This document shows positions 1 to 64,000 of a stretch of DNA of 64,000 nucleotides, in pieces. The translations under genes were made by a program, and so were the position numbers. Position 1 is the stretch's first letter. Each line of letters begins with the position of its first letter. The stretch is taken from contig CAWFQK010000004.1 of the NCBI GenBank assembly GCA_963817955.1, positions 576,001-640,000 on the forward strand, written 5' to 3'. The stretch is from an uncultured Gemmatimonadaceae bacterium (lineage in GTDB: Bacteria > Gemmatimonadota > Gemmatimonadetes > Gemmatimonadales > Gemmatimonadaceae). The notes under the pieces were generated by a model. The model was not told where the DNA came from and made no database searches. It saw only the letters and a program-made list of their open reading frames with translations.

Positions 1-485
1 TCGTGCGACGCGATCTGAAAGACGGAATCCGCCGACGTGTAGAGAATCCACGCACCCGCTAATTGGTGCTCCGGACCAAACCGGTCGATGATCGCGGTGC
101 CGCTCCCCACCACGTTGCCAATCACCGCACGGCCCGTGCGTTGCTCGAACTCTCGGACGACCTCGGGCGGAAAGCCCATCGGGAACGTGGGAAAGGGGCG
201 AACCAGATGCAGGCCGGCGATCTCCCAATGGCCGCTGGTGCTATCCTTCCCCGCCGACTGCGGGATCATCAAGCCCCAACCGCCGAGCGGCACCGGTACG
301 GGTCCCACGCCATTCAGCGGTGCAATGTTGCCGAGCCCGGCGCTCGCCAGGTTCGGCAGGTCGAGGGGGCCGAGGGCGCGTGAGATGTTGCCGAGAGTGT
401 CGCTCTCGGTGTCACCATAACACTCGGCATCGGGCGCCGCGCCAATGCCGACGCCGTCCAGAACGATCACTGCCGCACGACGCAT
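1..485 (-). CDS. deoB: Phosphopentomutase, N-terminal part (runs off the window edge)
   Basis: Manual translation from ATG at 485 gives MRRAAVIVLDGVGIGAAPDAECYGDTESDTLGNI...LPNLASAGLGNI. This is the typical phosphopentomutase N-terminus. The start overlaps the alr stop (TGATG). Not in the ORF track because it is truncated. Confidence 0.88.
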   Translation of the reverse strand, partial: MRRAAVIVLDGVGIGAAPDAECYGDTESDTLGNISRALGPLDLPNLASAGLGNIAPLNGVGPVPVPLGGWGLMIPQSAGKDSTSGHWEIAGLHLVRPFPTFPMGFPPEVVREFEQRTGRAVIGNVVGSGTAIIDRFGPEHQLAGAWILYTSADSVFQIASH

Positions 486-1564
486 CAGGTTTCTCCGCCG
501 AAGTAACGGCGCGCCAAACGTCCGCGCAGCCCGGTCAGAATCTCGTAGGGACTCATTTCGGCGAACTCGGCGAGCTCGGCGACATCGATTCGATCATCGA
601 CATCGGTTCCCATGAGCGTCGCGGCATCCCCGATCTCACACGGCACCATCGTCACGTCGACCATGGTCATGTCCATGGTCACTACGCCCGCGATGGGTGC
701 GCGACGCCCGTGCAACAACACACTGGCGCGATTCCCGAGGATACGACGATATCCGTCGGCGTATCCGATCGCCAGCGTCGCGATGCGCCGGTCGCCCGTC
801 GCACGCCACGTTCCGCCATAGCTCACCGTTTCGCCTGCGGCGACGGTTCGGATCTCGATCACCCTGGCGCGCAATGAGACGACCTGCTCGGTTTGGATCT
901 GCGGCGCATTGCCGCTGCTTATGCCGTACAGGAAGGCCCCAGGCCGAATGACACTCCATGGCGATGGGCTGCGATGTTCGACCGCGGGACTGTTTTCCGC
1001 GTGGATCATGGCGGGGCGCACTGGCAGCTGTGCCAGCGCGGCAGCGAAACGCTGTTCCTGCACATCGCGGGTCGCATCGTTCCGATCGGCAGAATGGAAA
1101 TGGGTGAACACTCCCTGCGGTGCGCCCTCGGCGATGATGTCGTGCAACGTTTGCACCGCGTCCCATGGAATGCCGGCACGGTTCATTCCGCTGTCGATCT
1201 CGAGCTGCCAGGGACGCCGGGTCTCCTGCCACCGCTGGATGGCATTGTGAGTTCCGAGCGTCGGCGTGAGATCCGCGCGGATAGCGGCATCGAAATCGCC
1301 GACCAGCAGCGGCGTAAAGACGATAATCGGGCGCTCGATACCGGCGCGCCGCAACTCCTCACCTTCGGGGATCGTAGCGACGCCATAGCCCCACGGCTCG
1401 AGCCGCTCGAGCGCGCGCACGACCGGCACGGCACCGAGCCCGTACGCGTCGGCCTTGACCATAGGCAAGAGCGGTACGCGGGCTTGCGCGGCAATAGCGG
1501 ATCCATTTCGTAACAACGCGCCAAGGTCGATATCGACCCAGGCGCGTCTCATCAAGCTATGCAT
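485..1564 (-). CDS. alr: Alanine racemase
   Basis: VKADAYGLG PLP-lysine motif, IDSGMNRAG, VSYGGTW, IGYADG, GVVTMD and SPYEILTGL. Confidence 0.96.
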   Translation of the reverse strand: MHSLMRRAWVDIDLGALLRNGSAIAAQARVPLLPMVKADAYGLGAVPVVRALERLEPWGYGVATIPEGEELRRAGIERPIIVFTPLLVGDFDAAIRADLTPTLGTHNAIQRWQETRRPWQLEIDSGMNRAGIPWDAVQTLHDIIAEGAPQGVFTHFHSADRNDATRDVQEQRFAAALAQLPVRPAMIHAENSPAVEHRSPSPWSVIRPGAFLYGISSGNAPQIQTEQVVSLRARVIEIRTVAAGETVSYGGTWRATGDRRIATLAIGYADGYRRILGNRASVLLHGRRAPIAGVVTMDMTMVDVTMVPCEIGDAATLMGTDVDDRIDVAELAEFAEMSPYEILTGLRGRLARRYFGGET

Positions 1565-1593
1565 TGACCGATCGATCGGAGGGCGGGTAGTAT
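1564..1593 (+). promoter_or_regulatory. Putative sigma70-type promoter for mazG
   Basis: TTGACC-N18-TAGTAT in the short divergent gap, followed by a GAGGAG ribosome-binding site before ATG 1612. Confidence 0.4.
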
Positions 1594-1611
1594 ACCGGAC
1601 CCGAGGAGGCT

Positions 1612-2394
1612 ATGCAAGCGAAATCATCACTTGAAGATACGCTCACGCTGATGCGCGATCTGCGCGCCCGGTGCGAGTGGGATGCGGCGCAAACTCATGA
1701 GTCACTGCGTCCGTATCTGGTGGAGGAAGCATACGAGGTGGATGACGCCATACGCGGTGGTAATGATACCCGCCTCCGCGAAGAGCTCGGCGACCTGCTT
1801 CTGCAGGTTCTCTTCCACTCGGTATTGGCGGAGGAGCGTGGCGCGTTCACAATGCAGGACGTGGCGGACGGGTTTATCACCAAGATGAAAGGCCGCCATC
1901 CGCACCTGTACGACGAAGGCGCGAAGCAGCCATGGGAGCAGATGAAGGCCAAGAAACGGGACAGCATCGTTGATGGCCTGCCGGCAGACCTTCCCGCGCT
2001 GCACCGTGCGTTTCGACTGCAGGATCGCGCCGCCGGCGTCGGCTTTGACTGGCCGGATGTCGAGGGGCCGATGGAAAAGGTGGAGGAGGAGCTACAGGAG
2101 GTGCGCGATGAGATGGCCGCCGATCCGCTCCCGCCGCCCGGATCTCCACCGAAATTCGATGCGCGCCACGCACGGCTCGAGGGTGAGCTTGGCGATCTCT
2201 TGTTCGCGGTGGTGAATCTCTGCCGCAAAGCAGGGGTGCATCCGGCGCTGGCGCTCGATACCACGAACGTGAAATTCGCGCGTCGGTTCGGTGCCGTTGA
2301 GCGTTTGGCGAGCGAACGTGGTCTCGCGATTGGCCAGGCATCGCTGCAGGAGCTGGATGCGCTGTGGGACGAGGTCAAGGGGGGCGAACTGTAG
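1612..2394 (+). CDS. mazG: Nucleoside triphosphate pyrophosphohydrolase MazG (two domains)
   Basis: CEWDAAQTHESLRPYLVEEAYE, EELGDLLLQVLFH, AAGVGFDW and ELGDLLFAVVN motifs. Confidence 0.95.
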   Translation: MQAKSSLEDTLTLMRDLRARCEWDAAQTHESLRPYLVEEAYEVDDAIRGGNDTRLREELGDLLLQVLFHSVLAEERGAFTMQDVADGFITKMKGRHPHLYDEGAKQPWEQMKAKKRDSIVDGLPADLPALHRAFRLQDRAAGVGFDWPDVEGPMEKVEEELQEVRDEMAADPLPPPGSPPKFDARHARLEGELGDLLFAVVNLCRKAGVHPALALDTTNVKFARRFGAVERLASERGLAIGQASLQELDALWDEVKGGEL

Positions 2395-2400
2395 GCGAAG

Positions 2401-2695
2401 CGCGGGTGCTGTGATCAGTGGTGAGTGGTCAGTGGTGAGTGGTGAGTGGTGAGTGGTGAGTGGTCAGTGGTCAGTTGTCAGTATACGGGTCATGTGCACC
2501 AGGGCGCCTGGATTGCAGGTCACTATCGCCGGTCGGCGAGGTTCGGGTGTCCAGTTGTGAGTCGTGAGTTGTGAGTTTTTAAAAACGCGCAACGCATCAC
2601 TCATCACTGGCAACTCGAAACTCGCCGACCGGTGGGCCGACCGCTACGGAGCAGCCAGCGACATCCAGCCAGAATTGGGCCCGGAGTCCAATCCA
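2401..2695. repeat. Intergenic composite repeat: 10 GTGGT(G/C)A-type heptamers (2411-2480) plus a 108-bp imperfect palindrome (2527-2634); homologous to 11217-11523
   Basis: Read directly. Arms 2527-2580 and 2581-2634 are near reverse complements centred on TTTTT/AAAAA. Both halves match blocks at 11235-11328 and 11365-11523. Confidence 0.85.
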
Positions 2696-2743
2696 CGCTG
2701 CGCCAACCGGTGCGAGAAGGCGCGCATGCTCGACAACCCGAAG

Positions 2744-2773
2744 CCGTGTCCCGTGTCCCGTGTCCCCCGTCCC
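2744..2773. repeat. (CCGTGTC)x3 heptamer array directly after the asnS stop
   Basis: ccgtgtc ccgtgtc ccgtgtc ccccgtccc abuts the asnS stop codon at 2774-2776. Confidence 0.8.
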
Positions 2774-4075
2774 TTACGGCCTCAACCGGTGCATCATCCG
2801 TGGGAACGCGGCCGCCTCGCGGATATGCTGTAGCCCGCAGACCCACGCCACCATGCGCTCGAGACCGAGTCCAAACCCGGCGTGCACAAAGGTGCCGTAC
2901 TTCCGCAGATCGAGGTACCAGCCATAGGCGTCGACCGGCAGGCCTTCCTCGTTGATACGATGCAGCAGCTTGTCGTAGTCGTCCTCGCGCTGTGATCCAC
3001 CGATGATCTCGCCGTACCCTTCCGGGGCCAGGCAGTCGTCACACAACACCGTGCGTGGGTCCTCGGGATTCTCCTTCATGTAGAAGGCCTTGGCACCCTT
3101 CGGGTAATTCATCACAAAGACAGGGCGATCGTAATCCGCAACGAGCAGCGATTCGTCTTCCGCACCGAGATCGTCGCCCCACTTGATCTCGCTGCCTTTC
3201 TTCTGGAGGATCTCCACTGCGTCGGTGTAGTTCACGCGATGGAAAGGCGTGGCGACGCGCTCGAGCGGCGCCGTGTCGCGCTCGAGTTCCTTGAGCTCCG
3301 CCGCGCAGCGCGCCAGACAGCGTTGCACGATGAATGACACGAAGTCTTCCTGCAGACGCATGTTGTCCACCGAGTCATTCCACGCGACTTCCGGCTCGAT
3401 CATCCAGAACTCCGTGAGATGCCGGCGTGTCTTCGACTTCTCGGCGCGGAAGGTCGGGCCGAACGTGTAGATCTTCCCGAACGCAGCGGCCGCAGCCTCT
3501 CCGTACAACTGCCCCGTCTGCGCGAGGTAGGCGTTCCCTTCCTCGAAGTACTCCGTGGAGAAGAGGCCGCTACGCTCGCCGATGGCCGCGGTCAGGATGG
3601 GCGTGTCGACCCGCAGGAATCCGCGCTCATAAAAGAAGTCGTGAATCGCCTGCTCGATCTCGTTGCGAATGACGAAGATGGCCCGCTGGCGGTTGCTGCG
3701 GAGCCAGAAGTGTCGATGGTCGAGCAGGAAGTCGATGCCATGTTCCTTAGGCTGGATGGGATAGTCGATCGGGCTCCGACCGATGATGGTGAGCCCAACC
3801 GCACCCATCTCGTACCCTCCCGGTGCCCGTGGCTCAGCCCGAACCTCGCCGGTCACGTGGACGGACGTCTCGAGCGTCAACTCCTGGAAACGCTCCCATA
3901 TCTCGGGCGGGAGTTGGGTCTTCACGAACACCGCTTGCATGATCCCCGTTCCGTCACGAATGACAGCGAACGCGACTTTGCCGGACGACCGGACGTGGGT
4001 GATCCATCCACGAACTGTGACGGTCTGTGCTACATGATACGGAAGTTCGGCGATACGCGGCGTAGTGTCAGGCAT
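2774..4075 (-). CDS. asnS: Asparagine--tRNA ligase
   Basis: OB-fold VTVRGW/RDGTG, LAQTGQLYGE, GPTFRAEKSKTRRHLTEFWMIEPE, GEIIGGSQRE and HAGFGLGLER. Start trimmed to ATG 4075 (MPDTTP). Confidence 0.95.
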   Translation of the reverse strand: MPDTTPRIAELPYHVAQTVTVRGWITHVRSSGKVAFAVIRDGTGIMQAVFVKTQLPPEIWERFQELTLETSVHVTGEVRAEPRAPGGYEMGAVGLTIIGRSPIDYPIQPKEHGIDFLLDHRHFWLRSNRQRAIFVIRNEIEQAIHDFFYERGFLRVDTPILTAAIGERSGLFSTEYFEEGNAYLAQTGQLYGEAAAAAFGKIYTFGPTFRAEKSKTRRHLTEFWMIEPEVAWNDSVDNMRLQEDFVSFIVQRCLARCAAELKELERDTAPLERVATPFHRVNYTDAVEILQKKGSEIKWGDDLGAEDESLLVADYDRPVFVMNYPKGAKAFYMKENPEDPRTVLCDDCLAPEGYGEIIGGSQREDDYDKLLHRINEEGLPVDAYGWYLDLRKYGTFVHAGFGLGLERMVAWVCGLQHIREAAAFPRMMHRLRP

Positions 4076-4228
4076 TGAGAGACTGGCGAAGTTGCTGGTG
4101 AGGCGGGTTAGAAGGCTACTCACGCCCAGGAACCGATGGTACCCCTTTCCGCGGCTGGAAAGCGGCGTCGTCCTTGCGGCGTTTTCCTTGCAATGCTCCA
4201 TCGTCACTAGAACGCCCCGCAAACCGAC

Positions 4229-5719
4229 ATGACCATCCGTTCGAGGCTGGCCGCCGGCCTCGTCACGATCGCGATCATCCTGATTGGCCCGCTTGTGTTC
4301 GCCATCCAGTCGCTGCAGAGACTGCATGGGGACGCCGTGGCCTTACGGGACAGGGAGTTCGCTGCCTCGCTCCTCGTTGGCCGATTGCGCGAGGGGCTGA
4401 ACGATCTGAGGCGCCAGGAGTTGGCCCTGTTGTTCTCAAAAGACGCCGCCACCCGCGACGCCATGGACCGGCAAGTCCTGCACGTCGCAGCCCTTGCCGA
4501 CTCGCTGAGTCACTTTCAGCTGCCGGCGTACGCGCGCGACATCCGCACCTCGGTGCAGACGATCGCCATCGTAGCCCCCTTCGAGTATCGTGCGGCGCTC
4601 GCCGACGACACGACGGTCGCCGATTCGTTGTCCAGCAAAGTGTTCGTGCCGGCGATGACTCACGCCGACTCGACGGTGGCGCGCGCCGAAGACGAGCTCC
4701 GCAGTCGCGCGTCGGAGCGCGTGGCCGACCAAGCACGGCGCATCATGCAAACCACGACCGCGTCGATCGTGGCGCTGTTCATGGCATTGCTGATCGCGGC
4801 CGCGATCGCGATCTGGCTCACCCGTTCCATCAGCCACCCTGTGCTCGATTTGCAGGCGGGCATGCGCGCGGTGGCTGACGGCGACCTCGAATACCGCGTG
4901 CGAGTCGCCCGCAACAACGCTGACGAGTTTGAGCAACTCGCCGACAGCTTCGAAGAAATGACCCGACAGCTCAGAGAGCTCGACAAGCTCAAGGCCGAGT
5001 TCGTCTCGGTTGCGTCACACGAGCTCAAGACGCCGATCAACGTCATCATCGGCTATCTCCAACTGCTCGAAGAGAACGTGTACGGTCCGCTGACGGCCAA
5101 GCAGCTCGACGTCCACAGGACGCTCATCGTGCAGGCCGACACCCTGTTGCGGTTGGTGAATCACCTCCTCGACGTCAGCCGGTTCGAGGCGGGGGGCGGG
5201 CGGATCGAGCCACGCACGGTCGTGCTCGACGACATGCTGTCCGAGCTCGAGAGCGCCTTCCACGTGCTGGCCGTGCAGCGCGAAATCAAGTTTCATGTCG
5301 AGCGGCGCGCCGGGCTGCCCGACCAGGTCTATTGGGACCTGGACCGGATGAACGAAATGCTGGGCAACCTGCTCTCCAACGCCTTCAAGTTCACGACGCG
5401 GAACGGTTCCATCGACCTGGTGTTCGAACCGGCGGACGACGGCGTGCACATTATCGTGCGCGACACGGGCGCGGGCATTCCGCCGGACCAGGTGGCGCGC
5501 GTGTTCGATAAATTCTATCAGGCAGACAATCAGTCGTCGGCACGTGCCGCCGGAACGGGCTTGGGATTGGCCATCGTGAAACAGATTGTGGACGCGCACG
5601 CAGGCACGATCACGTGCGAAAGCACGCAAGGAGTCGGGACGACATTCTCCATCACGCTTCCCACGCGCGTCACGCGGCGCTCCTCGCTGCAGCGCGCCAT
5701 TCCAGCGCACAGCGCGTGA
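4229..5719 (+). CDS. Membrane sensor histidine kinase (2 TM, HAMP, HisKA, HATPase)
   Basis: Two hydrophobic segments, a HAMP region, H-box SHELKTP, N-box NLLSNAFKF, G1 DTGAG, F-box VFDKFYQ and G2 GTGLGL. Confidence 0.93.
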   Translation: MTIRSRLAAGLVTIAIILIGPLVFAIQSLQRLHGDAVALRDREFAASLLVGRLREGLNDLRRQELALLFSKDAATRDAMDRQVLHVAALADSLSHFQLPAYARDIRTSVQTIAIVAPFEYRAALADDTTVADSLSSKVFVPAMTHADSTVARAEDELRSRASERVADQARRIMQTTTASIVALFMALLIAAAIAIWLTRSISHPVLDLQAGMRAVADGDLEYRVRVARNNADEFEQLADSFEEMTRQLRELDKLKAEFVSVASHELKTPINVIIGYLQLLEENVYGPLTAKQLDVHRTLIVQADTLLRLVNHLLDVSRFEAGGGRIEPRTVVLDDMLSELESAFHVLAVQREIKFHVERRAGLPDQVYWDLDRMNEMLGNLLSNAFKFTTRNGSIDLVFEPADDGVHIIVRDTGAGIPPDQVARVFDKFYQADNQSSARAAGTGLGLAIVKQIVDAHAGTITCESTQGVGTTFSITLPTRVTRRSSLQRAIPAHSA

Positions 5720-6342
5720 GTCGACTGAGTCGGGTGGCGAGCGCGGTGCTGGTGCTCGCGTCTGCGGGCTGCATCACCATTCAGACGCCCGCCTTCGTGG
5801 CGCCTGCCCCGGCACGCACCTGGCCGTCGACGCTCGCCGCCGCTCAAGGGCAGGCGACCGCTGGCAAGTTCGACGCGGCCGACAGCCTGCTGGCCAGCTT
5901 TGCCACACGCTACCCGGGCACCGGCGAAGCACTCGAGACCGCCTACTGGCGCGCGATGTTCAAGATGGATCCATCCAATCCACATGCATCGCTCGTCACA
6001 TCCATGGCACTGCTCGATGGGTACCTGGCCGATCCGCGGCAGCGTGCGCACGTGGCCGAGGCCACCACGGTGCGTCGTGCCGTAGCGCAGCTCGACGGGT
6101 TGACCAAGCTCGCGGCCAATGCGATGTCACAGGCGAGGAATGCGACCACAAGCGCCGTCGCGACTGCGGCCAAGCTGCAGCTGCTCGATGCGAAGGCTCA
6201 GACAGGGGACACGAAATCCGCAGCCGACGTGTCGGCCTCAGCGGACGCCGAGATCAAGCGGTTGAAGGACGAGCTCGCCAAGGCGAACGCCGAGCTCGAG
6301 CGGATTCGCAAGCGACTCGCGCAGCCGCCAGCCCGACCGTAG
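5716..6342 (+). CDS. Probable lipoprotein with a TPR-like helix pair and C-terminal coiled coil
   Basis: GTG start overlaps the kinase stop (GTGA). Signal peptide ends ...VLASAGC (imperfect lipobox). C-terminus IKRLKDELAKANAELERIRKRL looks like a coiled coil. Confidence 0.7.
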   Translation: MSRLSRVASAVLVLASAGCITIQTPAFVAPAPARTWPSTLAAAQGQATAGKFDAADSLLASFATRYPGTGEALETAYWRAMFKMDPSNPHASLVTSMALLDGYLADPRQRAHVAEATTVRRAVAQLDGLTKLAANAMSQARNATTSAVATAAKLQLLDAKAQTGDTKSAADVSASADAEIKRLKDELAKANAELERIRKRLAQPPARP

Positions 6343-6348
6343 CGGTAG

Positions 6349-8436
6349 TCACCCAACCCGAAACAACTCCAGCGATCGTGCGTATCGCTGGCCGAGCACA
6401 CGACGCAAGCCGGCGTGCTCGGGTCGCTCGAGCCCAGGGTCCCGCCCGAGCAACGCCGCCGCTGCAGCCTGTGCGTGTTCGTTGAGCACCTCGTCACGCA
6501 TCGGGTCCGCGATCCTGAACGTCGGCACGCCACTCTGCCGCTCCCCGAACAGATCGCCCATGCCACGCAAGCGCAGATCTGCACGCGCGATCTCGAACCC
6601 GTCTTCCGTGCTCGTAAATATTCGCAGGCGGTCCGCCGCCTCGGGGCTGACGTCGCCGAGCAGAATGCAGAATGCCTCATCGGCGCCGCGCCCGACGCGG
6701 CCGCGCAGTTGGTGCAGTTGCGAGAGGCCGAACCGCTCCGGGTGCTCGATGAGCATGACCGTGGCGTTCGGTACGTCGATGCCCACTTCGATGACGGTCG
6801 TCGCGACGAGCAGGTCTATGGTTCCGTCGCGAAACCGTCGCATGATATCATCGCGCTCGTCGCTCGGGATACGACCATGGAGCAACGCCACGCGTCGTGC
6901 GGTGAATGGCCCGGCCGCGAGCATCTCGTGCATGGTCGTCGCCGCCTTGAGGTCGGTCTTCTCCGACTCCTCGATCACGGGATAGACGATGTACGCCTGC
7001 CGTCCCAGCTCGAGCTGCCGATCGACGAACTGCAGCACGCGCGCCCGCGCCGATTCACGACGCAGGGCCGTGGTGATCGGCAGGCGCCCCGGCGGCCGCT
7101 CATCGAGGATGCTCAGATCGAGATCGCCGTAGAGCGTCAACGCGAGTGAGCGCGGGATGGGCGTCGCGGACATGAGCAGCACATCGGGTGCTTCGCCCTT
7201 GGCGCCGAGGGCCTTTCGCTGTTCGACACCAAAGCGATGTTGCTCGTCGATGGCGGCAAAGCCGAGCCGTCCGAAGACCGTTGCCTGCTGCACCAACGCG
7301 TGCGTGCCGACGACGAGGACGGGTTCACCACTCTCCAGGCGCGCGGCAACCGCCTTCCGCTCACGTGCCGGCAGACTACCGGTGAGCAGGATGGGCGTGA
7401 GCCCGAGCGGCTCCAGCAGCGCCGTCATGGTACGCGCGTGCTGTTCGGCGAGGAGCTCCGTCGGTGCCATGATGGCGGCCTGATACCCGTTCTCGATCGC
7501 CAGGAGCGCCGCAAACAACGCGACGATCGTCTTGCCCGAGCCAACATCGCCTTGCAGCAGGCGCTGCATGCGCCGGTTGCTGCACATGTCGACGAAGATC
7601 TCGCGGATCGAGCGCGCCTGCGCACCGGTGAGCTGGTACGGGAGACGCTCGCGCAGCGTGGACGTCAGCTCGCGTTTGTTGACGAACGTGATACCGGCGC
7701 GCTGATCGCGCGCCAACGTCCTGGCGCGCTGGTGCAGCAACTGCACGAAGAACAGCTCTTCGAACGCCAGCCGCGACCGCCCCGCCATTGCCTCGGCGAT
7801 CGACTCCGGGCGATGCACCATGCGGAGCGCGGCGCCCAACGGCGGCGTACCGGACCCGGCGAGCACATCGGGCGGCAGATACTCCGTGACGAGCGGCAGC
7901 AGCGCGTCGAGGTGGGCCTCGATGATCGAGCGAATGAGCTTGAACGAGAGTCCCTCAGTGGCGGGATACACCGACAAGACCCGTCCATGCGTCGTGGCGC
8001 TGTCGTCGTCGCCAAGATTGACGAACTCACGCGGCTGGAGCTGCCGGCCGTGGAAGAACCGGACGTTGCCGGTCACGAGCAGGACGTCCCCCGTCTTGAT
8101 GGTCCGGTCGAGGAAGGGCTGGCCGGGCCATGATACTTCCATCATTCCCGTTTCATCACGGAGCACAGCCTGGAAGATCCGGAGGCCCTTGCGGGTCGGC
8201 AGGACCCCTTTGGAGATGACCGTACCGATCACCGTGCCCTGCATGCCTGGCTCGAGTGTGTTGATCGGCGTGACCGTGCTCGCGTCCTCGTACCGGTGCG
8301 GGACGTGATAGAGCAGGTCACCAGCGGTCAGGATCCCGAGGCGTCGCAGCGCATCGGCACGGACCGGCCCGACGCCCTTGAGGTAGGTGGCTGGCGTGTC
8401 GAGGAACAGGCGCTGCGCCGACGCACGATCCGTCAC
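6349..8436 (-). CDS. recG: ATP-dependent DNA helicase RecG
   Basis: LQGDVGSGKT, DEQHRFG, SATPIPR, ERFGLSQLHQLRGRVGRG and DGFEIARADLRLRG. Confidence 0.97.
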   Translation of the reverse strand: MTDRASAQRLFLDTPATYLKGVGPVRADALRRLGILTAGDLLYHVPHRYEDASTVTPINTLEPGMQGTVIGTVISKGVLPTRKGLRIFQAVLRDETGMMEVSWPGQPFLDRTIKTGDVLLVTGNVRFFHGRQLQPREFVNLGDDDSATTHGRVLSVYPATEGLSFKLIRSIIEAHLDALLPLVTEYLPPDVLAGSGTPPLGAALRMVHRPESIAEAMAGRSRLAFEELFFVQLLHQRARTLARDQRAGITFVNKRELTSTLRERLPYQLTGAQARSIREIFVDMCSNRRMQRLLQGDVGSGKTIVALFAALLAIENGYQAAIMAPTELLAEQHARTMTALLEPLGLTPILLTGSLPARERKAVAARLESGEPVLVVGTHALVQQATVFGRLGFAAIDEQHRFGVEQRKALGAKGEAPDVLLMSATPIPRSLALTLYGDLDLSILDERPPGRLPITTALRRESARARVLQFVDRQLELGRQAYIVYPVIEESEKTDLKAATTMHEMLAAGPFTARRVALLHGRIPSDERDDIMRRFRDGTIDLLVATTVIEVGIDVPNATVMLIEHPERFGLSQLHQLRGRVGRGADEAFCILLGDVSPEAADRLRIFTSTEDGFEIARADLRLRGMGDLFGERQSGVPTFRIADPMRDEVLNEHAQAAAAALLGRDPGLERPEHAGLRRVLGQRYARSLELFRVG

Positions 8437-9365
8437 GCTTCGCTCAACAGCTCCCGCGCGAACGCCATCGGGTCGAAGGAAACGAGATCGGCGGCGGATT
8501 CTCCCACGCCAAGGAGCTTCACGGGCACATCGATCGCCTCGTGGACGGCCACCACCACACCGCCACGCGCTGTGCCGTCGAGCTTCGTGACGACGAGCCC
8601 CGACACCGGCACCGCCGCGGCGAAGATCTTGGCCTGCTGCACGGCGTTCTGCCCGATGGTGCCGTCGAGCACGAGCAGTGTCTCGTGCGGCGCGCCCGGC
8701 AGTCGCTTGGCGATGACGCGCGCGACCTTCTTCAGTTCCTCCATCAGTCCTTCGCTGGTATGCAGCCGGCCAGCCGTGTCGACGATCAATACGTTCACGC
8801 CCCGGGCGATCGCGGTGTCGATGGCGTCGAACGCCACCGCCGCGGGATCGGTGCCGGCCTTGGCTCCCACGAACTCGGCACCCGTGCGCTCCGACCAGAC
8901 GCGGAGTTGATCGATGGCGCCCGCACGAAACGTGTCGCCGGCAACCACCATCACGCGCTGCTTCTCAGCGCGAAAACGCTCGCTCAGTTTGCCGATCAAC
9001 GTCGTCTTCCCGGCGCCGTTCACGCCAACGACGAGAATGACGGTCGGCGCTCTAGCCGCGACCGCCAGCGCGGGATCGCTCTTGCCAGCTCGTAACGCCG
9101 ACTCGATCCCCTCGGCCAACGCCGCGTGGAACTCCTGTTGGGTCTTGACGAGACCGCGCTTGGCGCGGCGCTCCACCTCTTCGATCAAACGCAAGGTCAC
9201 AGGCACGCCGAAGTCGGCTTCGAGCAGCACTTGCTCGAGCTGTTCCAGCGAACCAGGGGACACTCCGCCGCGTGCCAACACCGCGACGTCCATCAACGCG
9301 ACGTCTTTGATGCGCTGCCAGAGAGAGCGCTTGGGAACGTCGCCGGTCTTACGCAGTAACCGCAT
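8433..9365 (-). CDS. ftsY: Signal recognition particle receptor FtsY
   Basis: GVNGAGKTT, DTFRAGA, DTAGRLHT, TKLDGTARGG and GVGE. Start may be 9365 or 9374. Confidence 0.95.
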   Translation of the reverse strand: MRLLRKTGDVPKRSLWQRIKDVALMDVAVLARGGVSPGSLEQLEQVLLEADFGVPVTLRLIEEVERRAKRGLVKTQQEFHAALAEGIESALRAGKSDPALAVAARAPTVILVVGVNGAGKTTLIGKLSERFRAEKQRVMVVAGDTFRAGAIDQLRVWSERTGAEFVGAKAGTDPAAVAFDAIDTAIARGVNVLIVDTAGRLHTSEGLMEELKKVARVIAKRLPGAPHETLLVLDGTIGQNAVQQAKIFAAAVPVSGLVVTKLDGTARGGVVVAVHEAIDVPVKLLGVGESAADLVSFDPMAFARELLSEA

Positions 9366-9380
9366 GATCCTCACGTTGGT

Positions 9381-11177
9381 TCATCTCATTCCCCGCCGCC
9401 GCCGCAGCAGCCACTCGGCGCACAACAGCATGATGGCGAGCGCATAGGCCCATCCGGCCTGCCGCAACCGCGGTGCCGCATCCGCCGCCACATTGCCGCG
9501 CACGGTAACGCTCGTCAGCCTCGGCGCGCGCGGCAGCCACTCCCGCGAGGCATTCACCGCGAGCACCGCACTCCCACCCCGTGTCACGACGTCGTAGATA
9601 CCCGGTAGCAGCGGCGGAGTCTCGATTACACTGGTGCCGCTGGGGAACCGCAGTGTCAGCGAATCTACGCGTGCACCACCGCGTTGCCGCACGCTCAGGC
9701 CGACCACGGAGTCGGCGGCCGAGCCGCGACGCCATCGCACGGGCTCGCCGGCGCGTACCAGGCGCTCGTCCGGAACTGCCGCGCGCCGATCGGCGTGCTC
9801 GGCGGCCAGCCAGTCAAATATACTACCCCATAGCGCCGTGAACGCGTCAGACGACGAGCCCCCGCGAAAGCGCCAGCGCCACAAACCGGACGCAGCAACG
9901 ATCGCGACGCGGCGCGGCTCGTCCATTCCAACGATGAGCGGTTTCCGCTCCTCGCCCCGACCACGCCGCGCCTCCAATCCAACCCAGGTGCCCGCCGGGA
10001 CCTGCGTGGCGATACCCACCGGCGGCAGACTGTCCCATGAGATGCCCGACAGCGCGGGCGCAAGGGGAGATGCCGGTGCCGACGATGGATACCACTCTCC
10101 GTCAGTTCCCGATGTGACGATCAGCGCCAACGGCCCGAGCGTGACCGAGCGCGGCGCGCCGAACGCCGCCGTATCGCCGTGGATGATCGCAACCGGCGCG
10201 TCGCGCAGCGCCTGCCGCACCTCGATCTCGCTGACGGGTGTCAGCGCACCCTCCACCCGCCACGCACCCGGCGCGACGCGAAAAAAACCTCGCGTGGGAA
10301 TGCCGAGTGCACCGCGCAACACCGTCAGCGCGTACCGTGCATCGAAGTCCGGCGACGTCGACACGAATACGGCGCTCGCGGCGCGCGACAGGCCGATGGC
10401 CGTCACGAGCGTGTCGTTGCGCGGCTCGGCATCGCCGGGCGACGAGACGACGGCACGCAACACGGCCGGTCCCGCGGCGCCCTCGAGACGCATCTTCACC
10501 GGGACGATCCGCTCACCGAACGCCGGCAACGAGTTGACGGTCGTTCTGGCGACCAGTTTGTTCTCCAGCGTGATCGATAGCGTTCCACCGCGCGCGCCGC
10601 CTCGCCCGGCGGTGAGGCCGACACGCGCTTCGACCGTGTCGCCGCTCACGACCGCGCGCGGCATCTCGATCGATTCCACGGCGAGATCAGGGCGCGCCAG
10701 GTGTGGCAGAACGATTATGCGCGAGCCGCCCGGCAAACTCCGCGCGGCATCGGGGTCGTCGAGCTCACCATCGGTGACCACGGTGAGCGGATGCCCAGCG
10801 CCGAGCGCGCGCTCGACAGCAGGTCGCAGCAGCGAAGCGAGGTCGCGCGGTGCCGACATCGCACCTGCACGCCGGACAGAGTCGCCGAAGACGAACACAG
10901 ACTCCGCATGGAGCCGCGCGATCGTGTCGCGCGCCGCACGCCAGAGCGCGCTATCGCCGCGCGCCATGCTGAGCGATGCATCGAGCGCAGCCCAGCGCCC
11001 CACCGGCCGTGCCGGGGCCGCCGGCGCATCGAGCAGCAGCGCTACAAGGAGGGTGACCGCCCCCACACGTAACGCGGCGGCAACCACGACGCCCCACCCG
11101 GAGCGCAGATCGCGCCATCCATACTGGATGAGCGCGAGCACGACTCCGGAAATGATTGCGACGAGCCAGGGCGACAT
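9381..11177 (-). CDS. Conserved membrane protein with a degenerate vWA domain, an Ig/CARDB-like domain and a C-terminal anchor
   Basis: N-terminal TM helices, MIDAS-like DASLS...VTDG, PDLAV...RND CARDB-like segment, LWRWRF and C-terminal LLCAEWLLRRRRG. Confidence 0.7.
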   Translation of the reverse strand: MSPWLVAIISGVVLALIQYGWRDLRSGWGVVVAAALRVGAVTLLVALLLDAPAAPARPVGRWAALDASLSMARGDSALWRAARDTIARLHAESVFVFGDSVRRAGAMSAPRDLASLLRPAVERALGAGHPLTVVTDGELDDPDAARSLPGGSRIIVLPHLARPDLAVESIEMPRAVVSGDTVEARVGLTAGRGGARGGTLSITLENKLVARTTVNSLPAFGERIVPVKMRLEGAAGPAVLRAVVSSPGDAEPRNDTLVTAIGLSRAASAVFVSTSPDFDARYALTVLRGALGIPTRGFFRVAPGAWRVEGALTPVSEIEVRQALRDAPVAIIHGDTAAFGAPRSVTLGPLALIVTSGTDGEWYPSSAPASPLAPALSGISWDSLPPVGIATQVPAGTWVGLEARRGRGEERKPLIVGMDEPRRVAIVAASGLWRWRFRGGSSSDAFTALWGSIFDWLAAEHADRRAAVPDERLVRAGEPVRWRRGSAADSVVGLSVRQRGGARVDSLTLRFPSGTSVIETPPLLPGIYDVVTRGGSAVLAVNASREWLPRAPRLTSVTVRGNVAADAAPRLRQAGWAYALAIMLLCAEWLLRRRRGMR

Positions 11178-11199
11178 GCGCGAAAGCTAGTTACTCTTG

Positions 11200-11220
11200 C
11201 GGGACACGGGACACGAGAAA
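11200..11220. repeat. (CGGGACA)x2-3 heptamer array, left border of the insert
   Basis: cgggaca cgggaca cgagaaa, the reverse complement of the array at 13783-13807. Confidence 0.7.
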
Positions 11221-11501
11221 CTCACAACGCACATCTCATCACTGGCAACTCGAAACTCGCCGACCGGTGGGCCGACCGGTACGGAGCAGCCAGCGACATC
11301 CAGCCGGCCAATACCTGGAGTCCAATCCGATCTCCCAGGTCCTTCGCTCAGGAGGACAGGCCGTCGCGGGTACAGTGATCAGTTGTAAGTGGTCAGTGGT
11401 GAGTATACGGGTCATGCGCACCAGGGCGCCTGGCTCGCAGGCCACTATCGCCGGTCGGCGAGGTTCGGGTGTCCAGTTGTGAGTCGTGAGTTGTGAATTT
11501 C
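11217..11501. mobile_element. MITE/REP-like element of ~285 bp with 53-bp imperfect terminal inverted repeats
   Basis: 11217-11269 is near reverse-complementary to 11449-11501. It contains 4 GTGGT(G/C)A-type heptamers (11375-11402) and has no credible coding capacity. A permuted second copy lies at 2401-2695. Mobility is inferred. Confidence 0.6.
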
Positions 11502-11579
11502 TAATAACGCACCACGCATCACTATGAAGGGTAGGAACGAGAACGGTCGCCCGAGGGCGGCCGTTCGCGCATATTGCGG

Positions 11580-12113
11580 AGTGTGAACTACCGGTGCGGC
11601 GTGTGACACCGCCGGCACCTGCGGTGCGGAAGGGGGTGATGCTGCAGGCGGTGTTGCGGGCGCCGCCGTACTGCCTTGCGGAGTGCCTTTGCGTGGCGCC
11701 CTGCATGATGGCGTCCGCTTGTACCGCGCTCGCGCGAGCGCCGATCTTGACGCCCGGCTTATGAGCGACGCGCTTCGCGGCAGTCCAGGTCGCCTGCAGG
11801 CTGGCATCGCCGGATCAACGGCAGCAGCAAGTCGTTGAGCACCGTGATGATGGTGCGACCACGCCACTGCTCGGCTGCCAGGGATGCCGTCGCCCCGCTT
11901 CGGACCACGGTTTGCCCCGATCGCCCATCTATGGCGGCCTGAAGCGCCTGCGGGGACGCCTGCAACCGCGCGATGAAGTCCGCCGGGAGCCCGTTGGCCG
12001 TGAACACCGCCGCGTGGCTCGCCGCGGCCTCGCCCATCGCCGCCGCCGCCGCGAGCAGTCGCGTCGTCGATGCGGCGGAGCGCTTCCAGCATACTGCCTT
12101 CGTTGTATTTCAT
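11580..12113 (-). pseudogene. Frameshifted remnant of a helical hypothetical protein with a Pro/Ala-rich tail
   Basis: GGAAGG ribosome-binding site and ATG 12113 (MKYNEGSMLEALRR). Protein-like segments continue in other frames: LLAAAAAMGEAAASHAAVFTANGLPADFIARLQ...LNDLLLPLI, then GDASLQATWTAAKRVAHKPG, then GSTAAPATPPAASPPSAPQ. The 3' end is approximate. Confidence 0.55.
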
Positions 12114-12194
12114 GTGGCCTTCCGGCCAACGGGGGCGCCGCAATGGACCTGCACCGCGATGGGCGCTCGACGCGCCGGGGTCGAAATACGGGAG

Positions 12195-13295
12195 CAACCG
12201 CCTCGAGCGGTTGCGGTGTGGTCTTGGGGAGTTGCGCTGTGGTGAGGAGTTGCGCTGTGGTCTTGAGGAGTTGCGATATCGTCTCGGAGAATTGGGGTGT
12301 CGTCTCAGAGAGTTGGGGTGCCGCCTCAGCGAGGTGAGGTGTCGTCTCGGAGAGTTGGGGGCGCGCCTCAGCGAGGTGGCGTGGCAGCTCGAGGCGTTGG
12401 GATCCCGTCTCAAGGCGTTGGGGTGCCCGCTCGACGAGTTACGACCCTAGCTCGACGAGTTGGAGTGCTCTCTCGCCGCACTCCGATTGCGTCTCGGCGA
12501 GTTCGGATTCCAGCTCGACGCGCCGGGGTGCCGTCTCGCCGCGCTCCGATTGTGTCTCGACGAGTTGGAGTGCCGTCTCGCCGCGCTCCGATTGTGTCTC
12601 GACGCGTTGGGATCTCAGCTCGATGCGCTCCGATTGTGTCTCGGCGAGTTGGGGTGCCGTCTCTGCACGCAAGAGAGCCGTCTCGCGGCGATGCGATGCA
12701 ATCTCGACGCGATCGCATCCCTCCTCGGCAAGTTGCAATGCCTGCTCGGCACGCGAGGATCCTGGCTCACCGCGTTGGGATCCTTGCTCGCCGCGTTACG
12801 ATTCCGTCTCGACGCGCAACGATCCCGGCTTGATCCGTTGCGATTCCGTCTCGACGCGCAACGATCCTTGCTTGATCTGTTGGGATTCCGTCTGGGCAGG
12901 CGACGATCCCTGCTTGGCGCGTTGCGATCCTATCTTGGCGCGCGACGATCCCTGCTTGACGCGTTGCGATGCCATCTCGGCGCGTTCGCATTCCATCTCG
13001 GCGCGTTCGCATTCCATCTCGGCGCGTTCGCATTCCATCTCGGCGCGTTCGCATTCCATCTCGGCGCGATCGCATTCCATCTCGCCACGATCGACTTCGA
13101 TCTCGCCACGATCGATCCCGCCTCGCCACGATCGATCCCGCCTCGCCACGATCGCATTCCCTCTCGCCGCGATCACATTCGATCTTGGCGCGATCGCATT
13201 CCATCTCGCCACATTCGCATTCCATCTTGGCGCGATCGATCCCGTCTCGCCACGATCGCATTCCCTCTCCACACGATCGATTCCGTCTCGCCACC
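12195..13295. repeat. Degenerate tandem array with 21-nt period (~50 units), including 4 exact CCATCTCGGCGCGTTCGCATT copies at 12972-13055
   Basis: CTC/CTT recurs every 21 nt. Translations give heptads in all frames (LGELGCR, HLGAFAF, AEMECER, RRDGMRT). Confidence 0.85.
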
Positions 13296-13442
13296 CGCGC
13301 ATCGTGCGATGAGTGCGGTCCTATATATTAGTTCCGAAATTGGGGGGTCAGCGCAAGGGTCAATATAACCGATTGACCAAAACCGACATGTTTTGAGCGT
13401 TTCAGCGTTAGTACTCGTAAAGAGGTACGTCAGTCCCGTGTC

Positions 13443-13705
13443 TTTTTCACCGCTGAGTTCGCAGAGAATCGCGGAGGCGCAGAGAACTGCAAGAGAACTG
13501 CAAGAGAACTGCAGAGGGAAGCGCGTAGAGGTGGAACGCGAGAGGCGATTCACCATTCGGATGATCCCATCTCTTGGCCCCATCACGCAGATGACCCCAG
13601 CTCTCAGCTGCGCGACTCCGAGCGTCACGACGGTGTCAGCCAAGACGCTCGGATGAGATTTTCTCGGTGTTCCTCCGCAGTTCTCTGCGCCCTCTGCGGT
13701 AAAAA
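13443..13705. repeat. ~35-bp imperfect inverted repeats (13443-13477 / 13672-13705) enclosing (AGAGAACTGCA)x3
   Basis: TTTTTCACCGCTGAGTTCGCAGAGAATCGCGGAGG matches the reverse complement of the right arm, TTTTTACCGCAGAGGGCGCAGAGAACTGCGGAGG. Confidence 0.75.
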
Positions 13706-13724
13706 GCTGTTCTACCGGTCACAG

Positions 13725-13770
13725 AGATCCTTCGCTTCGCTCAGGATGACAGGACTTCGCTCAGGATGAC
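13725..13770. repeat. REP-like CTTCGCTCAGGATGAC direct repeats (third copy at 11342-11360)
   Basis: AGATCCTTCGCTTCGCTCAGGATGAC AGGA CTTCGCTCAGGATGAC. The 11342-11360 copy matches 13735-13753 at 18 of 19 positions. Confidence 0.7.
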
Positions 13771-13782
13771 GGGCATGGGGCA

Positions 13783-13807
13783 TCCCGTGTCCCGTGTCCC
13801 GTGTCCC
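13783..13807. repeat. (TCCCGTG)x3.5 heptamer array, right border of the insert, abutting the M23 gene stop
   Basis: tcccgtg tcccgtg tcccgtg tccc, then the stop codon at 13808-13810. Confidence 0.8.
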
Positions 13808-15073
13808 TCAGTGCAGCGCGAGCTTCACGACGCCGGTGACGGGTGCGTCGAGCGTTGCCAGCAGACGGTTGCGCAACTCAGCGAAGGCGCCGCGTTCGGA
13901 GGCCGGCAGCGGCTCACCGCCCGTCGCCTTCAATGCCGTGCGCGGATCCCGCTGCTCGCCGTTCACGATCACCTCGAAGTGCAGATGCGGACCCGTGCTC
14001 AACCCGGTACTGCCGACGTATGCCACCGTCTGGCCGATCGTCACATGCGTGCCAACGCGAATGCCCGAGGCGTACCGGCTCAAGTGCCCGTAGCGGGTCA
14101 CGAAGCCGTTCCGATGCCTGATCTCGAGCACGTTGCCATATCCGTTGCCCCAATTCGCGCGAACGATCACGCCGTCACCGATCGCGCGCACCGCGGTGCC
14201 CATCGCGGCCGCGTAGTCGGTGCCCTTGTGCATACGCCAGCCGCCGAGGATGGGGTGCTCGCGTCCACCAAACACACTCGAGATGCGGCGGAATTCGAGC
14301 GGCGCGCGCAGGAAGGCGGCGCGCATCGATTTGCCGTTCTGATCAAAGTACTGGCCGCTCACGGCTTGGCTGGCATAGCGCACCGCGCCGATGATACTTC
14401 CAGACAACTTGAATGTCGCGGCGATGACCTTGCCGATCCGCACCGCGCCCGTGGGCGCAATCGATCGCTCGGCAATGACCTTGAATTGATCGCCGGCCTG
14501 GAGGTCGCGGCTCATGTCCACGCGATACTCGTAGACGTCGGCCAGCGACCATGCAAGTTGCTGGCGCGCTCCCATCGGGAGATCGCTCTTCGCGCTCGCA
14601 TCCATGGCGTCATACAGGTTGGACCCGATCGTGCCGCCGACGACGATGGTGTCTGTCGTCCACGGCAGATGCTCCTCCGTGCCCTGCCAGGTATCGCCCG
14701 TTCGATGCAAGTGCAGCAACCGATCGATCGATAGTTGGAGCGTCACGTCCGATGGTATCGAGTCGGCGGCTTCGGACTTGACCGTCACCGGCATGCCAGC
14801 CGGAATCCGGCGCTCATCCAGCGAGGTCGCGGCTTGCAGTGCGCGCGCCGCAGCTCCGTCAGTGAGGCCGTCTCGGCGCAGGAGCGCCTGGAGGGATTCA
14901 CCGCTGCCGAGCGTATCGAAGCGGAGCTTCGATTGCGGGGCACCCTCTGGTGTGATGAGCACGTCCGCTGCCTTCGCGCCCGGATCGGGAAGCTGGGGCG
15001 TGAAGCGAAGCGCGCCGGCGAGCGCCAGCACGACAAGGCCGTACAATACGATGCGTACGGCGCCCAGCTTCAA
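13808..15073 (-). CDS. M23-family metallo-endopeptidase (MepM-like)
   Basis: N-terminal anchor, [10 protein letters not shown] (HxxxD), TRYGHL and [13 protein letters not shown] (HxH). Confidence 0.92.
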
Positions 15074-16257
15074 TCCATTTGCCTCCGAATAAAGGTCGGG
15101 ATCTCCATGTCGCTGAGGTCCTGCGAACCCTTCTCGGTGGACGGACGTGGCGCGCGTGGCGATTCGCCGGTGCGGATACCGTTAGCAGTGACGCGGGCCG
15201 GACGATTGGCAGGGAACGGAATGACCGGCGAGCCTTTGTTGGGTTGGACGGAGGACGCGGACGCCTGTTGTACCGGCGCGATCGGCGCAACGTTGAGCGC
15301 ACGATCGAACCCGGTCGCAATGACGGTCACGCGAATCTCGCCCTGCATCGCCGGCTCGTGCACGGCACCAAAGATGATCTCGGCGTCGTCTCCAACCGCG
15401 TCGTGAATGATCTCATTGATCTGATGCACTTCACCGAGCGTGAGGTCGGCACCGCCGGTGATGTTCACCAGCACGCCACTCGCGCCCGATATACTGACGT
15501 TATCGAGCAGTGGCGACGCAATGGCCTGCTGCGCCGCTTCCAGGGCGCGATTCTCACCGCGTCCGATTCCCGTGCCCATCAGCGCCGATCCGCCAGCCTG
15601 CATCACGGTGCGCACGTCAGCGAAGTCCACGTTGACGAGCCCCGTGACGCTGATCAGCGACGAGATGCCCTGCGTAGCGTGCAACAGCACTTCGTCGGCC
15701 TTCTTGAGCGCATCCTGAAACGGAATGCCTTTGCCGACGACGGCAAGCAGGCGCTCGTTCGGAACGACGATCATGGTGTCGACGTTCTTGCGCATGGCAG
15801 CGATGCCCTCCTCTGCCTGTCGCATGCGCTTGCGTCCCTCGAAGAGGAACGGCTTCGTCACGATGCCTACCGTGAGCGAGCCAGCCTCCCTCGCGAGCTC
15901 AGCGACGACGGGAGCGGCGCCGGTGCCCGTGCCGCCGCCCATGCCGCACGTGATGAACACGAGGTCGGCGTTCGCGAGCGCGCTACCGACTTCGTCGCGG
16001 TTCTCTTCGATGGCTTGACGGCCGATCTCAGGCCTCGCTCCCGCACCAAGACCGCGTGTGAGCTTCTTGCCTATTTGCACCTTGAGATCGGACTTCGACG
16101 TCAACAACGCTTGCGCGTCGGTGTTGATCGAAATGAACTCCACTCCCTCGAGGTGCTCGTCGATCATGCGGTTGACGGCGTTTCCGCCGCCCCCACCGAT
16201 GCCCACGACTTTCATGCGGGCGTTTTGGGTCGCGCTCTCTTCGAACTCGAAGATCAT
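15070..16257 (-). CDS. ftsZ: Cell division protein FtsZ
   Basis: [24 protein letters not shown] and NVDFADV, with C-terminal peptide [12 protein letters not shown]. Start trimmed to ATG 16257. Confidence 0.98.
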
Positions 16258-16513
16258 TGAGAACGGTCCGTACTTCGAAGTGTGGTGATCGGAACAGCGG
16301 GAAGGAATACTGCTGCGACAGATCGGACAGCGGATTGGCCAGCGCATGCCGCCGGGTTCGCTCGGGCAATATAACGCTTTCCGGCGTTCCGACTACTCTT
16401 TTTTTGGACGACGCAGCACCGGAAGAATCACGGATCTACGCTCCGGGGTTTTCCACACAAACGAATCACGCTGACACGTTTTTGATACCGGCCGCGGTCC
16501 CGGCCTTGTCATC

Positions 16514-17773
16514 TCAGAAGAAGTCCTGCAGCCAGAACTTGATCCGGGCCGCGATCTTCTCCATCCCGCCCCCGCCCATGTTCAGCCGCCGGGATCCCGC
16601 TGCGGCTCCGCCCAGCGCGATGCGATGCGCCCCGTAGTGAGCCAGGCCGGTCACCGTCGCGAACCGAGGCGCCTCGACCGAGTCAACGAGTCCACCGATG
16701 TTCTCCGACGGAATCCCCACGCGGACTCCGGTTCCGTACACGTCACTCGCCAATTCGGCCGCACCCTGCATTGCCGCGGCGCCACCGGTGAGCACCACGC
16801 CAGCACTGAGCTTGCCCGCGAATCCTGCCGAGGAGATGTCACGCTGCACGAGATCAAAGATCTCATCCATTCGCTGATGGATGATGTGCGCGAGGAGCTC
16901 GCGCGGAATCTGCCGGTCGCCCTGCGCCACCGTGCTCGGTAGCTGAATGATTTCCGACGGGTCGATCAGCGGCTCGTACGCGCAGCCGAACCGCTCCTTC
17001 AACCGCTCGGCGTCAGCCTGCGTCACGCCAAGGCCGTGCACGATGTCGCTCGTCACATTGTTGCCGCCGAAAGCGACCGTACCGAGGTGGCGAATCTTGC
17101 CTTCGTAAAAGACGGCGAGATCGGTCGTGCCCGCACCCATCTCCACGAGCGCAACGCCCAGTTCCTTCTCGTCTTCCGTCAACACGGCGAGTGAGCTGGC
17201 GAGGGGTTCGAGCACGAGTTCCCGTACCTTGTAACCGGCACGTTCCACCGACTTGCGGAGATTGATCGCCGGCGAACTGCCGATCGTGACCAGATACATC
17301 TCCGTCTCCAGGCGGGTGCCGCTCATGCCGATGGGATCGCGAATCCCGACGTTCTTGTCCACCGTGTATTCCTGCGGGATGGCGTGCAAGAGTTCACGGT
17401 CCTGCGGAATCGCCTGCGCGCGCGCCACTTCGTTGGCCCGATCGACATCGGACTTATTGATCTCGTCATGACTCACGGCGACGATGCCTTGGCTCGTCAT
17501 GGCCTGAACGTGCTCGCCCGCGATGCCGGCATACACCTCCTGCACCTGCGCGCCGGCCATGCGTTCGGCGTCCTGCATTGCCTTGCGAATGGAGCGTGTC
17601 GTCTCCTCGATATCTGACACGACACCGCGGCGCATGCCAGTCGTACGCGCCTGGCCGACGCCCAGGACCTTGATGATTGGATGCTTTGGCAGATCGCCCT
17701 CGACTTCGGCGATGATGGCGGTCGTCTTCGCGGAGCCGATATCGAGTCCTGCGACGAGGCGTTCCGGATTCAT
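16514..17773 (-). CDS. ftsA: Cell division protein FtsA
   Basis: LDIGSAKT, EMGAGTTD, GGNNVTSDI, VLTGGAA and a C-terminal amphipathic helix KFWLQDFF. Confidence 0.97.
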   Translation of the reverse strand: MNPERLVAGLDIGSAKTTAIIAEVEGDLPKHPIIKVLGVGQARTTGMRRGVVSDIEETTRSIRKAMQDAERMAGAQVQEVYAGIAGEHVQAMTSQGIVAVSHDEINKSDVDRANEVARAQAIPQDRELLHAIPQEYTVDKNVGIRDPIGMSGTRLETEMYLVTIGSSPAINLRKSVERAGYKVRELVLEPLASSLAVLTEDEKELGVALVEMGAGTTDLAVFYEGKIRHLGTVAFGGNNVTSDIVHGLGVTQADAERLKERFGCAYEPLIDPSEIIQLPSTVAQGDRQIPRELLAHIIHQRMDEIFDLVQRDISSAGFAGKLSAGVVLTGGAAAMQGAAELASDVYGTGVRVGIPSENIGGLVDSVEAPRFATVTGLAHYGAHRIALGGAAAGSRRLNMGGGGMEKIAARIKFWLQDFF

Positions 17774-18447
17774 GGGAGTCTGGCGATCACTTGGTCACGG
17801 TAGCGAAGGTCTATCTCGGCCGGGCGAATCTGCTTGCGGCTGAGATCTGCTTCGACTGGCTCGATATCGGCAAGGCGGTCCAACGTCACATCCTGCATGG
17901 CACGCACCGGCTCCGTCGCGAGCTCGAACAGCAGCTCGTCCCGCCCCACGCGTCGTACGGCGCTCACGCGGGCATACAACGTTGGTCTGCCGACGCGTAA
18001 TTCGCCCAGGAGCCGAAGCAGGGCGGTATCGCGCTGCATCAACACCGGTGCATCGACAGTAACACGCGCCGGGTCGATTGGAAGCGCGACCCCACGCCCA
18101 TCATACACGCGTAGCCCGCCAGCAGACGGCACGAGCGCCACCGGCGTGCGCTCCGTCACCTCGACGACGAGCGTTCCCGGCAGCTTGCGGTGGATCACGA
18201 CGCGTTCGACGGCCGGATGGCTGGCGACGCGGGCCTCGATCGGCCCTATCGGATCCCAGACGGACGACATCGTATCGACGTGCAAGCGCCCCAGAATGTC
18301 ACTGGGGGGAAGGTAACGCGCGCCCAGGATCTCGATCCGGTGCACGTGAAAGAAGGCCATGCGCCGCATGATCAGCGGCATCCAGAGCGGCGCAGCGAGG
18401 ACAAGCAACGCGCAGATTCCGAAGAGCGCGAGCTTGTAACGCCTCAT
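17770..18447 (-). CDS. ftsQ: Cell division protein FtsQ/DivIB
   Basis: Single TM, POTRA segment (RKLPGTLVVEVTERTPVA), C-terminal IDLRYRDQV, and position between murC and ftsA. Confidence 0.88.
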   Translation of the reverse strand: MRRYKLALFGICALLVLAAPLWMPLIMRRMAFFHVHRIEILGARYLPPSDILGRLHVDTMSSVWDPIGPIEARVASHPAVERVVIHRKLPGTLVVEVTERTPVALVPSAGGLRVYDGRGVALPIDPARVTVDAPVLMQRDTALLRLLGELRVGRPTLYARVSAVRRVGRDELLFELATEPVRAMQDVTLDRLADIEPVEADLSRKQIRPAEIDLRYRDQVIARLP

Positions 18448-19814
18448 CGTGTCAACCTGGCGAGCAGTTCCGGGCCACACTTCGTGATGTCGCCCGCGCC
18501 GATCGTCAACACCACATCACCGGCACGCAGGAAGTCGGCGAGGGCACCGGCCAATGCCGCGCAGTCACCCCGCCACACGAGCGTCCCCCCGGCGCGAGCG
18601 AGTGCGTCAGCGACGAGCGTCGACGTCACGCCGGCGATTGGCTGTTCGCGCGCCGGGTAGATCTCTGTGAGAAACACGGCATCGGCAATGGCCAATGACG
18701 CACCGAACTCGCGCGCGAAATCCCGGGTGCGGGTGAAGAGGTGGGGCTGGAACGCAGCCACCAGACGCCGATCGGGGTACGCGATGCGCGCCGTTGCCAG
18801 CGCGGCGGCAACCTTGGCTGGATTATGGGCGTAGTCGTCCACGACGACGATATCCCGCGCTTCGCCGATCACCTGGAATCGGCGTTCAACGCCAGCGTAG
18901 GACGCCAGACCAGCGGCCATGTCCACAACATTGGCGCCGAGGACCAGTCCCGTGGCGATGGCAGCGAGGGCGTTGAGAACATTGTGACGCCCGGGAATAT
19001 TCAGCTCGACGGCGCCGAGGTCTTCGTCATCGAAGCGCACGCGAAAGTTGCCCCCCCCACGCTGCAATACAAGATCACATGCACGGACGCGCGCGTCAGG
19101 CGAATCAATGCCATACCGCACCACCTCGGTGCTGCTCGGCGTCGGCAGCGCATTCGACCCGGCGTCGTCGGCGCAGAGCACGATGTGGCGTGCGCCACGA
19201 ACGAACTGCGTGAACGCGCGTTTGATGTCGGCGAGATCGGCGTAGATATCGAGGTGATCCGCCTCGACATTGGTGACGACGGCGACCGTCGGCGACAGCG
19301 CGAGGAAGGATCGATCGTATTCGTCCGCCTCGACGACGTAGAGGCGATCGCTGCCATGGAGCAGGTTTCCTTGCCACGTCCCCACGCGGCCGCCAACGAT
19401 GGCGGTCGGATGGCGTCCCGCCGCGGCGAGCGCCGTCGCTGTCATCACGGTCGTCGTGGTCTTGCCGTGGGTGCCAGCGATGCCGACGAGCTCGCGGCCG
19501 GCGGTCACTTCCCCCAGCGCTTCCGCGCGTCGAATGACGGGCACGTTCAATTCGCGCGCGCGAACGAGCTCCGGGTGATCCTTCGGCATGGCCGACGTCA
19601 CGACGAGCGCACGTGCGTGCTCGACGTGCGCGGGATCATGTGTCGTAACGTCGACGCCGAGTCGGCGGAGATCGTCGGCGGATGCGGGATTGGCGTCGCA
19701 TCCGGTGATCGGCACACCGCGTTGGAGAAACAGTTCGGCCAACGCGCTCATCCCGGCGCCGGCAATACCTACGAAGTGGATTGGGCGAGGATCGGATGAG
19801 TCAACGAGTGCCAT
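18444..19814 (-). CDS. murC: UDP-N-acetylmuramate--L-alanine ligase
   Basis: HFVGIAGAGMSALA, GTHGKTTTT, EADEYDRSF, DDYAHNP and FQPH. Confidence 0.96.
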   Translation of the reverse strand: MALVDSSDPRPIHFVGIAGAGMSALAELFLQRGVPITGCDANPASADDLRRLGVDVTTHDPAHVEHARALVVTSAMPKDHPELVRARELNVPVIRRAEALGEVTAGRELVGIAGTHGKTTTTVMTATALAAAGRHPTAIVGGRVGTWQGNLLHGSDRLYVVEADEYDRSFLALSPTVAVVTNVEADHLDIYADLADIKRAFTQFVRGARHIVLCADDAGSNALPTPSSTEVVRYGIDSPDARVRACDLVLQRGGGNFRVRFDDEDLGAVELNIPGRHNVLNALAAIATGLVLGANVVDMAAGLASYAGVERRFQVIGEARDIVVVDDYAHNPAKVAAALATARIAYPDRRLVAAFQPHLFTRTRDFAREFGASLAIADAVFLTEIYPAREQPIAGVTSTLVADALARAGGTLVWRGDCAALAGALADFLRAGDVVLTIGAGDITKCGPELLARLTR

Positions 19815-19899
19815 ACGGGGAAGATAGTTGGAACGGCGGAGCGGTGCGGCTCATCGCGCAGAACTCATAACGGGAATGTGGATCGCGTTTGGCACGGCT

Positions 19900-21012
19900 C
19901 TACCGTTCCACGGCTCTCCCGTCAACAAGGTCCAGTATCCGCGCTGCGATCTCGTCCGCCGCATGCGGCCGGGCCCGCGCGTCGGCACCGGCGGCGAGGC
20001 GAGCCAGTTCGGCGGGCGTTTCGAGGAGCCGGCGGACGGTTCCGTCCAAGCGTTCGACGGTGAACTGCGTCTGCGGAATGTGAATCGCCGCACCGGCCCG
20101 CTCGAGCGTGACGGCGTTCGTCGTCTGGTGATCTGCCGCGGCGGTCGGGAGGGGTATGAGAATGCCAGGGATTCCCCAAGCGAACAGCTCGGCCGTCGTC
20201 ATCGCGCCGGCGCGGGAAACGGCGAGGTCTGCCGCCGCGTACGCGTCGCCGATCGGGGCGAGATAGTCCCGCACGCGCACCTGCGGGCTCTCGCAGCGAG
20301 TGAACTCGGCATGCGTGCCGCGACCGGTGCCCCAAATGACGTACAGGTTGTCGGGTAGGCCCTGGGCCACCCACTCCGCAACGACCCGATTGATCGCCAG
20401 GGATCCCTGGCTGCCTCCGTACACGAGCAGCACGTGCCCGCCCGAGCGCGGAAACCCCCACCGCTCGCGCGCAGCCGCGTGATCGGGACGGACGGCGGGT
20501 GGCGCCTCGATCGGCGCGCCCGTGTCGATGAGTGAACCCTCATGGTGCGCGCGTAGCGCGCCGGCGGCTTCGGGAAAGTTCAGGTAGATCTCTCGCGACC
20601 AGCGACTGAACGCCCGCGCCGTGAGTCCAGGCAGGCTATCCCCCACTTGTTGCACGATGGGAAGACGATGGACGACACTGTACGCGAGCATGAGACCCGC
20701 GGCGTAGCCGCCGGTGCCCACCACGACCGCCGGCGGCTCGGCATCGATCAGTCGGCCGATGTGTCGCCAGGCGCCGACGGCGCCGGCGATCGTCTTCGCA
20801 TTCTTCCAGACCGCCGTGCGATACAGCGGATGCAGGTCGAGCAGCGCGTGCGGGAATTCCGTTTTTGGCAATACCTCACGCTCGATACCGCGCTGCGCGC
20901 CCACGAAGAACGGCGTCACGCTCGGACGAGCGCGCACGAGCGCGCGCGCAATGGCGATCCCTGGGTAGAGGTGGCCGCCAGTGCCTCCCCCTGCGAAGAT
21001 GATGCGCGTCAT
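19900..21012 (-). CDS. murG: Lipid II GlcNAc transferase MurG
   Basis: GGGTGGHLYPG, GTGGY, GGSQGS, SRAGA and DHQTTNA. Confidence 0.96.
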   Translation of the reverse strand: MTRIIFAGGGTGGHLYPGIAIARALVRARPSVTPFFVGAQRGIEREVLPKTEFPHALLDLHPLYRTAVWKNAKTIAGAVGAWRHIGRLIDAEPPAVVVGTGGYAAGLMLAYSVVHRLPIVQQVGDSLPGLTARAFSRWSREIYLNFPEAAGALRAHHEGSLIDTGAPIEAPPAVRPDHAAARERWGFPRSGGHVLLVYGGSQGSLAINRVVAEWVAQGLPDNLYVIWGTGRGTHAEFTRCESPQVRVRDYLAPIGDAYAAADLAVSRAGAMTTAELFAWGIPGILIPLPTAAADHQTTNAVTLERAGAAIHIPQTQFTVERLDGTVRRLLETPAELARLAAGADARARPHAADEIAARILDLVDGRAVER

Positions 21013-21031
21013 GGGACCATCGGCTGCATCG

Positions 21032-22243
21032 TCACCCGGTGGAGACGGCCAACGGATCAGTCGCTTTGCTGCCGATCACTCGCTCCTTCATGCTGCCGAT
21101 GTTCACGAGAATCCCGGTGAAGAGCATGGTCAGCACGAGGTTCGAGCGGCCGTATGATACGAATGGCAACGTGAGGCCGGTGGTCGGGAGCAGACCAATC
21201 ACGACGCCAATGTGCAGAAAGGCCGTCAATACGGTCGTGAACGTCAGCCCCACCGCCACGAGTTGCAGAAACGGGGTCCGCGCCTGGCGGGCGATACGAA
21301 AACCGAACAACGCGTACATCGCGAAGGCGACGGTGATTCCAACGATGCCGATGAACCCCCACTCCTCGCCCACATTACTCGCCACGAAATCGCTGTACGG
21401 AAAGGGGACGAACATCGCCTGTTGCATCCCTTCCCCGAAGCCGCGTCCCACGAGCCGGCCAGATCCAACGGCGATGAGCGATTGCTGAAGCTGGAAACTC
21501 ACGGCCTCGGGTGCGTTACCCGGGTGCATGAACGCCGTGATGCGCGACAAGGCGTAGCGCCATTTCTCGATCTTCGTCAGCGCCACGGGCAGGCACATCG
21601 CGCCGAGGGCAATGAAGTGGCTCATCCGCGCGCCGCCCACGAAGAGCAGCAGGGCCATGAGCAACGTGAAGAGCATGGCGACCGACAGATCCGGTTCGAG
21701 CGCGGCGAGCAGATCGAGGAGACCGATGATCACGAGAAATGGTACGAGCCCTTTCGTCAGACGCCGCAGGCTGTCGCCCTTCTTCACGACGAGCATCGAA
21801 ACCCAGACGACCACGGTCAGCTTTCCGAACTCCGATGGCTGAAAGGACGCGCCCACCAGAAAGCGACGCGAGCCGTGGATCGTCGGCGCAATCGACGCCG
21901 GCAGCACGAGCACGGCCACCATGGTCGCAACGGTAAACCAGAGAATGGGCCATGCCCACGCGTGCAAACGCTCGGCGTCGAATTTGGCGGCGATCGCGAA
22001 CACGACCACGCCCCCGCAGACGCCGCCAATCTGCTTGGTGAGGAAATACGTGCTCGACCCATGCTCGTTGATCGCGACGAAGGCGCTGGCGCTGTACAGG
22101 ACCGCCAGCCCGAACGCCGTCAGGACGGCGCTGATGAGCACGAGACCGCGCGCCTCCGGTCCCATCCGCCACCGCTCACGTATGTCGGCGACGGACGCCG
22201 CCGCAGCCCGATTCCGTTCCTTGCGTCTTGGGCCTTCCATCAC
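21032..22243 (-). CDS. ftsW: SEDS-family peptidoglycan polymerase FtsW
   Basis: Multi-TM protein with FQPSEFGK, EPD, SDF...GEEWG and PTTGLTLPFVSYG. Confidence 0.94.
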   Translation of the reverse strand: MMEGPRRKERNRAAAASVADIRERWRMGPEARGLVLISAVLTAFGLAVLYSASAFVAINEHGSSTYFLTKQIGGVCGGVVVFAIAAKFDAERLHAWAWPILWFTVATMVAVLVLPASIAPTIHGSRRFLVGASFQPSEFGKLTVVVWVSMLVVKKGDSLRRLTKGLVPFLVIIGLLDLLAALEPDLSVAMLFTLLMALLLFVGGARMSHFIALGAMCLPVALTKIEKWRYALSRITAFMHPGNAPEAVSFQLQQSLIAVGSGRLVGRGFGEGMQQAMFVPFPYSDFVASNVGEEWGFIGIVGITVAFAMYALFGFRIARQARTPFLQLVAVGLTFTTVLTAFLHIGVVIGLLPTTGLTLPFVSYGRSNLVLTMLFTGILVNIGSMKERVIGSKATDPLAVSTG

Positions 22244-23643
22244 CCCCGCTCTGCCGAAGCGCCGGCGGCAAGGTGCTTGAACACCGTTCCCCGCTGCTCA
22301 TAGTTGTCGAACATGTCGTAGCTCGAGCAGGCCGGAGACAACAGCACCACATCGCCCCGCTGCGCCAGCCGCCGCGCCGTCGCGACCACCTCGTCGAACG
22401 ACGATCCCACGCGCGTCAACGGCACGGCACCGGCCAGATCTTTTTCGACCAGAGGCGCCGCCTCGCCGTACGCGATCACCGCGCGAGCCGTCCGCTTGAG
22501 CTCGGGAATGAGACCGGTGTACGGCTCGCCCTTGTGCTTGCCACCCAGGAGCAGCACGGTGGGGTTGGCCATGCCGCGCATGGCGACCAGGGTGGACGCG
22601 ACGTTGGTCGATTTGGAATCGTTGATCCAGGTGACGCCATCAAACTTCCCCACGGTCTCGATCCGGTGCTCGAGCGCGTTGAAGCTCTTGAGCCCTCGAG
22701 CGATCGCGGACATCGAGGTCGCGCTGCGATGCGCTTGATCGGCGACCATGACCGCGAGTGACGCCGCGAGCGCGTTGGCCACGTTGTGGTCACCGAGCAG
22801 GGAAAACTCGCCGCGGTGAATGAGTGGGTACCCCAGCACGACGAGCATGCCCGACGTGCGGTCATAGTACGCATCGCTTCGACGCTCGACCGAAAAGCGG
22901 CCCTGCATGCCTGGCACGTCCTCAGTCATCGACTGCACATCGGCATCGTCGGCATTCGTCACCCAGTGCGACGCCGGCGTCGCGTTTCGAAACATCATCG
23001 CCTTGTCGGCAAAATACCCGGCAACGCTGTCGTACCGGTCGAGATGATTCGCGGCGAGATTCGTCAGTACGCCGACGCGCGGGTTGATGCTCGGCGTGTC
23101 GTGGAGTTGGAACGACGAAACCTCGAGCGCCACCCATTCGGGGGGGGTCTGCGACAGAGCAAGCTCAGTGAGTGGCGTACCGATATTGCCCGCCGCTTGC
23201 GCCCGACGCCCGAGCGCCTTGAGCAGGTGTCCCGTCAACGCCGTGGTCGTGGTCTTTCCGTTCGTGCCGGTGATGGCGATGTACTCGAGGTTCGGCAAGA
23301 ACCGGAGCCCCATCTCGATCTCGCTGACGATGGCAATGCCCGCCTGGCGAGCCGCGACGAACGGCGGCGCGGTGGGCGGCACACCAGGGCTGGCGACGAC
23401 GAGCGACGCTCGGGCGATGCGTTCCAGGTCGTGCCCTCCGAGCTGGACGTCGATCTGGTCACGATGGAGCTCCAGCGCGCTCGCCTCCAGCGCCGGCGAC
23501 CGGCTGGCATCAGATGCGTAGACATTCGCTCCCGCCTGAGCGAGCAAATGGGCGGCCGCGCGGCCGCTGCGCGCCAGCCCCACGACGGCGATCTCGCCGC
23601 GCAACCACTCCGGTCGCATTGCCGGATCCGCATTTCGTTCCAT
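22240..23643 (-). CDS. murD: UDP-MurNAc-L-Ala--D-Glu ligase
   Basis: GLARSG, GTNGKTTTT, EVSSFQL, NDSKSTN and SPACSSYDMF. Confidence 0.96.
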   Translation of the reverse strand: MERNADPAMRPEWLRGEIAVVGLARSGRAAAHLLAQAGANVYASDASRSPALEASALELHRDQIDVQLGGHDLERIARASLVVASPGVPPTAPPFVAARQAGIAIVSEIEMGLRFLPNLEYIAITGTNGKTTTTALTGHLLKALGRRAQAAGNIGTPLTELALSQTPPEWVALEVSSFQLHDTPSINPRVGVLTNLAANHLDRYDSVAGYFADKAMMFRNATPASHWVTNADDADVQSMTEDVPGMQGRFSVERRSDAYYDRTSGMLVVLGYPLIHRGEFSLLGDHNVANALAASLAVMVADQAHRSATSMSAIARGLKSFNALEHRIETVGKFDGVTWINDSKSTNVASTLVAMRGMANPTVLLLGGKHKGEPYTGLIPELKRTARAVIAYGEAAPLVEKDLAGAVPLTRVGSSFDEVVATARRLAQRGDVVLLSPACSSYDMFDNYEQRGTVFKHLAAGASAERG

Positions 23644-23648
23644 GGCGC

Positions 23649-24797
23649 TCAGCGAAGCTTGAGGGTGCTCAGCGCAAAGAAAGCGCAGAGAATGCCGATG
23701 ATCCAGAATCGAACGACAACCTGCGTTTCCTGCCAGCCCAACTCCTCGAAATGATGATGCATGGGCGCTCGCCGAAAGACGCGATGTCCCTGCGCGTACG
23801 CCAAGCCGTACCGCCGGCGACGATACTTGAACACGAAACGCTGCAAGATCACCGATACCATCTCAGCGACAAACACCGCGCCGACGAAGGCGAGCACGAA
23901 TTCGGATTTGAGCAGAATCGCCACCGCGCCGAGCGCACCGCCCAGCGCCAACGAACCGGTGTCCCCCATGAATACATCCGCCGGATGCGTATTGTACCAG
24001 AGGAATCCGATCAACGCACCGACCATCGCCAGACAGAACACGGTGAGCTCGCCCGACCCCTCGAGGTAGAACACGTTCAGATACCGGCTGATGTCCACCC
24101 GGCCAATGATGTACGAAAAGATGGCGAACGTGCCGAAGGCGATCGCCGACAAACCAGCCGCCAGGCCGTCGAGGCCGTCGGTGATGTTCACGGCGTTACT
24201 GGTGCCCGTCAATATGAATGTCGTGAACAATACGTACAGCCAGGCGAAGCCTGCCAGCGGCGTCACGAGGTAGTACTTGAAGAACGGCAGCGTGGTGGAC
24301 GCGCCTGGCAGGTCGGGCGCCAGAGGGTAGTGCCAGAGATACCAACCGAGCGCCAGTCCAGCCGTCACCTGACCCATCAGCTTGTACCGTTCGACGAGGC
24401 CGCGATTCTTCTCGCCGCGTCGTTTCTGCCGCAGCTTGAGATAATCGTCAAGCAACCCGATCACACCCATCCAGAGGGTGAGAAATATGGCAATGAGGAG
24501 ATAGGGCCTCGACAGGCTGAAACGTCCCCACAGCAGGATCGACAGGATCGCGCTGTTGAGAATGATCAGGCCGCCCATTGTTGGCGTCTTGCCTTTGCCG
24601 GCGTGCGAATCCGGCGTGCCTTCGCGCACCCCCTGCTCCACCGACTGGCGTTTCAGCGCGCGCAGAATGATCGGACCACCAATGAACGACAACAGCAAGG
24701 CTGTCACGGCCGCGCCAACGGCGCGGAACGAGATGTACGTGAAGACGTTGAGGATCTTGAAGTGCTTCGCCAGTGGAAGCAAGAAGTGATAGAGCAA
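23649..24797 (-). CDS. mraY: Phospho-N-acetylmuramoyl-pentapeptide transferase
   Basis: TPTMGG, DDYLK, NAVNITDGLDGL, FMGDTGS and APMHHHFE. TTG start. Confidence 0.97.
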   Translation of the reverse strand: MLYHFLLPLAKHFKILNVFTYISFRAVGAAVTALLLSFIGGPIILRALKRQSVEQGVREGTPDSHAGKGKTPTMGGLIILNSAILSILLWGRFSLSRPYLLIAIFLTLWMGVIGLLDDYLKLRQKRRGEKNRGLVERYKLMGQVTAGLALGWYLWHYPLAPDLPGASTTLPFFKYYLVTPLAGFAWLYVLFTTFILTGTSNAVNITDGLDGLAAGLSAIAFGTFAIFSYIIGRVDISRYLNVFYLEGSGELTVFCLAMVGALIGFLWYNTHPADVFMGDTGSLALGGALGAVAILLKSEFVLAFVGAVFVAEMVSVILQRFVFKYRRRRYGLAYAQGHRVFRRAPMHHHFEELGWQETQVVVRFWIIGILCAFFALSTLKLR

Positions 24798-24807
24798 CAG
24801 GCTTGGA

Positions 24808-26205
24808 TTAGGGGGTGTGAGAGCGTGCAGCCCAGCTTACGATCGGCTCGACCAGCCGTTCGAGGCGCATGCCGCGAGAGCCTTTGAGGAGAATAACGGC
24901 GTCCGGCGCCAGTCGCGATGCGAGCGACGACCAGAGTTCGGTGACGTCACTCGCCGTGATGACGCGCGAATCGTGAGGCGCGATACGCCGGAGTGCCAAC
25001 GCGAACTCTCCGATGCCGGCCACAATCTCGATGCCGGCGTCGAGCGCCTCGCGCACCACTTCATCGTGCAGCCGCGGCGTCTCGGGACCAAGCTCGAGCA
25101 TCGTGGCGAGAACCGCCACGCGCTGGCGCCCGGTACCAGCGTGTTGCAGCAATTCGATCGCCGCGCGTGCTGAACCAGGATTCGAATTATAGGCGTCGTT
25201 GATCAACGTCGCCGTCCCATGCTGCACCCAATTCACGCGCATGGGAGGCGCCACGATGCCAGCAATGCCGCGACCCGCGTCAGCGATCGAGACGCCGAGC
25301 TCGCGCGCCACCGCCAAGGCCAGGATTGCGTTCCGCAGGTTGTGCACGCCGCGCAGCGGCACGTCGATCGTGACGCCCGAGACCGTCAAGGACCCGTGGC
25401 CGTCCGCGTGCAACCGCCACGCGCTGGCGTGATAGTCTCCGGCGTCCAGGCCGGCGGTCACGACGCGCTGACAGCGCGCGCGCGCCGCGTCGACCACCTC
25501 CGGCTGTGATGCCGGAACGACGGCCATGTCCACCCCCTCGACTGCCGCCAATTCCTCGCGCAGCACACCGTCGAGATCACCGAGCCCCTCGAGGTGCTCC
25601 TCGGCGACAGAGGTTACCACGGTCACGGTCGGCTCGACGATGGCACGCAGCCGAGGCACCTCGCCGGGCTGGTTCGTGCCCATCTCGACCACGGCAACGT
25701 CCGCCGCGTCTGGAATCGCAAGCAGCGTCAGCGGCACGCCGATCAGGTTATTCAGATTCCCCGCCGTCGCATGTACCGTGAGCGTGCTCCCGAGCGCCGC
25801 GCGGATCAACTCTTTCGTGCTGGTCTTTCCATTCGTGCCCACGACGCCAACGACTGGCTTGTTCCAGGCGCGGCGCCGGTAGGCGCCCAGCGCACCAAGG
25901 GCGACGAGTGTATCAGGAACTTCATACACGGGCACAGCGAGGTCGTGCGCAGCGCTGGCGCGTGACACGACGACACCGGCAGCGCCCTTCGCAACGGCAT
26001 CCTTCAGAAAATCATGCGCGTCGAAGCGTTCGCCGATGAGCGCAACGAAGAGATCGCCAGCCTCGACGGTGCGTGTGTCGGTCCACACCCGTCCGTACGC
26101 GGCCGAGCGCGGCAGATCGTCCGTCGCGGAAAGCGGAGCCAACGCGTCGGCGACGCGATCGGCGGTCCAGAAGTGCGTCGTGGAAATTGTGGCCGGCATG
26201 CTCAT
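24808..26205 (-). CDS. murF: UDP-MurNAc-tripeptide--D-Ala-D-Ala ligase
   Basis: GERFDAHDF, GKTSTKE, NNLIGVP, EMGTNQPGE, NDAYNSNP and KGSRGMRLE. Confidence 0.95.
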   Translation of the reverse strand: MSMPATISTTHFWTADRVADALAPLSATDDLPRSAAYGRVWTDTRTVEAGDLFVALIGERFDAHDFLKDAVAKGAAGVVVSRASAAHDLAVPVYEVPDTLVALGALGAYRRRAWNKPVVGVVGTNGKTSTKELIRAALGSTLTVHATAGNLNNLIGVPLTLLAIPDAADVAVVEMGTNQPGEVPRLRAIVEPTVTVVTSVAEEHLEGLGDLDGVLREELAAVEGVDMAVVPASQPEVVDAARARCQRVVTAGLDAGDYHASAWRLHADGHGSLTVSGVTIDVPLRGVHNLRNAILALAVARELGVSIADAGRGIAGIVAPPMRVNWVQHGTATLINDAYNSNPGSARAAIELLQHAGTGRQRVAVLATMLELGPETPRLHDEVVREALDAGIEIVAGIGEFALALRRIAPHDSRVITASDVTELWSSLASRLAPDAVILLKGSRGMRLERLVEPIVSWAARSHTP

Positions 26206-27686
26206 CGAGCACTGGAGGTTGCTGTCGCCGTGGACAGCTCGGCGACGATCTGCTTCTCGTCGAAGGGCACTTTCGTGGTGCCGCGGACCTGGTACGTCTC
26301 GTGTCCCTTCCCCGCCAATATGATGACGTCCCGCGGCGACGCCACCTCGAGCGCGCGCGCGATTGCGGCGCGCCGATCTTCCGTGCGCTCGTGGTTGTCC
26401 TTGGTCATTCCGCTCTCGATCTCATCGAGGATATCGTTCGGATCTTCGGTGCGCGGATTGTCACTCGTGACGATCGCCAGGTCCGCTTTGGCTTCGGCGA
26501 TGGCGCCCATGACCGCGCGCTTGCCGCGATCGCGATCGCCTCCGCAGCCAAAAACAACGATCAGGCGCTCCGGGGCAAACGGACGCACGGCGTCGAGCGC
26601 GCGCGCGAGCGCGTCGGGTGTGTGCGCGTAATCGCGCAGAACCGTGGGCGCATCGCGCAGCACCTCGAGGCGGCCCGGCACCTGTGGCATGGATGACAAC
26701 CGCTCACCGATGCGCTCGCGCGGTGCGCCGAGCGCATAGGCGGTTGCCGCCGCACCAAGCGCATTGATCACGTTGAAGTCACCGATCAAGGGGAGACGCA
26801 CGGGCGTACCGGCTCCATCCAGCACCAGTGTCCATTCGCTTCCGCGCGGGCCGTAGCACACGTTCGCGGCATGGGCCTCGGCGGCCGGCACACGTTGGCT
26901 GAAGGCAACGCGACGACGGTCCGTCTTCAGCTCACGCCATGCGGGGTCGTCCAGGTTGAACACGACGGTGCCGTGCGGCAGGAGATAATCGATCAACTTC
27001 GCCTTGGCGGCGAAGTACTGCTCCATTGTTCCGTGATAATCGAGATGGTCGCGTGTGAAGTTCGTGAAGGTCACCACGTCGAACGACATGCCGTCGATGC
27101 GGTGCTGATCGAGCGAATGCGACGACACTTCCACGGCTACGGTCCGTACGCCGGCGTCGTGGAGTGCGCGGAGCACGCGCTGCAGCTCGATGGGACCGGG
27201 CGTCGTGAGGCCGCCACCGCCTTCGAGCGGAATGCCATCACTGCCGATCAGGATCCCGAGCGTGCCGATGGATGCGCTGCGCGCCGCCGCGTCGTCGAGC
27301 AGGTGGCGCAGCATGTTGACCGTCGTCGTCTTGCCATTCGTACCAGTGACGCCAATGAGCTGCAGCTCACGCGCTGGCCAGCCGTAGGCGGCCGCGGCAG
27401 CGACCGCGGCGGCACGGCGGCCGTCGTTCACGACGAGCGATGGGAGCGACGTGCGAGTCGGGTCTTCGACGATTGCTACCGTCGCGCCGGCACTGGCCGC
27501 CGGGCCGAGATAGTCGTGGCCATCGCGCTCGGAACCGCAGACCGCCACGAACAGAAACCCCGTTCGCACGGCCCGGCTATCGTCGGCGATACCGGTGACC
27601 AAGCCAGAAGGCGGCGTGCCCCGCCGCTCGACGAGAAGACCGGCCTCGTCGAGCGCCTGCGCGATCGTAGCGATATCAGCGTGCAT
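26202..27686 (-). CDS. murE: UDP-MurNAc-dipeptide--meso-DAP ligase
   Basis: GTNGKTT, EVSSH, DHLDYH, DYAHTPD, GCGGDRD, DNPR (DAP-type) and GKGHETYQ. Confidence 0.96.
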   Translation of the reverse strand: MHADIATIAQALDEAGLLVERRGTPPSGLVTGIADDSRAVRTGFLFVAVCGSERDGHDYLGPAASAGATVAIVEDPTRTSLPSLVVNDGRRAAAVAAAAAYGWPARELQLIGVTGTNGKTTTVNMLRHLLDDAAARSASIGTLGILIGSDGIPLEGGGGLTTPGPIELQRVLRALHDAGVRTVAVEVSSHSLDQHRIDGMSFDVVTFTNFTRDHLDYHGTMEQYFAAKAKLIDYLLPHGTVVFNLDDPAWRELKTDRRRVAFSQRVPAAEAHAANVCYGPRGSEWTLVLDGAGTPVRLPLIGDFNVINALGAAATAYALGAPRERIGERLSSMPQVPGRLEVLRDAPTVLRDYAHTPDALARALDAVRPFAPERLIVVFGCGGDRDRGKRAVMGAIAEAKADLAIVTSDNPRTEDPNDILDEIESGMTKDNHERTEDRRAAIARALEVASPRDVIILAGKGHETYQVRGTTKVPFDEKQIVAELSTATATSSAR

Positions 27687-29687
27687 TCAATAGTCGAAGA
27701 TCAGTCGGACGAGAGTTCCGGTGGGTACTATCTGCCCCGCCGCGGGGTTGGTCGTTCCCGAACCGCCGCCGGCCTGAGCGAGGTCTATGCGAAAGCCGGC
27801 ATTGTGCAACGAACGCACCGCATCGCGGAGTGTGAGCCCGCGCACATCGGGCACTGCGTGCAAGATACGAGGAGCCGGCTCGGGGCGAGACGCAGGCAAC
27901 GTCACCACGAACGGCACGTTGACGGCACTGTCCCGGGACGACTCCACGACCGCGGTGCGGACGGGGACCGTTGACGCCGGTGTTGCCGCGTGCCCAGCCG
28001 AAGCGTTCCGCGCCGTATCCGTGCGCAATGGCATGACGCTCGACGCCAGCTTGGCGCGGTCGAGCGCGGCGTCGCGCGCGGCGACCGCCGCTTGGAGAAT
28101 GGCCTTGGTGACCGGAGCAGCTGTTTGCGCCGCGAAGATGGAGCTCTGTGGGGCTGTCATTTTCACGACGATCACATACTGCGGCGCGTCCCCCGGGAAC
28201 AACCCAACGAAGTTCGGATTGTACCGGCCGGCGACGTACCGACCGTGAACCGTGCTACGCGGCGTTCCCGTCTTTCCTGCGAGCTTGTAATTGTCGAGTG
28301 CAGCCTCGAGCGCCGTGCCTTCATCGACCACGTCGAGGAGCATATGACGCACCTTGTCAGCCACGGGTTTTGACGTCACCCGCCTGACCACGCGCCGCTC
28401 GTGCTTGTACCGGACGGAGCCGTCGGGCGCGATGATCTCCTTGACCAGCGCCGGCTCGATGAGCTCTCCCCCGTTGGCGAAGACTGCATATGCAGCGGCA
28501 AGTTGCAAGGGCGTAACCGAGACCTCATACCCCATTGCCATGGAGTTGGCCGACTGCAGTGACCAGCTCTTCGGAGCGCGCAGGACACCGCCGGATTCGG
28601 TGGGATACGGCAGCCCCGTCGGCGTACCGAACCCGAAATCGCGCAGTGTCTCGAATTCCTCGCGAGGGGTGAGCCGCTGGGCGAACTTCACGATCCCGAT
28701 GTTGCTCGACCAACGCAGTACGTCGGCCAGCGACGCTCGACCGATATGATGCTCATCACGGATCGAGCGGCCGTTGATCTCATATACTCCGTTTCCCGTG
28801 TCCACGGAATCGGCGTCCGAAACGCGACCACGGTCGAGCAGTCCGGCGGCGAGAAAGGGCTTCATCGTCGAGCCGGGTTCGAACGGATCGGTAATCACGG
28901 TAGCCGATGTCTGCCGCGGATCCAGCCGGCGGCTGGCCATGGCAAGGATGTCACCCTCATGCGGATCGAGGATGACGATGTCGCCCCCCTCGGCACCCAT
29001 GCGCACGACCGCATCGCCAAGTGCTTTCTCGGCGATCTCCTGGAGGTCGGCATTGATCGTGAGAACGACGGTGTTGCCCTTCACTGGCGCGGTGCCTGGC
29101 GCGATGGGCGACTCGCGGCTCTGGCCTTTCGAGTCCTTGAATATCGTGGCGTTGCCGGGCGTGCCCCGCAGGATGGAGTCGAGCGACAGCTCGAGACCAT
29201 CGACCGGCTTGTCGTCCGCGTCCACGTGTCCCACGATCCCCTGCGCGCCCTGCGAGGCAGCGTACGCGCGCGCGATCATGTTGTACGAGTGCACGCCGCG
29301 GAGCATCGTGGCCGGCGCGGCATCCACGGCCAGGAACCGGCCGGGAACGGTGAGATACCGCACCGATGGATTCAGTGCTCTGGCGATCAGGGAACGATCG
29401 ACGGGTAGGCTGGCCAGTGCCGAACGCAGTTTGCCCGGTTCATTCACCTCGCGCGGCGCTATCTCCAGCCGTACCATTTCCCGGCTCTGCGCCAACACGC
29501 GGTGCGTGGCATCGAGAATCTCGCCACGCGGAGCGGGCACCGTTCGCGCCGAGGTCTGTTGCCGCTCCGCGCGCGCCAGCCAGACATTGCCGTGCACGAG
29601 CTGCACGCTCGCCGCCTTGATCACGATGGCCAACGCGAACACCGCGAGAACGGCGTGCGCCAGGCCGATCCGGCTAGGGCGAATCAT
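27687..29687 (-). CDS. ftsI: Class B penicillin-binding protein (FtsI) with C-terminal PASTA domain
   Basis: EPGSTMK (SxxK), SSN (SxN), GKTGT (KTG) and the VPDVRGLTLRDA PASTA repeat. Confidence 0.93.
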   Translation of the reverse strand: MIRPSRIGLAHAVLAVFALAIVIKAASVQLVHGNVWLARAERQQTSARTVPAPRGEILDATHRVLAQSREMVRLEIAPREVNEPGKLRSALASLPVDRSLIARALNPSVRYLTVPGRFLAVDAAPATMLRGVHSYNMIARAYAASQGAQGIVGHVDADDKPVDGLELSLDSILRGTPGNATIFKDSKGQSRESPIAPGTAPVKGNTVVLTINADLQEIAEKALGDAVVRMGAEGGDIVILDPHEGDILAMASRRLDPRQTSATVITDPFEPGSTMKPFLAAGLLDRGRVSDADSVDTGNGVYEINGRSIRDEHHIGRASLADVLRWSSNIGIVKFAQRLTPREEFETLRDFGFGTPTGLPYPTESGGVLRAPKSWSLQSANSMAMGYEVSVTPLQLAAAYAVFANGGELIEPALVKEIIAPDGSVRYKHERRVVRRVTSKPVADKVRHMLLDVVDEGTALEAALDNYKLAGKTGTPRSTVHGRYVAGRYNPNFVGLFPGDAPQYVIVVKMTAPQSSIFAAQTAAPVTKAILQAAVAARDAALDRAKLASSVMPLRTDTARNASAGHAATPASTVPVRTAVVESSRDSAVNVPFVVTLPASRPEPAPRILHAVPDVRGLTLRDAVRSLHNAGFRIDLAQAGGGSGTTNPAAGQIVPTGTLVRLIFDY

Positions 29688-30000
29688 GTTTCGCGGACGG
29701 AACCGATGATGATGAGCGTTTCAGAAATACCTGCTGCTCAGGCTTCGGAATGTGCATGTGCAACTGCTGCTCGGCGATCGGCTGCAGCCGGGCACGGCTC
29801 GACGCATCGCGAATCTGGCCCTCGAGCCGGATGCGATCGGCCACGATCGCATCGCGCGTGCGTTGCAGATCACGAAGCTCGACCTGTTGCTTCACGCCAA
29901 GGACCCTCCGCCATATGACGCCCGTGGTGACCAGGACGAAACCAACGAGCACCAGCGCGATGAAGGATCGCTTGCCAGGGGCTACTCGGCGTTTTGCCAT
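29674..30000 (-). CDS. ftsL: FtsL-like cell division protein
   Basis: Basic N-terminus, single TM and a leucine-zipper coiled coil, located between rsmH and ftsI. Start trimmed to ATG 30000. Confidence 0.72.
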   Translation of the reverse strand: MAKRRVAPGKRSFIALVLVGFVLVTTGVIWRRVLGVKQQVELRDLQRTRDAIVADRIRLEGQIRDASSRARLQPIAEQQLHMHIPKPEQQVFLKRSSSSVPSAKHDSP

Positions 30001-30911
30001 GCACGCAGCTTCGCGCTTCGCGCGCGAGGATTTCGCAGAATTTCGTCCTGTGAGGCGATGAGCGCCCGGCGGGTGAGCGTGGTACCGAGGGCACGGCCGC
30101 GGCAGGTGCAGACCGGCATCTTCGGCGGACAGATACACGTGGCGCTCCAGTCGCGGAACGCGTTCTTCACGATGCGATCTTCCCCTGAATGATAAGCGAT
30201 CACCGCCAAGCGGCCACTCGGCGAAAGCCGGTCGCGCAACGCCGGGAGCGCCCGCGTGAGACCCGGGAGCTCGTCGTTCACGGCAATGCGCACCGCCTGG
30301 AAGAGCCGTGCGAAGTCACCCGCGCCGCTCCGCGCCCCGAGGACGGCGCGAATGGCTCCCACGAGGTCGTCACTCGTTTCGAACGGTTTGGTGGAGCGAC
30401 GACGCACGATCTCGCGCGCCAGACGGGCGGCGCGTGGTTCGTCGCCGAACTCCGAAAAGAGGCGGGTGAGCGTGGCCTCGTCTTCATCGTTGAGGATGTC
30501 GGCGGCACTCTGCGCCACGTCGTCACCCATGCGCATGTCGAGTCGGGCGCCCGGCCGAAAGCTGAATCCCCGATCGGTTTCGTCGATCTGGTGGGACGAT
30601 ATACCGAGGTCGAGCAGGATGCCATCGAACACCAGCCCATCGAGCGCGGGCAGGTCGTTGATGGTGGCGTAGTTCGATTGCACCGCGCTGAATTTCCCCG
30701 AGGCGGCAAAATCATGGAGTCGGAGCGCCGCCGCCGCGAGAGCGTCAGGGTCGCGATCGACGCCAACCACGGTCTGGACGCCAGCCTGGAGCATGGCGAG
30801 GCTGTGCCCGCCGCCGCCGAGCGTGCAATCGAGAACCCGACGACAGTCGCGGAAGATCTCGATGATCTCGGCAGCGAGCACAGGCGCGTGATATGCGCTA
30901 GCGAATGACAT
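29982..30911 (-). CDS. rsmH: 16S rRNA m4C1402 methyltransferase
   Basis: YHAPVL, DCTLGGGGHS, DLGISSHQID, LDMRM, FQAVRIAVNDEL, HSGEDRIVK and NPRARSAKLR. Start trimmed to ATG 30911. Confidence 0.96.
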   Translation of the reverse strand: MSFASAYHAPVLAAEIIEIFRDCRRVLDCTLGGGGHSLAMLQAGVQTVVGVDRDPDALAAAALRLHDFAASGKFSAVQSNYATINDLPALDGLVFDGILLDLGISSHQIDETDRGFSFRPGARLDMRMGDDVAQSAADILNDEDEATLTRLFSEFGDEPRAARLAREIVRRRSTKPFETSDDLVGAIRAVLGARSGAGDFARLFQAVRIAVNDELPGLTRALPALRDRLSPSGRLAVIAYHSGEDRIVKNAFRDWSATCICPPKMPVCTCRGRALGTTLTRRALIASQDEILRNPRARSAKLRAWQNAE

Positions 30912-31731
30912 GACTTCCAAGCATATCACCCTGATCGTCCCTTGTGCACGAGCCGGCCGCGCTGACGTTCGAAACCTCGTGTGCTGGGTACGGGAGAGGG
31001 GCCACCTCGTCGATGTCCATACCACGTTCGAGGCCGGGCAAGCCACCGCGATCGCCGCCGATGCCGCGCAGCAGGGTGTCGACGTCGTGGTCGCCGCAGG
31101 CGGCGACGGCACCATCAACGAAGTGGTCAATGGGCTGGACGGGTACGACGTGCCACTCGGAATCATCCCGCTGGGCACGACGAATGACTTTGCGCGTCAG
31201 GTTGGGGTCCCGGCAGATGCCGATCATGCGATGGATGTTATCCTCCACTCCAAGCCTAGACGACTCGATACGGCTTCGCTCAACGGCCGTCGTTTTCTCA
31301 ACGTGTCCGTCGGCGGCGTGGCATACGCGATCAGCGGCGTGCGCAAGCTAGCCGATTTTCGGGTCAGCGACGCACGCTTCCATGGCGTCGGATTTTGTTA
31401 TGAAGGCCCCTTTCTCATGTTCGCCGTCGGGCTCGTACGATCGACGGGCGGCGGCACGGTGCCTCCCAGGGCATTTGCTACCGACGGCCTGCTCGATCTC
31501 TGCATCGTAGAGCGCATGTCGCGTAGCGAGTTCGCGCGCACGATGTCCAAGGTGAAGCGTGGCGAACATGTTGGACATCCAGGGGTCCACTACGTCCAGC
31601 TCGGTTCCGTGACTATCGAGGCCGGCGAGGGCATCGCCGTGGACGTGGATGGCAAGATCTCGAATGCGCAACGGCTGACCTACCGGGCGCAGGCGCGCGA
31701 CCTCTGGGTCCACATGGCGCATCTGCCGTAA
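30910..31731 (+). CDS. YegS/DgkB-family lipid kinase-like protein, apparently degenerate
   Basis: GGDGTINEVVNGL, IPLGTTNDFAR and DGLLD are present. The DGE motif reads DGK and a short internal segment appears missing. Confidence 0.8.
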   Translation: MTSKHITLIVPCARAGRADVRNLVCWVRERGHLVDVHTTFEAGQATAIAADAAQQGVDVVVAAGGDGTINEVVNGLDGYDVPLGIIPLGTTNDFARQVGVPADADHAMDVILHSKPRRLDTASLNGRRFLNVSVGGVAYAISGVRKLADFRVSDARFHGVGFCYEGPFLMFAVGLVRSTGGGTVPPRAFATDGLLDLCIVERMSRSEFARTMSKVKRGEHVGHPGVHYVQLGSVTIEAGEGIAVDVDGKISNAQRLTYRAQARDLWVHMAHLP

Positions 31732-31748
31732 GAGCCGGGACACGGGAC

Positions 31749-31785
31749 AAAACAAAAAGCGCCCGCGGGTCAATTCCGCGGGCGC
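31749..31785 (-). terminator. Intrinsic terminator for the TPR gene (possibly bidirectional)
   Basis: GCGCCCGCGG-loop-CCGCGGGCGC stem followed by TTTTTGTTTT on the minus strand. Confidence 0.75.
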
Positions 31786-31812
31786 CCTCGTACGTGTGGC
31801 CAGCTGCAATGG

Positions 31813-33552
31813 CTACTTGCCGCAGTAGGCCTTCTTCATCTGCGGGATGTAATCCGCGTACTTTTGGATGTTGCCCATGATCGAGCCGGCCGCTTCCGTG
31901 TTGTACGAGCCGCCCGCAGGCATCGCCACTTGCGCCGTCGCCCACTGATCCTCGGCCACCTTGGCTTCGGCGCAAGCATTCGCCTTGGAATCCTTGGCCT
32001 TCTCCGCGCCGACCTTCTGCGCGTTCTGCAAGGCATCGAGGCCAATCTGGAACGAGCTCAGTCCGATGTAGAATTTCGTGGCCGGGGATGCGGCAATGGC
32101 ATCCGCTGACTGCGCCGACTTCAATGCGGCCGCCCAGTCCTCACGGGTCTTTGATTCCTGGGCCTTCTTGACGGCGGCGCCCACGGGTGCCAGCAGGGCT
32201 TGACCCAATGCTTCCTTGTCGGCGCCGCCGGCGACCGCACGCTTTGCCAGCGCCATCGCAGTGTCCGGCTGGTTCATGTCGTTCGCGGTCACGATCGCGA
32301 ACAGCCAGGCATTCGCATTCTTCGGCTCGAGGGTGGCAGCACGAAGTGCTGCGTCGAGCGCCTGTTGGAGCTGGCCTTGCTTGCGATAGGTCTGGGCCAG
32401 CAGGATCTGCAAGCTGGCGTCCTGCGGGAACTTCTGCGCCGCGCGCGCCGTGTACAACTGGACTGCCGTGGTATTGCTATCCTGCTGCGCAGCGCCGATC
32501 TGGCGTTGGAAGAAATCGAGCGACGCCGCCACGGTGTCGGCCTTCACGTACTCGTCGCCGGCCGCCATTGCCTGTTTGAACTTGCCCGCCTTGAGGAGGA
32601 GCAGCCACTTCGTGTGAAGCATCTGCGGATCGCCCGGATTATTGGCGAGCAGCGAGTCGATGATCGGCAACGCTTTGTCGGGTGCGCCGGACTGTGCGAG
32701 CCCCTGGATGATTGCCGGAACAACGGTCGTGTTGGTGGGATCCGCGCGATAGATGCGGAGGTTGTATTCGATGGCTTTGTCTTTCTCGCCCTTCTGCCCG
32801 TAGGCTTCGGCCGCATTGCTCAGTGCGAGCACACTGGTGGGATCGATCGCGAGCACCGCGTTGGCCACGCTGATGATCGAGTCCGCCGGCGCCTTGTTGT
32901 AGCTATACGCCGAGAGCAGGCACAGACGGTTCAAAGCCGAGTTCGGATATGCCACGAGGCCGAGCCGCGCCTCTTTGGCCGCGTCATCATATTTGTTCGC
33001 GCGCAACGCCTTTGTGCAGAGCGCATACGCAGGCATTGCCTTGAGCGCGTCGGTGAGCGTGCGTTCGAGCAACTTGGCTGCGTCACCCGCATCCTTTCCG
33101 TCCGATGGGGGAAGCGGCTGCGCGAGCGTCTGCGTCCCGGTGCGGCTCAGCACCCGGGCGTCGATTCGAACACCGGTGGGCGTCTTCGTGGCCGTGCCAT
33201 CGACGACGTACTCACCGTGGAGTTGCTTTGCGAGCTCCATGAGGTCCGACGCGTTCAGCGCCGAATCTGGCCGATAGCCGGACGCCTCGAGCGTGGCGTT
33301 GATGTTCGTCTTGGGCACGACAAACAGCTCTTTCGCGCCATGTTCTCCCGCGATGCGTTTGCGGACCTCGTCAGCAGCCTGAACGCCGAGTTGGCGGTCC
33401 GTGCTGTGAAAGGCTGCTACGAGGATATAGGGGGTATCCTGACTCGGGGGTCCCCCGCGCTGGATCTGGGCGGTCTGTGCGTGTAGCGAACTTGCCGCCA
33501 GCGAAAGCGCGAGAAAGCCCGCGGCCGCAGCCGCTTGGCGATGCGTTGACAT
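31813..33552 (-). CDS. Secreted TPR-repeat protein
   Basis: Signal peptide MSTHRQAAAAAGFLALSLAASSLHAQ and several TPR-like repeats (AEAYGQKGEKDKAIEYNLRIYRADP; AQTYRKQGQLQQALDAALRAATLEP). The ORF extension upstream of 33552 overlaps a tRNA and was discarded. Confidence 0.82.
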   Translation of the reverse strand: MSTHRQAAAAAGFLALSLAASSLHAQTAQIQRGGPPSQDTPYILVAAFHSTDRQLGVQAADEVRKRIAGEHGAKELFVVPKTNINATLEASGYRPDSALNASDLMELAKQLHGEYVVDGTATKTPTGVRIDARVLSRTGTQTLAQPLPPSDGKDAGDAAKLLERTLTDALKAMPAYALCTKALRANKYDDAAKEARLGLVAYPNSALNRLCLLSAYSYNKAPADSIISVANAVLAIDPTSVLALSNAAEAYGQKGEKDKAIEYNLRIYRADPTNTTVVPAIIQGLAQSGAPDKALPIIDSLLANNPGDPQMLHTKWLLLLKAGKFKQAMAAGDEYVKADTVAASLDFFQRQIGAAQQDSNTTAVQLYTARAAQKFPQDASLQILLAQTYRKQGQLQQALDAALRAATLEPKNANAWLFAIVTANDMNQPDTAMALAKRAVAGGADKEALGQALLAPVGAAVKKAQESKTREDWAAALKSAQSADAIAASPATKFYIGLSSFQIGLDALQNAQKVGAEKAKDSKANACAEAKVAEDQWATAQVAMPAGGSYNTEAAGSIMGNIQKYADYIPQMKKAYCGK

Positions 33553-33637
33553 CACAGTCTTAACCTCCCAGACGTTGAACTGCTGCACCCCAACATGAAC
33601 GCTCGAGTTCGCGATTTTGACAACCAAATGTTCAAAA

Positions 33638-33711
33638 TGGGCGAAGAGGGACTCGAACCCCCGACATCCTGCGTGTAAAGCAGGCGCTCTAACCAACTGA
33701 GCTATTCGCCC
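33638..33711 (-). tRNA. tRNA-Val (TAC), CCA not encoded
   Basis: GGGCGAATAGCTCAGTTGGTTAGAGCGCCTGCTTTACACGCAGGATGTCGGGGGTTCGAGTCCCTCTTCGCCCA folds into a cloverleaf with anticodon loop TTTACAC. Confidence 0.97.
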
Positions 33712-33731
33712 GGGGGGTGACCTCTCTGCAT

Positions 33732-33902
33732 TTACTTCAAGATTGCAAGCGGTACGAGCACGCAGTAACCGACGGCCAGCAGGATTGGGGCAATCGTTTC
33801 GCCCCCCCGCGCCAAGTCGGCGAATCCAGCGATGATGACGACCAGCGCAATTCCCCACCACATCAAGCCTCGTGTACGAGGCGACGTCTCGATCTCTGCC
33901 AT
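33732..33902 (-). CDS. Small two-TM membrane protein (56 aa), possibly DUF3098-like
   Basis: MAEIETSPRTRGLMWWGIALVVIIAGFADLARGGETIAPILLAVGYCVLVPLAILK, preceded by a strong promoter. Confidence 0.7.
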   Translation of the reverse strand: MAEIETSPRTRGLMWWGIALVVIIAGFADLARGGETIAPILLAVGYCVLVPLAILK

Positions 33903-33911
33903 AGGGAATAT

Positions 33912-33940
33912 AGTGTAGACCGTCCGGGAAAACCTGTCAA
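33912..33940 (-). promoter_or_regulatory. Near-consensus sigma70 promoter
   Basis: TTGACA-N17-TACACT on the minus strand, 9 nt upstream of ATG 33902. Confidence 0.75.
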
Positions 33941-34004
33941 GCAATGTGCTGAAGCGAAGTTACACCGTCATGATCGCTAGATTAGTTCACGATTAAAATG
34001 CCAG

Positions 34005-35108
34005 TCACTCGGGCATTTGGTCCCTTCCCGCGGACGGGTCGTCCCCCCGCAAGAGTGCCTCGATCGCGCTTTCCCGGGCTGCGCGCTCAGCCACTTCATC
34101 CGCGACGCGCATTGCCGCCAGACGCTGCCGATCTCGCTGCCGACGCGCAATATAGAATGGCACGATCAGAACGAGCAGCAACAGACCGCCAATTGCCACG
34201 TTACTCACCAGGGCGAGCGCGCCGTACCGCCGCCGCGTATCGGCCCTCCAACGCGTCTCGAATCCGCTGAGCGTGAGCCCATACGTCGCGCGCATTGCGC
34301 GATCGAGGTCGCCTTCTCGCCGCCACGATTCGAAGAACCGTGACAACCCGCCATCGGGATCGAGCGACGCCAGTTCGACCACCGCGCGGTACGCGAGGGC
34401 ATACGCGTTCTCCGCCGTCGTGGAGCCACCGTTGAGCTGTACATCGAGCTCAGCGAACGTCGGCGACCCGCGCAACGCCAGCGCAATGTTCGCCGCCAGT
34501 GCATCCTCGCGACGCCATTCGCGCGCGGCATAGCTCGCGTAACCTTCATCGAACCAGCGTGGCGGCTGATCGCCGAGGTATTCGTGCAGCGCGAGGTGTG
34601 CGAGTTCGTGTCGGAAGACCTCGCTTGGATCGCCGGCATCCGCGCCGGCGCCGCGGCCCTGCATCACGATACGTCGCGAGTCGGGGAAGGTGATCGCCGC
34701 GCCCCATTCCGGGGCTTCGGGCCCCGCCCATTCGCGGAAACGGCGCGCATCGGGCGCGATCGCCAGCAGCACGTGTTCATGTGGCCGCGGCAGCCCGGGA
34801 AACGTATCGGTGCGCTGCGCCTGCTCGAGCAGCGACGTCGCCAGCACAGCTTCCGTGGGATAGAAGACGGCCGTGAACCGCCCACGATCGATGCGTTTGG
34901 GGGCATCGGCTTGGGACACGGCGCACGAAACACGGGACACGGGAAAAAGCAGCAGGAGTGTTGCGACCGTCGCAGCCAGCCACCGCGTGACGCACGACCT
35001 GCGGAGCAGGTGCCCTACGGTTCGCCCCCCGCCTCCACGGTCTTCAGAACCTCCGCGCACCGTTTTCCCCACGGGGTGAACTTGTTCGCCGCGAAACCGG
35101 CTCGCCAT
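34005..35108 (-). CDS. Peptidase MA-like (gluzincin) membrane protein; true start uncertain, probably near 35010
   Basis: FRHELAH (HExxH) and PRWFDEG, an N-terminal hydrophobic stretch and a C-terminal TM. Confidence 0.8.
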   Translation of the reverse strand: MASRFRGEQVHPVGKTVRGGSEDRGGGGRTVGHLLRRSCVTRWLAATVATLLLLFPVSRVSCAVSQADAPKRIDRGRFTAVFYPTEAVLATSLLEQAQRTDTFPGLPRPHEHVLLAIAPDARRFREWAGPEAPEWGAAITFPDSRRIVMQGRGAGADAGDPSEVFRHELAHLALHEYLGDQPPRWFDEGYASYAAREWRREDALAANIALALRGSPTFAELDVQLNGGSTTAENAYALAYRAVVELASLDPDGGLSRFFESWRREGDLDRAMRATYGLTLSGFETRWRADTRRRYGALALVSNVAIGGLLLLVLIVPFYIARRQRDRQRLAAMRVADEVAERAARESAIEALLRGDDPSAGRDQMPE

Positions 35109-35875
35109 GTCTCGATTGCCTCGGCCCGCTGCCCGTTGAACCAGTACGCGCGACCGAGCTCATAGTACGCCTCGATCAAGTTCGGCCCGAGCGCCAGCGT
35201 CTTCTGGAAGAAGGTCTGTGCATCCTCGAACATGTCACGCTCGAGATACACCAACCCGAGATAGAAGTGCGCATACAGCAGTGCCTTCTTATCATTGCCC
35301 AGCCTGATGGCGCGTGACAGGTGCTCGATCGCTTCGCCGAATATGCCTTTCTTGAGACAGATGTAACCCACGTTGATGCGGGCGAGCGCATTCTGCGGCT
35401 CCCGCACGAGCACTTTCTGAAAATTGAGCAGTGCGTCGTCGAACTTGTCCTGCAGCATCTGCGCCCAGCCCAGCAGTGATTCCGCCTGCGGATCGTTCGG
35501 CGCAAGCTCCAGCGCCTTCATCAGGGCCTGCTCTGCGCCGGCATGGTCGCCGAGCGAAATCTTGCTCCATCCCTTCTCAATGAACGTCGAGGCGCCAATG
35601 TGGTCGGCGTGCACCACGGGCTTTTCACCAATGAACGCGGGCGCGAGCGATGGCTGCGCGCCTTTCACGCCTTTCACGCTTTTCCACGTCTCGACGAGCT
35701 GCAGCACTTCTGCTTTGAGCACGACGAGATCCGTGAGCTCCTGCTCGACGCTCTTGAACAGCACGCCGATATCGGTCTTCAGCGCACTGAGGTCGGCTGC
35801 GGCGGCAGGTGAGGCGAGGCGGACGCGGAGCTCGTCACGGCGCACCCGCAGGGCATCCACCAGCCGCTCAGCCAC
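35015..35875 (-). CDS. Coiled-coil plus TPR protein
   Basis: GTG start overlaps the cheW stop. N-terminal helical segment followed by ~5 TPRs (LGWAQMLQDKFDDALLNFQKVLVREP etc.). Confidence 0.85.
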   Translation of the reverse strand: MAERLVDALRVRRDELRVRLASPAAAADLSALKTDIGVLFKSVEQELTDLVVLKAEVLQLVETWKSVKGVKGAQPSLAPAFIGEKPVVHADHIGASTFIEKGWSKISLGDHAGAEQALMKALELAPNDPQAESLLGWAQMLQDKFDDALLNFQKVLVREPQNALARINVGYICLKKGIFGEAIEHLSRAIRLGNDKKALLYAHFYLGLVYLERDMFEDAQTFFQKTLALGPNLIEAYYELGRAYWFNGQRAEAIETWRAGFAANKFTPWGKRCAEVLKTVEAGGEP

Positions 35876-36353
35876 GAACAGTAACCTCGGCGGCTCGCAC
35901 GGTGCGCTCGAAGACGATGCGATCGGCGGTGGACAGCACACGGTCAACGTCGAGAATCACCACGAGCTGGTCGCCCGTTTTCACGATGCCGCGAACGAAC
36001 TCGGAAGCAAGGCCGCGGAAGAGAGCCGGCGGCGGCGAGACGCTCGTCGCTGGCACCGCGGCCACTTCCAGCACGGCATCGACGATCGCACCGACGCAGC
36101 CATCCGCGGTGTTCAGGACCAGGATGCGCGTGGAGGACGTGACCGGCGTCTCGGGCAGCTCCATGCGTCGACGCATATCGACGGCAGGGATCACCGCGCC
36201 ACGGTGCTCGAACACGCCTGCGATCCACGCAGGCAGATCGGGCACGTTGCTTGGCGCTGCGTAGCGCAGCACCCGATCCACCGCAAAGATGTCGGCGGCG
36301 AACCGGTCCAGCCCCAAGCGGAAGGTGACGAGCTTCACGACGTCGGTCTTCAT
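35868..36353 (-). CDS. cheW: Chemotaxis coupling protein CheW
   Basis: LVTFRLG, GVFEHRGAVIPAVDMRRR, GAIVDAV and LVVILDVDRV. Confidence 0.92.
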   Translation of the reverse strand: MKTDVVKLVTFRLGLDRFAADIFAVDRVLRYAAPSNVPDLPAWIAGVFEHRGAVIPAVDMRRRMELPETPVTSSTRILVLNTADGCVGAIVDAVLEVAAVPATSVSPPPALFRGLASEFVRGIVKTGDQLVVILDVDRVLSTADRIVFERTVRAAEVTVRG

Positions 36354-36811
36354 GCGATCTCTCCTGGCCCTTCACCCGTCAAAACGGACACGGCCGCCAC
36401 CGCCAGCAACGCGTCCGCGTTGAGCACCGCGATCAATTCTGCTCCACGACGGACGACGCCCGCCAGCATTCCATCCGACGACTGATTGCCCGGCACGGCG
36501 AGCAGCTCCCGGGCCTCGACAGTGATTGCGTCCTGCACATCGTCGACGGCGAAGCCGGCTCGCCGTTCATCGCGTGCGAATAGCAGCAGCACCCCATCCG
36601 CCCGTCCGCCGACGTTCAGGAGCGACCGGGGGTCATATATGGTGACCAGCGCGCCGCGAATAGCCGCGATACCGAGGACCGATGGCGGCGCGTCGGGGAC
36701 AGGATGCATCGCCGGCAAGTCCATCACTTCTTCCACGGATGCCAACTCGACGGCAAAGCGCTCGCGTCCCAATCGAAAGACGAGAAGCCGCGCCGCACCG
36801 TCACGGAACAT
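36350..36811 (-). CDS. cheW: CheW-domain protein (divergent)
   Basis: LLVFRLGRERFA, VPDAPPSVLGIAAIRG and GFAVDDV. Start at ATG 36811. Confidence 0.85.
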   Translation of the reverse strand: MFRDGAARLLVFRLGRERFAVELASVEEVMDLPAMHPVPDAPPSVLGIAAIRGALVTIYDPRSLLNVGGRADGVLLLFARDERRAGFAVDDVQDAITVEARELLAVPGNQSSDGMLAGVVRRGAELIAVLNADALLAVAAVSVLTGEGPGEIA

Positions 36812-37868
36812 GCCGCAGCGCCTCCACCATCTCGCTGATGACCGGGGCGATCTCGTGCAGCGGGGCGACGCGATCGGCGCCCGCATGCTGCAGCGCCATC
36901 TGCGGCATGCCGAAAATCGTCGCGGTGGCGCGATCCTGCACGATAGCCCGGCCTCCGGCTTCGCGGATCAAACGGGTCCCTTCGCTGCCGTCTCGCCCCA
37001 TGCCAGTGAGCACGACGGCCACCGTCGCCGCACCAAACACCTCCGCCGCAGAGCGGAACAATCGGTCGGCTGCGGGACGCACGCCCCAGATCGATGGCGA
37101 TGTATCGAGCACGATCGTCGGACCATCGGGGTCGCCGCGCACCCGCATGTGGTAGCCGCCGGGCGCCAAATAGACGTTGCCATGCACAACGGGCTCGCCG
37201 TCCTCGGCCTCGTGGATCCGGATCGGACTCAAGGTATCGAGCCGCTGGGCGAGACTCTTCGTGAACCCAGCCGGCATGTGTTGCACGATGAGCACCGCCG
37301 CGGGGAGTTCGCGCGGCAGATGGGGCATGATCGCCGCGAGCGCGCGCGGTCCGCCAGTCGATGACGCGATGACCACTGCGTGCGACGCGCGCGTGAGCGG
37401 ATCGATGCGCCGGACGCCCTCCAGCGAGGAACGCGCCGGCGTCTTCAGGCCGGCGAGGTTCGCCGCCGCCGCGCCGCGCAATGCGGCCACGAGACGATCG
37501 GCAATGAGTCCCACATCGAGGCTGATCGAGCCCGACGGCTTGAGCACGAAGTCCACCGCGCCCAGTTCGAGCGCCTTGAGCGTCGCCTCCTGCCCGCTGC
37601 GTGTCGTTCCGGCACTCAGCATGACCACCGCGCGCGGCGTTTCGCTCATGATATAGCCAAGCGCACTCAAACCGTCGAGTTCCGGCATGTCCACGTCGAG
37701 CGTGACAATATCTGGATCGAGCTCGTGAATCCGCTTGAGCGCGTCGAATCCGTTCCGCGCCGTACCCGCCACCACGAACTCTCCCGAGTCATCGACGATC
37801 TGCGAGGTCATGCGGCGCATGAACGCGCTATCGTCCACGACGAGGACACGCGGCTTGTCAGAGGACAC
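36801..37868 (-). CDS. cheB: Methylesterase CheB (REC plus CheB domain)
   Basis: VLVVDDSAFMR and TLDVDMP. Catalytic triad motifs SSTGGP, VQHMP and LTGMGRDG are intact. GTG start at 37868. Confidence 0.96.
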   Translation of the reverse strand: MSSDKPRVLVVDDSAFMRRMTSQIVDDSGEFVVAGTARNGFDALKRIHELDPDIVTLDVDMPELDGLSALGYIMSETPRAVVMLSAGTTRSGQEATLKALELGAVDFVLKPSGSISLDVGLIADRLVAALRGAAAANLAGLKTPARSSLEGVRRIDPLTRASHAVVIASSTGGPRALAAIMPHLPRELPAAVLIVQHMPAGFTKSLAQRLDTLSPIRIHEAEDGEPVVHGNVYLAPGGYHMRVRGDPDGPTIVLDTSPSIWGVRPAADRLFRSAAEVFGAATVAVVLTGMGRDGSEGTRLIREAGGRAIVQDRATATIFGMPQMALQHAGADRVAPLHEIAPVISEMVEALRHVP

Positions 37869-38349
37869 GCGATCCCCCGCGCAGCGAGCGCACTTCCACG
37901 CGGCCATCCGCTAGAAAGAGGTACACGCTGCGGCCGTAGTCGCTCCCGGTGTCCTCGGCCACGATCGGCAGGTTGGCGCCGGCGAGCACTTCGCGCACCG
38001 CAGTGACGTTCCGTTCCCCAATGTTCATGCCGCCCGCCGGAAGGACGTTGCCAAACATACTCGCGCCGCCGGCGATTCTCGCTCGAATGCGCCCGAGGCT
38101 GGCGCCGAGGTCCCGCATCTCGGCGAGCACCAGCGGAACCACCGTCTGTGGAAATTTCGCCGGATTGGATCGATCGCGCGACATGCTCTCGCTTGGCAGC
38201 AGCACGTGAGCCAGGGCGCCAACGCGCGCCACGGCGTCGTACAGAACAATCGCCACGCACGATCCGAGGCCGATCGTCGAGATCGTCCCGTCGGCGGCGA
38301 CGGCATAGTCGGCGACCTTCACGCGCCGCTCGACGGGAATGGCCGTCAT
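37858..38349 (-). CDS. cheD: Chemoreceptor glutamine deamidase CheD
   Basis: TIGLGSCVAIVLYD, AHVLLP, AGGASMF, IGERN and EDTG. Confidence 0.93.
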   Translation of the reverse strand: MTAIPVERRVKVADYAVAADGTISTIGLGSCVAIVLYDAVARVGALAHVLLPSESMSRDRSNPAKFPQTVVPLVLAEMRDLGASLGRIRARIAGGASMFGNVLPAGGMNIGERNVTAVREVLAGANLPIVAEDTGSDYGRSVYLFLADGRVEVRSLRGGSRVL

Positions 38350-39167
38350 AGGCGCCGAAAGATTCGTTGCCGCGCATCGACGGGCGCGAAGTGGGTGCGC
38401 GCACGTCCGAGCAGGGTCTCGACCTTGCCGAGCACGAGGAATCCGTCCGGCGCCAGCGCGTCGTAGAAAGTATTGAACAGCCGCTCCTGCGTATCCCGGT
38501 CGAAGTAAATCAACACGTTTCGGCACACGATGAGGTCATGCGGCCCCGGCGGCGGCGGCTCGCTGAGCAGATCGCGTCGCTCGAACCGCACCATGCTGCG
38601 AATGGCTGAGGATACGGCGAAGGGCGACGCGACCGCGAAGTACTCCTGTCGCAGATCGCCAGGCGTGTCGTCGAAGTCGCCTGGCTCGAATTGTCCGCGC
38701 CCAGCCGCGGCGAGACATTGCTGGTCGATGTCGGTTCCCACCACCCGCACGCGCCCAATCCGGGCGAGCGAATCGTTGAGGGCCGCGTACCGATGAAACA
38801 GAATGGCGAGCGAATACGGCTCGTCTCCCGACGAGCACCCCGCGCTCCACACGCGAATCGCCGGCTGCTCGCGGCGCCAGAGCGCGGGCACCACGTGCTC
38901 CGCCATCGCCGCGTAGGCATCCCAGTTTCGAAAGAGTTTCGTGACATTGATCGTCAACGCATCGAGCAGCCGGTCGTATTCTGCGGCGTCCCGATCGAGG
39001 AGTCGCGCGTACTCGTCGTAGGTGTGCACACCGCGCGCGCGCATGCGCACGGCAATCCGCCGGCGCAGACACTTCTCCTTGTACGACGCACAGCCGAAGC
39101 CGCGCTCCGCGGAGATCTTGTGCGTCAACTCCAAGAACCCAGCCTGCTCCTGCTCCTGCTCCGGCAT
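38346..39167 (-). CDS. cheR: Methyltransferase CheR
   Basis: LTINVTKLFRN, WSAGCSSGDEPYS, GTDID and CRNVLIYF. Confidence 0.95.
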   Translation of the reverse strand: MPEQEQEQAGFLELTHKISAERGFGCASYKEKCLRRRIAVRMRARGVHTYDEYARLLDRDAAEYDRLLDALTINVTKLFRNWDAYAAMAEHVVPALWRREQPAIRVWSAGCSSGDEPYSLAILFHRYAALNDSLARIGRVRVVGTDIDQQCLAAAGRGQFEPGDFDDTPGDLRQEYFAVASPFAVSSAIRSMVRFERRDLLSEPPPPGPHDLIVCRNVLIYFDRDTQERLFNTFYDALAPDGFLVLGKVETLLGRARTHFAPVDARQRIFRRL

Positions 39168-40786
39168 CAATACACCTGCCGAATCGATTCCAGATTCGTA
39201 CGCACGATTGCGTTGTTCGGATCGAGCTCGAGCGCCCGCTCCCAGCAGCGTAGCGCTTCATCGCGCTCCCGCCGCCGCAGGCGAATGTTGCCGAGCTTGA
39301 GATAGACGTCGGCCCCGAGATCCGGGTCCGCCTTCGTCGCGCGCAGGTACGACTCGAGGGCGTCGTCGTACCGGCCGCCGCGGTAGTGCAGGTCGCCCAG
39401 GTTCTTGTGGAGCTGCGGCATGCCGGGATCCTCATGGAGGCCGCGTTCGATGGTCTCACGCGCATTGTCGTAGGCCGTGCTGCGTTCGAGCGCCGCGGCG
39501 AGGTTGTTCCAGAGCGCCGCGACGTGCGGATGGGCCGACACGCCCTCTGTCAGCACGATGGCGGCGCGCGACGTGTCTCCGGCGAGCGCGGCCGCAAGCC
39601 CCATGTAGTGGTACCACGCCGCAGTCGGCGGACGGGTGCCGAACAGCGTCCGCGCCGACGCGAGCAGCGCGTCGGCCTCCGCGACATCGCCCGTCATGAG
39701 CGTCACCACACCGAGCGACGTCTGCACGCGCGGATCGGCCGAACCACCGCGCCGCGCGGCCTCCTCGAGCGCTGCACGCGCTTCCTCGTATCGATTGAGC
39801 CGCTCCAGCGCGTAGGCCAGGTTGTGGAACACCGCCATGTGCGCGCCCGGTTGCGCCGCCGCCTCGGAGAATGTGGCGGCCGCGTCTTCCCACTTCTGCT
39901 GGCGGGCCAGCACGAGACCGATGTAGAACCGCGCCACCGCGTCGAATCCGCGCAGATCGAGCACACGCCGGAATTCCCGCAACGCCTCATCGAGCATATT
40001 GGTCTTGTAGAACGCGATCCCGAGGTTGCGGTGTTCCTCGATGCGCCCTTCCGACGGCGCGGGAGCCGGCGGCGCCGTCTTGCCAATGCGATGGATGAAC
40101 CCCGTGGTGAGCAGGCCGTACAACGCCTTCCCGACCTCGAACTCCACGAGGCCTGACTCGTCGATGATTGCTTGCACGTCGCGCGTGCCGTCGACCAACT
40201 CGAGCACGGCACGCTGCTCGTCGGTGAGCGCTGTTTCGCTCGATAGGACCTTGGCGCGATCTATCTCGAAGACAATGTCGAACGTCGGAATCTTCTTCTC
40301 GACGAGACCCCACTCATCGACTCGCCGGGCACCCTCGAGCAGCAGCGACTCCGGATTGATCGATACGACATGGTCATGCTGATCCGGCGCGACGTCAGCC
40401 TCGAAATTGAATGTCCCCTGGTTCCAGGTGAACAGGAAGTACACCGCTTCCTGAATCTGCACATGGATGGCGTCGTGCAACTGCTGCAGACTGAGCGCGC
40501 CCTGCTCCACCAGCAACTCGCCAAGCCGCTTGTCGCGCCGGCGATCCTGCAGCGCCACACTGGCCTCCAACCGCGCCTGCGTGACGATGCCGCTCTTCAC
40601 CAGCATGTCGCCGAGTCGATCGCGCCGGTTCACGATGGAGGCGTAGCAGATGCGGCCCTTTTCGAAATAGACGTACCCAAAGCTGTTCCGGTGCGTGACG
40701 CTCAGGCACCCCGTCTTCTTCCCCATCGCCAGAAGCTGGAGAACGTCGGGAAGGCTCGCTTCCTTGAGGCTGCCGCGGATGGCCAT
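39167..40786 (-). CDS. DUF4388 (PATAN-like) protein with a tandem MshEN-type motif and a C-terminal TPR array
   Basis: GSLKEASLPDVLQLL...KTGCL...YFEKG...WNQGTFNF...LLLEGARRVDEW, two RLG..L...G motifs, then ~8 TPRs. ATG 40786 overlaps the upstream stop. Confidence 0.85.
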   Translation of the reverse strand: MAIRGSLKEASLPDVLQLLAMGKKTGCLSVTHRNSFGYVYFEKGRICYASIVNRRDRLGDMLVKSGIVTQARLEASVALQDRRRDKRLGELLVEQGALSLQQLHDAIHVQIQEAVYFLFTWNQGTFNFEADVAPDQHDHVVSINPESLLLEGARRVDEWGLVEKKIPTFDIVFEIDRAKVLSSETALTDEQRAVLELVDGTRDVQAIIDESGLVEFEVGKALYGLLTTGFIHRIGKTAPPAPAPSEGRIEEHRNLGIAFYKTNMLDEALREFRRVLDLRGFDAVARFYIGLVLARQQKWEDAAATFSEAAAQPGAHMAVFHNLAYALERLNRYEEARAALEEAARRGGSADPRVQTSLGVVTLMTGDVAEADALLASARTLFGTRPPTAAWYHYMGLAAALAGDTSRAAIVLTEGVSAHPHVAALWNNLAAALERSTAYDNARETIERGLHEDPGMPQLHKNLGDLHYRGGRYDDALESYLRATKADPDLGADVYLKLGNIRLRRRERDEALRCWERALELDPNNAIVRTNLESIRQVY

Positions 40787-42726
40787 CAGCGCAGATCCTC
40801 GATCAGGCGCGTGCCGGCGTCGGGCCACTGCCACAGAATCTTTTCGCCGTCGAGAAAGAACGTGTCGGCCGTCGTGCGCATTGCCGCGGCACGGGGCGCG
40901 TCGCCCTGCTCCGGTTCGAGCTCGGCACGAATGAACCCGATCGTCACCGGCACGGCCTTCACTTCGGCCGAGGCGACGATCCGGTTCGCGGCACCGATGA
41001 TCTCGCGCACGCTGGCAACCGGTCGGTCGGCAAGATAGTTCAGCATCTCGCCGGTGGGGTCGAGTCCCAGGTCCTTGAGGAATCGCGCAAAGAGCCGCTC
41101 GCGCAGCGACCGGTCGGGCGACTGCATCGGTACGACCAGGCCGCCCTCGAACCGCGAGCGCAGTCGTTCCTCGAGGCCCGACAACTCGCGTGGCGGTCGA
41201 TCGCTGGCGAAGACGAGCTGCTTGCCGTCGGCATACAGCGCGTTGAATACGTGAAACAGCTCTTCCTGCGTGCGTTCCTTGCCGGCCACGAACTGCACGT
41301 CATCGAGCAACAGCGCCGAGGCAGCGCGATATCGCGCCCGCCAACGATCCACTGTTCCCTCCTGCATCGCGGCGATCAGTTCGTCGATGAACAGCTGGGC
41401 GGGCACGCAGGCGACACTGCCGGTGCCCGCCGACGCTTGCACGAGTCCATTGCCGATCGCATTGAGGAGGTGGGTCTTGCCCACCCCGCTCGGCCCGTGA
41501 ATGAACAACGGATTGTACCGGAGTGCCGGGACGGCGACGATGGCGTCGGCGGCCCGCACGGCAAGCTGATTGCACGCCGCCACTTCGAATCCGGCGCGCG
41601 TGAAGGCGGCCGACGGTCCCGGCGGCGGCGTCGACGTGCGAAGCGCACGCTCGAGCAGTTGCCCGGCCTCCTCGAGCCGATCCGGGTCGTGAAAAGCATC
41701 GTGCTCGGCCAACGCGCGGTCGAGACCTGCCACCTGCTTTTCGAGATCACGCAGCTTCGAGACGCTTCCTTCGAATTCGCGCAGCACCGTCTCGACGCTC
41801 GTCGGCGGCGCAGGATCCTGGAGCATGCGTTCGAGCGCAGCGGCGCGATACCCCTCGCTGTTCCAGTAGGCGATCGCCTCCGTCAGGCGGGTTCTCCACT
41901 GCTCGAGATGCTGTGCGACGGCCGCCGACATATTCGAGAGGAAATTCGCGAACTCTCCGAGCGCCTGCGGTGGATTGGCGCGCGGGCGCTGCTCGGCGAG
42001 GTCGCCGAGGATGCCAATGACCGCGCCGGGGTCGATCTGTTCGCCGCCGAGCGTCTGGAACGCGATGATCCGATTGAGCGCGCCCTGCAGCTCGCGCACG
42101 TTCTTGAATTCCAGACGTCCCACTTCCTCGATGACGCCGGGCCGGAAGCGGACCCCGCGCTCCTCGCACTTGGCCTTGAGAATAGCCATGCGCGTTTCAT
42201 AATCGGGTGCCCCCATGTCGACGATCAGACCACCCGACAGCCGCGTGATCAGCCGCTCGTCCACGTCGCTGATCTCCGACGGCGGCCGGTCGCTGGTCAT
42301 CACGATCTGCTTGCCGGCGGCGGTGAGCGCGTTGAAGATGCGCAGCAACTGCGTCTGCGTCTCGCGATGGCCGGTCAAGAACTGCACGTCGTCGATCAGC
42401 AGCACGCCGATGCCGACATACCGGTTCTTGAACGGTTCTGCCTCGCCGGCCGCGATCGCCTCGTGCAACTCCGCCACGAAGTCGTCGAGCGTGACGAACG
42501 CGACGAGCAGTCCCGTGTGGCGCTGTGTCACGTGATTGCCGATCGCGCTCATCAGGTGCGTCTTGCCGAGCCCCGAACTGCTGTACATGAACAGCGGGTT
42601 GTACACGGCGCCCGGCGCGTCCGCCACCGCGCGCGCCGCGGCCACAGCGAGCCCGTTGGCCGAGCCGACGATGAAATTATCAAACCGGAGCTTCAGGTCT
42701 ACCGGCACGCGACGATTCCTCTCCAC
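40786..42726 (-). CDS. Tandem DnaA/Hda-family AAA+ ATPase lacking DnaA domains I and IV
   Basis: Two copies of the DnaA domain III signature. First: YNPLFMYSSSGLGKTHL, LLIDDVQF, SDRPP, RLITRLSGGL, NVRELQGA. Second: YNPLFIHGPSGVGKTHL, LLLDDVQF, SDRPP, RLRSRFEGGL, SVREIIGA. Confidence 0.9.
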   Translation of the reverse strand: MERNRRVPVDLKLRFDNFIVGSANGLAVAAARAVADAPGAVYNPLFMYSSSGLGKTHLMSAIGNHVTQRHTGLLVAFVTLDDFVAELHEAIAAGEAEPFKNRYVGIGVLLIDDVQFLTGHRETQTQLLRIFNALTAAGKQIVMTSDRPPSEISDVDERLITRLSGGLIVDMGAPDYETRMAILKAKCEERGVRFRPGVIEEVGRLEFKNVRELQGALNRIIAFQTLGGEQIDPGAVIGILGDLAEQRPRANPPQALGEFANFLSNMSAAVAQHLEQWRTRLTEAIAYWNSEGYRAAALERMLQDPAPPTSVETVLREFEGSVSKLRDLEKQVAGLDRALAEHDAFHDPDRLEEAGQLLERALRTSTPPPGPSAAFTRAGFEVAACNQLAVRAADAIVAVPALRYNPLFIHGPSGVGKTHLLNAIGNGLVQASAGTGSVACVPAQLFIDELIAAMQEGTVDRWRARYRAASALLLDDVQFVAGKERTQEELFHVFNALYADGKQLVFASDRPPRELSGLEERLRSRFEGGLVVPMQSPDRSLRERLFARFLKDLGLDPTGEMLNYLADRPVASVREIIGAANRIVASAEVKAVPVTIGFIRAELEPEQGDAPRAAAMRTTADTFFLDGEKILWQWPDAGTRLIEDLR

Positions 42727-42730
42727 GTCG

Positions 42731-43336
42731 CTAGGGCGCCGCGCCCGCGCCCGCGCTCAGACGCTTGAGCACGAGCTCCGAGATCGAGCGGAGTGTCTCG
42801 AAGACCCCGGGGCCGTGCAGGGCGTCGGCGCCAAAGTCCGGGACGCCTCGAAAATTCAGGGCGTCCGATAGCTCGGGGACGCCAAGGATGAGATCGGCCG
42901 GCAAGTCCTGCTTGTTGTACTGGAGCACGAGCGGTACGGTGCGCGCATCGATCCCCTGCTCGGCGAGATTTGCGTGCAGGTCCTGAAGGCTCTCGATGTT
43001 CTCCTCCACCTGCCGCGCCTGACTGTCGGCCACGAACACCACGCCATCTGCGCCCTGCAGCACGAGCTTGCGAGTCGTCTGATAGTAGACCTGGCCCGGC
43101 ACCGTGTAGAGCTGGAACTTGGTCGTGAATCCGGAGATGGTTCCGAGGTCCAGCGGCAGGAAGTCGAAGAACAGCGTCCGGTCGGTCTGCGTCGCGAGCG
43201 ACACCATCTTGCCTTTGCGATCGTCCGGGACCTGCCCATAGATGTAGTGCAAATTCGTCGTCTTTCCGGACCGGCCCGGCCCGTAGTAGACAATCTTGCA
43301 CGTGATCTCGCGGGTGGCGTAGTTGACGAGAGACAA
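42731..43336 (-). CDS. mglA: MglA-family small GTPase
   Basis: KIVYYGPGRSGKTTNL (G1), DRTLFFDFLP, YTVPGQVYY (G3), ADGVVFVADS and YNKQDL (G4), closely following the Myxococcus MglA pattern. Confidence 0.93.
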   Translation of the reverse strand: MSLVNYATREITCKIVYYGPGRSGKTTNLHYIYGQVPDDRKGKMVSLATQTDRTLFFDFLPLDLGTISGFTTKFQLYTVPGQVYYQTTRKLVLQGADGVVFVADSQARQVEENIESLQDLHANLAEQGIDARTVPLVLQYNKQDLPADLILGVPELSDALNFRGVPDFGADALHGPGVFETLRSISELVLKRLSAGAGAAP

Positions 43337-43355
43337 GGGTGTCGAGCGGCAAGGG

Positions 43356-43826
43356 TTAGCGACCGAACATCGAAGCGAGGTTGCGATGCAGCTCAGTTTC
43401 GAAGTTCACGTCGAACATGGGTTCGCGAAGAAGCGGAAGCGGCGGCGCGGCAGCGGCCAGATCGCGGCACAACTCGTCGAAGAACAGACGCACCAGGCCG
43501 AGCGAACTTGCCTGGTCAAAGACGGTAAGACAAATGTAGGCACCGCGGCACGTATCCACCGGCGCGAGATAGAGTTGCTTCTCCAAGCCTTCGTGGTGCA
43601 AGCCGTGAAATGGACGTCCATCCAGCTGCCGGCCAAGCTCCCCCGCGGTTGCGTGCACTGCCGATGCGAGCGCACACGCGGTCATGACGTCCACAGCACG
43701 CGTAAAGCCCGCCTGCGCCACCACTTGACCTGACGGGTGCAGGAGCAGCGCGAGACGCGCGCGCGCCTCGTCGACGAACCGCTTGAGCGGCGGTTCGACC
43801 CACGGCTCGACCGTGGCGATGATCAC
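43356..43826 (-). CDS. MglB-like Roadblock/LC7 protein
   Basis: CALASAVHATAGELGRQL...FHGLHHEG...TVFDQASSLGLVRL, the MglB pattern, directly upstream of mglA. Confidence 0.8.
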   Translation of the reverse strand: MIIATVEPWVEPPLKRFVDEARARLALLLHPSGQVVAQAGFTRAVDVMTACALASAVHATAGELGRQLDGRPFHGLHHEGLEKQLYLAPVDTCRGAYICLTVFDQASSLGLVRLFFDELCRDLAAAAPPLPLLREPMFDVNFETELHRNLASMFGR

Positions 43827-44173
43827 GGAAGAAACTCCAGCGCCTTCAGCAGTTCCACGCGAATCAAACCCACGTTGGCCGCAGCCTCAGCCACGACGAC
43901 GATGACGAGGTCACTGCGCCCGGTACCCGCAGCGCAGATCCGTCCCCGCTCGGCGTCGAGCTGGAGAAAGCCGACAGATCCGAGCCGCGCCGCGTTCGCC
44001 GACAACCGCGCCTTGCGGTAAATCGACGCCGCCAACGCCGCAACGCGGTCGCCATCCTGACCGAAGCGCAGGTTGGCGTCCACTACGAGACCGTCACTCT
44101 GCGAGACGATCAAGCTGGCTCGTACGCCACGGAGACGGGTCAGCGATTCGAGCAGATCAGCAAAGGGACTCAT
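43823..44173 (-). CDS. Roadblock/LC7 domain protein
   Basis: GVRASLIVSQSDGLVV...VAALAAS...NVGLIRVEL. Confidence 0.85.
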   Translation of the reverse strand: MSPFADLLESLTRLRGVRASLIVSQSDGLVVDANLRFGQDGDRVAALAASIYRKARLSANAARLGSVGFLQLDAERGRICAAGTGRSDLVIVVVAEAAANVGLIRVELLKALEFLP

Positions 44174-45012
44174 GCGCTCCCTCCCACTCCCCCTCCCCCT
44201 CCCCCGCCGTCGCCCTGGCCCTGCCGCAGCCAGTCAGACGCCCGTTCGACGCACCGATTGAGCAGCCGCCGCAGGAGGCCCAATGGCGTGGCATGCGAGG
44301 CAGCGACAACGACGAGGCTGTGACCCATTGCCGGCGCCATGGCGACCACGGCAGCCTGCGTTTCGAACACGATTGACCGCCATTCGCCAATGTCGAGATG
44401 CCGCGTGGCCCGTAGCACCTCGTCGGAAATGCCGCTCAGTTGTGCACCGATCTCCTGCGCAAGATCGTTTCCTTCCGAATCGGGGTACGACCCACCGACC
44501 ACGTAGCCGCTGACGTCGAGCAGCAAGGCCGTCTGTCCCTGATCAACTAGCACATCCAGGAACAGCATTTGGGGGTCGGTTGCCGGGGGTGCCTCGACCA
44601 CGGGCGCCGGCGCACTGCCGGACGACCGCCGCACCATTTGCAGCGCAGCGGCTACGTCTCCGCCGCCGGCGGCCGCCGCCCGAATGAGATACTGTTCTGC
44701 GTCATCGAAACGGTGTTGTTGAAAACAGACGAAGCCGAGGCCCTTCATGGCGCCAACGTGGCTTGGCACAAGGCGGAGGACCGTCTGCCATTCCTCTGAC
44801 GCGCGCGCAAGGTCGTGGCGATCCACCGCGATTCGCGCTACCAGGTCGTGCGCCTCGGCGTTCGCCGGATGGCGCTCCAATCCGCGGAGCGCGATTTTGA
44901 GCGCGATTTCCACTTGACCCTGGCGGCGCAGGGCCTCGCTGAGCCGGAGGAATACCAGGCTCGATGGCTCGCGTGCCAGCTCGTCGCTCCACCCGTGGAC
45001 GTCGTCAGCCAT
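44170..45012 (-). CDS. TPR plus Roadblock/LC7 fusion protein
   Basis: N-terminal TPRs (LSEALRRQGQVEIA...HP), then ALLLDVSG...IGAQLSGISDE...TPLGLLRR Roadblock-like domain. Start at ATG 45012. Confidence 0.78.
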   Translation of the reverse strand: MADDVHGWSDELAREPSSLVFLRLSEALRRQGQVEIALKIALRGLERHPANAEAHDLVARIAVDRHDLARASEEWQTVLRLVPSHVGAMKGLGFVCFQQHRFDDAEQYLIRAAAAGGGDVAAALQMVRRSSGSAPAPVVEAPPATDPQMLFLDVLVDQGQTALLLDVSGYVVGGSYPDSEGNDLAQEIGAQLSGISDEVLRATRHLDIGEWRSIVFETQAAVVAMAPAMGHSLVVVAASHATPLGLLRRLLNRCVERASDWLRQGQGDGGGGGGGVGGSA

Positions 45013-45841
45013 CGGCGTGCGTCTCCAACACGCGCTGCAGCCGCGCGAGGGCATCGAGCGCATCCCGCGCTTCCGGCGAGCCCGGACCGTTCGGCGAGGC
45101 GCGGAGGAACTGTTCCACTGCCGTGCGTGCACTCGCCAACGCGCCGGTGACCATGCGCGCGGCCGACGTGAACATCGGCGTTTTCGGTGCGGGTTGCGCC
45201 GACTCCGGCAGGGCACGAGACGGGCAGCGCACGTCAACGATGCCAGTCGTCGCCAGACCGTAGGCGATCTTCGCAATCTCGAATTCGTCGCGGCCGAGCG
45301 CCGTGGCAATCGTGCGCACGTCACGCTCGCCGTCGATCATCGTCAGCACCTGCCATTCGTGCGGCAGCAAATCGAGCATGGCGCCCTGCCGGTCATGATC
45401 GACCTCCGCCAGTTCGGGGACGGCATCGACGTTCGGCACCACGTCGGCGATGCGCGACCATTCGTCAATGCGCCGAGCAGCCTCCATGAGGAGCGATTCC
45501 GTGGACACGGTGATCCCCGTGTTGGCCGGCATGTCGCTGCGCGCCCGTTCTTCGAACGAGAAGAAGCCTTCCCGCCAGGACATCAACTCGAACACGACGC
45601 TCTCCAGCTGCAAGCGCAGCTGCCGCTCCAGCTCCTTCCGCGAAATGGCGCCGGGTTCCGTGTGGGGGGGGGCTTTGCTGCGAATCGTCGCCTGAACCAC
45701 GCGTCCGCTGTCGAAATGCACCACGCCCTCGTCCTCGCGCAACGCAGAGTACACGCGGAGCATCCCCGTCTTCCGGCTCAGGTCGAGGAGCTGGAACACG
45801 TCGTGAATGCCGAGTTCGCGAAGGGGACCTTCAATGGCCAT
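45005..45841 (-). CDS. DUF4388 protein
   Basis: AIEGPLRELGIHDVFQLL...KTGML...HFDSG...WREGFFSF...LLMEAARRIDEW...VLTMIDG. Start at ATG 45841. Confidence 0.85.
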   Translation of the reverse strand: MAIEGPLRELGIHDVFQLLDLSRKTGMLRVYSALREDEGVVHFDSGRVVQATIRSKAPPHTEPGAISRKELERQLRLQLESVVFELMSWREGFFSFEERARSDMPANTGITVSTESLLMEAARRIDEWSRIADVVPNVDAVPELAEVDHDRQGAMLDLLPHEWQVLTMIDGERDVRTIATALGRDEFEIAKIAYGLATTGIVDVRCPSRALPESAQPAPKTPMFTSAARMVTGALASARTAVEQFLRASPNGPGSPEARDALDALARLQRVLETHADG

Positions 45842-45846
45842 GGGCG

Positions 45847-48540
45847 CTAGTCCTTCCGTCGCGGACCGAGGATGCGTTCCAGATCCGTCACCGTCCGGAT
45901 CTCCCGGCGCGCGCGACGCGCCCACTCCGACGTCGGCCCTAACTCCACGACGCGTTGCCACCGCTCGACCGCGCCGCGGTATCGGCGCTGTTCCGCCAGG
46001 ATGCTGCCTTCATGGAACAGCGCGCCGATATGCGACGGGTCGAAGCGCAGGACGCGAGCGAACGCCTGCACGGCATCGCGTTTGCGCCCGAGCGCGAGCA
46101 GAGTTTCCCCGAGTGCGATCAGCGCATCGAAGTGATAGGGATCGCGCTGCAGCAAATCGATCAGCTGCTCCAGCGCTTCAGCGGGGCGTCCAAGGCGCCG
46201 CCGCAACGTCGCGAGCTCCAGTGTCGCCTCGGCATACGTCGGTACGGCGTCGAGCGCGGCGACCAGCTCCTGTTCGGCTTCGCGGTTCTGCCCCTTTGCC
46301 TGTAACAAGCGCGCGAGCTGGAAACGCACCACCGCGAAATCCTGGTCGAGTTGCAGCGCATGGCGATATGCCGAGATCGCGCCTTCGTTATCGCCGAGGG
46401 ATCGGGCAATGTCGCCCATCTTCTGCTGCACGTCGGCGCGCATGGGCGCGGCGCGCCGCGCCGCATCGAGCACCGACAGCGCCGCCGCGGGATCGCCTGC
46501 TTCCGCGCAGGTGGTCGCCATGAGCATGAGCACATCCACGTCATCGGGACAATGGGTGAGCAGCTGCTGGGCGAGGGGACGGGCCTCCGCGGCGCGTCCG
46601 AGGCGGACGAGTGACGAGGCTTCCCCGATCGCGGCAGCGCGCCTTTCGGGTTCGAGCCGTAAGGCTTCGCGATACCGCTCGAGGGCCTCGCCGAACAGCC
46701 CTTGCTTGGCAAAGACGTCTCCAAGGAGCGTGAGCCCGTCGGCGCGCGCACCTCCGCGAGACATGGCGCGGCTGATCTCGGCCGAGGCGCGGTCGTACAA
46801 TCCTTTGGACAGGTAATCCGCCGCCATCGCGAACGGCGACGCATCCGTGCCGCGCGACGGCGTCACCGGCGACGGAAAGGCGACCGGCCTCAGCTCGGTG
46901 AAGAGCGTGTCGAGCGACTGGGCGTCGAAGCTGAAATCGGCGATCGACGCGTCGGCCAACCGCTCGCCGCCGAAATCCGGTCGAATCGAGAGGTCGGGGT
47001 CCTCGTACTCGACGTCCATGGCCAACTCGAACTTCTGCGGGACGTAATAGGGATCGAGCTCCAGCGCACGCTTGGTTTCGCGTAACGCGCCTTCAAAGTC
47101 ACCGAGGTTCGAGAGCGTGAAGCTCATGTTGTAGTGTGCTTCCGCAACGTCCGGCTTCGACTGGATCGACCGCGCGAACGCGTTCCGCGCATCATCGTAC
47201 TTGTGCAGCTCCGAGAGGACGAGCCCAATGCCGTTCCACGCGACGTGCTGTTCCGGCGCGTTCGTCAGCGCCCGGCGGTACGCATCGAGCGCGGCGGGAA
47301 ATCGTTTGCCGCGTGCAAGGAGGAGCGCCATGTTGAGGTGCGCCTTGACAAAGCTGGGCTGTTCGTCGAGCGCGGTGCGGAAGGCGCCGATGGCCTCGTC
47401 CACCGCACCGCGGTGATACAGCACGACGCCCAGGTTGTTGTGCGCAATGGCGTAGGTGGGCTCGGCCTGCAGGGCGTTCCGGTAGCTGGCCTCCGCGTCG
47501 GGGAAGCACCCATCCTGGTGCAGCGCCACGCCGCGCTCGTTCCACAGCTTGGGACTCGACGGCTGCCGCTCCAGCAACTCGTTGTACAGCGCGAGCGCCT
47601 CGTTCGGCTGTCGCATGAGCAGATGCATCTCGGCCATGGCCTGCAACACGAGATCGCGCTCCTCGCCCCGTTCCAGCGCGACACGGTATTCGCGCATCGC
47701 CTCGGGGAAATACCCGTTGCTGCGGAACGCGAGACCGAGATTGTAGCGCGCGAGTTGGCCTTCGCCCGACACCTGGAGCTCGCGCCTGGCTGGCGCGGGC
47801 CCATCCTCCGGTCGCGCCGCCCGCTGTTGGTCGATCGCCAAATTCGCGTGGGCGCGCGACAACGTGGGATTGAGCGCAATGGCGCGGCGGGTCACGGCCT
47901 GCGCGTCTTCATGCCGTCCCATGTCGCCCAGGACGAACCCCATCAGGTAGAGCGCGTCGTGGTTCTCGGGATTGCGCTCGATCGCCCGTTCCAGGGCCCG
48001 TAGTGCTTCGTCGTTCAGTCCGCGATGATAGAGCACTTCACCGAGCGAGAACTGCAGCAACGAGCTGTCGGAGTCGAGCGTGAGCGCGCGCTCGAGCAGC
48101 TGCTGCGCGCGTTCGATGTCGCCAGTCTCCTTCTCGGCCATCGCGAGCTGCAAGAGCGCGCCGACATCCGACGGGGTGACCTGCAGCAGCGCGCGGAATT
48201 CCTCCGCCGCATCGTCCTGCTGGCCGAGCAGCGCATAGGTGCGACCGAGCTCCCAGCGCGCATCACGATCCTCGGGGCGCAGCCGGAGGCGCTCTTTGAG
48301 TTCCGGAATACGAGTATCGTAATAGCCCGTGTTGAAGTAGGCGATTTCGAGATTCCGTTGCGCGACCTGCATCTTCTGGTCGAGGTCCAGCGCCTTCATG
48401 AACGCGGCGACGGCCTCCCCGTACAGCCCCTTGTTGTAGTACAGCACCCCCAGATTGTTGTGCGCCCCGGCATCCGACGGATCGATCCGCCGGGCAAACG
48501 AACGTAAGACGTCGCGATCGCGTTCCGAGGTGAGTGCCAC
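45847..48540 (-). CDS. Large TPR-repeat protein (897 aa)
   Basis: Many canonical TPRs (AHNNLGVLYYNKG, AHNNLGVVLYHRG, AHYNMSFTLSNLG) and no signal peptide. Confidence 0.9.
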   Translation of the reverse strand: MALTSERDRDVLRSFARRIDPSDAGAHNNLGVLYYNKGLYGEAVAAFMKALDLDQKMQVAQRNLEIAYFNTGYYDTRIPELKERLRLRPEDRDARWELGRTYALLGQQDDAAEEFRALLQVTPSDVGALLQLAMAEKETGDIERAQQLLERALTLDSDSSLLQFSLGEVLYHRGLNDEALRALERAIERNPENHDALYLMGFVLGDMGRHEDAQAVTRRAIALNPTLSRAHANLAIDQQRAARPEDGPAPARRELQVSGEGQLARYNLGLAFRSNGYFPEAMREYRVALERGEERDLVLQAMAEMHLLMRQPNEALALYNELLERQPSSPKLWNERGVALHQDGCFPDAEASYRNALQAEPTYAIAHNNLGVVLYHRGAVDEAIGAFRTALDEQPSFVKAHLNMALLLARGKRFPAALDAYRRALTNAPEQHVAWNGIGLVLSELHKYDDARNAFARSIQSKPDVAEAHYNMSFTLSNLGDFEGALRETKRALELDPYYVPQKFELAMDVEYEDPDLSIRPDFGGERLADASIADFSFDAQSLDTLFTELRPVAFPSPVTPSRGTDASPFAMAADYLSKGLYDRASAEISRAMSRGGARADGLTLLGDVFAKQGLFGEALERYREALRLEPERRAAAIGEASSLVRLGRAAEARPLAQQLLTHCPDDVDVLMLMATTCAEAGDPAAALSVLDAARRAAPMRADVQQKMGDIARSLGDNEGAISAYRHALQLDQDFAVVRFQLARLLQAKGQNREAEQELVAALDAVPTYAEATLELATLRRRLGRPAEALEQLIDLLQRDPYHFDALIALGETLLALGRKRDAVQAFARVLRFDPSHIGALFHEGSILAEQRRYRGAVERWQRVVELGPTSEWARRARREIRTVTDLERILGPRRKD

Positions 48541-48576
48541 GGGTGAATGCTGGGTACGGGTCGCCGGGGCGAACGA

Positions 48577-49194
48577 TCAGGCCACGCGCACGGCTTTGAG
48601 AATCGCCTGCAAGGAGGCCGAATCCGGCAGCAGCAGGAAGAAGCCGTGGAGCCGTTCGCCGATCTCATCCATCAGGAATTCACTTTCGACACAGAACACA
48701 TAATCCTTGTCGCTGCCGAACTGGAGATACGCCGTCGTGAGCACCGCCGTCGACATGTCGATCGCCAGACTGGGCGGCGACGGCAGCAGCATCATGCCCA
48801 TGAAGTCGCTCAGCGCATTCATGTACGCCGAGCTGAGAATGTTGCCGGCTTCCTTGATTGCCGACCGCTCCATCTCCGAGAACTCGTCGCCGGTACTCGG
48901 CCGGCGGAGCAGCATGCCCGCGAGGTGAATGGCGGTGCGCCGTGGAAACACGAGCAGCGTGCGCCCCGTGAGATCGCCCATCATGTGCATGAGCACCGCC
49001 GCCACCGCCTCATCGGGCTCCCCGATCTGCGGCGGGACGTCCTCGAGCCGCGACACGTTGATCCTGGGCACACTGATCATGATCGTCTCGCCGATCATCT
49101 GCGACAGCGCCGTCGCCGCATGCCCGGCGCCGATATTCGCCACCTCGCGCAGCGCGTCCAGTTGGATGGCTTTCAGCGAGCGAAGATCTTCCAT
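48577..49194 (-). CDS. cheC: CheY-P phosphatase CheC
   Basis: Two ExxN sites: LDALREVANIGAGHAATALS and SAIKEAGNILSSAYMNALS. Confidence 0.95.
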   Translation of the reverse strand: MEDLRSLKAIQLDALREVANIGAGHAATALSQMIGETIMISVPRINVSRLEDVPPQIGEPDEAVAAVLMHMMGDLTGRTLLVFPRRTAIHLAGMLLRRPSTGDEFSEMERSAIKEAGNILSSAYMNALSDFMGMMLLPSPPSLAIDMSTAVLTTAYLQFGSDKDYVFCVESEFLMDEIGERLHGFFLLLPDSASLQAILKAVRVA

Positions 49195-49200
49195 GGTTCC

Positions 49201-51126
49201 TCAGAGCAGACTACTGACGTCAACGATGAGCGACGGAGTTCCGTCGCTGAGGAGTGTGGCACCAGCGAACACCCGCGGCCCGTCACGCACCGCGTCGTAC
49301 TGCTTGACGACGATCTCTTCCTGCCCCGTGATCTCGTCGATCGCCAACGCGGCGCGACGGTCGCCGACATCGAGCACCGCGGCATGTTCGAACGCGATCT
49401 CACTCGGCGCCTGGTACGGTGGCATGCCGACGATCGATCGCAGGCGCAGCAGCGGCAACAGCTCGTCGCGCGCCAGCACCACCTCGCGCCCCTGCACCGT
49501 CCGCACGATCTCCGGCACGAGCTCGATCGTTTCGCTCACATGAGCCAGTGGAATGGCGTACGTCTCGTCGTCGACCCGCGCGAGGAGCGCCCGCACGATG
49601 GCCAGCGTCAATGGCAGTCGCAGGATCGTCGTCGTACCCTGCCCCGGCACCGAACGGATGTCCATGGCACCGCCGAGCGCGCGCACGCGCGTGTAGACGG
49701 CGTCCACACCGACGCCGCGGCCGGAGAGCCGGGTGATCTTCTCGGCGGTCGAGAATCCCGGACGCGCAAGCAGGCGGAGCAACTCGTCTTCCGTGAGCTC
49801 GGTCTTGTTCGCATCGACCAATCCATCACGTTTGGCGCGCGCGAGCACCCGCGCACGATCGATGCCCTTGCCATCGTCGCTCACCTTGATGACGATCGCC
49901 GAGCGATCACGCGCCGCGCTGAGCACGAGCCGGCCCACGGGCGGCTTGCCCGCGGCGACGCGGGCCTCCGGCGTCTCGAAGCCGTGGTCGATCGAGTTGC
50001 GCAACAGGTGTACGATGGAGTCGCCGATCTCGTCGAGCATCGACCGATCGAGCTCGATGCCTTTGCCGTCGACCTCGAGTTCAATGTGCTTGCCGACGCT
50101 GCGCGATGCATCGCGGACGACGCGTGGAAATCGGTCGAACACCTGCGCGACCGGCACCATGCGGCTCGCCGTAATCTCGTCACGCAACTCGGTGATCAAT
50201 CGCGACGACTGGTTCACAGTTTCCTCGAGCGCGACATCGCCCAGCTCGCCCGCGAGCTGCGTCAATCTGCCGCGCGCGATCACCAATTCACCAACCAGAT
50301 TCATGAGCGTGTCCAGGCGGCGCACGTCGATGCGCACGTGACGCGCCTTGCCGTTCGTCCGCTCCTGGTCCAACGGCAGTCCTTCCGGAGGCGTTGCGCT
50401 CGGGTCCATCGCGGAAACCGGCGGCGCCTGCCGCTCCGGCTGGTCTTCGCCCACCTGGACGTCGGCCACATCGCCCGCGCCGCGCGCGACCCCTTCGACC
50501 TGCGCGGAGTCCAGGGAGGTGACCAGTCGCAGGGCGAACTCTGCGCCGAACGACTCGGCCTGCAGATCGTTGAGCGAGGGTACCGTTCCCGTCACGTCGC
50601 CGATCTTCTTCAGTGATTGGACGATGATGAACGCCCGCACGCCGCGGAGTGGCGTGCTGGGTGCGAGCCGCACGCGCACGAGCGTGCCGGGACCTTCCGG
50701 AGCCGCCACACTCCACCCGCCGTTCAGCCGCTGCGGGTTCGGCAGTCCCAACGCGCGGAGCTGTGCCACGAGCTCGGTGTCGATCACCTCACCTTCACGT
50801 CCCGTGACGGCGGCTTCCACCGCGTGCTCCAGCGCGTCGGAGGCGCGAAACAGCACGTCCACGATATCGGGATCGATCGCCAGATCGCCGCGGCGCACGC
50901 GGTCGAGCAGCGTCTCGAGTTCGTGCGCGAGCTCGGCGACGATGGCGTACCCCATCGTCGCGCCCATCCCCTTGATGGTGTGGACGGCGCGAAAAATTAC
51001 GGCGATCGCAGGCGCCGCCTCGGGGCCCCCGGCATCGCGCTCGAGCTTGAGCAGCGCCTGATGGACCGCCGCGACGTTCTCCCGGCTTTCCGTGAGGAAT
51101 AGTTCCGCGTACTGGAAGCTATCCAC
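49201..51126 (-). CDS. cheA: Chemotaxis histidine kinase CheA (P1-P5)
   Basis: FRAVHTIKG (HPt), a P2 segment, LMNLVGELVI, HLLRNSIDHG, DDGKG, SGRGVGVD and LPLTLAI. GTG start at 51126. Confidence 0.96.
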   Translation of the reverse strand: MDSFQYAELFLTESRENVAAVHQALLKLERDAGGPEAAPAIAVIFRAVHTIKGMGATMGYAIVAELAHELETLLDRVRRGDLAIDPDIVDVLFRASDALEHAVEAAVTGREGEVIDTELVAQLRALGLPNPQRLNGGWSVAAPEGPGTLVRVRLAPSTPLRGVRAFIIVQSLKKIGDVTGTVPSLNDLQAESFGAEFALRLVTSLDSAQVEGVARGAGDVADVQVGEDQPERQAPPVSAMDPSATPPEGLPLDQERTNGKARHVRIDVRRLDTLMNLVGELVIARGRLTQLAGELGDVALEETVNQSSRLITELRDEITASRMVPVAQVFDRFPRVVRDASRSVGKHIELEVDGKGIELDRSMLDEIGDSIVHLLRNSIDHGFETPEARVAAGKPPVGRLVLSAARDRSAIVIKVSDDGKGIDRARVLARAKRDGLVDANKTELTEDELLRLLARPGFSTAEKITRLSGRGVGVDAVYTRVRALGGAMDIRSVPGQGTTTILRLPLTLAIVRALLARVDDETYAIPLAHVSETIELVPEIVRTVQGREVVLARDELLPLLRLRSIVGMPPYQAPSEIAFEHAAVLDVGDRRAALAIDEITGQEEIVVKQYDAVRDGPRVFAGATLLSDGTPSLIVDVSSLL

Positions 51127-51149
51127 GAGATCCGGGCATCGCGCTGCGG

Positions 51150-51512
51150 TTATCCGAGCACACGCTGCACGGCCTCGAGCACGCGGCTCGGCTGGAACGG
51201 CTTGACGACGAAGTCTTTCGCTCCCGCCTGAATGGCCTCGACGACGAGCGCCTGCTGGCCCATCGCGCTGCACATGAGGATCTTGGCCTCCGGGTCGAGT
51301 TTGCAGATCTCACGCACCGCGTCGATGCCGCCCATATCGGGCATCACGATATCCATCGTCACGAGATCGGGCCGGAGCTGCTGATACCGCTCCACGGCCT
51401 CCACCCCCGTCTCCGCCTCGCCGACGATTTCGAACCCGGCCCGCGTGAGGATATCGCCGACCATGGTGCGCATGAAGATCGCGTCGTCGCAGATGAGAAC
51501 AGTCTGACTCAA
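51150..51512 (-). CDS. cheY: Single-domain response regulator CheY
   Basis: VLICDDAIFMR, TMDIVMP, CSAMGQ and DFVVKPF. TTG start after a GGAGG ribosome-binding site. Confidence 0.95.
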   Translation of the reverse strand: MSQTVLICDDAIFMRTMVGDILTRAGFEIVGEAETGVEAVERYQQLRPDLVTMDIVMPDMGGIDAVREICKLDPEAKILMCSAMGQQALVVEAIQAGAKDFVVKPFQPSRVLEAVQRVLG

Positions 51513-51538
51513 GAAATGCCTCCAGGAAGTACGAAGTA

Positions 51539-51994
51539 CTACGAGAGCAGGACCTGTGAGATAAGGGCATCGACATCGAGAATGACAACGGCTGCCTCAT
51601 CCAACGTTGCTACGCCGCGCACGATGGGGCCACGCGACCGCGACATGTCGTCGCGCTCATCGATCGCCAACTCGCGAACGTCGACCACCTCGTCGACCAC
51701 CATCCCCACCAGCCGCTCGCGGTAGCGCACGAGCAGGATCGACCCGTCGGCAATGGGCGCGCGCGACGCATCGAGGCGCACTCCCAGGTCGAGCACCGTG
51801 ATGATCGTGCCACGCATGTTGATCAGACCACGCACATGAGCCGGCGCACCAGGGAGCCGCGTCATGCGGCGCAGGGGAATGATCTCCTGAGCCGCCGTGA
51901 GGTCGCACCCATAGACTGTCGCTCCCACGCGGAACAGCAGCGTGGGAGGGAGCGCCACTTCACGGATCGACGTGGTAGAATCCAAAGAATTCAA
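51539..51994 (-). CDS. cheW: CheW
   Basis: TRLPGAPAHVRGLINMRGTIITVLDL and GMVVDEV. Start overlaps the end of rluD. Confidence 0.9.
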   Translation of the reverse strand: MNSLDSTTSIREVALPPTLLFRVGATVYGCDLTAAQEIIPLRRMTRLPGAPAHVRGLINMRGTIITVLDLGVRLDASRAPIADGSILLVRYRERLVGMVVDEVVDVRELAIDERDDMSRSRGPIVRGVATLDEAAVVILDVDALISQVLLS

Positions 51995-52934
51995 GCGGGT
52001 TGATATCGGCGATGGTCACGTCGGGGCCGGCGGCGACCACGATCGCGCGGTGCAAATCGTCCGGCAGCGGCGACCGCAGGTCGACCATTTCGCCGGAAAC
52101 CGGATGGCGAAACATCAACCACGCCGCATGCAGAAAGTGACGGCGCGGCGGAAGGTTCAGCAGCTTCCGCCCTCCGCCGCCGCCGTACGTATCGTCGCCG
52201 ACAACCGGATGTCCGATCGACGCGAGATGTACGCGAATCTGGTGCGTGCGTCCCGTGAAGAGGTGCGCCCGCAGCAGGTCGCCGGAGTCGAAGCGCGCAA
52301 GCCGGGTGAGGTCCGTCCGTGCCGGCCGTCCCGTATTGACGATTGCCATGCGCTTTCGGTCTCGCGGATCACGGGCAATGGGTCGCTCGACCGTGATCTG
52401 GTCGTCACTGAGGTGTCCCCATGAGAGGACCGCGTACCGCCGCACGACCTGCCGGGCCTGAATCGCCGCTCCGAGCACGCGGTGGGCCCGATCCGTCTTG
52501 GCGACGAGCAGAAGCCCGGATGTCTCCTTGTCCAGACGGTGGACAATCCCCTCCCGCCCCTCCTCCCGTCCGGCGGACAGGGGCCCGCCCCTTCCCTTGA
52601 GGGCGTTTACAAGGGTCCCAGTCCAATTGCCAGGGGCCGGATGTACCACCATCCCCGCCGGCTTGTCCACGACCAACACGTCCTCGTCCTCGTATACCAC
52701 GGCGAGCGGGATCTCCTCGCCGAGTACCTCGCGGCCGGGTGCTGGCGGAACCTCCACCGTAACGGTCTCCCCCGCAACCGGCCGGTAGGCGGCTTTCTCT
52801 CGTCGGCTGTTCACCAGGACATTGCCCTCGGCGATCAACGTCGCGGCCCGATTCCGTGACAGGTCAAGGCTTGCCGCGACGAACAAGTCGAGGCGGGGAG
52901 CGCCATCGGGCACGAGGAGGGAGTGTGAGGACAT
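51960..52934 (-). CDS. rluD: RluA/RluD-family pseudouridine synthase with S4 domain
   Basis: RLDLF S4 start, DKPAGMVVHP, VHRLDKETSG, TGRTHQIRVH and GDDTYG. Confidence 0.92.
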   Translation of the reverse strand: MSSHSLLVPDGAPRLDLFVAASLDLSRNRAATLIAEGNVLVNSRREKAAYRPVAGETVTVEVPPAPGREVLGEEIPLAVVYEDEDVLVVDKPAGMVVHPAPGNWTGTLVNALKGRGGPLSAGREEGREGIVHRLDKETSGLLLVAKTDRAHRVLGAAIQARQVVRRYAVLSWGHLSDDQITVERPIARDPRDRKRMAIVNTGRPARTDLTRLARFDSGDLLRAHLFTGRTHQIRVHLASIGHPVVGDDTYGGGGGRKLLNLPPRRHFLHAAWLMFRHPVSGEMVDLRSPLPDDLHRAIVVAAGPDVTIADINPLEFFGFYHVDP

Positions 52935-52970
52935 GGAGGACAACCTAATGGATGCCCTCATCCCGAACGG

Positions 52971-53504
52971 CTATCGTTTCGCGGCTTCTGCCGCCGCCTC
53001 AGCCAATACTCGGCGGTCGTCCTTCCAGAGGATGAATGCCAGAAGCACGGCGCCGACGGTGACCGCCGAATCCGCGACGTTGAACGTCCAGAACCGCACG
53101 TCGCCGACACCGATATCGATGAAGTCGACCACGCCACGCGCCGATCGAAAACGGTCGATCAGGTTGCCGGCGGCCCCACCCCATATGAGACCAAGGGCGA
53201 GCGCACGAATCGCGTCATCGGGCGATGTAGACCCTTGCAGCCGCCAGGCATGGTACATCCGCCAAACGATGATCAGCGCGGCGATCGCGAACAGGCCAAA
53301 GAGGTAGCGCGAGTACTGACCGAGCGACATGCTGAACGCCGCGCCCGGATTGAACGCCAGCGTGAACCGCACCACGTTTCCGACGATCAGATGCGGGAAG
53401 GGCTGCAGGTAGCGAACCGCGAGTACCTTCGTGATGAAGTCAACAACGATGACCACGACCGCAGCAGTCCAGAACACGCGGCCGTTGTTGCGAATGGAGC
53501 TCAT
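52971..53504 (-). CDS. lspA: Lipoprotein signal peptidase II (copy 2)
   Basis: NPGAAFS, GGAAGNLIDR, VVDFID and TFNVAD. Start at ATG 53504. Confidence 0.92.
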   Translation of the reverse strand: MSSIRNNGRVFWTAAVVVIVVDFITKVLAVRYLQPFPHLIVGNVVRFTLAFNPGAAFSMSLGQYSRYLFGLFAIAALIIVWRMYHAWRLQGSTSPDDAIRALALGLIWGGAAGNLIDRFRSARGVVDFIDIGVGDVRFWTFNVADSAVTVGAVLLAFILWKDDRRVLAEAAAEAAKR

Positions 53505-53518
53505 GTCGCGGGCGGAGG

Positions 53519-54058
53519 TTACGGGAAGTCGCGCGGCTCGGACGTCGCTGGGGCGGTGGCTGCGCTGGCGAGCGACTCTGCCTCGGTATCCTCGCCCCAC
53601 AATACCCAGGCGAGTAGGAATGCGCCGATGCTCACCGCCATGTCGGCGATGTTGAAGGTTGGCCACCGCGAGTCGCCGAAACCAACATCAATGAAATCGA
53701 CGACGCCGAGACTCGATCGAATGCGATCGATGAGATTACCGACCGCACCGCCGCACACGAGCGCCAGCGATACCGCGCGCATCACATCGCCGGAGCGTGT
53801 CGCCCTGTACAGGCGACCGAGTATCACCAGGGCCGCGATCGTGAGGATCGTGAAGATCGAGCGGGAATACTGCCCCAAGTGCAGACCGAACGCCGCACCG
53901 GAGTTGTACACCAGCGTGAACCGCAGCAACTCGCCGTACACGTCGTGCGGCAGGCGCTGCGGAATCAACCGACTGACGGCAATCGCCTTCGTGCAGAAAT
54001 CGGCGGTCGCGACCAACACCAACACGGGCCAAAAGAGTCCCGAGTTACTTCTTCGCAT
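53519..54058 (-). CDS. lspA: Lipoprotein signal peptidase II (copy 1)
   Basis: NSGAAFG, GGAVGNLIDR, VVDFID and TFNIAD. Start at ATG 54058. Confidence 0.92.
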   Translation of the reverse strand: MRRSNSGLFWPVLVLVATADFCTKAIAVSRLIPQRLPHDVYGELLRFTLVYNSGAAFGLHLGQYSRSIFTILTIAALVILGRLYRATRSGDVMRAVSLALVCGGAVGNLIDRIRSSLGVVDFIDVGFGDSRWPTFNIADMAVSIGAFLLAWVLWGEDTEAESLASAATAPATSEPRDFP

Positions 54059-54461
54059 CTTCCTCGCGCTGCTTGCAGTCGATGCAGTAGCGGGCGTGCG
54101 GCAGCGCGTCCAGGCGCTCGAAGGCGATCTCGTTGCCGCATTGGTGACACTTGCCGAAGGTCTCCGGCGCGTGGAACAAGCGCCGGAGGGCCTCGTCGAT
54201 GTGCCAGAGGAACCGGCCCTCCTGGCTCGCGAACAGAAACGCCTTTTCGCGTTCCATGGCATCGGTGCCCTGGTCGGCCATGTGGAACGAGTAGCTGCTC
54301 AAGCCCCCGTCGGCCGATTGCGGCGTCGCTCCAAACGCCTCGTCCGCACGTCCGAGCTCCTTGAGCACGCGGCGGCGCTCTTCGGTCAACCGCTTCTCAA
54401 AGTGCTGGAGCGACTTCTTCGTCATGCCTTTCGGCTTCTTGGCGCTGTTGGTCGTCGGCAT
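54045..54461 (-). CDS. TraR/DksA C4 zinc-finger protein
   Basis: Coiled coil with HMADQGTD tip, and CHQC...ERLDALP...CIDC zinc finger. Confidence 0.9.
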   Translation of the reverse strand: MPTTNSAKKPKGMTKKSLQHFEKRLTEERRRVLKELGRADEAFGATPQSADGGLSSYSFHMADQGTDAMEREKAFLFASQEGRFLWHIDEALRRLFHAPETFGKCHQCGNEIAFERLDALPHARYCIDCKQREEDAKK

Positions 54462-54463
54462 TG

Positions 54464-57400
54464 CTACTGTATCCTGGTAATGGCGACGTAGGCCGTGATC
54501 CCGTCGAGATCGATGGCGGACATGTCGCGTCCCTTCAGTTCTCCCGCGCCCATGAACACGAGCTCGGTTGCCAGCACTTCTTCACTCACCCATGCACCGC
54601 GCGCGTCGATCACCGCCCGCACTTCGTCGCCACCTGCCACGCTCAGCACAATCCGGTCGCTGATCGCGAATCCCGATTCCTTTCGCATACGCTGTACCCG
54701 ACTGACGAGCTCCCGGGCATAGCCCTCGAGGCGCAGTTCCGGCGTGATCGTCGGATCGAGTGCCGCGAAGAATCCGCCGTCCTCCTGCACCGCCAGTGTA
54801 CCTGACGCTCGACGCACGATCGTGAGATCGTCCGGCCCGAGTTCGTGCGAATCCCCCTCAACGCTAACGACGAGGGGCTCGCCGCGCAGGAATTCACGCA
54901 ATTCCTCGCTTCCGAACGCCAGAACGGCCCCGGCCGCCAGTGGCGTCTTCTTGCCGAACTTCTTGCCCAGCGCCCGGAAATTGGGTTTTGCCTCGAGCGT
55001 TACCAGCGCGTCACCCGAGCTGGCAAAGTCGACCACCTTCACGTTGAGTTCCGCGGCAAGGAGCGGAATGAGTGGCGCGAGCGCCTCATTGTTGACGTTC
55101 GGCGCAACACACACCATGCGCGACAGTGGCTGCCGGACCCTGATGCCGACATCCTCTCGCACCGCCCGCCCGAGACGCGCCAAGCTCCGAATGGCATGCA
55201 TAGCCGCATCGAGCGTGGCGTCTGCCGACTCCGATCGCGCAGCGACGAACGGCGCCAGATGCACCGACTCGCCCGTCAGTTCGCGATGGATCCAGTCGCT
55301 CACGAACGGCGCGAACGGCGCGAGCAGGCGGCAGACCGACACGAGCACCGTATGCAGCGTGGCGAACGCCGCGCGGTTGTCCGGCTGATCCACGTCGTAG
55401 AACCGACCGCGATTGAGCCGCACGTACCAATTCGACAGATCGTCGTCCACGAACTCGATGATCGCGCGTGCCGCAGTGGTGGCGTCGAACCCCTCGAGGG
55501 CCGCGTCGACCGTGCGTTCCAGCCCCGTGAGGCGACTGAGCATCCACCGGTCGATCACCGGACGCGCCGCGACCGGTGGGTCCTGTTCGGACGGACTCCA
55601 CCCAAAGTTCGCGTACTCGGCAAAGATACCACTATATACGTTCTTGAACGTTCGCAGGAAGCGTCCAGCCTGCTCGCCGATCAATCGCTCGTCGAAGCTG
55701 CGCGCCACCCACAGGTTGCTCGTCGCCACGAGGAAGAGACGTACGGCATCGACGCCATGGCGCCCAATGACCTCCCACGGATCGACGGCGTTGCCGCGGC
55801 TCTTCGACATCTTGAGGCCGTGCTCGTCGAGGACCATATCGTTCACGACGACGGCGCGGTAGGGCGACGCGCCCGCGTGCGGGCCGGCGTTGTTCGGCAG
55901 GGCATCACCGAGTCCCGTCGCGATCGCGAGGAGCGAATAGAACCAACCACGGGTCTGATCCACACCCTCGGCGATGAAGTCGGCCGGGAACTGCTCCTTC
56001 AACTGATCGCGATTCTCGAACGGATAATGCCACTGGGCAAACGACATCGACCCGGAATCGAACCAGGTGTCGATCACCTCCGGTGCGCGACGCATGGTGC
56101 CATGGCACTCCGGCTCGCGACACGCCCACGTGTGACCGTCAACATTGGGCTTGTGCGGATCGAAGTCCTCGGCCAGTGGGGCGCCGGTGCGCTCGGCGAG
56201 CTCGGCGTAGCTGCCGACACAATCGGTGTGTGCCGCCGTGGCGTCGCAAATCCAAACGGGCAACGGCGTACCCCAGAACCGGTCTCGCGAGATGGCCCAA
56301 TCAATGTTGTTCTTCAGCCACTCGCCAAAGCGCCCCTCGCCCACCGACGACGGATGCCAATCGACCCGTGCGTTCCGCGCCAGCATGGCGTCGCGCACCG
56401 CCGTCGTCCGCACGAACCAGGAAGTGCGCGCGTAGTACAGCAGTGGCGTGCCGCAGCGCCAGCAATGCGGGTACGGGTGTGTGATCCGGCCCGCCTTCCA
56501 CAACACATCGCGTCGCTTCAGCTCCTCGATGAGCAGCGCGTCGGCGTCCTTCACGAACAGACCGCCAACGACTGGCATTGATGACGGAAATTCGCCGCGC
56601 GCGCCAACCGGCTGCAGAAAGGCGAGATTGTGACGCTGTCCCGCCGCATAGTCGTCGGCACCAAACGCCGGCGACATGTGCACCACACCGCTGCCGTCCC
56701 CGGCGGAAACGAAGTCCTCGCCAACGATGATCTCGTGGTTGGTCCCTTCCGGAAACTCCAGCCAATCCAAGGGGCGTTCGTACCGCATGCCGACGAGGTC
56801 GGCGCCGCGCATCCTTCCCGCCACCGACCAGCGGTTCTCGTAGTCGTCGCCAAGCACTGCCGTCACGCGCGACTCGGCGAGGATGATGGATCTCTGGTCT
56901 TTCCCCTCCTCGCGGCGCACGAGCTCGACGTAATCGAGATCGGGATGCACGGCGAGCGCAGTGTTCGACACCAGCGTCCAGGGCGTCGTGGTCCACACGA
57001 GGATGCGCCGCGTCGTCGCCACTCCAGCCTGATCGACGAGGGCCAGCGCGATGTACACGCTCGGGTCTTCGACGTCTTCGTAGCCTTGCGCGACCTCATG
57101 GCTGGACAACGCGGTGCCGCATCGCGGGCAGTACGGCAGAATCTTGTGCCCGCGGTAGAGCAGCCCCTTGTCGTATAGCGTCTTGAGCGCCCACCACACG
57201 CTCTCCACGTACTCATTGCTGTACGTGACGTACGGGTGCTCGTAGTCCAACCAGTAGCCAATGCGCGTGCTGAGGCGCTCCCAGTCGCCGCGGTACTTGA
57301 ACACGCTCTCGCGGCACAACCGGTTGAACTCGGCCACGCCCAGCGCCTCGATCTGCTGCTTGCCGCTGATGCCAAGCTGCTTCTCCACCTCGATCTCGAC

Positions 57401-57679
57401 CGGCAGCCCGTGCGTGTCCCACCCTGCCTTGCGCGGCACCCGGAAACCCTTCATGGCCCGGTGGCGGCAGAAGAGATCCTTGATCGTCCGCGCGAACACA
57501 TGGTGGATGCCGGGACGACCATTGGCCGTCGGCGGGCCTTCAAAGAATACGAACGTCGGCGCATCGGCGCGCGCCGCCAGCGTCTGACGGAAGAGATCTT
57601 CTTCCTCCCATCGCGCGAGCAACTCGCGCTCGACGTCATCGGCGGCGCGGCCCGGCGGCAGCAATTGGTATCGCGTCAT
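54464..57679 (-). CDS. ileS: Isoleucine--tRNA ligase (IleRS2-type)
   Basis: GPPTANG, GWDTHGLP, WTTTPWT, DWAISR, EGVDQTRGWF and KMSKS. The long C-terminus EGYARELVSRVQRMRK is typical of type 2. Confidence 0.96.
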   Translation of the reverse strand: MTRYQLLPPGRAADDVERELLARWEEEDLFRQTLAARADAPTFVFFEGPPTANGRPGIHHVFARTIKDLFCRHRAMKGFRVPRKAGWDTHGLPVEIEVEKQLGISGKQQIEALGVAEFNRLCRESVFKYRGDWERLSTRIGYWLDYEHPYVTYSNEYVESVWWALKTLYDKGLLYRGHKILPYCPRCGTALSSHEVAQGYEDVEDPSVYIALALVDQAGVATTRRILVWTTTPWTLVSNTALAVHPDLDYVELVRREEGKDQRSIILAESRVTAVLGDDYENRWSVAGRMRGADLVGMRYERPLDWLEFPEGTNHEIIVGEDFVSAGDGSGVVHMSPAFGADDYAAGQRHNLAFLQPVGARGEFPSSMPVVGGLFVKDADALLIEELKRRDVLWKAGRITHPYPHCWRCGTPLLYYARTSWFVRTTAVRDAMLARNARVDWHPSSVGEGRFGEWLKNNIDWAISRDRFWGTPLPVWICDATAAHTDCVGSYAELAERTGAPLAEDFDPHKPNVDGHTWACREPECHGTMRRAPEVIDTWFDSGSMSFAQWHYPFENRDQLKEQFPADFIAEGVDQTRGWFYSLLAIATGLGDALPNNAGPHAGASPYRAVVVNDMVLDEHGLKMSKSRGNAVDPWEVIGRHGVDAVRLFLVATSNLWVARSFDERLIGEQAGRFLRTFKNVYSGIFAEYANFGWSPSEQDPPVAARPVIDRWMLSRLTGLERTVDAALEGFDATTAARAIIEFVDDDLSNWYVRLNRGRFYDVDQPDNRAAFATLHTVLVSVCRLLAPFAPFVSDWIHRELTGESVHLAPFVAARSESADATLDAAMHAIRSLARLGRAVREDVGIRVRQPLSRMVCVAPNVNNEALAPLIPLLAAELNVKVVDFASSGDALVTLEAKPNFRALGKKFGKKTPLAAGAVLAFGSEELREFLRGEPLVVSVEGDSHELGPDDLTIVRRASGTLAVQEDGGFFAALDPTITPELRLEGYARELVSRVQRMRKESGFAISDRIVLSVAGGDEVRAVIDARGAWVSEEVLATELVFMGAGELKGRDMSAIDLDGITAYVAITRIQ

Positions 57680-57690
57680 GCTCGGCGCAG

Positions 57691-58560
57691 TCACAGCCGC
57701 TCCAGCACGCCGCAAACCAGCGCGGTCAGTGCCGGCTCGGCGCCGTTCGCCACGCTGATGATGTGTTCCACGGTTGCCGGTTCAAGCGCGTCAGGAAGAC
57801 ACATGTCCGTAATGATGGAAAGTCCGAGCACGCGCATTCCCGCGTGCACCGCCACGAGTACCTCTGGCACCGTCGACATGCCGACGACGTCCGCGCCCAG
57901 TGCTCGCAAGAATCGATATTCGGCGCGCGTTTCCAGATTCGGTCCCGTGACCGCGACGTACACGCCTTCTCGCAACAGTCGCTTGCCGTCCATCGCAACC
58001 GCGCGCGCGCTGGCGCGGAGCCCGGCGTCGTACGGTGCCGACAGATCCGGAAAGCGCGGCCCCAGCCGATCATCATTCGGGCCGATCAGCGGACTGTCGC
58101 CGAGCAGATTGATGTGGTCAGCAATGAGCATGACGTCGCCGGCGGACCACATCGGGTTGAGGCCACCGCAGGCGTTCGACACGATGAGCGTGTCGGCGCC
58201 GAGCGCGCGCAGCACGCGCACCGGAAAAGTGACCTGCTGCAACGTGTAGCCTTCGTAGCGGTGCAGCCGCCCCTGCATGGCGATCACCGTCTTACCCCCC
58301 AGCGTGCCGCAGAGCAGGCGTCCCTGATGCGATTCGACGGTCGAGCACGCAAAGCCCGGAATGTCGCCGTAGTCGATCACCGCCTGGGTATCGATCTCCG
58401 CGGCGAGCCTGCCCAGTCCCGTGCCGAGAATGATTGCCGCATTTGGGCGCGTGCTGAACCGCTCGCGCACCGCCATGGCGGCGGCGTCAATGGACTCCAA
58501 CGCATGACAACCCGGCAGCGCTGGCGGTGCCGAATGCAGCAAGGTGGCGTCTGATGTCAT
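57691..58560 (-). CDS. Purine nucleoside phosphorylase (trimeric, PNP/XapA type)
   Basis: ILGTGLG, QGRLHRYEGY, SNACGG, GPNLETRAE and VGMSTVPE. Confidence 0.93.
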   Translation of the reverse strand: MTSDATLLHSAPPALPGCHALESIDAAAMAVRERFSTRPNAAIILGTGLGRLAAEIDTQAVIDYGDIPGFACSTVESHQGRLLCGTLGGKTVIAMQGRLHRYEGYTLQQVTFPVRVLRALGADTLIVSNACGGLNPMWSAGDVMLIADHINLLGDSPLIGPNDDRLGPRFPDLSAPYDAGLRASARAVAMDGKRLLREGVYVAVTGPNLETRAEYRFLRALGADVVGMSTVPEVLVAVHAGMRVLGLSIITDMCLPDALEPATVEHIISVANGAEPALTALVCGVLERL

Positions 58561-59084
58561 TCTTTGACGAGCGATCCCATCCACGCCGACGAGCCCTCAC
58601 GCCCGTCGGCGTCAGACGGCGGAGACTGTTCGGCAGCGTTGATCTCCGAGAGCTGGCGCTCGACGATCATGCGCAGCTGCGCCAGATAGGCGCGGCGTGT
58701 GCGGTCGAGCGCGGCAATCTGATCCTCCATGCGACGAATCTCGACGCGCGCTTCTTCGGCAATTCGGTCCGCGTCGCTGTGGGCCTCGCGGATGATGAGC
58801 TGCCCCTCCTTCTCAGCCTGCTCGCGAATCTCGCCGCGCAGCTGTTGCGCCGAGATCAGCGCCTCGTTGATCGCCTTGTCGCGTTCACGAAATGCCCGAA
58901 GCTGTTCGTGGAACCCGCGGGCCTTGCTGTCGAGATCCTGGTTCAGACGCAACAGGCGCTCGAGCTCCTCGGCCACCTGCTCGCGGAACTGATCGACTCG
59001 CTCGGGATCGTAGCCGCGTAGCGCCTTTCCGAACTCATAGCGGCGCACGTCGAGCGGCGTGAGATGAAAGGTCTCGTCGATCAT
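58557..59084 (-). CDS. divIVA: DivIVA-domain protein
   Basis: LTPLDVRRYEFGKALRGYDPERVDQF followed by a long coiled coil with AEKEG. Confidence 0.9.
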   Translation of the reverse strand: MIDETFHLTPLDVRRYEFGKALRGYDPERVDQFREQVAEELERLLRLNQDLDSKARGFHEQLRAFRERDKAINEALISAQQLRGEIREQAEKEGQLIIREAHSDADRIAEEARVEIRRMEDQIAALDRTRRAYLAQLRMIVERQLSEINAAEQSPPSDADGREGSSAWMGSLVKE

Positions 59085-59764
59085 GCGGATCTCGCTCCGA
59101 AGAGAATCGTCCCGAGGCGCACCATCGTGGCGCCCTCCTCGACTGCGACCTCGTAATCGTTCGACATTCCCATCGACAGCTCCGTGGCCTCGTGCCCGGC
59201 AGCGCACAACACATCGCGTGCGTCCCGCGCGCCGGCAAATACGAGCCGGAGTGTCGCCTCGTCAGCATCGAGCGGCGCCATGGTCATTACCCCGCGAACG
59301 CGAATCCCCTGCAAAGTTCGCAATCGCTCCGCTTCTGATTGCCAGTCGACACGCGCAAATCCACCCTTTGAATCCTCTCGCACAACGTTCACCTGAAACA
59401 GCACATTCACCGGCCGAGTTCCCGTCGTCCCAACCTCATTGACGGCGTCCGCGAGGCGGCTGCTGTCGAGAGAATGCAGGAGATCGAACCGCGCCAGCAC
59501 CTTCACCTTATTCCGCTGCAAATGGCCGATCAGATGCCAGCGCACCGGCAGCGACAGGGCATCCATCTTCGGCAGCGCTTCTTGAACGCGATTTTCACCG
59601 ACGTCGCCGACCCCCGCATCCCACGCGGCCTGGACCGCATCGGGTCCATGGGTCTTGGTCACGGCAACAATCGTCACCCTTTGGCCATGCCCGCCGCGGC
59701 GAACGGCAGTCTCGATCCGATCACGCACGTCGCGTAGCCGGTCCGGGAGGTCAGGAAACGGCAT
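59081..59764 (-). CDS. yggS: PLP homeostasis protein (YggS/PROSC)
   Basis: AVTKT, GENRVQE, WHLIGHLQRNK, LSMGMSND and VRLGT. Confidence 0.95.
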   Translation of the reverse strand: MPFPDLPDRLRDVRDRIETAVRRGGHGQRVTIVAVTKTHGPDAVQAAWDAGVGDVGENRVQEALPKMDALSLPVRWHLIGHLQRNKVKVLARFDLLHSLDSSRLADAVNEVGTTGTRPVNVLFQVNVVREDSKGGFARVDWQSEAERLRTLQGIRVRGVMTMAPLDADEATLRLVFAGARDARDVLCAAGHEATELSMGMSNDYEVAVEEGATMVRLGTILFGARSA

Positions 59765-59775
59765 AACGCACCAAT

Positions 59776-61737
59776 TTACCGGAGGTTACAAAGTGAATCA
59801 AGGGAAGCGAATTGTGCAGCAGAGGGGTTCGGCAGGAGGATCGACCGAGGGCAAGACAGGATGCCGGAAAAGTACTCGTGTACGGGGTCCAGAGCGGGGT
59901 GCGGCTCGCGTCCGCGACGCCAGATTTCAATTAATCGGGCGGCGGCGGCGGTTGCCGCGGTGTCGACACGAACACTCGGCGCCATTGCATGCCGGTGGAA
60001 ACTACCGCCGTCGTCAGCAGTATCCGCGAGCAACGAGATTCCGATCACCGTCCATCGATCTCCTAGCCGGTTCCTGTCGCGAGCCGGCACGAGCATGGAG
60101 ACGGCCACGGGGCGACGCTGCGCCAGTGCCGACTGCGCGATCCTCGCCGAGCGTGCCACTACGTCACCTGAAATGACGCCCCCGAACAAGCGCTGGCGCC
60201 GCATCAGCTCGTCACCACTCCATGGCGCGCCCAAGAGCGGCATCGTCACCACCGTCACGTCAGGCCGGCGGTGCTCCACCTGCTGAGCGTACCAGAGCGG
60301 ATATGTGTCATTATCGCCCGCAACAAACAGGACGGTGCGGTGAGGAAGTGGATCGAGGAGCATCGAGGCAACTTCGCGCGCCATGCTCGCCTCCGGCTCG
60401 GATCGCCGGTCCACGGCCGACCAATTGAGGACGATGGGCAGGGCGGCCAGCACGACGCCTAGCGCGGCAGGCGCCGCGAACCGACGGACGAGGGCCACCG
60501 CCCCCATGCCGGCCCAAATGCCCCATGCCCAGAATCCAAGCACGAAGAAGTAATCGCGGTCTCGCGCCTCGTGCCTCGCCTCATCGGGAACGAAGGTCCA
60601 CGCGAACGACGTTCCGACCTTCAGGTCGAGATACGTTATGACGCCAAGCGATCCGCAAATCAGGAGCAGCCCCACCGCCACCCAGGTGCGGCGATCGACT
60701 GACCGATGCCAGCGCGATCCAATCAGCCCAAGCGCGGCGAAGCCGACCGTCACGAGCACACGTCCGATCGATGGAATCACCGTTGGCGCAAGCGACAGCG
60801 CAAACTGCCAATCGGCGTACTCGAACCAGTTGGCAATCTGTAACCAGATCGGCGCCTCACGCGGCCACAGGCCCTGGACGTCGTACTGCCTCCGCCCGAC
60901 CACATACGCGAGTTGGCGCCAACTCGAGGGGTTCGCCTGGTTGATCGCCGGATCGTGTCTGGCGCGGACAAGCAGGAACAGGAGCGCGGATGCCGCGACG
61001 AACGTGACGGCGCAGACCGCGAGCGTGTCGCGGGCCGCAAACCGCACGCGAGATCGCGAAAATCCGAACGTGCTCGCCGCCAACAGCGCCGCGCCGGCGA
61101 CGCTGACGGCGATGGACAATCGACTGACGCCCGCCACGAGCACGCTCACCCCGAGCATCGCCAGGCCGGCGCTCCAGTCCCATGCGCCGTCCTGGCGACG
61201 GATGACCAAATAGATCACGACCGGAGCGGCGACGAGCGCGCTGAGGTGCAGCGGCAGCGACAGCGCGAGCAGGTACGCGGCGAGCACCGTCCAGCGACGG
61301 TCCGTTGCGCGTCCCGCCTGATCGGCGACGGCAATCGCGGCAACGGACAGTACGAGCGACGCCGCGTAGACTTCCGTCTCGGTCGCGTTCTGCCACACCG
61401 ACGTCATCGAGCCTGCTGTGATCGCCGCGGCGAGCGCGTACCAAGGGCGACCGGTCGCGCGCGCGATGAACGCCGCCGTCAATCCGACCGCACCGGCCGT
61501 GCAGACGGCCGAAAACAGATTCGTCGCAGTAGCGAATGGCAGAAACGGGCACAGCTTTGCCCAGACGTTCAGTAGAATGACGAACAACGGCGTGCCGGGG
61601 GGATGCGGAATGCCGAGCACTCGGGCGGCCGCGATGAACTCGCCGGAATCCCAGAACGTTACGCTTGGCGCGAGAGTCGCCACGTAGACGACGAACAGTG
61701 CACCGCCGGCAAGCCATCCGGCGCGGCGTGCGGTCAC
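59776..61737 (-). CDS. DUF2723 membrane protein (GT-C-like, TMEM260-related)
   Basis: TLAPSVTFWDSGEF, IPHPPGTPLF, TETEVY, HEARDRDYFF and GDNDTYPLWYAQ. GTG start at 61737. Confidence 0.85.
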   Translation of the reverse strand: MTARRAGWLAGGALFVVYVATLAPSVTFWDSGEFIAAARVLGIPHPPGTPLFVILLNVWAKLCPFLPFATATNLFSAVCTAGAVGLTAAFIARATGRPWYALAAAITAGSMTSVWQNATETEVYAASLVLSVAAIAVADQAGRATDRRWTVLAAYLLALSLPLHLSALVAAPVVIYLVIRRQDGAWDWSAGLAMLGVSVLVAGVSRLSIAVSVAGAALLAASTFGFSRSRVRFAARDTLAVCAVTFVAASALLFLLVRARHDPAINQANPSSWRQLAYVVGRRQYDVQGLWPREAPIWLQIANWFEYADWQFALSLAPTVIPSIGRVLVTVGFAALGLIGSRWHRSVDRRTWVAVGLLLICGSLGVITYLDLKVGTSFAWTFVPDEARHEARDRDYFFVLGFWAWGIWAGMGAVALVRRFAAPAALGVVLAALPIVLNWSAVDRRSEPEASMAREVASMLLDPLPHRTVLFVAGDNDTYPLWYAQQVEHRRPDVTVVTMPLLGAPWSGDELMRRQRLFGGVISGDVVARSARIAQSALAQRRPVAVSMLVPARDRNRLGDRWTVIGISLLADTADDGGSFHRHAMAPSVRVDTAATAAAARLIEIWRRGREPHPALDPVHEYFSGILSCPRSILLPNPSAAQFASLDSLCNLR

Positions 61738-62531
61738 GAGACGACTTCGACGCCAGTTTCTTCCGATATCTGACGCGTGGAGCGGCCGGATACCAGGTCG
61801 CGTACCTGCAGCGTGGTCAGATCGCGATACAGGCGGCGATGGGACGCCACGGTGATCGCCGCCGTCTCCTCGGACACGACGACGACGAGCGCGTCCGTTT
61901 CCTCGCTCAGCCCGAGCGCAGCGCGATGCCGCGTGCCGAGCGATCGATCGGAGAGCGCCGCCTGCGACAGCGGCAGGATGCACCCCGCCCCGACGATCGT
62001 GTCGCCGCGAATGAGCACCGCGCCGTCGTGCAGCGGGGAGTACGGAGTGAAGATCGTGGCCAGCAGGTCGGCGGACACCTTGGCCTGCATGGTCGACCCG
62101 GACTGCACGTACTCATCGAGCGATACTTCGCGCTCGATCGCGATGATCGCGCCGATGCCCGAGCGGCTGAGCCGCTCGACCGCCTCGGCGACTTCGTCGG
62201 CGATCTCCACGTCGTGATGCGCGAACAAGCGTGACAGCGGCGACCGACCGATCTGCGCCAGGGCGCCGCGCAACTCGGGCGCGAACACCACGAGCAACGC
62301 GATCGCCCCGAAGTTGAACACCAATGTCAGCAGATAGGTGATCATGGTGAGTTGCAGGAAGTACGCGACGCCGTACGTCCCCGCGAGCACCAGGAGACCG
62401 GCCAGCACCTGCATGGCACGCGTTCGATGGATGAGCGCGAGCACGCGGTAGAGCGCAAAGCTCACCACGAGGATCTCGACGGCGTCACGCCAGCTGGGAT
62501 GCAGCAGCCGCAGTTGTTCCAGAATACTCAT
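61734..62531 (-). CDS. cdaA: Membrane diadenylate cyclase CdaA
   Basis: Three N-terminal TMs, FAPELR, PLHDGA, GTRHRAA and VVSEE. Start at ATG 62531. Confidence 0.93.
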   Translation of the reverse strand: MSILEQLRLLHPSWRDAVEILVVSFALYRVLALIHRTRAMQVLAGLLVLAGTYGVAYFLQLTMITYLLTLVFNFGAIALLVVFAPELRGALAQIGRSPLSRLFAHHDVEIADEVAEAVERLSRSGIGAIIAIEREVSLDEYVQSGSTMQAKVSADLLATIFTPYSPLHDGAVLIRGDTIVGAGCILPLSQAALSDRSLGTRHRAALGLSEETDALVVVVSEETAAITVASHRRLYRDLTTLQVRDLVSGRSTRQISEETGVEVVS

Positions 62532-63385
62532 ACCGCTCCGCTCTGCCTGATCGCCCACGCCACGTCCAACGCCTCGCGGGACGGACGCACATCGTGCACC
62601 CGGAACAGCAGCGCGCCGCGCTCCAGGGCCGACACATTCGCGCCCACGGTCCCCGCCACGCGTTCCCGCGGTGATGTCACCTTCGTGAGTTCGCCGACGA
62701 ATCGCTTGCGCGACGCGCCGACCATGACTGGCCATCCAAGCGCAGCGATGCGAGCCAGGCCGGCGAGGACCGCCAGCGAGTGCTCGCTGCGCTTCGCAAA
62801 TCCGAGTCCGGGATCGACGACGATGCACGCCGCGGGAATGCCTGCCCGCTCGCCCACCGTCGCCATGCCGCGCAATTCCGCCGTCACTTCGCCGACGACG
62901 TCCACGCCGTACACCGCATGCACAAATGTCGCCATGTCGGCCACGTCGCCGCGCGAGTGCATGAGCACCACGCCTGCCCCTCCCGCAGCGCACACACTGG
63001 CCATGTCCGCATCGAGCCGCAATCCCGACACGTCGTTGACGATCGATGCGCCGGCCGCGAGCGCCTCTCGCGCCACGCGCGCCTTGACGGTGTCGACCGA
63101 AATCGGAACACCGGGATGGTCGGCACGCACGGCCTCGATGACCGGCAGCACGCGGCGCAGTTCTTCGTCGGCGGGCACCGGAAGGGCACCTTGGGGCCTG
63201 GTCGACTCTCCGCCGATATCAACCACATCGGCGCCTTCGGCGATCAGTTGATCGGCGTGACGGCGCGCATCGGCCAACGACTGCAACCGCCCGCCGTCGC
63301 TGAAGCTGTCAGGTGTGGCGTTGAGAATGCCGAGGATGTGAGGACGGTCCAGCGACAGAACGCCGGAAGCGTGACGCCATTGCAT
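62528..63385 (-). CDS. folP: Dihydropteroate synthase
   Basis: GILNATPDSFSDGG, DIGGESTRP, SVDT, DPGLGFAK, GASRK and RVHDV. Start is 63385 or 63424. Confidence 0.95.
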   Translation of the reverse strand: MQWRHASGVLSLDRPHILGILNATPDSFSDGGRLQSLADARRHADQLIAEGADVVDIGGESTRPQGALPVPADEELRRVLPVIEAVRADHPGVPISVDTVKARVAREALAAGASIVNDVSGLRLDADMASVCAAGGAGVVLMHSRGDVADMATFVHAVYGVDVVGEVTAELRGMATVGERAGIPAACIVVDPGLGFAKRSEHSLAVLAGLARIAALGWPVMVGASRKRFVGELTKVTSPRERVAGTVGANVSALERGALLFRVHDVRPSREALDVAWAIRQSGAV

Positions 63386-63432
63386 GCGGTAAGCTACAAC
63401 TCCCGGGTGTACGTGATTCGCCATGGTTGGCG

Positions 63433-63460
63433 AAAAAAGGGAGCGCCAATGCGCTCCCTT
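63433..63460 (-). terminator. Intrinsic terminator after ftsH
   Basis: AAGGGAGCGC-ATTG-GCGCTCCCTTTTTT on the minus strand. Confidence 0.75.
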
Positions 63461-63494
63461 CACTTCGATCATGCCCGACCTGGTTGCGGCTCGA

Positions 63495-64000
63495 TCACGC
63501 CGGACTCGGCTCCGGCCCGCCGAGCAGCGGCGGATTGGTCCGCTTGGACTCAATCATTGGTGGAACCAGCGATGCGGGCGACAACGGCGGTTCGCCCGGG
63601 GTACGCGGCGGCAAGGTGTCGCCGCGCGCCAGCATCTCGATGTCCTCTCCCGTCAGCGTCTCGCGCTCGAGGAGCGCCGTCGCGACTTGGTGCAACAGGG
63701 AGATGTTCGCCTGGAGCGTCGCCTTGGCGCGCTCGTACGAGTTATCGATCACGCGCTTCACTTCTGCGTCCACGAGTTGTGCCGTCTGCTCGGAGACCTC
63801 GCGTCGATGCTGGATCTCGCGACCGAGAAAGAGCTCCTGCTCGTTGTCACCAACGAGGATCGGCCCGATGGCGTCGGACAGACCCCACTGCGTCACATAG
63901 CGGCGGGCGATCGACGTCGCCTTCTGAATGTCGCTCGCGGCGCCCGTTGTCACATGGTCGTAGCCGAAGATCAACTCTTCTGCCACACGACCGCCGTACG
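63495..64000 (-). CDS. ftsH: FtsH protease, C-terminal part (truncated by the window)
   Basis: GGRVAEELIFG, TTGAASDIQKAT, WGLS and LLERETL; located upstream of folP. Confidence 0.93.
   Translation of the reverse strand, partial: YGGRVAEELIFGYDHVTTGAASDIQKATSIARRYVTQWGLSDAIGPILVGDNEQELFLGREIQHRREVSEQTAQLVDAEVKRVIDNSYERAKATLQANISLLHQVATALLERETLTGEDIEMLARGDTLPPRTPGEPPLSPASLVPPMIESKRTNPPLLGGPEPSPA

Follow-up and report, generated by a model that had tools for sequence, protein, structure and literature searches.

The closest described systems are known from Myxococcus xanthus and from cyanobacteria. In M. xanthus, MglA recruits SgmX, a protein with 14 TPRs through which PilB reaches the pole; SgmX and PATAN proteins co-occur (PMC11580455). 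M. xanthus MglA also controls gliding (PMC4316618). In cyanobacteria, PATAN is the output domain of PATAN-REC regulators, and in Synechocystis PixE it is this domain that binds PilB1 and PilC, according to a preprint (bioRxiv 10.1101/2021.06.11.447907). For Gemmatimonas aurantiaca, the table of a 2014 survey gives the arrangement 'PATAN>MglA>-PATAN>', without che genes or an ATPase.

Here, 18 genes of a Gemmatimonadaceae bacterium are described that form a tightly packed operon, in which che-type signaling genes surround a Ras-like polarity switch. On balance, and with modest confidence, the operon is read as a self-contained MglA/MglB-type polarity module, around which a complete che pathway is wired in a single operon in most Gemmatimonadota. 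The combination had been put forward as a candidate for an undescribed system. This held for the whole, of which no published description was found in the literature, but not for the PATAN-MglA-PATAN part, which is all that the 2014 survey lists.

Operon structure and che genes

The domains and the gene order given in a preliminary description were verified with Pfam for all 18 co-oriented open reading frames, which lie on the minus strand at positions 35015-51994 of the window, i.e., the whole 64-kb stretch of DNA that was analyzed. Based on the nearest plausible start codons, which were chosen by the analyst, the 17 junctions comprise 10 overlaps of 1-11 nt and seven gaps of 4-36 nt, and che genes and block overlap at both of their borders on the 3' side. 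The junctions to rluD upstream (+1 or -35 nt) and to a peptidase gene downstream are equally tight, and, thus, the transcription unit may exceed the 18 genes. A promoter and terminator scan of the region yielded nothing above shuffled sequences. The dcw cluster, which runs from mraW to ftsZ (positions 13808-31196), follows directly downstream of the operon.

The operon starts with the first of three cheW genes (51539..51994, start codon TTG 51994 or GTG 51958; Pfam CheW, E 4e-30). It is followed by cheY (51150..51512; Response_reg, E 9.9e-31), whose product is a response regulator of one domain that has both the phospho-acceptor Asp and its partner residues. CheY is 78-90% identical among relatives, and its gene is one of the most conserved of the array. 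Next are cheA (49201..51126), with Hpt, P2, dimerization, HATPase and CheW domains (Pfam), and cheC (48577..49194; CheC, E 2.6e-22), encoding a CheY-P phosphatase. The second group of che genes consists of those for the methyltransferase CheR (38346..39170; CheR, E 8.7e-48), for CheD (37858..38349; CheD, E 1.6e-28), for the methylesterase CheB with an additional receiver (36801..37868; CheB_methylest, E 1.5e-63, and Response_reg), and for two further CheW proteins (36350..36811, E 5.4e-25, and 35868..36353, E 1.3e-32). MCP genes are absent from the operon. The proposed assignment to the type with CheC, CheD and a P2-containing CheA was supported by Pfam and by the best NCBIfam models, i.e., haloarchaeal CheA, haloarchaeal CheY and Thermotogales CheC, although all matches are below the cut-off (174 bits for CheC, with a cut-off of 250 bits). 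The genome encodes two CheA proteins; the one outside the operon is encoded next to flhA on a separate contig.

The polarity block and its ATPase

Between the two groups of che genes lies a block of eight genes, which encode an all-TPR protein of 897 aa, PATAN protein 1, a TPR-Roadblock protein, Roadblock protein 2, an MglB-like protein, MglA, a tandem ATPase and a PATAN-TPR protein. MglA (42731..43336) is a group-1 Ras-like GTPase that matches M. xanthus MglA (5ymx) with an E value of 3.6e-75. It has the G3 motif TVPGQ and an intrinsic Arg beside the G2 Thr, both of which characterize group 1 (PMC4316618), and by these sequence features it is a close relative of the M. xanthus protein. The adjacent MglB-like protein (43356..43826; Robl_LC7, 23.8 bits) matches M. 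xanthus MglB (6h5b_B) in a phmmer search with an E value of 3.3e-10, and it reaches only 22 bits with the NCBIfam model of Thermus MglB, which has a cut-off of 200. It is presumed to be the GAP of MglA, and the Roadblock proteins together may provide GAP as well as GEF functions. Roadblock protein 2 (43823..44173) was detected by Pfam with an E value of 5.8e-9. The TPR-Roadblock protein (44170..45012) has N-terminal TPRs, and its C-terminal Roadblock/LC7 domain is below the Pfam threshold (16.9 bits, cut-off 23); it was assigned because of a profile-profile match to Roadblock protein 2 (hhalign, probability 86%, E 4.6e-6). The 897-aa protein (45847..48540), which is composed of Pfam TPR families, is a candidate SgmX-like scaffold or effector for MglA. 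Another TPR protein, of about 286 aa, is encoded by the last gene of the operon (35015..35875; Pfam TPR). A second mglB-mglA pair is present elsewhere in the genome.

The two PATAN (DUF4388) proteins have different architectures. In PATAN protein 1 (45005..45841; E 2.8e-26) the PATAN domain is followed by a winged-helix-like domain (residues 129-208, Z 8.4-8.9, in an AF2 model with a pLDDT of 76) and a helical tail. The PATAN-TPR protein (39167..40786; E 8.4e-39, and TPR) has, in this order, a PATAN domain into which a motif is inserted (residues 57-110), a winged-helix-like region and a TPR domain. The insert matches the NCBIfam model NF053729 for MshE-type c-di-GMP binding with 45.8 bits (cut-off 38), while the Pfam model MshEN/T2SSE_N had no match to the protein. 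A tandem 24-residue c-di-GMP motif was defined in PMC5013675, and 54 of 74 PATAN-TPR orthologues have its key residues. From its sequence, the PATAN-TPR protein would thus be expected to bind c-di-GMP; the match of such a protein to a curated MshE-type model is new.

The ATPase (40786..42726; Pfam Bac_DnaA twice) contains two AAA+ modules of the DnaA domain III type, which are connected by a helical linker (residues 260-365) and followed by a conserved C-terminal tail (residues 621-646). DnaA domain I and the DNA-binding domain IV are missing. The AF2 model (pLDDT 88) was matched by Foldseek to domain III of Bacillus subtilis DnaA (8bv3_A; TM 0.94, 43% identity), and each module shares 40-43% identity with domain III of bona fide DnaA. 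Among 69 sequences, the Walker A Lys is invariant in both modules (69/69), and Walker B is retained in 67-69; the Arg of box VII is found in 60 (module 1) and 69 (module 2), and that of sensor II in 66 and 68, respectively. The score with the Hda model is 166 bits, below the cut-off of 194.8, and a separate true DnaA is encoded in the genome. As judged from these alignments, the protein has two intact domain-III modules and represents an undescribed ATPase. Its novelty lies in the intact double domain III without domain IV and in the tail, of which E628, K629, W634 and P635 are invariant (69/69). Shorter family members have lost the second lid domain and retained the tail.

For this tail a binding site was predicted. 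Modeling of the complex of ATPase and PATAN-TPR protein gave a score of 0.74 (best of three controls 0.00), with an interface between residues 621-645 of the ATPase and 283-494 of its partner. At least 72% of the contacts were common to the runs, and the pLDDT of the partner was at least 79. Among 157 solved complexes, 116 attain this value, as do two of 215 mismatched pairs; these counts apply only roughly because the analyst's own alignments were used. The tail is thus predicted to sit in the TPR groove of the PATAN-TPR protein, a docking that would be new. The large number of solved complexes of TPRs with peptides may account in part for this prediction.

Conservation, output and alternative readings

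The preliminary description had placed the block inside the che set and expected both to be kept together in relatives. Indeed, the array is conserved throughout Gemmatimonadota: cheY-cheA-cheC adjoin the block in all 52 loci with at least 9.3 kb of upstream sequence, and the genes for the 897-aa TPR protein, PATAN protein 1, the three Roadblock proteins and MglA are also found in 52/52. Where the sequence extends at least 6.2 kb downstream (51 loci), the PATAN-TPR gene and the terminal TPR gene are universal (51/51), and cheD, cheR and cheB are present in 48, 47 and 45, respectively. The whole string is kept in all seven long loci at the order level. In contrast, the view of the che set as a frame for an inserted block had to be revised, because three loci (L187, L190, L193) contain the block and the terminal TPR gene without any che gene, both che halves having been lost together; in L191 only decaying che remnants accompany it. 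The stable core is the eight-gene block, an autonomous polarity unit that is surrounded by an optional che input layer. Single components can be missing. Genus g16, with single-contig genomes, has the cluster without all three Roadblock genes and cheR, and the ATPase is absent from L185; thus, none of these is indispensable. In L188 and L194, only the C-terminal part of the 897-aa protein is left.

With regard to the output, the earlier statement that the window contains neither flagellar nor pilus genes was in agreement with the gene annotation of the 64 kb. In 151 genomes of the phylum, the ATPase was found in 96, FlhA in 40 and PilM in 143. The proposed non-flagellar output was corroborated, as 73 of the 96 ATPase carriers lack FlhA and the other CheA of the genome is the one beside flhA. 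In addition, in four non-flagellated genomes (G020, G021, G026, G068) the CheA of the cluster is the only CheA, with 2-6 MCPs encoded elsewhere, and, thus, needs a non-flagellar output. PilM is present in 94 of the carriers and also in 49 of the 55 non-carriers; as it is nearly universal in the phylum, it is compatible with pili as the output without being evidence for them. In none of the loci does a pil gene lie near the operon; in the genome under study pilB-, pilT- and pilC-like genes are found together on one contig (C5), and pilM is also present. Most probably, type IV pili or cell polarity, not flagella, are controlled by the operon, and pili would be a plausible output.

A mechanism can be proposed for this polarity module. 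CheA and the three CheW proteins would assemble into arrays with MCPs encoded elsewhere, adaptation in the Bacillus/Thermotoga style would be provided by CheR, CheB, CheD and CheC, and the single CheY would be phosphorylated by CheA. CheY-P would act on a target within the block, probably a PATAN protein, given the PATAN-receiver fusions of cyanobacterial PatA-type regulators, or alternatively a Roadblock protein. The block would set the cellular site of MglA-GTP, with the GTPase being regulated by MglB and the two further Roadblock proteins, and with the 897-aa TPR protein and the PATAN proteins as effectors and scaffolds. The PATAN-TPR protein would add a c-di-GMP input through the MshE-type motif inserted in PATAN. 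The ATPase, tethered by its tail in the groove of the PATAN-TPR protein, might assemble, time or reset the scaffold by ATP-dependent, DnaA-style oligomerization. The likeliest output would be the choice of the pole where type IVa pili extend (PilB/PilC), not flagellar rotation.

It is rather unlikely that the module instead controls division-site or growth polarity (budding, asymmetric division) or couples the replication state to polarity. The ATPase would then sense or cap DnaA oligomers or the nucleoid, and division or growth machinery would be placed by MglA and the scaffolds. Its resemblance to domain III fits, including the retained Arg finger of box VII, which is used at DnaA-DnaA interfaces, but the absence of domains I and IV does not. 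Occasional budding beside binary fission is mentioned for Gemmatimonas species in PMC7844134; however, MglA, PATAN and long TPR effectors have been tied experimentally to pili and gliding, not to division. The position directly upstream of dcw is kept in relatives (peptidase gene in 51/51 loci, TPR682 in 49/51), which would fit a division role. Yet, the conserved flanks also include the unrelated housekeeping genes lspA and rluD upstream, so that the dcw adjacency may be historical and gene order alone overstates functional coupling.

A still less probable reading is that the block positions or segregates the chemoreceptor array or drives another surface behavior (gliding, polysaccharide secretion). 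Nucleotide-driven positioning ATPases encoded inside che operons have precedents, and the ATPase would take the role of the ParA-like ATPases (PpfA, ParC) of other che operons. The three cheW genes without an MCP gene would be compatible with this, and in M. xanthus gliding, too, is under the control of MglA (PMC4316618), but persistence of the block in the three che-free loci argues against a function solely in array placement. That the genes are no single system, but two che half-sets beside an unrelated polarity block in a strongly syntenic, co-directional region, is very improbable: the housekeeping flanks are as syntenic as the che genes and che genes were lost independently of the block in some loci, but 10 of 17 junctions overlap, che/block borders on the 3' side included, the che halves disappeared jointly, and the cluster CheA is the only one in four non-flagellated genomes.

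Comparison with described systems

Like DnaA and Hda, each half of the ATPase is a domain-III AAA+ module with conserved Walker motifs, box VII and sensor II; the two modules per chain, the conserved helical linker, the C-terminal peptide and the lack of domains I and IV are different. The PATAN-TPR motif resembles MshEN of MshE/PilB in its tandem 24-residue repeats with a short spacer, and it passes the NCBIfam cut-off. In contrast to these proteins, it lies inside PATAN and not at the N-terminus of a secretion ATPase, the spacer has six instead of five residues, and one Leu per repeat is replaced by Val/Ile.

With the cyanobacterial Tax/Pix systems and their PatA-type (PATAN-REC) regulators, in which a chemosensory pathway has a PATAN output domain that binds PilB and PilC, the operon shares a chemosensory pathway and a PATAN domain with a two-repeat alpha-helical insert. 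In contrast to Tax/Pix, PATAN and receiver are separate proteins here, the PATAN domains are fused to winged-helix-like and TPR parts, and the operon additionally has an MglA/MglB switch and an AAA+ ATPase.

As in the M. xanthus Frz-MglA/MglB(/MglC/RomR)-SgmX system, a group-1 MglA and its MglB partner are placed downstream of a Che-type pathway, and they are accompanied by additional Roadblock paralogues, PATAN proteins and a very long TPR protein. The differences are that the genes form one operon, whereas mglA of M. xanthus is not near its partners (PMC4316618), that CheA has P2 and no receiver fusion, and that CheC and CheD are present. Furthermore, no RomR-type gene was seen in the operon, the tandem DnaA-like ATPase and the PATAN-TPR protein with the c-di-GMP motif are added, and the che layer is dispensable in some Gemmatimonadota lineages. 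Taken together, the best reading is that of a Frz/MglAB-like polarity system that is hard-wired into one operon and has an optional Che input.

Gene content and surroundings of the operon

The operon comprises 18 genes on the minus strand (35015-51994), and Pfam searches recovered all 18 with the content and order named in the preliminary description. The series starts with cheW, cheY, cheA (Hpt-P2-dimerisation-HATPase-CheW) and cheC. Then follows a block of eight genes, which encode a long TPR protein of 897 aa, the PATAN (DUF4388) protein PATAN1 (45005-45841), a TPR-Roadblock protein, a Roadblock protein, an MglB-like Roadblock protein, MglA, a tandem Bac_DnaA ATPase of 646 aa (40786-42726) and a PATAN-TPR protein (39167-40786). 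The genes cheR, cheD, cheB, two copies of cheW and a terminal TPR gene (35015-35875) complete the operon. The Roadblock part of the TPR-Roadblock protein was below the Pfam cut-off, and its assignment is backed by an alignment of its profile with that of the adjacent Roadblock family (probability 86%, E 4.6e-6). The 17 internal junctions, computed with the nearest plausible starts, consist of 10 overlaps of 1-11 nt and seven gaps of 4-36 nt.

The flanking genes are all on the same strand. Upstream lie the housekeeping genes ileS, a dksA-type gene, lspA and rluD, and downstream an MA-type peptidase gene and a 682-aa TPR gene (31813-35108). A complete dcw division and cell-wall cluster follows directly (13808-31196; mraW, ftsI, murE, murF, mraY, murD, ftsW, murG, murC, ftsQ, ftsA, ftsZ and an M23 peptidase gene). 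The operon adjoins rluD and the peptidase gene through junctions just as tight as those within it, and, thus, the ends of the transcription unit are not fixed by the sequence. The peptidase gene (51/51 loci) and the 682-aa TPR gene (49/51) are as syntenic as the operon itself and may therefore belong to the unit. A promoter and terminator scan was uninformative, yielding 3 and 9 sites versus 2.0 and 10.1 expected. Two further regions of the window, a 601-aa ORF (9381-11186) and two small ORFs (1702-2463), have a coding-like GC3 and no Pfam match.

The host genome (G000; 4.5 Mb, 9 contigs; the window is C4:576001-640000) contains two cheA genes, one in the operon and one on contig C7. The latter adjoins flhA, two MCP genes and its own cheY, cheW, cheR and cheB, and this is the flagellar set. 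With regard to the F1-type (Bacillus/Thermotoga/archaeal) chemosensory class, CheC, CheD and a P2-containing CheA were found by Pfam in the operon; the best NCBIfam models for its che proteins were haloarchaeal and Thermotogales models, with every score below cut-off. The genome has seven to eight MCP genes, none of them inside the window. One orphan MCP gene, with an adjoining cheW-like gene and a receiver gene nearby, lies outside the window at C4:1703128-1704460, and this unit is a candidate for serving one of the two CheA kinases. As the preliminary description had stated, no flagellar or pilus gene was found within the 64 kb; pilB-like, pilT-like and pilC genes lie together on contig C5, and pilM on C4.

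Conservation and natural variants

The tandem ATPase occurs alongside a separate true DnaA in all 31 relatives of the genus and the order. It is encoded by 96 of the 151 genomes in an even sample of the phylum (each at least 85% complete), and these 96 are called carriers here. The tallies of the ATPase, PilM and PF02895 include two unpublished genomes, G079 and G118, and none of the statements made here depends solely on these two. Two families account for most of the carriers (21/31 and 68/72), and the ATPase was not found in several other families of the 151-genome sample (0/7, 0/11, and so on).

The whole gene string together with both flanks was kept in all seven long order-level loci. 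A species-level scan, with one genome per species and an alignment of divergent ATPase members as query, confirmed 161 relatives, and the best 80 loci were kept; these were picked by likeness to the query and are thus not an unbiased sample. Among these best 80 of 161, 52 loci have at least 9.3 kb of upstream sequence, and every one of them contains rluD, cheY, cheA, cheC, the long TPR gene, PATAN1, three Roadblock genes and MglA, while the upstream cheW is present in 51. The association of the block with the che genes, which the preliminary description had proposed to check by a neighbourhood survey, therefore extends to relatives, with cheY-cheA-cheC beside the block in 52/52 of these loci. 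Similarly, PATAN-TPR, the terminal TPR gene and the peptidase gene are present in all 51 loci of the best 80 that have at least 6.2 kb of downstream sequence. The downstream che genes of the same 51 loci are more variable: cheD was found in 48, cheR in 47, cheB in 45, and at least one cheW copy in 40 (two copies in 13).

All names of the best 80 of 161 loci are Gemmatimonad*, except for one Solirubrobacterales bin and one Acidimicrobiia bin. Three loci are concerned (L048, L049 and L052): an identical contig of 4070 nt is filed in both Solirubrobacterales and Gemmatimonadales bins, and one locus is in the Acidimicrobiia-named bin. These placements are probably binning errors rather than transfer, and no occurrence outside the Gemmatimonadota was confirmed, the Solirubrobacterales contig being identical to that of a Gemmatimonadales bin. 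In a metagenome scan with the low-GC family member P0167, the matches listed were all single-domain true DnaA genes.

Several loci deviate from the common layout. Three have no che gene, i.e., L187 and L193 (genomes G130 and G133, genus g49) and L190 (G114, g36); in these loci the long TPR gene comes directly after rluD, and the terminal TPR gene directly after PATAN-TPR. Locus L191 (G091) is devoid of cheA and retains cheC, cheR and cheB as fragments only. In L189 (G061) the upstream cheW and the cheR-D-B-W set are missing, and the cheA match is limited to residues 1-505 of 641. In L188 and L194 (G059 and G116, g32) the long TPR gene is represented by its C-terminal part only, and cheR, cheD and cheB are missing. 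Locus L185 (G058, g12) has kept the block and che genes and is devoid of the ATPase, cheD and the terminal TPR gene. Lastly, in L181 and L182 (G089 and G124, single-contig genomes of g16) PATAN1 is followed directly by MglA, and neither a Roadblock gene nor cheR was detected. In L181 (8965-10736) and in L182, PATAN1 is longer (342 aa) and abuts mglA.

These variants show that the stable unit consists of the eight-gene block and the terminal TPR gene. As for the che genes, both halves behave like a single accessory layer, which is gained or lost jointly. L187, L190, L193 and L191 look like cases in which the chemosensory layer is being lost now. The three genomes of L187, L190 and L193 gave no PF02895 match genome-wide, but as a counter of CheA this family misses divergent cheA genes that tblastn detects in L188, L189, L192 and L194, and for this reason no cross-table of che genes and block was drawn from it. 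Natural knock-outs of the che genes, the ATPase and the Roadblock genes have already split the system into modules.

The tandem ATPase and the PATAN proteins

The AlphaFold2 model of the ATPase (34-row alignment; pLDDT 88.4, pTM 0.51) comprises one AAA+ module at residues 12-244 and another at 387-603, a helical linker (260-365) between them and a disordered stretch that ends in a short conserved tail. The best Foldseek match was domain III of Bacillus subtilis DnaA (8bv3_A; E 5.5e-22, TM 0.94, 43% identity), and this AAA+ module is present twice. Only Bac_DnaA and general AAA families were matched in Pfam; the N-terminal domain I and the DNA-binding C-terminal domain IV of DnaA are absent, and the linker and the disordered tail are found instead. 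The halves share 42% identity with one another and about 40% with the DnaA of the host. The protein does not fit Hda, the DnaA regulatory inactivator with a single short AAA+ module, given its tandem architecture, a TIGR03420 score of 166 bits (below the cut-off of 194.8) and a PDB Hda match of only E 1.2e-6.

Both nucleotide sites are intact in 69 orthologues, in which the tail residues E628, K629, W634 and P635 are invariant. Shorter family members have lost the lid of module 2 and have kept the tail. A search of 1.84 billion representatives revealed a two-module family of roughly 570-700 aa, reaching down to 31% identity, the named members of which are from Gemmatimonadota. When 20 full-length members were aligned, the linker was conserved and the tail motif was present in all except one protein (P0181). 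DnaA-like AAA+ stretches of two giant proteins, P0186 (1990 aa) and P0190 (1876 aa), also match the tandem ATPase, with E values of about 1e-88 to 1e-90. The family has no described function and is annotated as "DnaA" in public records.

The tail was modelled against PATAN-TPR because it is disordered, terminal, acidic and invariant, and because there is an overlap between the ATPase stop codon and the following gene. Residues 366-646, which make up the C-terminal half of the ATPase, and full-length PATAN-TPR were used, with alignments of 69 rows each from the same loci. The complex score was 0.74, and the best of three controls reached 0.00; the score mark was reached by 116/157 solved complexes and 2/215 mismatched pairs, counts that are only approximate for the custom alignments used here. 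At least 72% of the contacts are common to the runs, and the partner pLDDT was at least 79. In the predicted interface, tail residues 621-645 lie in the concave TPR groove of PATAN-TPR (283-494), and the groove contacts H321, N322, R353, N427, N428, E434, Q458, N462 and D465 are invariant or nearly so. Since many TPR-peptide complexes have been solved, likeness to them may contribute to the score. The prediction thus supports, but does not show, that the ATPase binds PATAN-TPR via its tail, and the family comes with a concrete interface to test.

In PATAN-TPR, the PATAN domain (E 8.4e-39) harbours an insert (residues 57-110), for which NCBIfam NF053729 ("cyclic di-GMP-binding domain, MshE-related") gave 45.8 bits (cut-off 38) along its entire 53-position profile. 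With Pfam PF05157 (MshEN/T2SSE_N) no match to the insert was obtained at E values up to 10. The MshEN motif consists of two 24-residue RLGxx(L/V/I)(L/V/I)xxG(L/V/I)(L/V/I)xxxxLxxxLxxQ repeats with a 5-residue spacer (PMC5013675). Both repeats of PATAN-TPR retain the Arg, Leu, Gly, Gly, Leu and Gln. In each repeat a single Leu has given way to Val or Ile, and the spacer has six residues. It therefore has the tandem motif of MshEN-type c-di-GMP receptors, and c-di-GMP binding itself is predicted. Of 74 orthologues, 54 have the tandem motif as defined by the key residues, and 41 have it with Gly at position 10 of both repeats.

Most orthologues of PATAN1 have an alpha-helical insert with two repeats, which is missing from the PATAN1 of the host. 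Foldseek gave no PDB match for the fold of this PATAN1 at an E value of 0.001 or better. With VIA-align, a winged-helix-like part (129-208) and a helical tail were matched at middling Z, and the PATAN residues 1-128 were barely covered.

A doubtful reading is that the ATPase is a new polarity component. It would have kept the ATP-dependent open-spiral self-assembly of DnaA, DNA recognition would be replaced by the tail peptide plugged into the c-di-GMP-sensing PATAN-TPR scaffold, and ATP-driven filament or oligomer cycles would set the timing or the memory of the MglA switch. Within this reading, the ATPase might also link polarity to the state of replication initiation, because DnaA-type interfaces are still presentable.

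MglA, cellular output and known systems

MglA of the operon is closely related to characterised MglA proteins; it aligns with Myxococcus xanthus MglA over residues 1-199 (E 3.6e-75) and matches the Thermus protein with E 1.3e-65. Group-1 MglA proteins are defined by a TVPGQ G3 motif and an Arg next to the G2 Thr (Wuichet and Sogaard-Andersen 2014, PMC4316618). The operon MglA has TVPGQ in place of DxxGQ and a switch-I Arg-Thr, i.e., an intrinsic arginine finger beside the G2 Thr, and thus belongs to this group. The MglB-like protein, a putative GTPase-activating protein encoded beside mglA, gave a Robl_LC7 match just above the Pfam cut-off (23.8 bits), an E value of 3.3e-10 to M. xanthus MglB and only 22 bits with the NCBIfam MglB equivalog (cut-off 200). 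A second mglB-mglA pair lies outside the window at C4:956349-957471. The MglA of this pair shares 51% identity with the operon MglA over about 225 aligned aa, with an insertion present.

FlhA is present in 40 and PilM in 143 of the 151 genomes of the phylum sample. Among the 96 carriers FlhA was found in only 23 and is missing from the other 73, and in two genera the cluster is present in 7/7 and 11/11 genomes and FlhA in 0/7 and 0/11. In G020, G021, G026 and G068 the CheA of the cluster is the sole H-kinase_dim match, with two to six MCP genes elsewhere; FlhA was not matched in G020, G021 and G068, and G026 is outside the 151-genome sample. Therefore, the function of the pathway is non-flagellar in most carriers, as had been suspected from the window alone, and most Gemmatimonadota keep a chemosensory pathway despite having no flagella. 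PilM was found in 94/96 carriers, but its presence does not discriminate, because 49/55 non-carriers have it too. Pili as output are allowed by these data, not demonstrated.

Pili are proposed as output, and a PATAN protein as target of CheY-P, because of two precedents. According to one report (10.1101/2021.06.11.447907), the PATAN domain of Synechocystis PixE binds PilC and PilB1's N-terminal domain, PATAN serves as output domain in PATAN-REC regulators that have a chemosensory origin, and its insert is similar to the N1 repeats found in PilB/GspE ATPases. Another (PMC11580455) describes that SgmX of M. xanthus, which has 14 TPRs and is recruited by MglA, brings PilB to the leading pole and co-occurs with two PATAN proteins. 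In the proposed working, MCP arrays encoded elsewhere would signal to CheA and the CheW proteins, with adaptation by CheR, CheB, CheD and CheC, and CheY-P would bias the MglA polarity block. PATAN-TPR would integrate c-di-GMP and hold the ATPase, the DnaA-style ATP-dependent assembly of which may organize or time the scaffold. MglA-GTP, the long TPR protein and the PATAN proteins would then license pilus extension at one pole.

To our knowledge, control of polarity by MglA is understood almost exclusively in Myxococcus. The partners of MglA in that organism are spread over the genome and were identified one by one. Here, a single operon of a widespread, poorly studied soil phylum spells out a whole candidate pathway, with a receptor-coupled kinase, CheY, a GTPase, GAP-like proteins, a TPR effector, PATAN adaptors and a c-di-GMP input.

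The full-text literature that was searched (most subscription journals lay outside the search) contained no description of an operon with che, MglA and DnaA-like genes. The view that the combination is uncharacterised thus stands for the operon as a whole, but parts of it had been noticed: some group 1 and 5 MglA genes were reported near PATAN genes (PMC4316618), and Table S2 of that study, which has no Che terms, lists "PATAN>MglA>-PATAN>" for Gemmatimonas aurantiaca GAU_1409. The layout of L181 and L182 agrees with this entry. Gemmatimonas isolates have a reduced version of the operon.

Pil-Chp systems (Tfp class) have PilG/PilH and a CheA of the ChpA type, in which several Hpt domains are combined with a C-terminal receiver. 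In contrast, the operon CheA has one Hpt, P2 and no receiver, and there is one CheY, which places the operon outside this class. In PatA-type regulators PATAN is fused to a C-terminal receiver, whereas neither PATAN protein of the operon has a Response_reg match and CheY is encoded by a separate gene. The system is therefore not a member of the cyanobacterial PATAN regulators, with which it has some elements in common, and also not of the Frz system acting on MglA/MglB, which it resembles in its way of working.

Follow-up and report, generated by a model that had tools for sequence, protein, structure and literature searches.

A tandem DnaA-type ATPase as a candidate ATP-gated component of an MglA/MglB-PATAN-Che signaling cluster in Gemmatimonadota

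Introduction

What role might an ATPase made of two DnaA-type modules have when its gene lies between a Ras-like GTPase gene and the gene of a TPR protein, outside any dnaN/oriC context? The question is raised by an open reading frame at 40786..42726 (-) in a 64,000-nucleotide stretch of DNA from an uncultured Gemmatimonadaceae bacterium (the window, to which all coordinates refer). Its product, read from a GTG start, has 646 aa. An initial annotation took it for two DnaA domain III modules in tandem, repurposed and without a recognizable DNA-binding domain, a view that the Pfam scan and the homologues reported here support. Among the roles suggested there, we favor an independent ATP switch or scaffold, on the basis of gene context and the predicted docking of the protein's C-terminal tail on the TPR domain of its neighbor.

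Gene Context

Only 4 nt separate the mglA stop codon (TAG, 42731-42733) from the GTG of the ATPase gene at 42726, as first annotated. A second GTG at codon 7 would give a 640-aa product, which is the form found in the protein database (P0001). At the other end, the A of the TGA stop is the first base of the ATG of the next gene, so that the overlap described earlier stands; it is present in 60/68 loci, and the two genes are at most 4 nt apart in 67/68. This downstream gene (39167..40786, -) encodes a 539-aa PATAN(DUF4388)-TPR protein (Pfam; length from the ATG at 40786), hereafter PATAN-TPR, and it follows the ATPase gene immediately in 76 of 78 loci. A script placed mglA less than 400 nt upstream in 85/90 loci (two of the five misses were artefacts of the script), which bears out the expectation of two-module homologues beside mglA in other genomes. 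The constant, translationally coupled partner of the ATPase is nonetheless PATAN-TPR rather than mglA.

The helical insert of the PATAN domain carries two c-di-GMP motifs of the MshEN type (RLGDMLV at 57, RLGELLV at 87), and NCBIfam model NF053729, whose cut-off is 38, scores 45.7 bits. MshEN-type receptors are recognized by tandem RLGxx[LVI][LVI]xxG...Q motifs and a score above cut-off; PATAN-TPR has both, making it a putative c-di-GMP binder.

The remaining genes of the cluster are also on the minus strand. Upstream of the ATPase gene lie mglA (42731..43336), whose Ras-like GTPase product matches Myxococcus xanthus MglA (5ymx, E 1.9e-75) and Pfam Arf/Ras; an MglB-like Roadblock/LC7 gene (43356..43826; Pfam Robl_LC7; E 3.3e-10 to M. 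xanthus MglB, 6h5b); and a gene for a second Roadblock/LC7 protein (43823..44173; Pfam and PDB sequence matches to Roadblock proteins). The pairing of MglA with an adjacent Roadblock-type MglB is kept in 86/90 loci. Next comes a gene (44170..45324 as the longest ORF) for a TPR protein that matches Roadblock weakly at its C-terminus; its true start is probably further downstream, with orthologues matching from about residue 90-100. A second PATAN (DUF4388) protein (45005..45961; Pfam), which has no c-di-GMP motif match, and a large TPR protein of 897 aa (45847..48540) are followed by genes for a CheC/CheX phosphatase (48577-49194), CheA (49201-51273) and CheW (51539-51994). On the other side of PATAN-TPR are CheR (38346-39170), CheD (37858-38526), CheB (36801-37907) and two further CheW genes (36350-36886 and 35868-36353). 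No MCP gene was found in the window.

Domain Architecture

The ORF call and the Pfam scan agree on a 646-aa frame with two DnaA domain III modules. Bac_DnaA (PF00308, E 3.2e-105) covers two stretches in tandem, and TIGR00362 is likewise matched twice, each time only over profile positions 102-346 of 437. At E <= 0.01 the Pfam scan found neither Bac_DnaA_C (PF08299) nor DnaA_N (PF11638), in line with the claim that domains I and IV are missing; domain I has no match, module 1 beginning already at residue 8, and no dsDNA-binding domain was found by Pfam or by fold search.

Module 1 (41998..42705, -; residues 8-243) and module 2 (40909..41571, -; residues 386-606) are 41% and 39% identical to the genome's own DnaA and 42% identical to each other. 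The AAA+ motif set that had been read in both was verified at all ten motif positions: Walker A (SSSGLGKT, 49-56, and GPSGVGKT, 411-418), Walker B (DDVQF at 112, with D112 and D113, and at 475, with D475 and D476), sensor I (SDRPP at 145, with D146, and at 508), box VII (RLITRL at 158, with R158/R162, and RLRSRF at 521, with R521/R525) and sensor II (NVREL at 209, with R211, and SVREI at 572, with R574). The fold matches that of domain III in B. subtilis DnaA, and the top Foldseek matches are DnaA domain III structures (8bv3_A, TM 0.93 by target, rmsd 1.8). The modules are initiator-clade AAA+ domains, DnaA-type by sequence. Of the type II (tandem-ring) AAA+ proteins, in which two classic-clade modules stack as hexameric rings, p97 and Rix7 align over both modules at TM 0.23-0.29 by query and an rmsd of about 30 Å. 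The model of the whole ATPase has a pTM of 0.48 and does not fix the placement of module 1 relative to module 2.

Between the modules runs a linker (41572..41997, -; residues 244-385) that comprises a flexible part (244-265), a three-helix bundle (266-364) and a Pro-rich LPxPS stretch (P371). The bundle is modeled as helical with high confidence (pLDDT 93.7), as had been claimed, while the length of the linker is about 140 aa instead of the 130 aa first estimated. Its conserved elements are DEFxxFL, W277, G292 and FRDPD (347-348) (alignments A1 and A3); it has no significant fold match and no Pfam family above cut-off.

Distribution and Synteny

Among 123 loci from independent assemblies, nearly all labeled Gemmatimonadota, 119 carry an intact two-module frame, which contradicts the possibility that the fusion is an assembly artefact. 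Full-length members range down to about 31% identity and still conserve the catalytic residues, the linker motifs and the tail; the family is old, diverse and single-copy. It is also specific to the Gemmatimonadota lineage: the linker was detected in 274/401 genomes of the phylum, of the 80 best loci from scanning 185,579 species, 78 carry the label Gemmatimonad*, and two-module clusters in the ESM Atlas are commonest in Gemmatimonadota.

The canonical dnaA that the initial annotation expected elsewhere in the genome encodes a 462-aa protein on contig C3, with rnpA upstream and dnaN downstream, and the ATPase gene, lying between mglA and PATAN-TPR, has no such dnaN/oriC context, as had been stated. 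DnaA is present in 41/41 genomes, including those of families without the ATPase gene, and the linker is found in 0/19 genomes of families f10-f12 even though DnaA is there. By contrast, PATAN-TPR and the linker follow the same pattern in families f3 and f5-f12, with one genome off in f2 and f4, and in f7 both occur in the identical 22/70 genomes. Presence of the ATPase tracks the polarity cluster and PATAN-TPR instead of DnaA.

The ATPase has been lost from four genera within one family. In these, mglA is followed directly by PATAN-TPR, which lacks its last TPR helices and carries L, L, H or V in place of R353, a predicted contact, a pattern that speaks for the role proposed below. Since four lineages do without it, the ATPase is dispensable for the core function of the cluster.

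The C-Terminal Tail

Residues 607-646 (40789..40908, -) are predicted to be disordered alone (pLDDT below 50). They hold a family peptide, EK-x-V-W-x-W-P...R-L-I-E-E, which reads E628 K629 x x W x W634 P635 ... R640 L I E643 D L R-COOH in this protein. It is present in 100/116 family proteins, the remaining 16 being gaps, with invariant columns in alignment A3, and is found nowhere else in the genome.

Complex prediction with PATAN-TPR gave an ipSAE of 0.76, compared with 0.00 for the best of three controls. This score is the model's own confidence, and the level of 0.76 is reached by 116/157 solved complexes and 2/215 mismatched pairs, a benchmark that holds only roughly here because the complex prediction used our own alignments; part of the score may also reflect likeness, since TPR-peptide complexes are common among solved structures. 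At least 77% of contacts agree between runs, and PATAN-TPR is modeled with a pLDDT of 79 or more. Tail residues 611-645 are placed against the TPR groove (residues 284-494), and the interface includes H321, N427, N462 and D465, which are invariant (alignment A4), as well as N322 and K461, which are at least 90% conserved. The tail is thus predicted to be a TPR-docking motif.

The C-terminal EEVD peptide of Hsp70 and Hsp90 docks into the TPR domains of Hop and CHIP. The tail resembles it only in the way it would work: a disordered acidic-hydrophobic end (R-L-I-E-E-x-x-COOH) is predicted in a TPR groove that, in the model, is lined by conserved Asn, Lys and Arg. It differs in being longer (about 35 residues), in its W-x-W-P element and in a docking that is predicted, and the two have no sequence relation.

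Inequality of the Two Modules

Conservation was counted over 116 distinct family proteins. In module 1 the Walker A Lys is kept in 115, the Walker B Asp pair in 115 and 109, the sensor I Asp in 107, R162 in 102 and R211 in 107, so that the whole catalytic set is conserved across the family. Module 2 of this protein has an intact Walker A, Walker B, box VII and sensor II as well as the equivalents of I190 and K222 of B. subtilis DnaA, and its sensor I Asp is present, but that Asp occurs in just 25/116 family proteins, while the equivalent of its arginine finger R525 is kept in 112/116. In deep lineages module 2 is a pseudo-ATPase that has lost Walker A and B, while its arginine-finger box and the tail are kept; in one lineage module 2 is deleted altogether. 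The branches of the modules are several-fold longer than those of DnaA from the same genomes. This asymmetry of the modules, the C-terminal peptide and PATAN-TPR as the constant partner were points absent from the initial annotation.

Relation to Known Systems and Alternative Explanations

Compared with DnaA, the ATPase has two modules per chain, lacks domain I as well as the domain IV helix-turn-helix with which DnaA binds DnaA boxes, adds a three-helix linker and a predicted C-terminal docking peptide, evolves much faster and is confined to one phylum. It is not a replication initiator. It shares with Hda/HdaA, the single-module DnaA homologue that inactivates DnaA, the character of a DnaA-derived AAA+ protein without domain IV; unlike Hda/HdaA, it is a tandem and sits in a polarity/chemosensory instead of a replication context. 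Hda/HdaA proteins carry an N-terminal beta-clamp-binding motif of the QL[SD]LF type, and none was seen by inspection in the N-terminus of the ATPase (MERNRRVPVDLKLRFDNF). Identity with Hda/HdaA was rejected on the grounds that there are two modules, not one, and that every model falls below cut-off: module 2 matches TIGR03420 partially (166 bits against 194.8), and the other models reach 42-67 bits against cut-offs of 268-300.

A function as a DnaA regulator could still be imagined: at oriC, the modules would cap ATP-DnaA filaments or join in their assembly, acting like a covalent Hda or against filaments, and thereby couple initiation to polarity or chemosensory state. Among all families DnaA is the closest to both modules; both retain arginine fingers (the R162 and R525 equivalents) and most equivalents of the B. 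subtilis DnaA filament-interface (AAA+/AAA+) residues, namely R202, L269, G317 and R321, so that co-assembly with DnaA would also be allowed. Capping or co-assembly nevertheless gains no support from the present results, and we think it quite improbable, given a canonical dnaA on another contig, the lack of dnaN/oriC context, the sub-threshold Hda score, a distribution that follows PATAN-TPR and not DnaA, the longer module branches, and the loss of the nucleotide site of module 2 in deep lineages. Another alternative is that module 2 binds ssDNA (or RNA) as domain III of DnaA does, and that the protein thereby ties the PATAN-TPR/MglA machinery to the nucleoid or handles DNA that type IV pili have taken up; the genome does encode many PilB/PilT/GspE-type ATPases. 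I190 and K222 are ssDNA-motif residues of B. subtilis DnaA and R245 is an E. coli DnaA position (PMC6669920, PMC10325909); module 2 has equivalents of I190 in 104/116 proteins (I in 92, V in 12) and of K222 in 95/116 (K in 79, R in 16), with which a nucleic-acid role fits as well, and Arg at the R245 position in 101/116. Module 1, however, has His at the I190 position in 78/116 and Glu at the R245 position in 98/116, the latter is occupied by Ala in the DnaA of this genome and is therefore not diagnostic, and deep lineages drop much or all of module 2 while the tail stays. Together with the missing dsDNA-binding domain, this makes a nucleic-acid-binding ATPase unlikely.

The DnaC/IstB helicase loaders belong to the same AAA+ clade and give secondary Pfam and NCBIfam matches (IstB_IS21, E 3.2e-21), which would suit a remodeler or loader that uses ATP to load, disassemble or recycle PATAN-TPR, MglA-MglB or a pilus motor, in contrast to a static switch. 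Tethering to a partner by a flexible tail, as predicted here, is typical of adaptor-guided AAA+ machines. Identity with IstB, DnaC or DnaI was rejected, all models scoring far under their cut-offs (NF038214, 98.8 against 200; DnaC, 34.4 against 357; DnaI, 55.9 against 228), and the ATPase lacks both the helicase-binding N-domain and an IS21 context. Moreover, modules of the initiator clade assemble into open spirals and not into rings that thread through a pore, and similarity to the tandem-ring proteins p97 and Rix7 is low; we regard a remodeler as improbable. A decaying duplicate or assembly artefact without function of its own would account for the loss in four genera, for an ATPase split over two frames in one genome (L040) and for the fast evolution, yet it is contradicted by the intact frames across independent assemblies, by conservation of catalytic residues, linker motifs and tail in distant members, and by the conserved stop/start coupling, and we consider it very improbable indeed.

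A Possible Role in Polarity or Motility Signaling

The conserved polarity/chemotaxis-type cluster and a tail predicted to plug into the neighboring protein point to a non-replicative job. With a probability of roughly one half, we interpret the protein as part of an MglA/MglB-PATAN-Che module for polarity or motility, in which it would serve as a switch or scaffold gated by ATP. MglA/MglB-type clusters set cell polarity and surface motility in Myxococcus. As in the Frz-MglA/MglB-SgmX pathway of M. xanthus, mglA, an MglB-like Roadblock gene, large TPR proteins and a full che set occur together here; the Myxococcus pathway differs in having no DnaA-type ATPase, and PATAN proteins are present here. 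The partner shares its PATAN domain (DUF4388) with the PatA-type response regulators of cyanobacteria, from which it differs in having a TPR domain in place of a receiver domain and an insert with MshEN-type motifs.

In the switch or scaffold that we propose, a DnaA-type tandem would have left replication and become part of the MglA/MglB-PATAN-TPR-Che signaling cluster, with its tail tethering it to the PATAN-TPR adaptor. The adaptor would probably sense c-di-GMP through its MshEN-type motifs and, by analogy with cyanobacterial PATAN domains, may act on a type IV pilus motor; in Synechocystis, PATAN is reported to serve as an output domain and to bind PilB1 and PilC. ATP binding and hydrolysis in module 1 would switch the ATPase between states of assembly or conformation, while the main contribution of module 2 would be an arginine finger or a regulatory nucleotide site. 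Acting downstream of MglA and the Che pathway, this switching would gate the adaptor or make it multimerize. More tentatively, the DnaA-derived ATPase may be the ATP-gated hub of a Ras-like-GTPase polarity/motility pathway, joined by an EEVD-like peptide tether to a c-di-GMP-sensing PATAN-TPR adaptor, with module 2 as arginine-finger donor to module 1. If this were true, it would be the first signaling, non-replicative role for the DnaA fold, and MglA systems would gain a new class of partner.

A Gene Encoding Two DnaA Domain III Modules

The open reading frame at 40786..42726 on the minus strand encodes a 646-aa protein, the tandem ATPase, in which two DnaA domain III modules (module 1, residues 8-243; module 2, residues 386-606) are joined by a linker and followed by a C-terminal tail (residues 607-646). 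A double DnaA domain III protein had been proposed here by the initial annotation, and that observation is borne out in full by the reading frame, Pfam, NCBIfam, the motifs, the gene junctions and a separate dnaA. In Pfam, PF00308 (Bac_DnaA) matched twice (whole-protein E 3.2e-105) and neither Bac_DnaA_C nor DnaA_N was found, as had been expected; the NCBIfam DnaA model TIGR00362 gave two matches, both confined to profile positions 102-346 of 437, which correspond to domain III. Both sequence and fold identify the modules as DnaA domain III. Module 1 is 41% and module 2 39% identical to the DnaA of the same genome, and the modules share 42% identity. Every motif that had been listed for them lies in its place, a GTG stands at the start that had been put 4 nt past the mglA stop, and the TGA of the gene has one base in common with the ATG of the next. 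An alternative in-frame GTG at codon 7 gives a 640-aa form, which is the protein-database entry for the window. The canonical dnaA sought elsewhere in the genome encodes 462 aa and lies between rnpA and dnaN on another contig, and the only other Bac_DnaA matches in the genome are weak ones to two 273-aa IstB-like (IS21 helper) ATPase genes (G000:C4:1382147-1382452 and G000:C1:550882-551187). Among the sequencing runs listed, three DNA runs from one study contain small shares of the sequence, and no RNA run does.

An Old Family Apparently Confined to a Single Phylum

In a word-indexed search, more than 120 homologues (636-646 aa) showed 74-82% identity to the tandem ATPase; those that have a name are entered as "DnaA/Hda family protein [Gemmatimonadaceae]" or "chromosomal replication initiator protein," the latter being misleading for this protein. 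An exhaustive search of 50%-identity representatives extended the set to dozens of full-length two-module proteins with identities down to approximately 31%, each aligned in one single stretch over residues 8-646. The taxonomic range was based not on these representatives but on a tally of 401 genomes, a scan of 185,579 species and the ESM Atlas. The linker (residues 245-400) was present, mostly in single copy, in 274 of the 401 genomes sampled from the window's phylum; by family, it occurred in 74/93 (f1), 161/166 (f2), 5/5 (f3), 5/7 (f4), 2/2 (f5), 0/30 (f6), 22/70 (f7), 4/4 (f8), 0/4 (f9), 0/13 (f10), 0/3 (f11) and 0/3 (f12), tallies that include four unpublished genomes (G157, G182, G057 and G097) on which alone no claim depends. 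The species scan used one genome per species and linker-specific patterns from the most distant members (7-sequence alignment A2), and found 194 relatives. Among the best 80 loci, 78 were labelled Gemmatimonad*, and the other two came from metagenome bins labelled Solirubrobacterales and Acidimicrobiia; the Solirubrobacterales-bin contig, of 4,070 bases, agrees both in length and in match coordinates with a contig in a Gemmatimonadales bin. In the ESM Atlas, queried with a stored full-length homologue, clusters of the two-module architecture were commonest in Gemmatimonadota. The family is real and old, and apparently confined to one phylum, with distant members in other phyla still conceivable. 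DnaA itself was present in 41 of 41 genomes, families without the tandem gene included. An archaeal (Thermoplasmatota) ESM Atlas cluster of approximately 650-aa proteins combines Bac_DnaA with DUF835, possibly another reuse of DnaA domain III outside replication.

Inequality of the Two Modules

Computation identifies the protein as a tandem DnaA-type ATPase in which module 1 has its nucleotide-site residues intact and each module has an arginine finger. Residues were counted over 116 distinct two-module proteins (the window's and 115 from loci L007-L129). The Walker A lysine is present in 115 of these in module 1 and 113 in module 2, the two Walker B aspartates in 115 and 109 (module 1) and in 110 and 110 (module 2), the arginine finger (second box VII arginine) in 102 and 112, and the sensor II arginine in 107 and 100 (with a further 10 gaps in module 2). 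The sensor I aspartate is found in 107 module 1 sequences and 25 module 2 sequences (alanine in 42), and the first P-loop glycine in 36 (alanine in 58, serine in 21) and 111, respectively. The two modules are not equivalent.

Module 2 is further reduced in some lineages. In deep-branching members of f4 and f7 (L044, L046, L047 and the representative P0157) it has no Walker A, no Walker B and little of the lid, the place of which is taken in L044, L046 and L047 by an acidic low-complexity stretch; the module 2 of these three loci is, judged from its residues, a pseudo-ATPase. The same four sequences keep RLRSRFEGGLVV, the arginine-finger box of module 2, as well as the tail. In the f8 genome at L045 the whole of module 2 is absent, and linker and tail are still there.

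A maximum-likelihood tree of 36 module 1, 33 module 2 and 36 DnaA domain III rows (228 columns; omitted were frames with a single module, modules whose profile match covered less than 200 positions, the IstB-like genes and one partial DnaA) put each group on one side of a branch, with SH-aLRT values of 100 for module 1, 89 for module 2 and 86 for DnaA. Branches were several-fold longer for the modules than for DnaA. The tree contains neither Hda nor an outgroup and is therefore unrooted, so that it says nothing of the donor or the order of events; the single split between modules is compatible with one tandem duplication ahead of the family's diversification, of which the tree is not proof.

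A Conserved Linker and Tail

Both the linker and the tail are conserved, as read outside the AAA+ cores from alignments of 25 and of 39 members. The linker carries the motifs DEFxxFL, W277-R278, G292 (in EG[YF]R), L298, FRDPD (D347, P348) and LPxPS (P371), and the extreme C-terminus carries the peptide E628 K629 x x W x W634 P635 D ... R640 L I E643 [ED] x R-COOH, which occurs once in the whole genome. AlphaFold2 modelled the AAA+ modules and linker helices of the protein alone with high confidence (mean pLDDT 87.6), left residues 244-265 and 607-646 disordered, and gave no fixed placement of the domains relative to one another (pTM 0.48). A separate model of the linker shows a three-helix bundle (pLDDT 93.7, pTM 0.78). 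Foldseek returned no solved structure for it at E <= 0.001. VIA-align matched it to three-helix bundles, among them the spectrin-like repeats of EzrA, with a best Z of 6.1, which is below the meaningful level for helical bundles. Across 39 linkers no Pfam family exceeded its cut-off; ABC_tran_CTD matched 19 of the 39 below threshold (best E 2.9e-4), which we treated as coiled-coil-like composition.

Position in a Polarity and Chemosensory Cluster

The tandem ATPase gene lies in one long minus-strand cluster, between MglA and the 539-aa PATAN(DUF4388)-TPR protein (PATAN-TPR; 39167..40786, minus strand). The order is CheW, CheA and CheC/X; a TPR protein (897 aa); a PATAN protein; TPR-Roadblock, Roadblock and MglB-like Roadblock proteins; MglA; the tandem ATPase; PATAN-TPR; CheR, CheD and CheB with two CheW genes; and a TPR protein, a peptidase-MA-like protein and another TPR protein, followed by mraW-ftsI-murE. 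By way of the TPR/peptidase-MA-like/TPR genes the cluster thus passes without break into genes for cell division and the cell wall, namely mraW/rsmH, the gene for an ftsI-type PBP, and murE (26202-31178 and 31813-35947, minus strand). The che set within 35868-51994 comprises CheA, four CheW, CheR, CheB, CheD and CheC/X. The window holds no MCP gene, and all eight MCPsignal matches (seven above the Pfam cut-off) are elsewhere in the genome. Upstream of the cluster are two adjoining lspA (signal peptidase II) paralogues (52971-53666 and 53519-54262, minus strand), with rluD-like and ileS genes as neighbors.

Synteny scoring covered 94 loci (L036-L129) in several of the phylum's families, with loci of sufficient sequence as denominators. 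PATAN-TPR is directly downstream in 76/78, one of the two misses (L046) being a script artefact with the gene present. The MglB-like gene is found in 86/90, the second Roadblock gene in 77/84, the large TPR gene in 63/67, CheR in 68/75 and CheB in 59/67. Two-module homologues beside mglA, which had been looked for in other genomes, have mglA within 400 nt upstream at 85/90 loci; two of the five misses (L045 and L048) are artefacts of the distance rule, and the real ones are f4 and f7 genomes that keep only the ATPase-PATAN-TPR pair. In deep-branching f7 loci both mglA and the che genes are absent nearby. Among 68 loci with both genes complete, the ATPase stop overlaps the partner's ATG in 60 and the two genes are at most 4 nt apart in 67. 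The tandem ATPase gene is obligately coupled in the genome to that of PATAN-TPR, inside an MglA/Che cluster. By family, PATAN-TPR occurs in 89/93 (f1), 160/166 (f2), 5/5 (f3), 6/7 (f4), 2/2 (f5), 0/30 (f6), 22/70 (f7), 4/4 (f8) and 0/23 (f9-f12) genomes; outside f1 this pattern mirrors that of the linker, with f2 and f4 off by one genome each and an identical 22 genomes of f7 carrying both.

A Predicted Contact Between the Tail and PATAN-TPR

Within a helical insert (residues 57-110), the PATAN domain of the partner contains a pair of motifs of the MshEN type: RLGDMLV... at 57 and RLGELLV... at 87. They pass NF053729, the NCBIfam c-di-GMP-binding motif domain, at 45.7 bits against a cut-off of 38; the second PATAN protein of the cluster (45005-45961) has no match of this type. 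The PilB/PilT/GspE family has eleven matches in the genome, nine of them above the Pfam cut-off.

Docking of the tail in the TPR domain of the partner would be expected, since the tail is disordered and strongly conserved with an acidic hydrophobic end, and since the constant neighbor is a TPR protein that is translationally coupled. Complex prediction with full PATAN-TPR and ATPase residues 250-646, each chain with its own 39-row alignment, gave an ipSAE of 0.76 (runs 0.75, 0.76 and 0.76); the highest-scoring of three controls gave 0.00. Of solved complexes, 116 of 157 attain the tool's mark, as do 2 of 215 mismatched pairs, figures that are a rough guide here as our own alignments were used. 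Contact agreement between runs was at least 77% and partner pLDDT at least 79. The confident interface consists of the tail only (611, 614-615, 617-621, 623-632 and 634-645) against TPR residues 284-494, the tightest predicted pairs being 628-631 with 424-431, 458-465 and 490, and 640-642 with 291-294, 318-325 and 353. On the TPR side, H321, N427, N462 and D465 are invariant and N322 and K461 at least 90% conserved; the tail-TPR interface is a confident prediction set on invariant residues. Part of the score may reflect likeness to solved structures, because TPR-peptide complexes are common among them. The prediction supports, and does not demonstrate, binding of the tail in the TPR groove.

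Natural losses are consistent with this contact. The linker was not found in g5, g10, g18 and g21, four genera from the family to which the window belongs; there, a shorter PATAN-TPR gene comes straight after mglA, with cheR next (loci L160-L163; genomes G036, G072, G114 and G168); four is here a number of genera, not of independent losses. In all four short forms the TPR domain lacks its final 60-75 residues, and three are without the helical insert bearing the c-di-GMP motifs. At R353, an otherwise constant contact residue, they have L, L, H or V, and at K461 they have R, R, R or A. Such a pattern would be expected if the end of the TPR domain serves to hold the ATPase tail.

Mechanism and Alternative Readings

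In our best reading, to which we give a probability of about one half, the ATPase is held by its tail on the adaptor PATAN-TPR and switches it in response to ATP, integrating MglA-GTP, c-di-GMP and Che signals. The tail would hold the ATPase on the PATAN-TPR adaptor, and ATP binding and hydrolysis in module 1 would alter the conformation of the ATPase or the state of its head-to-tail assembly. Within a single chain, the site of module 1 may be completed by the arginine finger of module 2, and this would be why deep lineages keep the module 2 arginine-finger box after module 2 has lost its own site. The change in the ATPase would then switch or multimerize the adaptor, and the signals integrated there would act on an output, maybe a pilus motor. 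In Myxococcus, MglA-GTP acts with the TPR protein SgmX on type IV pili, and the MglA/MglB module is itself a target of the Frz chemosensory system (PMC7519303, PMC7668184, PMC3441718).

We consider it unlikely that module 2 serves in nucleic-acid binding. Positions mapped by alignment to Bacillus subtilis DnaA, with residues taken from passages of two papers, include the ssDNA-motif residues I190 and K222 and the filament-interface residues R202, L269, G317 and R321 (PMC6669920, PMC10325909). The I190 equivalent is I or V in 104/116 of module 2 and His in 78/116 of module 1; the K222 equivalent is K or R in 95/116 of module 2 and Arg in 85/116 of module 1; and the position of Escherichia coli R245 is Arg in 101/116 of module 2 and Glu in 98/116 of module 1. 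On the other side, the tandem ATPase has no detected DNA-binding domain within the limits of Pfam and fold searches, and no helix-turn-helix fold was among the linker's fold-search matches, by which absence is not proved. An AAA+ loader or remodeller of a partner complex would place the protein nearer to IstB and DnaC, and seems less likely still, the tandem ATPase being below the cut-offs of those models. More doubtful again is a regulator of DnaA filaments; the equivalents of R202, L269, G317 and R321 are retained in both modules. Domains I and IV and the gene context that define DnaA are missing, and compared with Hda the protein falls below the model cut-off and has two modules instead of one. 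Decay or artefact is very improbable. Among 123 loci (L007-L129), 119 frames have two modules and three have one, and an assembly artefact or chance ORF is ruled out by the conserved two-module frames together with the conserved stop/start coupling. At one locus (L040; G127:C1:295800-315700) the tandem ATPase is in two frames of 267 and 473 aa and the PATAN-TPR match is in two pieces, and frameshifts or decay in that genome may account for the split.

Implications for Polarity Systems

DnaA domain III is known from replication initiation and its control (DnaA, Hda and DnaC-type loaders), and small-GTPase polarity systems have been studied so far mostly in Myxococcus. A survey of prokaryotic small GTPases mentions PATAN neighbors of MglA, and the passages searched name no AAA+ or DnaA-like partner (PMC4316618). 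No published description of the tandem ATPase family was found in the freely available literature that was searched.

The family shows a known module in an architecture and a context that are both new: across the phylum, DnaA domain III has undergone duplication, has shed the DNA-reading domains and has been placed in an MglA/MglB-PATAN-Che cluster. PATAN proteins may be worth separate attention as c-di-GMP receptors, given the two MshEN-type motifs of the partner. The natural variants (a pseudo-ATPase module 2, a deletion of module 2, and gene loss with a shortened partner) provide ready comparisons, and the predicted tail-TPR contact is a concrete point open to cheap testing. If our reading is true, the initiator ATPase fold would be reusable as a signalling switch, and small-GTPase polarity systems would gain an ATPase and probably a c-di-GMP input as well.
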